The position numbers and the translations under genes were made by a program. A stretch of DNA of 27,944 nt from a virus (Duplodnaviria > Caudoviricetes), in the IMG/VR virus record IMGVR_UViG_3300016476_000735, positions 1-27,944 of that record. One strand, written 5' to 3'. The notes beneath the pieces were generated by a model. It was not told where the DNA came from and did no database searches. It worked only from the letters and a program-made list of their open reading frames with translations. Below, piece by piece: positions 1 to 27,944 of this stretch. How positions within the stretch are numbered: the first letter of the stretch is position 1; the number at the start of each line of letters is the position of its first letter.

Positions 1-12
1 CGTAGTCAATGG

Positions 13-294
13 ATGGCTCCTATTGTGGATCGTTTTAACTATAATCGTCTAAATTATGAATGGACTACTGCATGGGGATGGCTCAGTGCAGTTCTACTAT
101 CCAGTCAACCATTTGAGCGCTATGGCGAAGAACTAACAGAAGATCAAAAGATTAAAATCATCACTTGGCTATTTGACAAGTGGGACAAGATGGGCAATAA
201 GCAGACATACCGCACCGTTCGTGAAATGGCACAATATATTATCAACGAACCGGATAATTACTTGAACCGCTGGCAAAAGTTTGTGAGGAAATAA
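13..294 (+). CDS. Hypothetical protein, probably 5'-truncated by the window
   Basis: Frame is open from base 1; stop is 1 nt before the next ATG at 296. Confidence 0.7.
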   Translation: MAPIVDRFNYNRLNYEWTTAWGWLSAVLLSSQPFERYGEELTEDQKIKIITWLFDKWDKMGNKQTYRTVREMAQYIINEPDNYLNRWQKFVRK

Positions 295-295
295 A

Positions 296-1117
296 ATGGC
301 TAAGAAGCAGATTATTGATATTGACGCCGAGTTTGAAGGCGTTGAGTTTGATGAAGTGGCTATCAATCGCGACACTTCATATAGAAAAAGACATGAAAAT
401 GTCGACTGGCACACTAATGTCAAAAAAGCAAATCAATTAAAACATCAAGATCCTGAATATAAAGAAAAATTAAAGCAAGGATTGGAAAGAATGCGATCGG
501 CCCGTGGTTTCAAAGAAAAACATAAAATTGCAATACAAACAGCGAATGCTCTGCCTAAAGATTTGATTGTTAAAATTTTTACAGAATTCCACAATCCAAA
601 CAGAGAAGTTGACGACCAGACTTATAAGAAAGTGTTGTCGTCAACTTATAATATTACCATTGGTCATATTAACAAAATTTGCATGGCAAGAAGTTCATAT
701 GTAAAAGAATGCCTAGCCTTAACTGATAATGAAATTAACATAATTAAACAACAATATCTATCTAATAAACCAAAATATAAAGTTAGATCTTTTGGCATTG
801 ATGTTATGCACTTATATGAAAATTATTCCTATAGGTCTAAATTTTCTGTTCAACTAGTATGGGAAACCCGTTTTGGCAAATACAAAGGAATGAAACGAGC
901 ACAACTAGAAAAAGCATTAGGTATTCCATTAACTCGAGATGATGCCGATAGTTTTAAGAAATCGTATTCTTGGCTTACTAATACTAAAAGTGTAGAATTA
1001 TTTGTAGGAGACTTCAACGCAGTTAGCAAACTATGTCCTTTGCCTACAAAAGAAGAAAAAATAAGGTTTATTAAAACAGGAAAATATCAAGGTTGTTTTG
1101 TTTTATATGAAAAATAA
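296..1117 (+). CDS. Basic putative DNA-binding protein with acidic N-terminal motif; paralogue of 1107..1613
   Basis: 273 aa, Lys-rich; N-terminus IIDIDAEFEGVEFDE and QDPxYxxxLKxG shared with the next gene; no GIY-YIG or HNH motif seen. Confidence 0.65.
   Translation: MAKKQIIDIDAEFEGVEFDEVAINRDTSYRKRHENVDWHTNVKKANQLKHQDPEYKEKLKQGLERMRSARGFKEKHKIAIQTANALPKDLIVKIFTEFHNPNREVDDQTYKKVLSSTYNITIGHINKICMARSSYVKECLALTDNEINIIKQQYLSNKPKYKVRSFGIDVMHLYENYSYRSKFSVQLVWETRFGKYKGMKRAQLEKALGIPLTRDDADSFKKSYSWLTNTKSVELFVGDFNAVSKLCPLPTKEEKIRFIKTGKYQGCFVLYEK
317..355 (+). repeat. 39-bp direct repeat, copy 1 (copy 2 at 1125-1163)
   Basis: GATATTGACGCCGAGTTTGAAGGCGTTGAGTTTGATGAA vs GATATTGACGCTGAGTTTGAAGGCGTTGAGTTTGACGAA; 2 mismatches, both synonymous. 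Confidence 0.95.
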
Positions 1118-1613
1118 AATCATAGATATTGACGCTGAGTTTGAAGGCGTTGAGTTTGACGAAACTCTAATTAATCGCAGTCAAAGTGCTTATGCCAAAC
1201 GAGGCAATAAACAATTTGGAGCTACAATGAGTAAAGTTGCTCAAACTCGAAATCAAGATCCTGCTTATAGACAAAATCTTAAAGAAGGCTGTATTAATAG
1301 AGATAATACCTATCAAGCTAAATCCAATGCTTGTGAAGAAACTCGCAGGAAAATTAGCGAAAGTCTCAAAGGTAAATCTAAATCACAAGATCATATCGAT
1401 AAAGTCGCGGCTAAAACAAGAGAGCGTGCCAAACCAGTTATTGTCCCGTGGGGTGTATATCGATCGGGTAAACTTGCCGGAGATGCTTATAATAGAATCA
1501 ATAATGTTAGCAATGGAAAGAACCGCGTAAGTGCCAATATCAAGAAAGGCACAGTTGGTTATAGGTTCATAAGTTTGGAGGAATACATTATGCTTACAAG
1601 CAGTGAAGATTAA
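1107..1613 (+). CDS. NUMOD3/NUMOD1-like DNA-binding protein without a nuclease domain
   Basis: ATG at 1107 gives MKNKIIDID, matching the paralogue; EETRRKISESLKGKSKSQDH is NUMOD3-like; KPVIVPWGVYRSGKLA resembles a NUMOD1-type HTH start. Confidence 0.65.
   Translation: MKNKIIDIDAEFEGVEFDETLINRSQSAYAKRGNKQFGATMSKVAQTRNQDPAYRQNLKEGCINRDNTYQAKSNACEETRRKISESLKGKSKSQDHIDKVAAKTRERAKPVIVPWGVYRSGKLAGDAYNRINNVSNGKNRVSANIKKGTVGYRFISLEEYIMLTSSED
1125..1163 (+). repeat. 39-bp direct repeat, copy 2
   Basis: Matches 317-355 with 2 synonymous differences. Confidence 0.95.
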
Positions 1614-1623
1614 TTTCTCGTGC

Positions 1624-1629
1624 TAAATA
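1624..1629 (+). promoter_or_regulatory. T4-like late promoter core TAAATA
   Basis: Intergenic, directly upstream of a structured region that ends in a terminator. Confidence 0.6.
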
Positions 1630-1633
1630 TATT

Positions 1634-1774
1634 ACACAGACAGCGCAATGCATCTGTGAGCTGGTATATCCAGGGGTCGGCCAAAGCCCCGAGTATATCC
1701 TGTGTGTTAGATTATCCTGTAAATTAGGGTATATCAGCGGGAAAGCCCAATCAAATCGGTTGGGCTTTCTTTTT
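1634..1774 (+). ncRNA. Candidate ~140-nt small structured RNA
   Basis: Bounded by TAAATA and an intrinsic terminator; stems CACAGA/TCTGTG (1635-1658), GCTGGTATATCC/GGGTATATCAGC (1660-1671/1727-1738) and GGGGT/GCCCC. Confidence 0.55.
1741..1774 (+). terminator. Rho-independent terminator
   Basis: GAAAGCCCAATC-AAATC-GGTTGGGCTTTC followed by TTTTT. Confidence 0.85.
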
Positions 1775-1827
1775 GGCTCAATTTTACCGATTTTCTTGCA
1801 TAAAGTGCCCATTTCTGCTAATATAGA

Positions 1828-1833
1828 TAAATA
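1828..1833 (+). promoter_or_regulatory. T4-like late promoter core TAAATA
   Basis: GATAAATA upstream of the AGGAG RBS and ATG 1856, downstream of a terminator. Confidence 0.65.
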
Positions 1834-1857
1834 AAGTTGCAACAGGAGCGACTTTAT
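1831..1857 (+). promoter_or_regulatory. RBS/start-codon sequestering hairpin
   Basis: ATAAAGTTGC-AACAGGA-GCGACTTTAT, a 10-bp stem with 1 G-U that encloses AGGAG and pairs the AT of the start codon. Confidence 0.65.
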
Positions 1858-2191
1858 GGAAATTGTTTTAACACAGGAACATCTAGACGAGATGCGAGAG
1901 ATAATGATAGCATGTGATGCTTACAAGCGCCAAAATTTGAGCCAGCGTAGTTATTACACATGGATGGATTGGGCAATAAAAGCCGCTGAGCAGATCAATG
2001 ACAACCATTTTGAAATAAATTCAGCAAAAAATACCTTTGCTTGGTTGGTGGATCAAGTGGAACATTGCCCGCCAGTAGCTGCCACTGAACTTGGTCAAAG
2101 TGTTTTGGGCTGGGCCAGCATGGCCAGTCAAGGTGCCATCACTTATGGCAGATTTATTCGTCAACAAAACTACAAAAAACTTTTTAACTGA
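1856..2191 (+). CDS. Hypothetical protein
   Basis: 111 aa ORF with AGGAG RBS. Confidence 0.8.
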   Translation: MEIVLTQEHLDEMREIMIACDAYKRQNLSQRSYYTWMDWAIKAAEQINDNHFEINSAKNTFAWLVDQVEHCPPVAATELGQSVLGWASMASQGAITYGRFIRQQNYKKLFN

Positions 2192-2192
2192 A

Positions 2193-2198
2193 TAAATA
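2193..2198 (+). promoter_or_regulatory. T4-like late promoter core TAAATA
   Basis: In a 25-bp intergenic gap before AGGAG and ATG 2217. Confidence 0.6.
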
Positions 2199-2216
2199 AT
2201 AATACAGGAGCACACA

Positions 2217-2792
2217 ATGTTAGATGGATTACCAATGAGTAGTTTAAGAGTCGATCAAAGGCGGCACTTAAAATTCGGCGGCGTTTTCTTAAAAGATAAA
2301 CCAGATAGCTTTATTGAATGGGCTATAGAAAACTTCAATGAAAAAGATCGAGAAGTAATGATTGAGGAACGCAAATATAGAATCAATCATAAAATTTGGC
2401 AACGAGAAAACACAACAGAAGATCAGCAAAATCGCCTACATGAAACTAACATTAAACTGTTCCTGCGAGATAAAGGCATAACAAAAAGAATTCTAGAGCA
2501 ACATCCAAGGCCCAGTGATGTTGCTCTGTTAGTAGATATACAACGCAGTGATGCTTATCAATATTTCACCAAAGATGAAATAGTTAAATTTAACTGTATT
2601 AGAGCAAGAGTAGCAGCCATGCGTGAAATCAGTGAATTTGAATTCAAAGTCTTGGAAAAGTTCTTGCTAAATGCAGATAGAATAATGAGCAGACGGCAAC
2701 CAAAGAACAAAAAGAAAAACCGACATGCGAGATGGAAAGATAAACAGGCCGCTCGCAATAAATTAAAAAACAAATATAAAGCTCAGGCATAA
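2217..2792 (+). CDS. Hypothetical protein with basic C-terminus, possibly nucleic-acid binding
   Basis: 191 aa; AGGAG RBS; LKFGGVFLKDKPDSFIEWA resembles the FG..L.D.P.SY..W module; K/R-rich tail. Confidence 0.7.
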   Translation: MLDGLPMSSLRVDQRRHLKFGGVFLKDKPDSFIEWAIENFNEKDREVMIEERKYRINHKIWQRENTTEDQQNRLHETNIKLFLRDKGITKRILEQHPRPSDVALLVDIQRSDAYQYFTKDEIVKFNCIRARVAAMREISEFEFKVLEKFLLNADRIMSRRQPKNKKKNRHARWKDKQAARNKLKNKYKAQA

Positions 2793-2804
2793 ACTTAGGC
2801 ATAA

Positions 2805-3242
2805 TATAGGCTCGGTGGCACCGCACCTCATCAAAACAGGAAAATCTCTATCAAGATAATGACGGTAAAGGGTAGAGCATTGCACAGTCATTTATAGCGG
2901 CTGTGAACAACAATGGCGCCGGAGTAGGGAATTCACCATTCCCGGGAGTTACATAGCCAAGCGTCTCCCGCTGAAAAGTTACTGCTATAAATCCTATAGG
3001 TGATATTTGCAATAGCAATTATTCTATTGGAGCCCGGATTGCAAATATGATTTTTTTTAACGGAAATCATATTTGCCGTCCTACGGCTCCAATTGCAGTA
3101 GTTCTTATCGCAAATATAATTTATTTCATCTGTAATCTATAATTGCTCTTTGAAAGAAATAAAAAAGAAACTAATTGCAAAACGAAATCAATAAACGAAG
3201 CGCAAGCGTAGTGATTGATGAGTTTTAAGTCCTTTAGGACTT
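2805..3242 (+). other. Highly structured non-coding region (candidate ncRNA and/or replication origin)
   Basis: ~510-bp intergenic gap with many inverted repeats, including a perfect 13-bp GCAAATATGATTT/AAATCATATTTGC and a 9-bp loop-receptor pair ATTTATAGC/GCTATAAAT. Confidence 0.65.
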
Positions 3243-3283
3243 GTAAATCCCCTATCATTAAGCACTAATATATTTCTTCCTGA

Positions 3284-3289
3284 TAAATA
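3284..3289 (+). promoter_or_regulatory. T4-like late promoter core TAAATA in the loop of an RBS-sequestering hairpin (3271-3308)
   Basis: TATTTC-TTCCT gataaataaatgta AGGAG-at-GAAATG. Confidence 0.6.
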
Positions 3290-3305
3290 AATGTAAGGAG
3301 ATGAA

Positions 3306-3611
3306 ATGGCTTACATACCAGGAGAAATAGAGCTGTTCAGTGAACTTTGGACTATTAGAGCCGGCACTGACAAAGAACTCACAAATAATCACGGCATGTG
3401 TTATTCAGATAGCTGTGAAATTATTTTTAATCCCAATACCACTTGGGATAATATATTGCATACAGTTTTACATGAACTCATACATGCAATAGAAACCAAA
3501 ACACATCTGGACCTAACTGAACGACAAGTAGATGTCATGGCTTTGGGTCTGATACATTTGTTTAGACAAAATCCCCAATTACTGGAGTTATTTGATGCCC
3601 AACAGAGGTAA
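3306..3611 (+). CDS. Small HExxH zinc metallopeptidase-like protein
   Basis: TVLHELIHAIE motif with a downstream conserved E (TERQV); AAGGAG RBS. Confidence 0.7.
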   Translation: MAYIPGEIELFSELWTIRAGTDKELTNNHGMCYSDSCEIIFNPNTTWDNILHTVLHELIHAIETKTHLDLTERQVDVMALGLIHLFRQNPQLLELFDAQQR

Positions 3612-3918
3612 AGATAAGCCGCCCAATCAAACTATGGGCACTTGGAGTTGGAACACAGCCAGTTTCCAAGCAAAATACCAAGAACAAAGTGAACTGGCCT
3701 GTTGGATTTGGCAGGGAAGTGCTGGACCCAATGGCGCACTATTTGGCGCTTATCGCAATCAACAAGCACAAATGACACAGGCAAGAAGAATTGCTTGGAT
3801 GCAACATACAAATCAACCAGTGGATCTACTGCAAATCAAAATGACCTGCAGAAATAAAATGTGTGTAAATCCACATCACATGATATCACTGCCCAACAAT
3901 AGGATTCGACATGACTGA
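3595..3918 (+). CDS. HNH-endonuclease-fold protein, likely catalytically degenerate
   Basis: CWIWQG...ARRIAW...MTCRNKMCVNPHH pattern of phage HNH proteins; the usual His of HxCxN is Met. Confidence 0.65.
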   Translation: MPNRGKDKPPNQTMGTWSWNTASFQAKYQEQSELACWIWQGSAGPNGALFGAYRNQQAQMTQARRIAWMQHTNQPVDLLQIKMTCRNKMCVNPHHMISLPNNRIRHD

Positions 3919-4123
3919 ATATAGACTAGCAGATTATCGCTATAGAGAATTAGAACCAAATCTTGCACATGCCATTAGACATATTGTGCGTAGATACAGC
4001 GACAGCAATGGCTACGACCATGAATTTGAATATTACTGGGCCAAGTTCTCAGATGCAAGTTGGTTATTGGCTGTTCTAGACAACTCAGAAGCCTGTGAGG
4101 TATTATACAATGGCAAGGCCTAA
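3911..4123 (+). CDS. Hypothetical protein
   Basis: 70 aa; overlaps both neighbours in operon style. Confidence 0.7.
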   Translation: MTEYRLADYRYRELEPNLAHAIRHIVRRYSDSNGYDHEFEYYWAKFSDASWLLAVLDNSEACEVLYNGKA

Positions 4124-4370
4124 GCCAGATATACTACTAAGAGATCTACAAGCAAAAGAAACCATGGAGATCCTGGCCAGCCCAGGTATTTGGTTTGTGC
4201 TTTATCAAGGTAGACCTATAGCTATAACTAGACGATCATGGACAGCTCAAGGAGAACTGGTAAAGTATCCACGCACAGGTTTTAACAATCCTGCACATGC
4301 TTATAAGCTAGCAGAGAGACTGAATCAAAGATTCATGACAAACCAGTTTACCGTTTTGGAGGTTAAATAA
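4110..4370 (+). CDS. Conserved phage hypothetical protein (MARPKP...GIW...F.NP.HA..LA..LN type)
   Basis: ATG 4110 with GAGG RBS; resembles from memory a family common in large uncultured aquatic phages. Confidence 0.75.
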   Translation: MARPKPDILLRDLQAKETMEILASPGIWFVLYQGRPIAITRRSWTAQGELVKYPRTGFNNPAHAYKLAERLNQRFMTNQFTVLEVK

Positions 4371-4601
4371 ATGAGATATGGACAAATAAATGTTTATGGG
4401 GGATCGGCACCCCAACAACCATGGCCCAATACTGAAACAACACCAGTTATAGTCAAAGAAGATTATCAACTACAAGTGACAAAAACTTGGATTGGTGATC
4501 AATGGCAAATTAAAATAGATAGAACCATTGGCACAGAACTATATCAATTAGAACTTTACTTGTCAGGAGATGAGTTAACAAAATTTAAGGCTGCATTATG
4601 A
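4371..4601 (+). CDS. Hypothetical protein
   Basis: 76 aa; GGAGG RBS; abuts the upstream stop. Confidence 0.7.
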   Translation: MRYGQINVYGGSAPQQPWPNTETTPVIVKEDYQLQVTKTWIGDQWQIKIDRTIGTELYQLELYLSGDELTKFKAAL

Positions 4602-4741
4602 AACTTCCAGAAACCATAGCCACAGAACATGAACTACTCAAACAAAGAGTTAGATTTTATACACTGATCAATGGTTATCTTAGCGCCGGCTTTTTTGCAA
4701 TATCGGCGTATATAATTTACCGTATAGTAGGATTATTTTAA
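4598..4741 (+). CDS. Small membrane protein (47 aa, absent from ORF track)
   Basis: MKLPETIATEHELLKQRVRFYTLINGYLSAGFFAISAYIIYRIVGLF; ATGA overlap upstream, TAATG overlap with TerS; C-terminal hydrophobic helix. Confidence 0.7.
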   Translation: MKLPETIATEHELLKQRVRFYTLINGYLSAGFFAISAYIIYRIVGLF

Positions 4742-5169
4742 TGCATAGTATAGAATATCCAGAAAGAAAACAACCCAAGATTGGAGAGAAAATAGTTACG
4801 GGATTAATTATCGGCCGTGACAAAAAAGTAATTCCACAGAGTGAAGTAGAACACTTAGCCAGTCTAGGCTGCACAGATAGAGATATAGCACAGTATTATG
4901 CTATCAGTGAATCAACATTACGATACAATTTTAGCTCCGAACTGGTAAAAGGGAGACATCAACTAAAAACCAGTTTGAGACAAAAGCAAATTCAAGTGGC
5001 ACTTGAAGGCAACCCAACAATGCTTATATGGTTAGGTCGTAACATATTAAGTCAAAACGAAAACGGCATTATGAGCGATGATAAGCGTCCATTACCCTGG
5101 ACTGACGACGAGGATGATGAAGTTATCACAGATGATGAAGTCACAGATGATATAGATGCCGCTGAGTAA
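4741..5169 (+). CDS. terS: Terminase small subunit
   Basis: HTH (GCTDRDIAQYYAISESTL), GNPTMLIWLGRNILSQ motif, acidic tail; directly upstream of TerL. Confidence 0.8.
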   Translation: MHSIEYPERKQPKIGEKIVTGLIIGRDKKVIPQSEVEHLASLGCTDRDIAQYYAISESTLRYNFSSELVKGRHQLKTSLRQKQIQVALEGNPTMLIWLGRNILSQNENGIMSDDKRPLPWTDDEDDEVITDDEVTDDIDAAE

Positions 5170-6400
5170 TCCACAAAAGATAATTTGTGAGGCACCTTTT
5201 AGATTCCGTGTAGCAGTATGCGGTCGTCGTTTTGGCAAGACTCATGTAGCAATACGAGAACTCGCGAGGTTTGCATCACAGCCCGATAAGACTTGCTGGT
5301 ATCTAACAGGAAGCAGGCAGCAGGCCAAGTCCTTGGTATGGACCAAGTTAAAGAAAAAGTTGAGAAAACTTAATTGGATTCAAACTACCAATGAAAGTGA
5401 GCTCAGCATTGAACTGATTAATGGTAGTAAAATCTGTCTTAAGAGTGCAGAGCAAGGTGATAATCTGCGTGGTGAAAGTTTAACATTCTTAGTCATTGAC
5501 GAATTTGCAGACATAGATCTAGATGAGATATGGAATCAAATACTTAGACCCGCACTCAGCGATCAAAAAGGTCATGCACTTTTTTTGGGGACGCCTAAGG
5601 CTGGTAATCAAACTGCCCGTGACTTATACGACAATGCATTAGTTAAAAAGAATTGGGTTAGCTTTAGTTTTACTACAATCGACGGTGGATTCGTCGATGA
5701 GGAAGAAATAGCACAAGCCCGGCAAGATTTAAGTCCTAAGGTATTTGCACAAGAATATCTTGCATCATGGGAAAACTTTGCCGGTGTTATCATGTATGAT
5801 TTCGGCGAACATAATATTAAGGAAGTTAAACCTCCCACTGCAAATGAACCATTAGTAGTAGGCATGGACTTTAACATCACGCCCTTGGTTTGCCAGATAG
5901 GCCGACACACAAAAACTGGCATTGAAATATTCGATGAAATAGTATTAGAAAATTCAAATACTAATGAAGTCTCCATGGAGTTACGAAATCGCTATCCTAC
6001 TCAGCCTATTACTGTGTTTCCGGATCCTGCGGGAGGTGCAAGAAAAACCAGTGCCAATGGTAATACAGACATTAAGATTCTAGAAATGGCTGGTTTTACT
6101 ACACGATATCATCGCAGTCATCCATTAGTTAAAGATAGAATAAATGCTTGTAATAGTTTATTCTTTAAGAGAGAAGATGGATCTACGCGATTTACAATAG
6201 ATCCCAAATGCAAATATACAATTAAGAGTCTTAAGAATTGGACCTATAAAGAAGGCACAATGATTCCCTCTAAGAATGAAGGACAAGACTGGAGCCACGC
6301 TTGCGATAGCCTAGGCTATCTCATTGAATATTTGTTCCCTATACAGAAACCTATAGTAGCAAAAGTGCCGCAACGATTCGGCCACGCTTTGGCTGCATAA
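5156..6400 (+). CDS. terL: Terminase large subunit
   Basis: Walker A CGRRFGKT, Walker B LVIDE, GTP motif, FAQEYLA, nuclease motifs GMDFN and HACDSLGY. Confidence 0.96.
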   Translation: MPLSNPQKIICEAPFRFRVAVCGRRFGKTHVAIRELARFASQPDKTCWYLTGSRQQAKSLVWTKLKKKLRKLNWIQTTNESELSIELINGSKICLKSAEQGDNLRGESLTFLVIDEFADIDLDEIWNQILRPALSDQKGHALFLGTPKAGNQTARDLYDNALVKKNWVSFSFTTIDGGFVDEEEIAQARQDLSPKVFAQEYLASWENFAGVIMYDFGEHNIKEVKPPTANEPLVVGMDFNITPLVCQIGRHTKTGIEIFDEIVLENSNTNEVSMELRNRYPTQPITVFPDPAGGARKTSANGNTDIKILEMAGFTTRYHRSHPLVKDRINACNSLFFKREDGSTRFTIDPKCKYTIKSLKNWTYKEGTMIPSKNEGQDWSHACDSLGYLIEYLFPIQKPIVAKVPQRFGHALAA

Positions 6401-6403
6401 ATA
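6398..6403 (+). promoter_or_regulatory. T4-like late promoter core TAAATA
   Basis: Overlaps the TerL stop; upstream of the GGAG RBS of the portal gene. Confidence 0.55.
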
Positions 6404-6427
6404 TACTAATTATTGGAGTCATAATAC

Positions 6428-7900
6428 ATGGCAGAAATTACACTACAACAGGCCTACCAAAGCGCCGTTGCAACGAACTATTTGTATAACAGAAATAGAG
6501 ATCGTTGGCAATTCTTAATGGATTCATATCAAGGCGGTGAAGACTATCGCAATGGTGCTTACCTACAGCGTTATGCACTGGAAAACGACAAAGAATATAG
6601 TCTGCGTCTAACAAATACACCTTTAGATAATCAATGTAAAAGTCTAATCAGTCTTTATATCAGTTTCTTGTTTAGAGATGATGCCAGCAGAGATTTTGGT
6701 AGTTTAGATGAACATCCCATGGTGGAAAGCATACTAGAAGATGCAGACCTAGATGGACGCAGTATGAGTGCATTCATGAAAGATGTGGCAATATGGGCCA
6801 GCGTATTTGGACATTGCTGGATCTGCGTGGCCAAACCTAATGTGGAAGCCGCCAGTCTAGCAGATGAACTAGCACAAGGTGTTCGTCCTTATCTATCAAT
6901 GTATGTTCCATTGGCTGTTACAGATTGGACATGGGAGCGTCAACCTAATGGTGGTTATGCACTTAGCTATATCAAATTGCTAGAAGAAATCAATGATACA
7001 GAAACTAGAGTTGTAGAATGGACTCGCGAGTTTATCACTACCACAGTTATCAATGTAAAGAATAAAGAAGCTGTTAATTTTTATGTTGAACCTAATGGAC
7101 TAGGTCGTTTGCCTTTTATCTGCGCTTATGCAGAACGCAGTCCTGTTCGTGGTTTGGGTTCAAGTTTAATCTCAGATATTGCCGATCAACAGCGTATGAT
7201 TTACAATGAACTCAGTGAAGTTTATGACAGCATTAGATTGGATACACACCCAAGTCTTGTTGCCACCGAAGCAGTTAATACTACAGGTGCGGCAGCTGGA
7301 CAAGTTATCACCATGCCGGAAAACATGGATCCACAATTGAAGCCATATGTGCTACAATTCCAAGGTGGTCAAATCAGCAGTATCTATGACAGCATCAATA
7401 ATCGCGTTAAGATGATTGACAGTATGGGCAATGTAGGTTCAGTTCGTGCCACAGAAAGTAGGGAAATGTCAGGTCTGGCTATTTCTGTGGAATTTCAACT
7501 TTTGAACGCCCGCCTATCAAGTATTGCTGATAACCTTGAATTAGCTGAAGAACAAATTTGGCAAGAAATCTGCACATACCTAGGCATGGAGTGGGATGGC
7601 ATAATTGAATATCCCAGCAACTTTGCACTACACAATATTGACAATGAGCTAGACCAATTGGCCAAGATGAAACAATTAAGCACACGCCCAGAAATCCAAT
7701 TGGAAGTTGACAAGCGTATTGCTGAAATTCTAGATATAGAAATGTTAGAACAACAGTTAGGCACAGAAGTTGAAGAAGGTGAACAACCCATGGGTTACAC
7801 AGCACACAACATGATGAATGCAGAAGGATTGGTTATGTGGGTGGAGACACCGGAAGAAGAAGCCAATGCAATAGCCGCAGGCTATACACAAATGGTTTGA
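6428..7900 (+). CDS. Portal protein
   Basis: 490 aa directly after TerL; SGLA, DADLDG and GHCWI segments typical of SPP1-like portals. Confidence 0.9.
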   Translation: MAEITLQQAYQSAVATNYLYNRNRDRWQFLMDSYQGGEDYRNGAYLQRYALENDKEYSLRLTNTPLDNQCKSLISLYISFLFRDDASRDFGSLDEHPMVESILEDADLDGRSMSAFMKDVAIWASVFGHCWICVAKPNVEAASLADELAQGVRPYLSMYVPLAVTDWTWERQPNGGYALSYIKLLEEINDTETRVVEWTREFITTTVINVKNKEAVNFYVEPNGLGRLPFICAYAERSPVRGLGSSLISDIADQQRMIYNELSEVYDSIRLDTHPSLVATEAVNTTGAAAGQVITMPENMDPQLKPYVLQFQGGQISSIYDSINNRVKMIDSMGNVGSVRATESREMSGLAISVEFQLLNARLSSIADNLELAEEQIWQEICTYLGMEWDGIIEYPSNFALHNIDNELDQLAKMKQLSTRPEIQLEVDKRIAEILDIEMLEQQLGTEVEEGEQPMGYTAHNMMNAEGLVMWVETPEEEANAIAAGYTQMV

Positions 7901-7906
7901 AACGAA

Positions 7907-7912
7907 TAAATA
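7907..7912 (+). promoter_or_regulatory. T4-like late promoter core TAAATA
   Basis: Intergenic, upstream of the scaffold-capsid genes; followed by hairpin GGAGAA-TGAT-TTCTCC. Confidence 0.65.
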
Positions 7913-7968
7913 AACATAAGGAGAATGATTTCTCCATTACATTTTACTCTTAGAGAGGTGCGTTTACG

Positions 7969-8640
7969 ATGAGCGATAATACATCGGCTACAACAGAGAC
8001 TACTGAGGTCTCCACAGAAACAACTCAGGCAACGAAGACATTTACGCAAGATGAAGTCAATGCGATCTTGGCCAAAACTAAAACGCAATTAGAGCGTAAG
8101 TTTGCGTCAAAATACGAAGACTTAGGTGATCCTGAAGAACTTAGAACTATTGTCAGTCAATACAATAAGACTCGAGAGGAACAAGCTATCAAGCGTGGTG
8201 AATTCGAAAAAGTGCTACAGGAAAAGTTAGCGGCACGAGACGCTGAAATTTCCAAGCGCGACAAAATTATTGAGGAATTCCGATTGAACACTCCCATATT
8301 GGACGCGGCCGCAAGATTTCGTGCAGTTGCACCGGATCAAGTTAAAGCTCTCATTAGAAATAATGTGCGCCTAAACCCAGAAGGTGAACCCGAAGTCATC
8401 GATCGCGAAGGTAAGGTGAGGTATGACGATGCAGGTCGTCCATTATCAGTAGATTCTTTTGTTCAAGAGTTCTTGCAACAAAATCCACACTTTGTTCAAC
8501 CAACACCCTCTACCACTGCAACACGCAGTAATTTGGGTGGTGCAAAAATTGATAAACTCGATGTCGCCAAACTGGACATGAAAAATCCAGAGCACAGAAA
8601 ACTCTATGCGGAATATAGAAAATCCGCTGGAATTGTTTAA
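7969..8640 (+). CDS. Capsid scaffolding protein
   Basis: KTFTQDEVNAIL motif, coiled coil, position between portal and MCP. Confidence 0.85.
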   Translation: MSDNTSATTETTEVSTETTQATKTFTQDEVNAILAKTKTQLERKFASKYEDLGDPEELRTIVSQYNKTREEQAIKRGEFEKVLQEKLAARDAEISKRDKIIEEFRLNTPILDAAARFRAVAPDQVKALIRNNVRLNPEGEPEVIDREGKVRYDDAGRPLSVDSFVQEFLQQNPHFVQPTPSTTATRSNLGGAKIDKLDVAKLDMKNPEHRKLYAEYRKSAGIV

Positions 8641-8656
8641 TTAAAGGAAATTAAAA

Positions 8657-9502
8657 ATGGCTGGTTCTACCACTACTACATTAAACGATCTATTGCCTAG
8701 CATTGTTGCTGAGGCTATGTTCGTAGCAGGCGAGCGTTCTATTATGCGCGGCCTAGTTAAAAATTACGCTTTGGCTCCAGGTCAAGGCAAAACTGTTACA
8801 GTTCCTATCTATCCTCTTCAAACTGCCGCTGGCGTTACTGAAGGTGACGAAGTTAGCAACACAGCAGTATCTACAAGCGGTGCAACATTGACTGTTAGCA
8901 CAGCCGCTATCCGCACTTTGGTTACTGACCTTGCTGTTGCTTCTAGCGCAAGCAATGTTGTTGCTGACCTAGGTCGTTTATTCGGTGAAGCTATCGCTCG
9001 CAAAGTTGACGCCGACTTGATGGCCCTATTCAGTGGTTTCTCCGCTGGTGTTGGTGCCGCTGACGCCGCTCTAAGCGCCGCAACAATTGCCAAAGCAGCC
9101 GCTACATTGCGTGCCGCTGGCGTTCCTGCTACTGACTTAGCATGTGTTGTTAACCCTTATGTTGCTTATGACCTTAAGGCTAACTTAACAAACACATTTG
9201 CTAACCCAAATGCAGGTATGATCCAAAACGAAGCAATGGCAACAGGTTATGTTGGTTCATTGTTCGGTATCCCAGTTTATGAGTCTAGCCTAATTGCTGA
9301 CACAGGAACAGCTGGTGATTATGTTGGTGCTGTTTTCCACCGCGAAGCTCTAGGTTTAGCTACCGTCGGTGACATCAACATCGAAACTCAGCGTCGTGCT
9401 AGCTACTTAGGCACTGATGTTGTTGCTTCTATGCACTATGGCGTAGGCGAACTATATGATGGCTACGGCGTAAAAGTTACTGCCGACAGTTCCATTCTTT
9501 AA
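8657..9502 (+). CDS. Major capsid protein (HK97 fold)
   Basis: 281 aa; GKTVTVP, AIARKVD, CVVNP and GSLFGIPVYES motifs; strong codon bias. Confidence 0.92.
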   Translation: MAGSTTTTLNDLLPSIVAEAMFVAGERSIMRGLVKNYALAPGQGKTVTVPIYPLQTAAGVTEGDEVSNTAVSTSGATLTVSTAAIRTLVTDLAVASSASNVVADLGRLFGEAIARKVDADLMALFSGFSAGVGAADAALSAATIAKAAATLRAAGVPATDLACVVNPYVAYDLKANLTNTFANPNAGMIQNEAMATGYVGSLFGIPVYESSLIADTGTAGDYVGAVFHREALGLATVGDINIETQRRASYLGTDVVASMHYGVGELYDGYGVKVTADSSIL

Positions 9503-9521
9503 TCACTAAAGGGAGATCACG

Positions 9522-10031
9522 ATGGCTTTTAACTACAACGGTTCTACTTTTGTATCATTTGCTGTTTATGCTGATGTCGTCCAGCGTGACTCTCGCCTAT
9601 TTGAAGCAAACGAGGTAATCAATGACTCGACACTGATCGATGCCATGTTGACTTTAAGTAGTCAGCGTATCTTAACTAAAATTAAGAATAGTGATTGGTG
9701 GGCTTCTTATAACTTTGATCGTAATGTTGCTTTGCAAAGAGATGTAAGACAACTTCCTGATGTAGACCCCGACAAAATCGATGCGATGCAACAGGAATTT
9801 AAAGACATGAATATCTATCATGCGCTTTATGAATACATCCTTCCCAAGGTAGCAGATTTTGGTAATGAAACCAGTGCGGAAGTCGTTAAGATCAAGCACT
9901 ACAAAGACCAATTCGACATGTTATATAAAGAAGTCATTGAAGCAGGCAGCTGGTATGATTTCGATGGCGACAACGCTATTGAAACTACTGAAAAAGCTCC
10001 CAGCATCGTTAACCGTGTGAGAATTAGATAA
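9522..10031 (+). CDS. Putative head-tail adaptor
   Basis: Position after MCP; 169 aa; C-terminal YDFDGDNAI. Confidence 0.6.
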   Translation: MAFNYNGSTFVSFAVYADVVQRDSRLFEANEVINDSTLIDAMLTLSSQRILTKIKNSDWWASYNFDRNVALQRDVRQLPDVDPDKIDAMQQEFKDMNIYHALYEYILPKVADFGNETSAEVVKIKHYKDQFDMLYKEVIEAGSWYDFDGDNAIETTEKAPSIVNRVRIR

Positions 10032-10423
10032 TGCGTAGCCAATTGATTACATACATGACTAATAATATGCCCAGTGCTTTTAAGGTCAGCCAAGAATTAC
10101 CATTCGATGAGGGTGGCAATCCTTTGTTCCGCAAAAACATGAAGCGTTTTTATTTAGGCAATGCGCAGGTAGAGACTACAGTTCTACAGGCAATTATCAA
10201 TGGTAACGATGTTATGGAAACTCGCACAACAGTTTTCGCTTACCTAGCAGTAGATGCTAAGAATAGGCCAAGTGATTTAGACACAGCACTCAGTGTAATG
10301 GCTAACGCCAGGACACAAAGTGGTATAAGCAATTCATTTAGAAATGAGTTTACTTACACTACTGAAATAGACGAAGGTGTAGAGATTTACACATTCGAGT
10401 ATAATTTCTACACGATAGCATAA
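10031..10423 (+). CDS. Putative tail terminator / head-tail joining protein
   Basis: 130 aa, beta-rich, directly upstream of the tail tube. Confidence 0.55.
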   Translation: MRSQLITYMTNNMPSAFKVSQELPFDEGGNPLFRKNMKRFYLGNAQVETTVLQAIINGNDVMETRTTVFAYLAVDAKNRPSDLDTALSVMANARTQSGISNSFRNEFTYTTEIDEGVEIYTFEYNFYTIA

Positions 10424-10433
10424 AGGAAAAAAA

Positions 10434-10946
10434 ATGGCATACATTAACGCAGCCTCTAGTGCAGACTTCGTAAGAGTCCTAGTTCGCATTAATGACGGTT
10501 CTGCTCCTGCAGAGGCCGACTTCCACAGCAGTGGCACAGCAACTAGCGGCACTTTAGAAGTTCCCGCCCTACAAGATATCACAATCACCAATACTCCAAG
10601 CACATTTCGCTGGAAACAATTGGATACAGCTTCCGAGAAAGTTGTTACAAGTGTTAGCACCAACAGCATCAGCGGCACATTGGTTCTAGATCCAACTACA
10701 TTCTTCGGAACAGTTGGCACTAGCCCATATGACGCAGTTGAAAAAGGTATCTTTAACTTGTCTAACGAAAAGACTAAAGTCGATTTCTTAATCGGCCTAT
10801 CTGGTCTTTCTACTGGTGACCGTTACATTATGGGTAGCGGCTACTTCAGTGGCGTTGCACCTCAAGTTAGTGCAGACAGTCCAGTTTGGACCTCAAGCAT
10901 TAGCATTGAAGTTGACGGTGACTTCACAGCTGGCACAGCGACCTAA
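10434..10946 (+). CDS. Major tail tube protein
   Basis: 170 aa, S/T/G-rich; C-terminal GSGYFSG...SISIEVDG; followed by a strong terminator and then the chaperones. Confidence 0.8.
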   Translation: MAYINAASSADFVRVLVRINDGSAPAEADFHSSGTATSGTLEVPALQDITITNTPSTFRWKQLDTASEKVVTSVSTNSISGTLVLDPTTFFGTVGTSPYDAVEKGIFNLSNEKTKVDFLIGLSGLSTGDRYIMGSGYFSGVAPQVSADSPVWTSSISIEVDGDFTAGTAT

Positions 10947-10966
10947 TCAGTCCTGTGTATAACGAC

Positions 10967-10989
10967 AGGCACCTTCGGGTGCCTTTCTT
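10967..10989 (+). terminator. Rho-independent terminator with cUUCGg tetraloop
   Basis: AGGCACC-TTCG-GGTGCCT followed by TTCTT. Confidence 0.85.
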
Positions 10990-10994
10990 ATGGC

Positions 10995-11000
10995 TAAATA
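10995..11000 (+). promoter_or_regulatory. T4-like late promoter core TAAATA
   Basis: Immediately after the terminator and upstream of the chaperone-TMP operon. Confidence 0.7.
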
Positions 11001-11022
11001 TTACTGGGAGATATTTGTTTTT

Positions 11023-11199
11023 ATGTTATTTGATGATAAACCAGTGGAGGTCATATTAAAAAGCCTCGAGGGCGAAGTAGCAAAAGCCCTTAGCGAACTG
11101 AGATGCGCTAAAAACGATTTGAGCCAGTGTGAAAATAGACTGAAGTTTATTCTAGCCACTGTGCATTACCTAAAGAGCCGTAACGATAAGGAGATATGA
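11023..11199 (+). CDS. Small coiled-coil hypothetical protein
   Basis: ATG 11023 with upstream GGAG preferred over 10990, which lies at the terminator end, upstream of the TAAATA motif. Confidence 0.65.
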   Translation: MLFDDKPVEVILKSLEGEVAKALSELRCAKNDLSQCENRLKFILATVHYLKSRNDKEI

Positions 11200-11200
11200 A

Positions 11201-11503
11201 ATGGCAAAATCACTAACACAACTGGCTGCAAAGCCGCAACTAATTAAGATTGTTCTAGATTCCTCAGAGATTGTAGAACAGTATGGCGAAGAACTTGAGT
11301 TCTATATTTGGGATCGCCAACCCATTGCAAAGTTCATGAGCATTGCTAGCACAATGAACAGCAACTATACCGAAGCAGTCAGTATGATGAATGACTTGAT
11401 CTTAGATGAAGAAGGTCAACCTGTTTGTCGCGATGGTATGGTGCTGCCTAGCACAGTAATGAGTTTTGCAATTCAAAAGGTTATTGAACATTTGGGAAAG
11501 TAA
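11201..11503 (+). CDS. Tail assembly chaperone (lambda gpG analogue)
   Basis: Between tube and TMP; ends in G GGA AAG TAA; AAGGAG RBS. Confidence 0.85.
   Translation: MAKSLTQLAAKPQLIKIVLDSSEIVEQYGEELEFYIWDRQPIAKFMSIASTMNSNYTEAVSMMNDLILDEEGQPVCRDGMVLPSTVMSFAIQKVIEHLGK
11494..11500 (+). promoter_or_regulatory. -1 programmed ribosomal frameshift site GGGAAAG
   Basis: Identical to the lambda G-T slippery heptamer, in X XXY YYZ phase; -1 frame is open to 11763. Confidence 0.9.
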
Positions 11504-11763
11504 CAAACGAAGAGATCGATGAGCATAGTCAGGAATTTAAGTTCTTGATTATGCTGGATCAAATGGCAGAGCGATATGGCAAGTTGCCCAGTGAATTGAT
11601 AGAGCATGCCACAACAGTAGATCTCTTCGTATATGATACAAGTGTAAGTTATAGGAATTTATTAGAGCGTAGAAGTAGAGGCGAAAAAGACGAAATACCA
11701 CAAGAAGTGTTATTGAAGAAATGGGAACAGTATAAAGATGCTAAAGGCAAAAGTAACAAGTGA
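11500..11763 (+). CDS. Frameshift extension of tail chaperone (gpGT analogue, fusion about 187 aa)
   Basis: -1 frame VTNEEIDEHSQEFKFLIMLDQMAERYGKLPSE... is continuous with ORF 11545..11763. Confidence 0.85.
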   Translation, partial: VTNEEIDEHSQEFKFLIMLDQMAERYGKLPSELIEHATTVDLFVYDTSVSYRNLLERRSRGEKDEIPQEVLLKKWEQYKDAKGKSNK

Positions 11764-12028
11764 TATCAAGCAGGAAATGGCAGCTTACTCAAAGGTGGCT
11801 GCACAAGTTGCAAAACGCAGTTATGAATACTTTAAGAGCATAACTCCTATACAGTCAGGTAATGCTCGTCGAAATACCCGACTCAATGACACAACCATTG
11901 AAGCCAATTACAGTTATGCTGACAAATTAGATAGTGGTTCAAGTCGCCAAGCACCAAAAGGCATGACCGAGCCCACTGTTAAAAAGATGGACAAATATCT
12001 TGAAGAGGAATTCAAGAAGATTAGATAA
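11738..12028 (+). CDS. HK97 gp10-like tail completion protein
   Basis: TPIQSGNARRN, YADKLDSG and QAPKGM motifs. Confidence 0.7.
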   Translation: MLKAKVTSDIKQEMAAYSKVAAQVAKRSYEYFKSITPIQSGNARRNTRLNDTTIEANYSYADKLDSGSSRQAPKGMTEPTVKKMDKYLEEEFKKIR

Positions 12029-12037
12029 GGATAAGAT

Positions 12038-15000
12038 ATGGCCGGTATTAAAGTTGCATTAGAGTTAGATGACCGCAAGTATCAACAAGCGTTGAAAAAC
12101 GCAACTACCGCGGCAGAAAACTTTGCAAAGACTGTAAATTCCAGTGCGGCTAGTGCAGGTGGCGCCATGGCCACTCTGGCAGGTAGATTAGATACTGTTA
12201 ATTCGGCAATGAGCCGTATGGGCACATTTGCAGATGCTGCCACCAGTAGAATGTCTAGTTTGGCCACAGCGATCGCCGGCGTAGGTCTTGCGGCATTTGT
12301 TGGTAATCTATTACAAAGCGCCAGTGCTATTAAAGACATTGGTGAAAGTTTTGGCATTACAACACAGCGAGCAGTTGAATTAGACGCAGGTTTTACAAGA
12401 GCAGGTCGAAGCACAGACCAATTGAATACTGCTATGGCTACATTTGCCGGCACTATTGAAGCGGCTCGTGGTGGTAGTGCAAAAGCGCAAGTCACGCTGG
12501 AAAAACTAGGCTTAACAGCTCAAGATGTTGCTCCGGGTGCAGAATTTACAACAGGTTTTGAAAAAGCCGCAAGAGCCATGGCCAGTGCCAATGGCAGCAC
12601 AGAATTATTAACAGCCAGCTATGATGCATTCGGTAAAGCCGCAAAAGGCCTAATCTGGAGTGATGTTGTAGATGGTATGGAAAGTGCTCGTAGTAAAAGT
12701 GGCGAACTTGCGGGCAATGTAGAAAAACTAGATGCCGCACAAAAGTCTCTAGAGATCAGTGCAAAAAATATTAAAAATGCATTTATCAACATACTAGGAC
12801 CAGCCGCAGAACAGTTTGCTGAATTAATGAAGAATGCCGATACTGCTCGTATTGCAGTAGCTGGACTTGGTGCCGCAATGGCCATTGTAGCCAGCGGTGC
12901 AATCATTAATGGTATCAAAGCATTACTAGGCGTTGTGGCTAGTTTGGCAGGTGCATTTGGATTAAGTGCAGTAGCAACCACAGCAGAAACTACAGCATTG
13001 GCTGCAAACACATCAACCTTGGCAGCTAACAATGCACTTAGAGCACAAGGTTTGGCAGCTCGTGTAGCCAGTCTAGAAGCCAGTATTGCCACTGCTCGAG
13101 CTACTCAAGCAGAAGCAGTCAGTGCCGCAGAATTAGCAGCCTCGCAAGCAGTATTAGAAAGAACAACATGGCGTTTGGTAGTTGCTAAAGGTGCGCTAGC
13201 AGAAGCAACAGGCGCCAGCACAATAGGAACAACAGCACAAGCAGGAGCCACAGCAGCCGCAGGCACAGCAGCCGCGGGTGCCGCAGGTGGATTTGCCGCA
13301 TTTACCGCAGCCGTATTGGCCGCACTAAAGGCTATAACATTATTTCTAGCTAGAGTTGCAGTTATTGCCACAGTGGTAATTGGTATCAATGAAGCAGTCA
13401 AAGCGGCATTTGATGTCGATCCAATTGACTTCTTTGCAACAAAACTAGAATCATTAGTAAAAGATAATTTCCCGGCACTATACGCGGCACTGGAAAAAAT
13501 TGGTAATTGGTTTGGCATGGCGCCTGGCAAGTTAAATGACATGGGCAAGGCTGCTAACCAAACAGCAGAAACATTCAAGCGACTAGGCATAAGTCCCAGC
13601 GGTGTAGAAGGTGGTAGAGGCACAGTTAATCCTCCCACAGTAGGCAGCGCAGCCGCAGCCGCTACAGGCGATGGTGGTGAAACAAAATGGCTCAAACCAT
13701 GGCTAGCACAAGAAGCCGCGCTTAAGAGTCAATACGATTTACAAAAACTGCAAAATGAAGAAGCACAAAAGCGTCTAGCATTACAGGTCCAATTGGTTGG
13801 TTTAGGTGAAGCAGAAAAGACAGCACGCCTAGCTACATTCGATGCTGAAAGCAAGCGCACAATAGAAATTGCAAAACAGCGAGCAGACATTGCCAAGATG
13901 GAATTGCAAATTAGTCAAGGTGGAGAAGAAGCCGCTAAGACTTATGGCGGACAGTTAAAGATCATGAAGGATCAATTGGCTGTAATGCAAAATCAAAAGG
14001 ACAGCACAGCAGCCAACACAGCAGAACTTGCTCGACAAAATGATTTATTGGCCATGAGCAAAGTGTTCATTGAAATGCAGGCCAAAGCTAAACAGCAGGT
14101 CAAAGATATTGACAGCGCCATTGCAGATTTCAATCGCAGTGAAGATGAACGCAAACTTGCCGCGATACAAAAACAAATCGATGCAGAAGCAGAACTTGCA
14201 ATCAAGAAGCGTCAGGATCAACTAGGTAATGTTCCTATCAGCGAACAAGAACGCTTGGATATTATCAAGAAGACCACAGATGCATATGATCCATTAATTG
14301 CCAAACAAAAAGAATTAAATGCCGCAACAGCAGAAAATGCGGCTCGTTTGTTTGCTCTAGACTTACAAAACACAGCTATTGCAGATGGTATTAAGATGCA
14401 GGCTGAGTTGGCCAAGTTGACGCAGACAGGCGATCAACAGCGCATCACAGACCTAAACACACAATTAGAATTATTGGCTAGACAAGAAATTGTTCGTCGT
14501 CAAAGTTTGCTAAAGCCCGGCGAAAAGTTAGATGCAACTGCACAAGCTAAGATCCGTCAGCAGGTATTTGATGCTAACAAAGAACTCATCGACAGCACAA
14601 ATCAATTGATTGAAAAAGGACGAGAATTCCAAACAGGTTGGGAAGGTGCATTCAATCAATACAAGAGTGATGCATTCAACGCAGCCAATGAAGCAAGAAC
14701 CTATTTTGAAACATTCAGCAAGGGTTTCGAAGATGCATTTGTGCGTATGGTAACAACAGGCAAACTAAGTTTTAAAGATCTAGCTAACACATTGATTGCT
14801 GAATTTGCTCGTGTGCAGGCCAAGAAATTGTTCTCCAACATGTTCGGTAACATGGGTGGTGGTGGAGGCGGAGGCTTCTTTGGCAACATCCTAGGCAGCG
14901 TGGGCAAGTTCTTCGGTGGACTATTTGCAGAAGGCGGTAATCCTCCGGTAGGCAAAGCCAGCATCGTTGGTGAAAAAGGTCCTGAATGGTTTGTTCCTAA

Positions 15001-15187
15001 AGTTGCAGGCACAATTATTCCCAATGACCAATTAGGTGGAATGGGTGGTAATCAAACAGTAGTAACTTACAATATTAATGCAGTTGATGCAGCCAGCTTT
15101 AAACAGATGTTGGCACAAGATCCCAAGTTCTTACATGCAGTAGCAGAAAAAGGACGCCGTAGTTATCCACAAGGAGCAATGAGATAA
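12038..15187 (+). CDS. Tail tape measure protein
   Basis: 1049 aa, Ala-rich helical; lambda-like C-terminus (TGKLSFKDL, FAEGG, VGEKGPEWFVP). Confidence 0.95.
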   Translation: MAGIKVALELDDRKYQQALKNATTAAENFAKTVNSSAASAGGAMATLAGRLDTVNSAMSRMGTFADAATSRMSSLATAIAGVGLAAFVGNLLQSASAIKDIGESFGITTQRAVELDAGFTRAGRSTDQLNTAMATFAGTIEAARGGSAKAQVTLEKLGLTAQDVAPGAEFTTGFEKAARAMASANGSTELLTASYDAFGKAAKGLIWSDVVDGMESARSKSGELAGNVEKLDAAQKSLEISAKNIKNAFINILGPAAEQFAELMKNADTARIAVAGLGAAMAIVASGAIINGIKALLGVVASLAGAFGLSAVATTAETTALAANTSTLAANNALRAQGLAARVASLEASIATARATQAEAVSAAELAASQAVLERTTWRLVVAKGALAEATGASTIGTTAQAGATAAAGTAAAGAAGGFAAFTAAVLAALKAITLFLARVAVIATVVIGINEAVKAAFDVDPIDFFATKLESLVKDNFPALYAALEKIGNWFGMAPGKLNDMGKAANQTAETFKRLGISPSGVEGGRGTVNPPTVGSAAAAATGDGGETKWLKPWLAQEAALKSQYDLQKLQNEEAQKRLALQVQLVGLGEAEKTARLATFDAESKRTIEIAKQRADIAKMELQISQGGEEAAKTYGGQLKIMKDQLAVMQNQKDSTAANTAELARQNDLLAMSKVFIEMQAKAKQQVKDIDSAIADFNRSEDERKLAAIQKQIDAEAELAIKKRQDQLGNVPISEQERLDIIKKTTDAYDPLIAKQKELNAATAENAARLFALDLQNTAIADGIKMQAELAKLTQTGDQQRITDLNTQLELLARQEIVRRQSLLKPGEKLDATAQAKIRQQVFDANKELIDSTNQLIEKGREFQTGWEGAFNQYKSDAFNAANEARTYFETFSKGFEDAFVRMVTTGKLSFKDLANTLIAEFARVQAKKLFSNMFGNMGGGGGGGFFGNILGSVGKFFGGLFAEGGNPPVGKASIVGEKGPEWFVPKVAGTIIPNDQLGGMGGNQTVVTYNINAVDAASFKQMLAQDPKFLHAVAEKGRRSYPQGAMR

Positions 15188-15837
15188 TGTCTATACAAAC
15201 AATTATTAACACAGCGCAGAGCATTGAAGCCAGTCGCCAAGCACTTGTGGCTAGCAGTATGAGCCGCAGTGGTAGATTATTTACAGGTGCTCGTAACTGG
15301 GCCAAGCCCTGGCGCTTTACTGTAACACCAAAACCTATTTGGAGTATTGCAGAAGGTCGTGCTATCATTGAAGCAGTAATGAACCCGGACAAGCACAGTG
15401 AACAAACTATTAAACTAGGACAAGGATCTGCCGCTTGGGTAACAGCATATCAAGGCTCTGTTACAGTCACAGCAGGTCAGCTAGATGGCATAACAGTGGC
15501 CAGCGCCACAGGCACTAGCATGGTCGTTAACTACACTGGACTAACAGATGGGCAGAATATTGTTCGAGCTGGAGATATCATACAACCGACAGGACATAGA
15601 TATCCTTATGTTGTGCAAACCGATGTTAACGCAACTGGCGCTACAGGCACAGCAACTATTACGCTTAATAGAGGTTATTTGCCACAAACCGGTTACACAG
15701 TGGCAGGTGTTACTGTAACAGTTGGTGTCGATTGTTCTTGGCGTGTCAAAGTAAGTAAACTACCAACATACAGATTTTTACCTGGCCAGTTGGTCGAATT
15801 CACAGAAGAATTTGAACTAATCGAAAGTGTAATCTAA
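15187..15837 (+). CDS. Distal tail protein-like
   Basis: Follows TMP; 216 aa; AGDIIQ motif; ends FELIESVI. Confidence 0.6.
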   Translation: MSIQTIINTAQSIEASRQALVASSMSRSGRLFTGARNWAKPWRFTVTPKPIWSIAEGRAIIEAVMNPDKHSEQTIKLGQGSAAWVTAYQGSVTVTAGQLDGITVASATGTSMVVNYTGLTDGQNIVRAGDIIQPTGHRYPYVVQTDVNATGATGTATITLNRGYLPQTGYTVAGVTVTVGVDCSWRVKVSKLPTYRFLPGQLVEFTEEFELIESVI

Positions 15838-16454
15838 TGGCACAGACAATTACAGCAGTTCAACAACCGGGCATTGAGCATGGTGTCTTAATCGACCTCA
15901 CATTGCCTGATCCTATTACAGGTGCAGCCACGCTATATCGCATCAGCAACTGTTATACCAATGTAGTGCATAATGGCAACACTTACACCGCCCTAGGCGG
16001 TTTTCTAAATGTTACTGACATTGCCGGCGACTTACAAAAAACCAGCAATGATATTACACTGAGCCTAAGTGCTATTCCCAGTGAATACATTGAAGCTATC
16101 ATGAAGCAGGAGATTAAAGGCGGCACTTTGCGTATCTATCGTGCTTTCTTTGATAGTGCTACACAAACAGTTTTACCTAATCAAGTGTTTCTTCGTTTCG
16201 ATGGCTATATCACTAACTATGCTATACAAGAAGATGTTAACACAGAAACAGTCACGCATACTATTACAGTTACAGCATCAAGCATACTGGGTATTTTAGA
16301 ACAGCGTGTTGCTGGCCGCAGAACTAACGAAAGCAGTTATCAAAGATATTTTGCCGAACAAAACATCACTAATAGCATTACCGCTGATCCCAGCATGAGC
16401 CGCATTGTTATTCTTAAGGCTGCAAGTTTTGATTTTGGAAAGAAGCCATCATGA
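15837..16454 (+). CDS. Baseplate hub / minor tail protein (lambda gpL / DUF2163-like)
   Basis: GNTYTALGGFL, ITLSLSAI, IYRAFFD, FDGYI and GRRTN motifs; position. Confidence 0.7.
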   Translation: MAQTITAVQQPGIEHGVLIDLTLPDPITGAATLYRISNCYTNVVHNGNTYTALGGFLNVTDIAGDLQKTSNDITLSLSAIPSEYIEAIMKQEIKGGTLRIYRAFFDSATQTVLPNQVFLRFDGYITNYAIQEDVNTETVTHTITVTASSILGILEQRVAGRRTNESSYQRYFAEQNITNSITADPSMSRIVILKAASFDFGKKPS

Positions 16455-16903
16455 TTCGTGTAGCCACTAGATCCGACTTAAACACAGTAGCACAATTGGT
16501 TATTGATTTTCTACAGCACACTAGCTATGACAATCATTTGGCCAGTGGTGTGGATGAAACACATATTAAAAAATTAATCTACGCAGTTTTGCAAATGGGT
16601 AAAATTTGGCTCTATGAAAATAATAGTGTAGCAGTAGGTTTGTTAATTGCAGTTAAAGAACAAAACTTATGGATGCCCAGCAAGACCAGTTTGCGTGAAC
16701 TTGTGTTTTATGTTAGAGAAGAACATCGTCGTGGACCAGCAGCCGGAAGATTATTTTTGGCTTTTTGCCATGAGGCCGAAACTCTGTTAAATAATGGAGA
16801 GATAGATGGATACCTAACTACTCGTATGGGTAGCACAGACAACTATAATTTAGAATCCAGAGGTTTTAGGTTAGTCGAAAATTTATATTTGAAGGATCGT
16901 TGA
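16451..16903 (+). CDS. GNAT-family acetyltransferase-like protein
   Basis: MIRVATRSD start; ELVFYVREEHRRGPAAGRL acetyl-CoA motif A; LESRGF. Confidence 0.75.
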   Translation: MIRVATRSDLNTVAQLVIDFLQHTSYDNHLASGVDETHIKKLIYAVLQMGKIWLYENNSVAVGLLIAVKEQNLWMPSKTSLRELVFYVREEHRRGPAAGRLFLAFCHEAETLLNNGEIDGYLTTRMGSTDNYNLESRGFRLVENLYLKDR

Positions 16904-16904
16904 T

Positions 16905-19643
16905 ATGCCAGCTTTTACCGCGATAGGTGCCTATGTAGCAACCTCAATTTTTGGTTTAGCCGCTGGAACTCTAGCAGCCGCAGTGGTTGGTGGTATTGTT
17001 GCCACCGGCGCGGCAATGTTGACTAGTCGATTGATTAATGGTAGTCCCGGCAGTGGTGATCAAGGTGCCGGCGCTGGCGCTAGCCAAGGCACTAGGATAC
17101 AATTAAGTCCCAGCACAGAAAATAAAATACCAGTCTTATATGGAGAAGCATACTGTAATCCAATTATCACAGATGCTTATCTAGACAATGAAAACAAGAC
17201 CATGACCTATGTTATGGTTATTGCAGAAACATGTAATGTTGCAGGCGCCGGTTACACAGTGGGAGATATCTACTGGAATGACATGCGTTTAGTATTTGGT
17301 AATGGCAGCGATCCAAGCCGCGCTACCAAAGGTGTCAAGTATGTGGATCAATTACCCAATCAAGGTGTAGCAGAAGACTTTGAAGACACACACTTTGATG
17401 ACCATGTCTACATTAATGTTTACGCAGGCAACACAAGTAGTGCAAAACAAATTTTTGGTAAAACACAAAACGCATGGGCTATTACACATTTAAGCAATCA
17501 CTGGGACAGCACATATCGTTATGAAGGTCTAATCACAGCCGTTGTGCAGGTTAACTATGATGCTGAAAAAGGCTTTACTGGATTACCAACACTGACATTC
17601 AAAGTTAAAAACAGCATAGACAATCCTGCGGCAGTTCTAGCAGATTACATGACCAGTGATCGTTATGGCGCAAATATTCCATTGGCCAATATCAACAGCG
17701 CCGCGCTAGCAGACTTTGAATCATTCTGTAATGAAAGCGGCCCTTACATAGACATCAATGGTGTTAGCACCACAGGCAAGCGTTATGTGATCAACGGCCT
17801 AATTGATACAAACAGAACATGTAAAGAAAACATTGATACTATTCTACTAAACAGTGGCGCATGGATGAGCTATGATGTAGGCCTAGGACAATGGCGTGTT
17901 ATTCCCAAGAAGGCCTTACCGGGCACAACTTGGAGTGGACCTTATCAAACAGGCACACCAACAGATCCCTTACCACAGATTATCTTTAATGATGATAATA
18001 TCATAAGCGGTATCCAAATTAGTTCTACTAGATTAGACAACCTATATAACTATGCAGACATTGATTACTTTGACAAGTATAACAAGGATCAGCGTGGCTA
18101 TGTTAAGATTGAAATTGACAGCGAACTAAGAAACTACAATGAGCCAGATAACGGCCTACGCTTGGCCTTAGACTTAACCAATAACAATGTGCAGGCAGAA
18201 CGCTTGGCCAATATTGAATTGAAACAAAGTCGTGATGATTTAGTTATTAACTTTACTGCCAGCCACTATGGACTACAGGCACAAAGTGGTGATGTTATCT
18301 CGGTATACAATACACTCTATGGATGGTGTGAACCTACATATCCCAACGGCAAGTATTTCCGTGTATTGGGCACAGTAGAACGCGAAGTCAACGAAGGCAC
18401 GCTAACACAAGAAATCCAAGCTCTAGAATACAACAGCGATGTCTACAGCAATGAGAATATCACAGAGTTTACTACCAGTGCTAACATCGGTATTATTCCT
18501 CGTAGCGGTAGTCCAAACATTCCTGCTCCTATTGTTACCATCGGCACTAGCAATCCCAACAGCGGTGTTCCTAGTTTTTCTATTAATGTGGAAATTCCCG
18601 GCAGTGGCGGTCCATATGATGAACTACAAATTTGGGTCGCAGAAGGCGATGACTGGGCTGGCACAGGCGGTGATGTTACATTTAAAGGACAGATATTCGG
18701 CACCATTTTGGATGTTATCCAATGGCAGGGTCCTAATGTTCTAAGAGCCAATGCAGAAACACCCGGCGTCTATACAGAGATTGCAGGGCAAAATGTTTTA
18801 GCCAATACTTATGTGCAGGCATTTGGTGCCACAGTTAGTCAGTATTATGGTAATGGTAAGACCGGACAATACACAATCAATCCAAGTCATCCCGCCAATA
18901 CCGGCATACGCACAATGTATGGTTACATCAAAGATTCTAAATTTACCGGCACAGTTAGTGGTAAAATATTAACAGTTACCACAGTGGCCAGTGGCACAAT
19001 TCAACTGCAAAGTTTGGTGCGTGAATTTGCAGATGTAATTAATGGCAGTCCAGCAAGTTTAAGCAACGACAGCGTAATCTTAAGACAGCTAACAGGCACC
19101 ACAGGTGGTGTGGGCACTTATGAATTAAGCAAGGCCAGCACAATAGCCACAGCTACAGAATTTATAACCAGCAAGCCCTATCCTGCAGAAAGTTCTTATA
19201 ATTATTACAAGAGTGTGTTTGCCAAGCCCGGCTTTAAGGGCTTGTTTGACCAGGGCGAAATTCGTGATGCAATCATTACAGGTTTACCTCCTAACAATGA
19301 AAACAAAAAATACTTTGTGCGTTGTCGTTTAGGTATTGGTAACGAATATGGACCACTAAGCGATATCGATGAAGTAGAGCTAGAAGCACCGACTGTTTAC
19401 TGGAATCCAGACAGTCAATCGGCGTTAAATATAAAAACAGAACTTGTTAAGATGGATTTTGGCAAGTTTACAATACCACGCAATGGATTGTGGATGATGC
19501 GAACAGCACAGCAATTAGATGGTGGTAGACTAGCTGAATACAACAGAGATTACTTCAATATGGATTTGGGTAATTTTAGTCAAGAAGATGAAATAACATC
19601 CGAAGATGATATTCAAGATTTTACATACGACCCTAACGATTAA
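16905..19643 (+). CDS. Tail tip / central fibre protein (lambda gpI-J-like)
   Basis: Hydrophobic N-terminus; IPVLYG, NPAAVLADYMTSDRYG and FNDDNIIS motifs; 912 aa. Confidence 0.85.
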   Translation: MPAFTAIGAYVATSIFGLAAGTLAAAVVGGIVATGAAMLTSRLINGSPGSGDQGAGAGASQGTRIQLSPSTENKIPVLYGEAYCNPIITDAYLDNENKTMTYVMVIAETCNVAGAGYTVGDIYWNDMRLVFGNGSDPSRATKGVKYVDQLPNQGVAEDFEDTHFDDHVYINVYAGNTSSAKQIFGKTQNAWAITHLSNHWDSTYRYEGLITAVVQVNYDAEKGFTGLPTLTFKVKNSIDNPAAVLADYMTSDRYGANIPLANINSAALADFESFCNESGPYIDINGVSTTGKRYVINGLIDTNRTCKENIDTILLNSGAWMSYDVGLGQWRVIPKKALPGTTWSGPYQTGTPTDPLPQIIFNDDNIISGIQISSTRLDNLYNYADIDYFDKYNKDQRGYVKIEIDSELRNYNEPDNGLRLALDLTNNNVQAERLANIELKQSRDDLVINFTASHYGLQAQSGDVISVYNTLYGWCEPTYPNGKYFRVLGTVEREVNEGTLTQEIQALEYNSDVYSNENITEFTTSANIGIIPRSGSPNIPAPIVTIGTSNPNSGVPSFSINVEIPGSGGPYDELQIWVAEGDDWAGTGGDVTFKGQIFGTILDVIQWQGPNVLRANAETPGVYTEIAGQNVLANTYVQAFGATVSQYYGNGKTGQYTINPSHPANTGIRTMYGYIKDSKFTGTVSGKILTVTTVASGTIQLQSLVREFADVINGSPASLSNDSVILRQLTGTTGGVGTYELSKASTIATATEFITSKPYPAESSYNYYKSVFAKPGFKGLFDQGEIRDAIITGLPPNNENKKYFVRCRLGIGNEYGPLSDIDEVELEAPTVYWNPDSQSALNIKTELVKMDFGKFTIPRNGLWMMRTAQQLDGGRLAEYNRDYFNMDLGNFSQEDEITSEDDIQDFTYDPND

Positions 19644-19669
19644 GTCGTATAACAGAAAAGGATAAAGAT

Positions 19670-22600
19670 ATGGCATTACAGATCCGTAGAGGAACTAACG
19701 CAGAACGATTAGGCATTACACTAGTAGAAGGTGAAATAGCTTATGTCACAGACTTTGAGTTAGTGACTATTGAAGTAACTAGCATAAATGTAAGCACAGA
19801 TACATTAACTACAACATTGAATCATGGCCTAAGTGTTAATGATCAAATTAAATTTATTGGCAACTCAGCAAATGGCCTAGTTGCAGGCACAGTATATTTT
19901 GTTAAAACTGTGCCCGACGCAAATAACTTTACTCTAAGTGCAACACAAGGTGGCGCAACTTTTAACATTACTGGCACAACCGGATCTGTAAGTTTAACAT
20001 TTGCAGTTGGTCCAACGGACGCACTGGGCACACCATATGGTTACACAATTAGCCCTGTATATGTAGGTGATGGAGTCACAGCAGGTGGTAATCCAGCTGG
20101 CGCCAGTGTGCTAGCAGATTTATATGATGTCGAAATTGGCGTATATGGTAATGTCGGCCAGTATGGCGAAGCATTAGATAATGGTCAATTCCTAGTATTC
20201 AATGAAGATACACTCAAGTGGGAAAATACAAATACTGTTAGCGTAACCGATGTAGCACAAACTCCAGAGTTTGTGCGCCAAACAACAGACAGCGCAGAAA
20301 CTACCACAACATTAAGAACAGCTTTAAGAATTGGTAAAACAATCACAGATGGATCTAATGAAGATAATGGTGGCCCTGCTATTCTTTTCCAAACTACAGG
20401 ATCAAACGGCACCAAGGGTGTGGTGCAAACAGGTGCCCAAGTTAACAGTTCCGGCAATCATGATTTTGTAGTTAGAGAAAGTAATGATGGATTTTCCACT
20501 GCTAATACATTAATAATCAGCAACCCTGTTCGAACAAGCATCAACGAGGGTGTGCTTTATGTAGACAAAACTAACAATAGAGTTGGTGTTAATAACACCA
20601 GTCCAACATATAGTTTGGATGTAGCAGGCAATGGCCGTTTTACACAAGGCGGAACATTTTCTAATACCACTGTTGGTGTAAGTGCAAGTGGCACTATTAC
20701 TACGCTTTCTGGTGATTTAACATTGGACAGCGCCAGCGGACAAACAACCATTAACACCAATGCTGTTGTTGCAGGTGACTTAACTGTTACAGGTAATGAT
20801 ATTAAGAAAAGCGGTGGCACAACTGTTATTACATTCAGTGGCACTAATTTAACTACACTAGCAGGCGACTTAACTGTAACTGGCAATACCATCCGCGGCA
20901 GCGCAGGTGCAGATGCTATCGAAATCAGCGGATCCGATATCAGCACAGGTGATATTACACTTAACGGTGGTGACATTCGCAGTAGTGGCGGCGCCGTTGC
21001 TATCACAGTAAGCAGTGGCAATGTCAGCATGCCGGGTAACCTAACAGTTAGCGGTGATTTAACTGTTAATGGCACAACAACTAACTTAGACACAGTTAAC
21101 CTTGTTATTGAAGATAACACAATTCTTCTTAACAAGAACGAAAGCGGCAGCGGTGTAACAGCAGGCTCTGCAGGTATTGAAATCGAACGCGGCACAGGCT
21201 CAAATGTCAGTTGGCTATGGAATGAAACAAACAAGTGGTGGTATCCAGAAGGCGATTTTGCTAACCAGACAGTCTGGGCAGGTAATTACCTAATTGCAGG
21301 AACAGGTTTAGCTACTAACGGCAATCTAATTATTTTTAACAACGAAGACAGCACAGATGCCAACTGTGATATCCAAGTCAAGCGTGGAACCGCAGAAACT
21401 TATGATGCATTTATTCGTTGGAATTCAACTGTAGACCGTTGGCAATTCAACAATGGTGATAATTTATTCCGCAATATGGTTATCAGCATTGATGATCTCA
21501 GCGATGTCACAATGAGCGGACCAAGCAAAGGTTCTTTGCTTTATCATAACGGCAGCGAATGGGTTAATGCAACTCGTCTAGAATTCAACACCAATGCGAA
21601 TAGACTGCAATTGGTTAATAATGTGACTGGCGGAAACTCTGCTTTAGAATTATTAAAGCGTGGTGGATCCACTATAGCAGATGGTGAAGCAGTTGGCCAA
21701 TTATTTGGTGCTATTACTACCGGCGATACAAAAACTCAAATGCACAGACTTTGGAGTGTGTATGATTCCAGTGGCAATCACGAATTCAAAATACAAAATG
21801 ACAGCACCAACAGCTTTGGTTCTGGCAGCACAACTGTATTAGATAGTCTAAGCATTAGCAAAGTTGCATCTTATCTGCAAAGTGATTACCAAACATTTAA
21901 CAGCGGTAGTGGCAACACTACATACCTAACATTAAATGGCGCCGGCAGTCAAGTGTTAACAGACTTTACTATTGGTAATGCCACTAGCGATAACTTAACT
22001 GTTAACAGTCAAGTAAACGGCAACATTACATTTAAAGCCACAGACACATGGACTGGTATTACCGGTGTTAACGGCACTAATGATGCATGGAAGATTGGTG
22101 GCTATGCCAGCGGCAGCAATGCAGGTGAATTAATTATTGCCACAGGCGATGATCAAAGTGAACCAATTGTATTCCGTCAATACAGTGGTAACTTTGACAC
22201 AGGCGGTTATCGTCAAACTGTTATCATGGACGCTAGCGGTAATGCTAATTTCTGCGGCGAGATTGATACTATAGGTGCTGTCACAGTTGGCGGAACATTA
22301 ACTGTAGAAGGCAGCGAAATTGTTCTTTATAACGACAGCGGTTTTAGAGTAGAGCGTGGCGCAACAGATGCAACATTTAAGTGGAACGAAGCCAATGACT
22401 TTTGGCAGACCAATTACAGCATATTTGCTAACGATGGTTTAATCTCCGGCAACTACCTAGCCACTAACGGCAATGACATTTACTTTAACAATGAGAATGG
22501 CACAGCTGGTGATGCTCGCATTACAGTCAAGCGTCCTAGTGGTGGTAATCCGCAGATTGTTTGGAGTCAAAGCAATGGTCGTTGGCAAACTACTGTTGAC

Positions 22601-22987
22601 AGTAGCACATACTTAAATATACCAAACCAAAACTTAGATACAAACAGCGATGTTAATTTTGCTGGTGTTACTATTGACAATCGTGCTACATTTAACACTG
22701 GCGCAGTTACAACTACCAGCACATCAGCATTTACTCTAGACGAAACAAATAGAAATGCTATCAAGTGTATGGTATATATTAGCAGTGGCACAGACAGCCA
22801 TGCAGTAGAAATACTAATCATGAGAACAGCCAGTTCTGCCATGATGACAACATATGGCGAAATGTATACAACAGCTCCGTTGGCTACATTTACAGCAGAT
22901 CAAAGTGGTGGCAACATAAGAATCCGTTGCACACCAGCAAGTGCTACTAGCACTACATTTAGCGTTGTAAGATACAGCCTAACCTAA
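19670..22987 (+). CDS. Long tail fibre / receptor-binding protein 1
   Basis: MALQIRRGT...EGE N-terminus (Mtd-N-like), GDLTVTGN repeats, AGIEIERG modules; 1105 aa. Confidence 0.8.
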   Translation: MALQIRRGTNAERLGITLVEGEIAYVTDFELVTIEVTSINVSTDTLTTTLNHGLSVNDQIKFIGNSANGLVAGTVYFVKTVPDANNFTLSATQGGATFNITGTTGSVSLTFAVGPTDALGTPYGYTISPVYVGDGVTAGGNPAGASVLADLYDVEIGVYGNVGQYGEALDNGQFLVFNEDTLKWENTNTVSVTDVAQTPEFVRQTTDSAETTTTLRTALRIGKTITDGSNEDNGGPAILFQTTGSNGTKGVVQTGAQVNSSGNHDFVVRESNDGFSTANTLIISNPVRTSINEGVLYVDKTNNRVGVNNTSPTYSLDVAGNGRFTQGGTFSNTTVGVSASGTITTLSGDLTLDSASGQTTINTNAVVAGDLTVTGNDIKKSGGTTVITFSGTNLTTLAGDLTVTGNTIRGSAGADAIEISGSDISTGDITLNGGDIRSSGGAVAITVSSGNVSMPGNLTVSGDLTVNGTTTNLDTVNLVIEDNTILLNKNESGSGVTAGSAGIEIERGTGSNVSWLWNETNKWWYPEGDFANQTVWAGNYLIAGTGLATNGNLIIFNNEDSTDANCDIQVKRGTAETYDAFIRWNSTVDRWQFNNGDNLFRNMVISIDDLSDVTMSGPSKGSLLYHNGSEWVNATRLEFNTNANRLQLVNNVTGGNSALELLKRGGSTIADGEAVGQLFGAITTGDTKTQMHRLWSVYDSSGNHEFKIQNDSTNSFGSGSTTVLDSLSISKVASYLQSDYQTFNSGSGNTTYLTLNGAGSQVLTDFTIGNATSDNLTVNSQVNGNITFKATDTWTGITGVNGTNDAWKIGGYASGSNAGELIIATGDDQSEPIVFRQYSGNFDTGGYRQTVIMDASGNANFCGEIDTIGAVTVGGTLTVEGSEIVLYNDSGFRVERGATDATFKWNEANDFWQTNYSIFANDGLISGNYLATNGNDIYFNNENGTAGDARITVKRPSGGNPQIVWSQSNGRWQTTVDSSTYLNIPNQNLDTNSDVNFAGVTIDNRATFNTGAVTTTSTSAFTLDETNRNAIKCMVYISSGTDSHAVEILIMRTASSAMMTTYGEMYTTAPLATFTADQSGGNIRIRCTPASATSTTFSVVRYSLT

Positions 22988-23007
22988 TCATAAGGATTGT
23001 GTGAATT

Positions 23008-25773
23008 ATGAGTAACGAAAAATTTAGAGTCAAATTTGGCTTACAAGTAGGCGATGACGCCGCAAGCATAGATACCAGCGGTAATCTTACAATGGCCGGA
23101 GATTTAACTGTCTCCGGTAATGAGATCAAAAGTAGCACTACAAATACTGCTATTACCCTAAATGATACCAGCGTGACTATTGCAGGTAACCTAACTGTGC
23201 AGGGAACAACAACCACAGTTAACAGTGAAACAGTAAACATTGCTGACAATATCATAACATTGAACAGCAATGTCACTGGCACACCAACAGAAAGCGCCGG
23301 TATTGAAGTTGAGCGTGGCACTGATCCTAACAGCTCAATAACATGGAATGAAATATCAGACAAATGGGAACAAAATCGTGGTGGCACTACTACAGTTATT
23401 CCTGTTAACACAACAGAATTAAATGAAGGCACGAATTTATACTATACAGATGCTAGAGCTCGTGGTGCGATTAGTGTCACCGATACTGGTGGTGATGGCA
23501 GTCTTGCTTATGATAATGGCACTGGTGTTATTACATATACTGGACCTAGTGCGACTGAAGTAAGAGCACACTTTACAGGCGGCACTGGAGTCACAATTAC
23601 TGATGGCGAAATAGCAATTGGACAAGCAGTAGCAACAACCAGCGATGTTACTTTTGATGATATCACTGCCACTGGCACAATTAAAAACGCAGGCAAAGGT
23701 ATCTATGCCGGTAGCAATAAAACATTCTCTACTGGTGATACCACAGATGTTTTCCGTTTTAGATCACCTACCGGCACAGATGATTATACAGCTATCACTG
23801 GTTTGTTAGCTTCTAACGCAGATAAAACAACTACATTAGGAGCAAGGCCCGGCGTAGCAATTCGTGGTTATGGACAAAATATTACAGGTGGCACAACTAC
23901 AACTGTTGCTAACCCTGGTATTCATTGCGAAACAACGAGAGGCACTCCGTCTAATCCAATTGCCACAGGTTCCAACGAAGCCTTAGGTATTCTAAACGGT
24001 TACGCACAAGCAGGCACTACGGCAGGATCACCATACTGGGTCAGCGAAAATTATCCTGTTCCACAAACGCAATTTGTTATGGCCACCGTTCAGGCACAAA
24101 GTGCTACGCCAAGTGCCAGTGCTACATTTACAGCAAACTTTACCACCGGCACTACAATGACTGTCACAGCAGTAAGTAGTGGCACAATAACACCCGGCCA
24201 TGAAATGCGTTATAACAGCGGTGGCTCTACAAGTTTTAGATCTACTAACACTTATGCTATCGCAAACCAAATTACCAGTGACCAGCCCGCAGTAGCAACA
24301 ACCACAGCAACTACAAATCAATTTCCCACAACTAAAATTATTGTAGCAGATGCCACAGGCATAGCAGTTGGACAATTAATCACTGGCACCGGCATCCCAG
24401 CTGGCACTTATGTTAGTTCTATCAGCGGCACAACTATTACACTGAGAACAGCTAACAACAGTCCTGCTTTAACAACTGCTAATTTAACCGGATCTACTGT
24501 AAACTTTTATACAGCAGGTGGCACTGGAACTTATACTATAAACGCCAGTCCATATACAAGTTCACAAACAGGTGTTAGTGCCAGCACTTATGCGGTGACA
24601 TTGGGAACGGTTGTTCTAACAAGAAGTCAACCTTCCAGCACAGCATTGACAGCACAAAGTCGTCCTACTACCAGCCAATATACAGGAACTACCAGTGCTT
24701 GGACAGCTCAATCAACATATACTACCAGTCACTTTGTTTGGAGCACTTGGCCCACAACGGTCACAGGCGGCACTAACAAAACATTAGGCTTCTTTGGTCC
24801 ACAGAACAGCGGCATCAATGCTGATAGAACTACTTTTAGTAGTTATAGCAATCCTGCGCAAAATGTCCAAATTAGTTTTCCAGAATTACAAAACGATCAA
24901 AATTTGCTGTTGAATATGAATATGAAGACCAGAAGTTCAACTACTTTTCCGGTCATCAACTTTACAAACCAACGCACACTAGATAATGTTAACTACACAG
25001 CAACACAGGTTGGAGACTCATTAGGTGCGTTTAAATTTAATGGTAATGCTTATACCGGAACAAGCTCAGGTGTTCCAGCTGGTCCGGCGGCACAGATTAG
25101 TTGTATAGCTACTGAAGATTGGAGCGGCACAGCCAACGGTGCTAAATTTACCTTTACTACTATCAAGCAAGGAACAACCGATGACTTGACCGTTATTGAA
25201 GGCAGCTCTAACCAAAGTTATTTCCGCACCGACGCACTAACCTTTCAAGATAGCAATTATCAATCGCTCAAAGGTAATGCTATCACATATAGCCGTAGCA
25301 TACTAAGTGTTCATAACCACTCTACTATCGCGCCGGCAGCAGTGGATACTGAATATACTATAACATTTGACGAAACACCACACGAAAGCAACAACATTAC
25401 TGTAGTCAGCAATAGCCAAATCACTTTTGCTACCAGTGGCGCACACCGTATGCGTTTTAGTGGACAAGCAGTAAACACAGGCTCAAGTGCCGCACATACC
25501 TATGTTTGGCTAAAGAAGAACGGCACAGACTTAGCAGACACAGCAAGAAAAGTTACGCTTCTAAAATCCAGTAGTGGTGACAGCCAGCAGTTGGTTGATT
25601 TGGAATGGATCATAAATCCTGCTAATGGTGATTATTACACATTACATTTTGCCAGTGATTCTACTAATGTAAGTTTAGAAGCAACCGCGGCAGGTGTGCC
25701 CAGTGGATTTACCAATACTAGCATACCAGCGGTGCCAAGTGCCACGCTAATCGTCATGCCAATAGGTGCTTAA
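23008..25773 (+). CDS. Long tail fibre / receptor-binding protein 2
   Basis: KFRVKFGL N-terminus, GNLTVQGTTT, AGIEVERG and EGTNLYYTDARAR; Thr-rich; C-terminal beta-sandwich; 921 aa. Confidence 0.8.
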   Translation: MSNEKFRVKFGLQVGDDAASIDTSGNLTMAGDLTVSGNEIKSSTTNTAITLNDTSVTIAGNLTVQGTTTTVNSETVNIADNIITLNSNVTGTPTESAGIEVERGTDPNSSITWNEISDKWEQNRGGTTTVIPVNTTELNEGTNLYYTDARARGAISVTDTGGDGSLAYDNGTGVITYTGPSATEVRAHFTGGTGVTITDGEIAIGQAVATTSDVTFDDITATGTIKNAGKGIYAGSNKTFSTGDTTDVFRFRSPTGTDDYTAITGLLASNADKTTTLGARPGVAIRGYGQNITGGTTTTVANPGIHCETTRGTPSNPIATGSNEALGILNGYAQAGTTAGSPYWVSENYPVPQTQFVMATVQAQSATPSASATFTANFTTGTTMTVTAVSSGTITPGHEMRYNSGGSTSFRSTNTYAIANQITSDQPAVATTTATTNQFPTTKIIVADATGIAVGQLITGTGIPAGTYVSSISGTTITLRTANNSPALTTANLTGSTVNFYTAGGTGTYTINASPYTSSQTGVSASTYAVTLGTVVLTRSQPSSTALTAQSRPTTSQYTGTTSAWTAQSTYTTSHFVWSTWPTTVTGGTNKTLGFFGPQNSGINADRTTFSSYSNPAQNVQISFPELQNDQNLLLNMNMKTRSSTTFPVINFTNQRTLDNVNYTATQVGDSLGAFKFNGNAYTGTSSGVPAGPAAQISCIATEDWSGTANGAKFTFTTIKQGTTDDLTVIEGSSNQSYFRTDALTFQDSNYQSLKGNAITYSRSILSVHNHSTIAPAAVDTEYTITFDETPHESNNITVVSNSQITFATSGAHRMRFSGQAVNTGSSAAHTYVWLKKNGTDLADTARKVTLLKSSSGDSQQLVDLEWIINPANGDYYTLHFASDSTNVSLEATAAGVPSGFTNTSIPAVPSATLIVMPIGA

Positions 25774-25776
25774 ATA
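25771..25776 (+). promoter_or_regulatory. T4-like late promoter core TAAATA
   Basis: Overlaps the fibre stop; upstream of the small-gene cluster; followed by hairpin GGCCAATTG/CAATTGGCC (25796-25828). Confidence 0.55.
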
Positions 25777-25917
25777 ATGCAGTTATACATTATCGGGCCA
25801 ATTGTTTTCCAGATGATTGCAATTGGCCTTATATTAGAAACATTAGGAGTAGACTATGAGAAACTTACCAACCCGGGGCAGCAGAACCAAAACCAACAGG
25901 GGCAAGAAGCCGCCTAA
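25777..25917 (+). CDS. Possible 46-aa membrane peptide
   Basis: MQLYIIGPIVFQMIAIGLILETLGVDYEKLTNPGQQNQNQQGQEAA; AGGTG upstream; overlaps 25856..25927 in another frame. Confidence 0.35.
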   Translation: MQLYIIGPIVFQMIAIGLILETLGVDYEKLTNPGQQNQNQQGQEAA

Positions 25918-25927
25918 AAAGTATTGA
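25856..25927 (+). CDS. 23-aa highly basic peptide
   Basis: MRNLPTRGSRTKTNRGKKPPKKY; AGGAG RBS 6 nt upstream. Confidence 0.6.
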   Translation: MRNLPTRGSRTKTNRGKKPPKKY

Positions 25928-25936
25928 GGTATTTTT

Positions 25937-26083
25937 ATGCCAGTTCACAAGGTAACTAAAGATGGAAAAACAGGATATAAATGGGGCACTAGTGGAAAAG
26001 CCTACTTCGGTAAAGACGCCAAGGAAAAGGCGCAACAGCAAGCTAGGGCAATTTACGCTAGTGGATATCGAAAGAAAAAGTGA
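25937..26083 (+). CDS. 48-aa conserved basic phage protein (absent from ORF track)
   Basis: MPVHKVTKDGKTGYKWGTSGKAYFGKDAKEKAQQQARAIYASGYRKKK; GAGGT RBS; MPV..V..GY.WG.SGK.Y...A..Q.RAIYASG pattern recognised from phage genomes. Confidence 0.8.
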   Translation: MPVHKVTKDGKTGYKWGTSGKAYFGKDAKEKAQQQARAIYASGYRKKK

Positions 26084-26084
26084 T

Positions 26085-26357
26085 ATGAGTCAAGAGGAAC
26101 GAGATTTGGCCACGCATGTAGAAATATGCGCCCTACGCTATAAAGGCATTGAGGAGAAGTTTGATGGGATTGAGAAACGACTCACTAAGGTGGAGACTGA
26201 TATCTCTACTATTAAAAACACAATGCAATCAGGGTTCAGTGATATTAAGATCCTTTTGGAAAAGCAAAGCAACGCCAGATTCATTCAAATGACTGCAACA
26301 TTTGGCACCATTGCGGCAGCTATTATAGGTGTTATAGGCTACATCATTACTCACTGA
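26085..26357 (+). CDS. Coiled-coil protein with C-terminal TM helix (holin/XhlA-like)
   Basis: True start probably ATG 26085 (MSQEERDLATHVEICALRY); HVEICA.RY motif, heptads, terminal hydrophobic helix. Confidence 0.65.
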   Translation: MSQEERDLATHVEICALRYKGIEEKFDGIEKRLTKVETDISTIKNTMQSGFSDIKILLEKQSNARFIQMTATFGTIAAAIIGVIGYIITH

Positions 26358-26367
26358 TTCGGGCCCT

Positions 26368-26373
26368 TAAATA
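26368..26373 (+). promoter_or_regulatory. T4-like late promoter core TAAATA, predicted leaderless transcript
   Basis: Intergenic; 5 nt separate the motif from ATG 26379; no SD. Confidence 0.55.
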
Positions 26374-26378
26374 CGGCT

Positions 26379-27191
26379 ATGAAAATGAGAAGAGTATGGC
26401 ATGGGTATTTGGAAAAATACCCAGCCGATCCAGATACTGCATTAGCAAAATTGCTTCATTGGCACCGTGGTTATAAACCAACTGCCACCAGCGCCTATCC
26501 TGAACCATTTAATCTTATAGCGGCCAGTGCATGGCGCACACGGCCCGCTATTCCTGATTATAAACATGCTATTATTTTTAAGGATGAATCTACGGACTAT
26601 TGGGTTATAGCTATTGGAACTATAGACTTGGCACATGCTGATATACATGCATGGATGATGAAAGAATTTAGTTTAGGTGCAGTTGCAGTATGGACTAATG
26701 ATGGCGCACTATTTCCTAGACCACAACCAACATACTATGCCATGGATGATGAGCCCGGCACAAATGGCTCTGTAAGCAAAGATCCTGTGACACTGACACA
26801 GCGTTTATTGGACATGGACAAGTATCGTGTGGGTGAGCTTGACCTAAAGCAATTCTATCCAGAAAAATTTAAGCTAACGGAAAAGCATTTAGTTATACTA
26901 GCAGATTACAAGCCAGACTCGCAGGGCAATTATCCTACTAGGGCTAGGACAAAACCAAAAAATCCAAAATTACCTGGCCAGGGCAGTGGTAACAGTCGTT
27001 GTGTTTATACACCTATGGGAGTATATCCCAGCATTAAATTGGCCGCGGAAGCAAATGGTATGACCATGAGCAAAATGTATGCTAATATCAGCGGATCGGT
27101 TCAAGGTTATGGTTATCTAAGTAGAGAAGAATATCTTCGACAGACAACATTAAATATCAGTGAAGATACACAGAGTGTAGCTTCCAACTAG
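26379..27191 (+). CDS. Hypothetical protein with C-terminal NUMOD1-like HTH
   Basis: VYTPMGVYPSIKLAAEANG...ANI.G...GY.YLSREEY parallels the C-terminus of 1107..1613. Confidence 0.7.
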   Translation: MKMRRVWHGYLEKYPADPDTALAKLLHWHRGYKPTATSAYPEPFNLIAASAWRTRPAIPDYKHAIIFKDESTDYWVIAIGTIDLAHADIHAWMMKEFSLGAVAVWTNDGALFPRPQPTYYAMDDEPGTNGSVSKDPVTLTQRLLDMDKYRVGELDLKQFYPEKFKLTEKHLVILADYKPDSQGNYPTRARTKPKNPKLPGQGSGNSRCVYTPMGVYPSIKLAAEANGMTMSKMYANISGSVQGYGYLSREEYLRQTTLNISEDTQSVASN

Positions 27192-27275
27192 TTCTACAGA
27201 GTAGTGCTAGAGACCTTTTGTAGATTACTTGCAAGTTTGACTACACTGGTCGTAATTTAATATGTTAATATAATT

Positions 27276-27305
27276 GGCCACACTTTAACCGGTGTGGCTT
27301 TTTTT
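27276..27305 (+). terminator. Rho-independent terminator (+)
   Basis: GGCCACAC-TTTAACCG-GTGTGGCT followed by a T run. Confidence 0.85.
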
Positions 27306-27309
27306 AACC

Positions 27310-27340
27310 AAAAAAAAAGTCCCAGTGGAAACGCTGGGAC
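27310..27340 (-). terminator. Rho-independent terminator (-)
   Basis: A9 run then GTCCCAG...CTGGGAC stem, downstream of the minus-strand genes. Confidence 0.8.
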
Positions 27341-27381
27341 CAGGTCTGAGGATAAAAAGCCTAATGGCCTTTCTATATTAC

Positions 27382-27717
27382 TTATGCGGCCTTTTGGATG
27401 CTACCGGGATAGAATTTGTCCGGATGCTGTTCGCACCACTCACACCACCAAACATGTTGGTCACCTGCAGGCAGCAAGTCCATGCTCTCCCAACCATCGG
27501 GCTCAAACTGCCGCCAGCCTGCATGATCAATGTATTCGCTGGCAAACAAGTGACGGGCGGCATCATATTCAGTCATCTCCACCGGCAAGCGAATCATCAA
27601 GACATGCTCATGACCGACCTTACGCAGATGTTTACTGCGACCAACATCGTTAGCAAAGCGCAGTTTCCACTGGCCCTTGTAAAAACTCCAACCTGCGTAT
27701 GTATAAGTCTTGCTCAT
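27382..27717 (-). CDS. Hypothetical early protein (K.RFAND...L...GH....I.LP..M family)
   Basis: Start MSKTYTYAG at 27717 with GGAG RBS, 1 nt after the upstream stop. Confidence 0.75.
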   Translation of the reverse strand: MSKTYTYAGWSFYKGQWKLRFANDVGRSKHLRKVGHEHVLMIRLPVEMTEYDAARHLFASEYIDHAGWRQFEPDGWESMDLLPAGDQHVWWCEWCEQHPDKFYPGSIQKAA

Positions 27718-27718
27718 T

Positions 27719-27874
27719 TTATTGCTCCAGTTCCGCATCAAGTTTGATAGCGTCTAGGGTAATTTGCAAGAACTCTTCAAAAGTCTTGTCAAAGTTACCA
27801 GTTGCCCACAAGTCCTTTGCATCGCTAACAATGCATTGAACTTCTACAAAAATTGCCATTTGCTCTTTCGTCAT
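27719..27874 (-). CDS. 51-aa acidic hypothetical protein (absent from ORF track)
   Basis: MTKEQMAIFVEVQCIVSDAKDLWATGNFDKTFEEFLQITLDAIKLDAELEQ; AAAGGA RBS. Confidence 0.75.
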   Translation of the reverse strand: MTKEQMAIFVEVQCIVSDAKDLWATGNFDKTFEEFLQITLDAIKLDAELEQ

Positions 27875-27933
27875 TTTTAGATCCTTTCTTGAATGACTAT
27901 GGACGAAGCACTATTGCTTGCGTCCATGTATTG

Positions 27934-27939
27934 ATTATA
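27934..27939 (-). promoter_or_regulatory. Sigma70-type -10 box TATAAT (early promoter), followed by a 5' leader hairpin at 27899-27927
   Basis: Perfect TATAAT on the minus strand; -35 region falls outside the window. Confidence 0.6.
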
Positions 27940-27944
27940 GTCTC

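Follow-up and report, generated by a model that had tools for sequence, protein, structure and literature searches.

The satellites P4, PICI, cf-PICI and PLE are expressed when a helper phage triggers them and carry their own primase or Rep (in part from the available portions of PMC11389934 and PMC12822802); they integrate, and they obtain capsids or tails from the helper. The virophages of giant viruses (Sputnik, Mavirus and Guarani) have their own virion genes under a late promoter of the helper's type, which in the available part of PMC6723459 precedes 12 genes of Sputnik and all genes of Mavirus. They are eukaryotic, with an unrelated virion, a cytoplasmic factory and a viral RNA polymerase, and their helper dependence has been demonstrated. 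MiniFlayer and MulchRoom (Streptomyces) encode their own capsid, portal and terminase within 20–26 genes, lack key replication genes and have a codon usage tied to the helper, and MiniFlayer has no integrase, according to the accessible sections of PMC10690885; the main text of that paper uses none of the terms 'promoter', 'sigma' or 'tape measure'. Late promoters of the T4 type consist of a −10 box without a −35, namely TATAAATA in T4 (gp55, gp33 and gp45), NATAAATA in cyanophage and ATAAATA in CBB, as given in the available parts of PMC7892883, PMC2984593 and PMC5259590, and these phages encode their own gp55.

Here, we analysed a 27,944-nt stretch of viral DNA (the window), which is linear and 96% complete, with ~2.7 kb absent, and encodes 34 proteins that are also present on a 30,638-bp contig. 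It belongs to a clade of ~20 related genomes of 28–31 kb, including six DTR-complete relatives; the longest contig among 80 + 61 + 1 major capsid protein (MCP) loci measured 34.9 kb. The clade resembles MiniFlayer and MulchRoom in encoding its own capsid, portal and terminase, but has a full siphoviral tail and sometimes a primase-helicase. Like virophages, it places its own virion genes under what appears to be a helper-type late promoter, but it would borrow a sigma for the host RNA polymerase, and for the clade helper dependence is something that we infer. Its boxes share the −10-only layout and the register of T4-type late promoters, whereas no cognate factor was found in cis. Membership of the PICI/P4/PLE class was rejected: the clade has a full virion module and needs no structural parts, no integrase was matched in the window or clade proteins, and no chromosomal residence was seen. 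No published report of such a system was found in the main texts of the open-access literature searched.

The head and tail genes of the clade are homologous to those of the HTVC111P-type pelagiphages (HTVC111P, 112P, 026P and 202P), which have genomes of ~32 kb and an MCP 51–54% identical to that of the clade, form its sister group in the MCP tree and were cultured as purified clones (available part of bioRxiv 2019.12.14.876532). These phages differ in having no TAAATA signature, 30–31% GC, a set of regulatory or replication genes common to the group and their own endolysin. The clade lacks these shared non-virion genes, has no detectable endolysin, lies outside their MCP clade and was not assigned to the HTVC111P type. 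DSL-LC06 (proposed 'Nanhuiviridae') shares virion and accessory clusters with the clade, but its MCP is 44% identical and forms a long branch outside it, a placement that is uncertain in the MCP tree. It avoids TAAATA in genes (1/11, 3/20), its intergenic count of 6 versus 4.2 is not significant, and it gave no sigma or endolysin match; the available part of PMC10611076 deals with its classification and predicted host and does not treat promoters or a helper. The features of the window are as follows.

1..294, +: NrdC.10-like AAA ATPase, C-terminal portion only, as the window starts inside the gene (syntenic in G001 and G011; family matches in Atu_ph07 and T4-like phages)
296..1613, +: two related ORFs (296–1117 and 1107–1613), the second with weak NUMOD3/homing-endonuclease matches
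1624..1629, +: TAAATA late box upstream of a non-coding unit, predicted +1 at 1635
1635..1775, +: predicted ~140-nt structured small RNA, with a hairpin from the predicted +1 and a 3' hairpin plus U-tract
1828..1833, +: TAAATA box, 22 nt upstream of ORF 1856–2191
2193..2198, +: TAAATA box, 18 nt upstream of ORF 2217–2792
3284..3289, +: TAAATA box, 16 nt upstream of the SprT-like/HNH gene block 3306–4370
4110..4370, +: 86-aa gene, E 2e-15 to G030; with the G010 member as query, the only cultured homologues of its family are in jumbo phages (PA5oct-type, Atu_ph07 and Phosso)
4364..4369, +: TAAATA overlapping the last codons of ORF 4110–4370, with 1 nt left to the next ATG; terminase block downstream
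4741..6400, +: terminase genes, with a putative small subunit (by position) and the large subunit, terL
6398..6403, +: TAAATA on the stop codon of terL, with the portal gene 24 nt downstream
6428..7900, +: portal protein
7907..7912, +: TAAATA box upstream of the scaffold and major capsid genes, position conserved in relatives
7969..10946, +: scaffold, major capsid protein (8657–9502), head–tail genes and probable major tail protein (by position)
10967..11000, +: intrinsic terminator (10967–10984), then TAAATA at 10995
11023..25773, +: siphoviral tail module (tape measure, Dit, hub, acetyltransferase, central fibre, two long fibres)
16788, 19426 and 22614, +: intragenic TAAATA within the tail module, not above background
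25771..25776, +: TAAATA on the stop of the last fibre gene, upstream of the holin-like gene
25962..26357, +: holin-like (XhlA/holin-profile) gene, family in 6/6 DTR-complete relatives
26368..27191, +: TAAATA-N5-ATG, predicted to be leaderless, and a gene of 270 aa with no assigned function
27151, +: TAAATA with no + strand gene downstream
27382..27874, −: divergent early-type genes
~27931–27936, −: TATAAT, its −35 past the window end

The initial annotation described a phage that encodes its whole virion, and the head, tail and packaging modules are indeed complete in the window. It also counted 14 + strand TAAATA hexamers, all of which were recovered, with only two on the − strand. This total equals the Markov expectation of 11–17, and the signal is therefore positional. 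Non-coding DNA makes up 5.7% of the window, yet intergenic sites, stops included, numbered 9 versus 2.4 ± 1.5 in shuffled sequence (9 reached in 1/2000 shuffles), or 6 versus 1.7 ± 1.2 with stop codons excluded (maximum 6 in 1000 shuffles), and the reverse complement was rarer than expected (2 versus 13–18). Nine of the ten sites that had been placed in gaps or at stops proved to lie there, the exception being 4364, and the four sites placed inside genes are correctly positioned but fall below expectation (4 sense versus 11 expected in long ORFs). The box at 10995 directly follows a terminator, as had been noted, and would restart transcription ahead of the tail module. Read by eye, a weak TTGCAT-17-TAATAT pair overlaps site 1828.

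Across 20 genomes, which are related and hence not independent samples, pooled intergenic TAAATA numbered 131 versus 34.5 ± 5.4 in shuffled sequence, so that the suggested enrichment test came out positive in both window and clade; antisense sites numbered 4 versus 30, and the strand ratio was 223:40. AT content was refuted as the source by the Markov and shuffle controls, and TAA stops offer no explanation because ATA follows only 21/488 of them in the clade. The hexamer was avoided in coding DNA of the clade (47/163 sense, 33/228 antisense); the same measure gave 26/69 and 13/95 in G031, 76/234 and 88/271 in G030, 93/95 and 135/106 in cultured relatives (no avoidance) and 10/9 and 11/10 in a Vibrio phage. 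The core of the clade box is six letters long, A or C being favoured just before it, and alignment of 137 clade sites revealed no −35 consensus, in agreement with the initial annotation. Spacing from box to ATG peaked at 5 nt (clade 14, HTVC008M 12, G030 11, G031 5, cultured relatives 1), which corresponds to a leaderless ATG, and again at 15–19 nt, unlike TATAAT, which in the same genomes of the clade peaked at 6 nt. Furthermore, in non-coding units the first helix began 4–7 nt past the box in 20/37 cases versus 23% in the control (P 4e-5). By the proxy of leaderless ATGs, whose peak coincides with that of gp55-encoding controls, and of helix starts, the box thus appears to have a gp55-type register (−11 to −6 in the T4 numbering of PMC7892883). 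An archaeal TATA box was dropped because such a box would place the start 25 nt downstream, which these spacings do not accommodate. The portal promoter lies within terL or at the terL stop, never both (29, 18 and 0 of 58, with 11 remaining). The predicted small RNA at 1635..1775 folds with a z of −4.5 (0/200 shuffles) and has no Rfam match (Rfam overall, 0 in seven sources).

Among the 34 window proteins there was no match to a sigma, clamp, polymerase, helicase or integrase, as the initial annotation had stated, and the proposed profile search for a gp55-type sigma, run on the related genomes, returned 0/20 and 0/22 while positive controls matched. Within the sensitivity of the profiles, neither a sigma factor nor an endolysin, polymerase or integrase was detected in the six complete relatives, which have no candidate regulator in common. 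No endolysin was matched in 34 + 149 + 70 proteins, nor by phrog_7 in 17 genomes, whereas 4/4 cultured relatives carry an annotated lysozyme or M15 peptidase. The holin-like family is the sole non-virion family in 6/6 DTR-complete genomes, with no endolysin partner detected. Complete genomes of the clade therefore appear to lack one or more essential functions. NCBIfam gave 0/29 matches, IMG/VR scans with the whole fibre and ATPase added nothing new, an Atlas search gave no match apart from a zinc-ribbon lead scoring <0.9, and two predicted structure models were of low confidence (pLDDT 55 and 52).

The non-virion early genes of relatives carry consensus promoters for host sigma-70, in long blocks that vary among genomes. 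The suggestion that all genes are fired only by a helper was accordingly abandoned, and only the late tier looks helper-dependent. A 28-nt match between G007 and L196 was rejected as a spacer, as it lies within coding DNA with no spacer array. The only GTDB contig with a clade relative is a 16-kb MAG contig, and its Chitinophagaceae label was not accepted as the host because it is phage throughout the 13.7 kb examined. No partition system or integrase common to the clade was found that could account for persistence.

A classical T4-like myovirus, the helper first proposed, is disfavoured, as genes, codon usage and promoter signature favour PA5oct/Atu_ph07-like jumbo phages. The most likely helper is a freshwater phage of this kind, such as G031 or G030, to which the product of 27382–27741 (−) is homologous (E 1e-13 to G030, 2e-9 to G031). 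However, clade genes shared with sampled jumbo phages are only 27–48% identical, tail-fibre domains and the glycosyltransferase have better matches in Kyanoviridae-type phages, and PA5oct itself has little TAAATA signature, its paper reporting sigma-70-like promoters only. Among the matches listed, the clade shared 12/75 datasets of jumbo phages versus 6/74 datasets of T4-like gp55 phages (P 0.21), an overlap that does not discriminate between the two helper types. Endonuclease VII was discarded as a T4 link, its best cultured matches being ~44-kb Xanthomonas/Xylella phages. Tables of promoters in PMC7318152 and PMC5259590 may be relevant to the motif used by the helper.

Our best reading, to which we give a probability of roughly 0.7, is that the clade is a widespread freshwater group of virophage-like satellite viruses of jumbo phages, with a full virion but dependent on the helper for late transcription and lysis. 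A late box with neither matching sigma nor lysis enzyme suggests that reproduction probably requires co-infection of the cell by a jumbo phage. The small phage would inject independently, and host sigma-70 would express the variable early block of Rep or primase-helicase, endonucleases and DNA-modifying enzymes. The gp55-type sigma of the jumbo phage would then reprogram RNA polymerase to transcribe the virion genes from TAAATA, such that virions are made only after this step, and the helper endolysin would release the particles. From the initial proposal of helper-dependent late transcription, the motif, its register and the missing sigma thus stand, while the helper type and the early genes do not; nor was a clamp found, as profile phrog_223 matched nothing in G030, G031 and three small genomes in a search that had no positive control, and the dependence is what we infer. 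More tentatively, and at somewhat less than even odds, these may be true bacterial virophages that descend from autonomous pelagiphage-like ancestors whose promoters were rewired, obtain late transcription and lysis from jumbo phages of the PA5oct/Atu_ph07 kind, and turn helper-triggered small RNAs, together with endonucleases, on the helper.

The clade could also be autonomous, its own late activator (and lysin) being encoded unrecognised either in the absent 2.7 kb or by unannotated early genes, which we consider unlikely. Host-type early promoters combined with a special late promoter are the usual layout of self-activating phages, and the relatives show it; their long early blocks, three with primase and helicase, also resemble those of autonomous phages. 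Most small non-virion ORFs have no family match, and a novel activator or lysin could therefore hide there: a zinc-ribbon-like protein occurs in 13/21 genomes and one G010 ORF has HTH matches. However, one conserved promoter would be expected to need one conserved factor, and outside the virion only the holin-like family is common to all six DTR-complete genomes; the window, G002 and G009 all lack the zinc-ribbon family. Nothing is matched by sigma profiles, and the register equals that of gp55.

It is similarly improbable that the host supplies the factor, either as a sigma that reads a −10-only TAAATA or as the gp55 of a carried large phage or prophage. No host is assigned to the clade, which leaves room for this, but gp55-type profiles matched 0/14 control genomes (E 0.001; E 0.1), sigma-70 promoters in the same genomes have a different spacing, a host sigma would not account for the missing endolysin, and a jumbo phage in the carrier state would itself count as a helper. 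Very unlikely, in our view, is facultative use, in which read-through from the early promoters lets the phage complete its cycle unaided and the boxes are a boost during co-infection, or are relics. The majority of genes share the orientation of the early block, as read-through would have it, but terminators stand upstream of many boxes, present-day avoidance is strong, lineage-specific genes are also boxed, and no endolysin was detected.

In summary, satellites are usually spotted by their missing virion genes, whereas this clade resembles an ordinary phage with nothing missing, which one would class as autonomous, although its promoters point to a helper. If our reading is true, bacteria would gain a virophage-style parasite of jumbo phages, which would account for why such phages resist culture alone. 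It names testable partners, with the TAAATA promoters on one side and the late sigma encoded by G031 or G030 on the other, and would provide a sequence-only screen for hidden phage-on-phage dependence: a helper promoter signature with neither a cognate sigma nor an endolysin.

The initial annotation had counted 14 TAAATA hexamers, the core of the T4-type (gp55) late promoter, on the + strand of the window; all were confirmed in place, and the - strand carries two. Their total is ordinary (Markov expectation 11-17); it is the positions that are unusual. The positional feature is real: nine sites are intergenic, stops counted, against 2.4 ± 1.5 in shuffled sequence (reached in 1 of 2000 shuffles), or six against 1.7 when stop codons are left out, and the four sites within genes are at or under background level.

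The window record is linear and 96 % complete, and its proteins were also found on a separate 30,638-bp contig. It holds a siphoviral virion set (terminase, portal, scaffold, capsid, tape measure, Dit, hub and fibres), and its 34 ORFs gave no match to a sigma, clamp, polymerase, helicase, integrase or endolysin. The capsid protein retrieved 112 IMG/VR stretches, 80 of which were kept (69-91 % identity), 61 metagenome loci and one GTDB contig, the longest contig being 34.9 kb. GenBank matches were restricted to four cultured HTVC111P-type pelagiphages (51-54 %) and DSL-LC06 (44 %), a metagenomic phage described taxonomically as 'Nanhuiviridae' (PMC10611076). Twenty relatives were taken as whole genomes, and six relatives, of 28-31 kb, have direct terminal repeats; the 34.9-kb length of G004 (L098, L099) is probably an assembly overlap, because several kb are repeated and endonuclease VII occurs twice. 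In the capsid tree, the clade (the window and its TAAATA-bearing relatives) forms one branch (97/92), with the cultured four as sister and DSL-LC06 on a long branch. Two alternative tail-tube modules occur in the clade (window 10031-11763 versus G009, G025 and G011), one in 14 genomes and the alternative common to the cultured pelagiphages and DSL-LC06. Where the two long fibre genes meet (window 22847-23037), sequencing run X1 shows variant contigs and a loose end, possibly a sign that fibres vary within the population.

Across the clade, the box is under selection. In 20 genomes including the window (G008 was left out of most counts as a near-copy of G004), TAAATA is split 223:40 between strands, and none of the hexamer's other permutations has a strand ratio >1.9. 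Intergenic sense sites number 131 against 34.5 ± 5.4 in 100 shuffles (maximum 49), and antisense sites 4 against 30 expected. Avoidance in coding DNA was scored against codon-shuffled genes, sense and antisense separately.

Table. Hexamers in genes, observed vs codon-shuffled (sense; antisense)
Clade, TAAATA purged: 47 vs 163; 33 vs 228
G031 (freshwater jumbo-phage contig), purged likewise: 26 vs 69; 13 vs 95
G030 (freshwater jumbo-phage contig), purged likewise: 76 vs 234; 88 vs 271
HTVC008M (gp55-encoding phage), weaker avoidance: 63 vs 108; 61 vs 122
G019 (comparison phage), weaker avoidance: 44 vs 58; 33 vs 62
PA5oct, scarcely avoided: 188 vs 236; 192 vs 201
Cultured four, avoidance absent: 93 vs 95; 135 vs 106
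Vibrio phage, avoidance absent: 10 vs 9; 11 vs 10
Clade, TATAAT, mildly avoided too: 108 vs 191; 158 vs 236

Upstream of the portal gene, in 58 distinct terL ends, the box lies inside terL in 29, at the terL stop in 18, at both in none and at neither in 11; the Fisher P of 1e-8 for this either/or pattern is overstated, because the rows are not phylogenetically independent, take in five GenBank genomes and include one internal row with a fused frame.

According to the T4 structural study (PMC7892883), TATAAATA spans -13 to -6, as fixed by the adenines at -12, -9 and -8. Judged by the proxies of start distances and helix starts, the register of the clade box is that of gp55. An ORF starts ≤80 nt downstream of 129 of the 263 clade sites, with peaks at 4 nt (9) and 5 nt (14), none at 8-11 nt and a further group at 15-19 nt. 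Starts at 5 nt number 12 in HTVC008M (52/186 sites with a start in range), 11 in G030 (105/281), 5 in G031 (63/108), 1 in the cultured four (39/306) and 1 in PA5oct; for TATAAT in the clade the peak is at 6 nt. As claimed initially, no -35 box emerges, here from 137 aligned TAAATA sites.

A further 37 clade boxes have no ORF within 95 nt, and hairpins and U-tracts often come next. The first helix starts 4-7 nt past the box in 20 of these 37 units, none dropped (17/26 after removing 11 by eye), compared to 23 % of 300 controls. Short non-coding units of ~40-190 nt, headed by a late box, opening with a hairpin at the predicted +1 and closing with a terminator, occur at window 1624-1775 (fold z -4.5 for 1635-1775), in G002, G003, G004, G005, G007, G015, G023 and G027, and in others, and are partly alike in sequence between genomes. 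They gave no Rfam match in the seven sources scanned, and are candidate helper-triggered small RNAs. Between two late units, window 2793-3305 (513 nt) has no convincing ORF and is a possible origin or RNA.

The proposal that a helper fires the phage's genes remains likely for the late genes, which have TAAATA boxes, and does not extend to the relatives' non-virion early genes, which have host-type promoters. A scan of 11 genomes located near-consensus TTGACA-N16-18-TATAAT sites in this block, G005 having eight, for instance, and G010 six; the window yielded one weak site, its early promoter probably being cut off at the right end. No helicase is recognisable in the window, but genes for both primase and helicase are present in G002, G010 and G014. 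These promoters and genes indicate a two-tier design, with early genes read by the host and late genes probably by the helper.

The claimed lack of a visible sigma was borne out in the relatives. The gp55 profile phrog_234 found nothing in 20 small genomes at E 1 (positive control HTVC008M, 3.5e-66), the jumbo late-sigma profile phrog_12791 nothing in 22 genomes (positive control G030, 2e-81) and sigma-70 region 2 nothing in 17; a 74-aa ORF of G003 gave a sub-threshold match to sigma region 1.1. PHROGs and Pfam on 149 non-core relatives' proteins (from 170 listed, most G008 duplicates omitted), and PHROGs on 70 more, returned no sigma, polymerase, integrase or endolysin; these scans covered ORFs from 55-60 aa up to 700-900 aa, largely outside the core clusters. 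We consider it unlikely that a self-activator is hidden among the phage's own genes, about equally unlikely that the host supplies the late factor, and very improbable that use of a helper is facultative. Lysozyme or M15 peptidase is annotated in all four cultured relatives, and profile clustering found a holin-like family to be the only non-virion family common to all six complete genomes.

With these amendments, the initial interpretation is largely supported, and we infer dependence on a helper. At a probability of about 0.7, the phage would inject through its own tail, and express early genes via host sigma-70 and late genes once the helper's sigma appears. Its release would rely on the helper's endolysin, with its own holin perhaps setting the time. 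In its workings it would resemble the unrelated virophages, which carry late promoters of their helper (PMC6723459); among bacterial systems MiniFlayer and MulchRoom come closest (PMC10690885), and the window phage does not belong with PICI, P4 or PLE. Searches of open-access main texts turned up no earlier description of a phage that has a full virion and is wired to the gp55 of a helper.

As to which helper is used, window ORF 4110-4370 belongs to a family that, searched with its G010 member, has 14 matches among 50,697 phage records, every one in a PA5oct-type, Atu_ph07 or Phosso jumbo. An NrdC.10-like ATPase has its top match in Atu_ph07, and its paralogue in FLC6-type phages. A PA5oct gene retrieved 221 IMG/VR stretches, and all four large contigs tested from these encode a gp55-like late sigma. 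Two window ORFs have matches in G030 and G031, with none in G019 or HTVC008M. Window codon usage is closest to G031 (0.21), compared to 0.44 for G019, of similar GC; among 21 genomes the nearest was G031 for 14, G019 for 4 and G030 for 3. For the related jumbo CBB, 35 ATAAATA sites are described together with a gp55-like sigma, whereas homologues of gp33 and gp45 are absent (PMC5259590). However, identity to the jumbos runs at 27-48 %, the matches of fibre domains and a glycosyltransferase point to Kyanoviridae-type phages, and PA5oct shows little TAAATA signature, its paper giving sigma-70-like promoters only (PMC7318152). Among the matches listed, clade datasets overlapped 12/75 jumbo versus 6/74 T4-like gp55 datasets (P 0.21), which does not separate the two helper types. 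The helper may differ between clade members.

The relatives' cargo includes glycosyltransferases, a TET-associated glycosyltransferase with a ParB-like gene, UDP-glucose dehydrogenase and DNA methyltransferases; several are of the type carried by large phages. The cargo loci are:
L103:5835-7446
L094:1600-2715
L088:11686-12468
L253:5717-6981
L083

Homing-endonuclease-like features were seen by eye in three window ORFs (296-1613, 26379-27191); in the model of the 270-aa protein (26379-27191) the C-terminal part is the sole confident region. Among 21 genomes, GTAC is wholly missing from 13, ACGT from 7, AGCT from 5 and CATG from 2, the window having neither GTAC nor ACGT; G030 and G031 do not avoid these four. 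Such missing 4-mers suggest strong restriction pressure, host- or helper-derived, and may aid host assignment.

Follow-up and report, generated by a model that had tools for sequence, protein, structure and literature searches.

A doubly pseudoknotted RNA in a probable replication origin module of small tailed phages

The window analysed here, a virus record of 27,944 nt that is 96% complete and comes from a small uncultured tailed phage, carries a structured element that comparison with homologues confirms as real, and as larger than the preliminary description had it (~2797-3120 instead of 2805-2998). The element, which we call class A RNA, is likely to be transcribed. We consider it quite probable that the locus of ~1 kb around it is a phage replication origin module, and for the RNA itself we lean, by analogy, towards the role of primer in an RNA-based origin of the ColE1 RNA II kind, with no kinship in sequence. 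A wider proposal, which we advance with some reserve, is that small tailed phages swap protein modules for at least three dissimilar RNA origins, of which class A would be a primer RNA with two pseudoknots and a protein partner of its own; one of its loops might then pin the displaced DNA strand and so build an R-loop. If true, these origins would form a new replicon family, initiated by RNA and found in phages rather than in plasmids. Three RNAs that trade places with primase-helicase and polymerase genes would allow initiation by RNA and by protein to be compared in nature, would suggest how small phages with no recognisable replication genes copy their DNA, and would give otherwise orphan RNA motifs a testable function.

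Terminase, portal, scaffold, capsid and tail-completion genes were identified in the window, and no polymerase, primase or helicase was found among the 24 scanned of its 94 listed open reading frames (16 of them also compared with Pfam). The element lies in a gap of 513 nt between the gene at 2217-2792 (gene 2217) and gene 3306. It has no tRNA neighbours, and the terminase genes follow 1.6 kb downstream of it. The GC skew of the window is positive nearly everywhere and shows no origin inflection. Among sequencing runs, the single one that contains every word of the window is a freshwater metagenome, possibly its source; no RNA run was among those listed, which speaks neither for nor against transcription.

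Structure of the element

The helices and the neighbouring features are collected in Table 1. The stems of the preliminary description were found where it had placed them, and P2, P3 and P4 covary among the homologues. Its CGGGAG/CTCCCG stem (2943-2970) is retained as an invariant core of 5 bp, P5, while neighbouring helices compete for the bases of the flanking pair C2943/G2970. The closing stem that it considered possible, TATAGG/CCTATA (2805/2993), finds little support: as read by eye, only the window and L025 have it complete, G-U pairs allowed, and in the remaining six full copies it is shortened or missing. A folded RNA of about 200 nt and of unknown class had been proposed; the folding and the want of an Rfam family were borne out, and the length was extended by a second long-range pairing (PK2) and a 3' rod, both of which had been missed.

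The tetraloop of P6 reads GAAA or GTAA across the eight full copies. The rod has an energy of -52 to -58 kcal/mol in all nine copies, and when the strands of its closing helix were exchanged among the copies only one of 40320 permutations was equally good. Its 3' arm contains the partner strand of PK2. In the local fold this strand has an unpaired probability of merely 0.00-0.49, and PK2 and the closed rod are therefore alternative folds, which suggests a co-transcriptional switch. At the 5' end the AGGCA motif occurs one to four times per homologue in the scanned stretch. In most homologues a TAA(A/G)TA box stands ahead of the repeats, and several have one directly before the element. The upstream open reading frame stops before the element in 8/8 copies.

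Table 1. Features of the element and its surroundings. Positions are those of the window except in the rows for class B and class C loci; P, paired helix; PK, long-range pairing.
Feature	Position	Strand	Remarks
Gene 2217	2217-2792	+	product basic (pI 10.0), almost all-helical, 191 aa
Three AGGC(A/T) repeats, 11-12 nt apart	2785-2812	+	RNA 5' end; candidate start region or sites of protein binding
Class A RNA, the entire structured element	2797-3120	+	~325 nt, predicted ends; alignments of 8 and 7 copies
5' domain	2809-2920	+	closing stem, triloop hairpin, A-rich linker, P2, P3
Closing stem of 5' domain, GGC/GCC	2809-2811 / 2918-2920	+	
Triloop hairpin, then A-rich linker	2814-2822	+	
P2, CTCTATC/GGTAGAG	2846-2852 / 2871-2877	+	5/7 pairs change on both sides, 100% paired
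PK2 strand in P2 loop	2861-2869	+	partner 3072-3080
P3, CATTG-CACAGTC/GGCTGTG + CAATG	2878-2889 / 2899-2905 + 2911-2915	+	outer part: 3/5 pairs change on both sides
PK1 loop (P3 loop), ATTTATAGC	2890-2898	+	partner 2984-2992
P4, GGGAAT/ATTCCC	2927-2932 / 2938-2943	+	5/6 pairs change on both sides
P5, GGGAG/CTCCC	2944-2948 / 2965-2969	+	stem invariant; 16-nt loop nearly invariant
P6, GNRA-tetraloop hairpin	2970-2979	+	2/3 pairs change on both sides
PK1 receptor strand, GCTATAAAT	2984-2992	+	partner 2890-2898
3' rod, long imperfect hairpin, ~120 nt	3003-3117	+	T-rich apical loop 3051-3058
AGCG hairpin, core AACGAAGCG-nn-AGCGTAGT (3194-3212)	3187-3219	+	covarying stem; candidate signal
Palindrome AAGTCC-TTTA-GGACTT	3227-3242		follows the hairpin in most loci of classes A and B
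Class B loci	L007 (~2985-3350), L147, L151, L154, L158, L159, L161, L195-L198, L201, L202, L210, L217		
Class C loci	L192, L207, L208, L216; ~5470-5770		
[AC]TAAATA boxes	1623, 1827, 2192, 3283, 6397, 7906, 10994	+	7 sites

Covariation and folding

Homologues were found on nine contigs of related 28-32 kb phages, eight of them with full-length copies, by way of gene 2217 in metagenome contigs (L024, L025), the downstream hairpin core and the pattern of the P5 loop. The alignment for covariation, one of the checks that the preliminary description had named, was made with seven copies (L176 omitted): both partners differ in 34 of 71 pairs, where slid registers give 5-15, and 83.9% of the cells pair, against 33-46%. 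The full copies amount to about five lineages, and the counts of pair changes and permutations given here take no account of this relatedness.

The complementarity between the 9-nt loop and its receptor, noted earlier in the window, proved to be maintained through changing sequences. PK1 is a helix of 9-11 contiguous bp in seven of the eight full copies, with six different sequences, and of 5 bp in L174; in L025 one base is missing on each side. The cognate duplexes have a mean energy of -9.8 kcal/mol against -3.5 for swapped partners, 6 of 40320 permutations are equally good, and a copy's own partner is the best one in five cases out of eight. A perfect 9-nt partner would be expected 0.003 times by chance in 341 nt. 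PK2 has all nine pairs in five copies and eight of nine in the other three, with three compensatory columns, and 72 of 40320 permutations did as well in the swap test. Both pairings were judged by the registers of the individual sequences rather than by the columns of the MAFFT alignment; MAFFT misregisters them in divergent copies, so that the alignment rows understate their pairing.

As a whole the element folds with z between -2.8 and -8.4 on the plus strand in 8/8 copies (40 shuffles each), and the stretch 2795-3010 taken alone does no better than shuffled sequences (z +0.45 on the plus and -0.14 on the minus strand). In two of the eight copies, one of them the window, the fold of the minus strand is at least as good as that of the plus strand. 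The conserved G-U pairs in P2, P6 and PK2, together with the GNRA loops, point to an RNA of the plus strand.

The Rfam search, likewise named as a check, gave nothing over the element at gathering score with the 4227 families of Rfam 15 (window, L007, L024, L025 and seven further loci), and no ribozyme or intron matched at E<=1 in the scanned loci. ARRPOF, PAGEV and GEBRO, which we take to be Rfam families, had no match in these scans. BLASTn against 50,697 phage records returned short chance matches only, none of them in the RNA core, and the gene-2217 family and class B (described below) had no BLAST match in phage records. Searches for gene 2217 in viral contigs with a single protein and with nine sequences yielded no confirmed locus. 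The P5 pattern hit 13 stretches, which by eye divide into six real and seven chance cases, and had no hit in GTDB genomes; the contigs of four small-share sequencing runs held close variants only. A 14-mer from P1 was also tried as a probe and rejected, its 120 loci including no homologue (best nhmmer E 0.63).

Exchange of slot contents among related phages

The place of the element in the genome, which we call the slot, was compared in 40 loci, with the gene-3306 family as anchor; these are 38 of a set of 39, L009 being left out, together with L012 and L015. The slot holds a gene-free structured region in 17 loci and large open reading frames in 18, is unclear in one and too short in four. 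The structured regions comprise four of class A, nine of class B and four of class C, counts to be read with several near-duplicate loci, with less than 900 nt upstream in 5 of the 17, and with class C having been defined by eye and post hoc. The 18 coding slots carry primase/helicase-type genes (8), a PolA-like family (7) or phrog_2467 (3). No slot among the 40 has both an RNA and a protein module. In seven RNA-bearing records that are 95-100% complete, neither tblastn with 22 slot proteins (E<=0.01) nor a search with four profiles (E<=0.05) gave a match, and none of the protein modules showed up in them. PHROG scans of 30 further proteins found methylases, homing-endonuclease-like proteins and one AAA ATPase, the last in G001 (phrog_1250, with a weak clamp-loader match).

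Class B is a different structured RNA of ~400 nt that occupies this slot too and is likewise followed by the AGCG hairpin; 13 of its 74 predicted pairs covary in four sequences. Class C is a third one, of ~270 nt, whose 3' end is a conserved G5-7-A-G3-4 tract. Neither has an Rfam match or a constant upstream gene. The tract of class C resembles the G-run of ColE1, which presumably stands just before the ColE1 origin, and to our mind it is reminiscent of the primer signals of ColE1 and of mitochondrial CSB II. The profiles of classes A and C miss each other's records, and that of class B found none of seven class A or C records; homology among the three classes is thus unsupported.

In the protein-bearing slots, the PolA-like family (285-583 aa) was found in L191, L014, L213, L214, L220, L221 (partial) and L223. 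The L191 member (4062-5174), the one of the seven from which the fold assignment derives, is predicted to adopt the fold of family-A DNA polymerases (pLDDT 94; for Foldseek, E 1e-4 and prob 1.0). The family is unannotated (451 homologues of the L191 protein), with what is predicted to be a minimal form of this fold, and stands by itself as a replication module; in L191 a direct repeat of ~50 bp follows. The phrog_2467 proteins have Walker-like motifs by eye. In L211 many direct and inverted CCCTACAC repeats at ~5360-5650 follow a prim-pol/helicase pair in the same slot and look like an iteron-type origin.

When the slot contents are laid on a terminase tree of 29 rows (nine loci with no terminase left out), class A requires at least four changes. 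The window belongs to a terminase clade of seven with support 100/100 that contains five slot types, and its closest terminase relatives have four other slot types. The swapping of contents across this tree, taken with the mutual exclusion of RNA and protein modules, argues for an exchangeable replication cassette.

The AGCG hairpin stands ~55-75 nt beyond the rod. It follows all eight full copies of class A, in L174 as a variant, and also the class B RNAs. Its core is present in 3/3 complete class A relatives and in none of 13 records with no class A or B RNA (7 of the 13 at least 90% complete), nor in any of five partial ones. The hairpin is a candidate single-strand initiation or primosome signal, by analogy with ColE1.

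A primer model and its alternatives

If class A RNA is a primer, host RNA polymerase would start near 2785-2810 or read through gene 2217. The 5' half would fold into a compact core locked by PK1, a step that the covariation supports, and the P2 loop would then capture 3072-3080, either on the nascent RNA or on displaced non-template DNA; here the pairing is supported and the role conjectural. This capture would stop the rod from closing, and the 3' part would stay hybridised to the template as an R-loop. The end of the RNA might be extended by host DNA polymerase into the leading strand, and strand displacement would expose the AGCG hairpin, where the host primosome could load. The gene-2217 protein, which co-occurs with the RNA, may be an accessory factor that binds either the RNA or the AGGCA repeats.

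Several of our observations weigh against this model. The hairpin does not resemble ColE1 significantly: two copies are equalled in score by 278 and 240 of 300 shuffled sequences, and a third copy scores better on another ColE1 site; BLAST of the hairpin region against plasmids gave no meaningful match (the search for the RNA was confined to phages). The core is moreover nonspecific, 12 of 23 exact matches lying in unrelated contexts. A G-tract is missing from class A, and we found for it neither a conserved promoter nor a partner of an antisense RNA of the RNA I type: a minus-strand sigma-70-like site at 3045-3018 (9/12) is at chance level (4 found against 7.1 expected), and the complementarity of a small RNA at 1635-1775 to the main RNA is not above chance. 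The folding of the minus strand in two copies and the AAA ATPase of G001 also count against the primer model.

The linkage to gene 2217 also fits a protein initiator. A member of this family, for which 46 homologues are known, lies directly upstream of the RNA in 8/8 full-length copies. Of the 40 slot loci three have it, all of class A; those of class B or C, and those with a protein module, do not. The slot could then be an origin at which the gene-2217 protein is an initiator of a new type that binds the AGGCA repeats or the RNA, the latter serving as a scaffold or copy-control switch in a ribonucleoprotein. The basic pI of the protein, the spacing of the repeats by about one helical turn and the invariant 16-nt loop of P5, which resembles a binding site, are in line with this. 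The protein matches no Rep, primase or nuclease fold, though: it has no Pfam or PHROG family above cut-off, and its AlphaFold model (mean pLDDT 78) has no Foldseek match at E<=0.001 (best, uncharacterised phage proteins at E 0.015), a best VIA Z of 5.4 and no usable Atlas match. Class B and C RNAs fill the slot with no constant upstream gene, and RNA alone is thus apparently sufficient. We regard the initiator as improbable overall and describe the protein as a candidate accessory or initiator protein.

Still less probable in our estimation is that the folded molecule is single-stranded DNA, arising at origin unwinding or as the structure of a single-strand origin. Similar plasmid motifs may act in this way, according to the part of PMC5737381 available to us, and either strand can form the long rod and the AGCG hairpin, the minus strand being as stable in two of the eight copies; the G-U pairs and GNRA tetraloops of the plus strand, together with the TAA(A/G)TA boxes right before the element in several homologues, speak for RNA. 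We would give as little credit to a free-standing ribozyme or trans-acting RNA (self-cleaving, splicing, antitoxin or decoy) that merely travels with the origin. The element's compact fold with several pseudoknots, GNRA loops and invariant unpaired bases would suit a ribozyme, one of the three functions offered in the preliminary description, but the absence of Rfam ribozyme and intron matches leaves that option with no support; no interrupted gene, tandem repeats or variable guide was seen, and the mutual exclusion with replication genes would go unexplained. The second of these functions, a packaging RNA of the pRNA kind, and with it a 5' leader that regulates the downstream genes, appears very improbable, despite the nearness of the terminase genes and the loop-loop pairing. 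A packaging role is disfavoured by relatives whose large terminase is 75-78% identical and which have no element; class A is also scattered over the terminase tree and missing from the nearest terminase relatives of the window. As for a leader, gene 3306 has its own TAAATA box, persists under any slot content and is not the next gene in L174. The third function, a replication primer RNA, is the one that the slot analysis favours.

Relation to known systems

ColE1 replication starts from an RNA primer that RNase H processes and whose extension by Pol I exposes n'-pas, and the order of RNA, gap and hairpin in the phage locus parallels that of RNA II, ori and pas as outlined in the parts of PMC3167613 and PMC5778457 at hand. 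Like ColE1/pMB1, so far as it is described in the consulted parts of PMC8683028 and PMC3167613, the locus has no recognised Rep enzyme, a long structured noncoding region with alternative folds, a hairpin signal after the RNA and an adjoining gene for a small helical protein. It differs in lying in a tailed phage, in the missing G-tract of class A, in its length of ~325 nt against ~550, in its two long-range pairings and in a protein that is not recognisably Rop. There is no Rfam match to RNA I in the window and no sequence likeness that would indicate homology to ColE1.

According to the portion of PMC3035462 (2010) consulted, only two plasmid families were then known to replicate by an RNA start without Rep, and such replicons arose convergently more than once. 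The MRB (marine RNA-based) replicons of Vibrionaceae plasmids (pB1067) are likened to our locus by their description there as a Rep-less ori that encodes RNA; they differ in being plasmid-borne and in having an antisense RNA I of ~68 nt. The nearest catalogued motifs in role are ARRPOF, PAGEV and GEBRO, structured motifs of 223-349 nt in replication regions, which differ from the element in being plasmid-borne; ARRPOF lies in a region that replicates with no rep gene (excerpts of PMC5737381). The IMG/VR survey of Fremin 2023 lists 8495 candidate structured RNA models of 29-151 nt; the one supplementary spreadsheet covered has no match to the element, and a fragment of it could be among these candidates (PMC10690425, in part).

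In the literature consulted, in which subscription papers are barely represented, we found no description of an RNA-primed phage origin or of this motif. The pRNA of phi29 is a phage-encoded structured RNA with loop-loop pairing, and the same likeness extends, on partial accounts, to ROOL and GOLLD. Unlike these, the element has no Rfam match, no tRNA neighbours and no tie to the packaging module.

Further observations in the window

A second small structured element lies at 1623-1778 on the plus strand, with a TAAATA box, a hairpin, a multi-stem domain and a terminator-like stem with a T-run; it is conserved at 647-802 of L024 with paired changes and has no Rfam match. Upstream of it, the adjacent genes at 296-1117 and 1098-1613 share a near-identical N-terminal stretch of ~22 aa, and the latter gene matches homing-endonuclease families. 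On the minus strand at 27304-27375 there is a terminator-like hairpin with an Rfam match to suhB/mmgR of 28.9 bits, below the cut-off of 41.

The motif [AC]TAAATA occurs seven times on the plus strand and once on the minus strand of the window. Such boxes resemble late promoters of the T4 type; as we saw no gene for a sigma factor, the phages might depend on a helper of the T4 kind. Four of the seven plus-strand sites stand 16-24 nt before an ATG, where 4% would be expected per site, and the strand bias is the same in three relatives.
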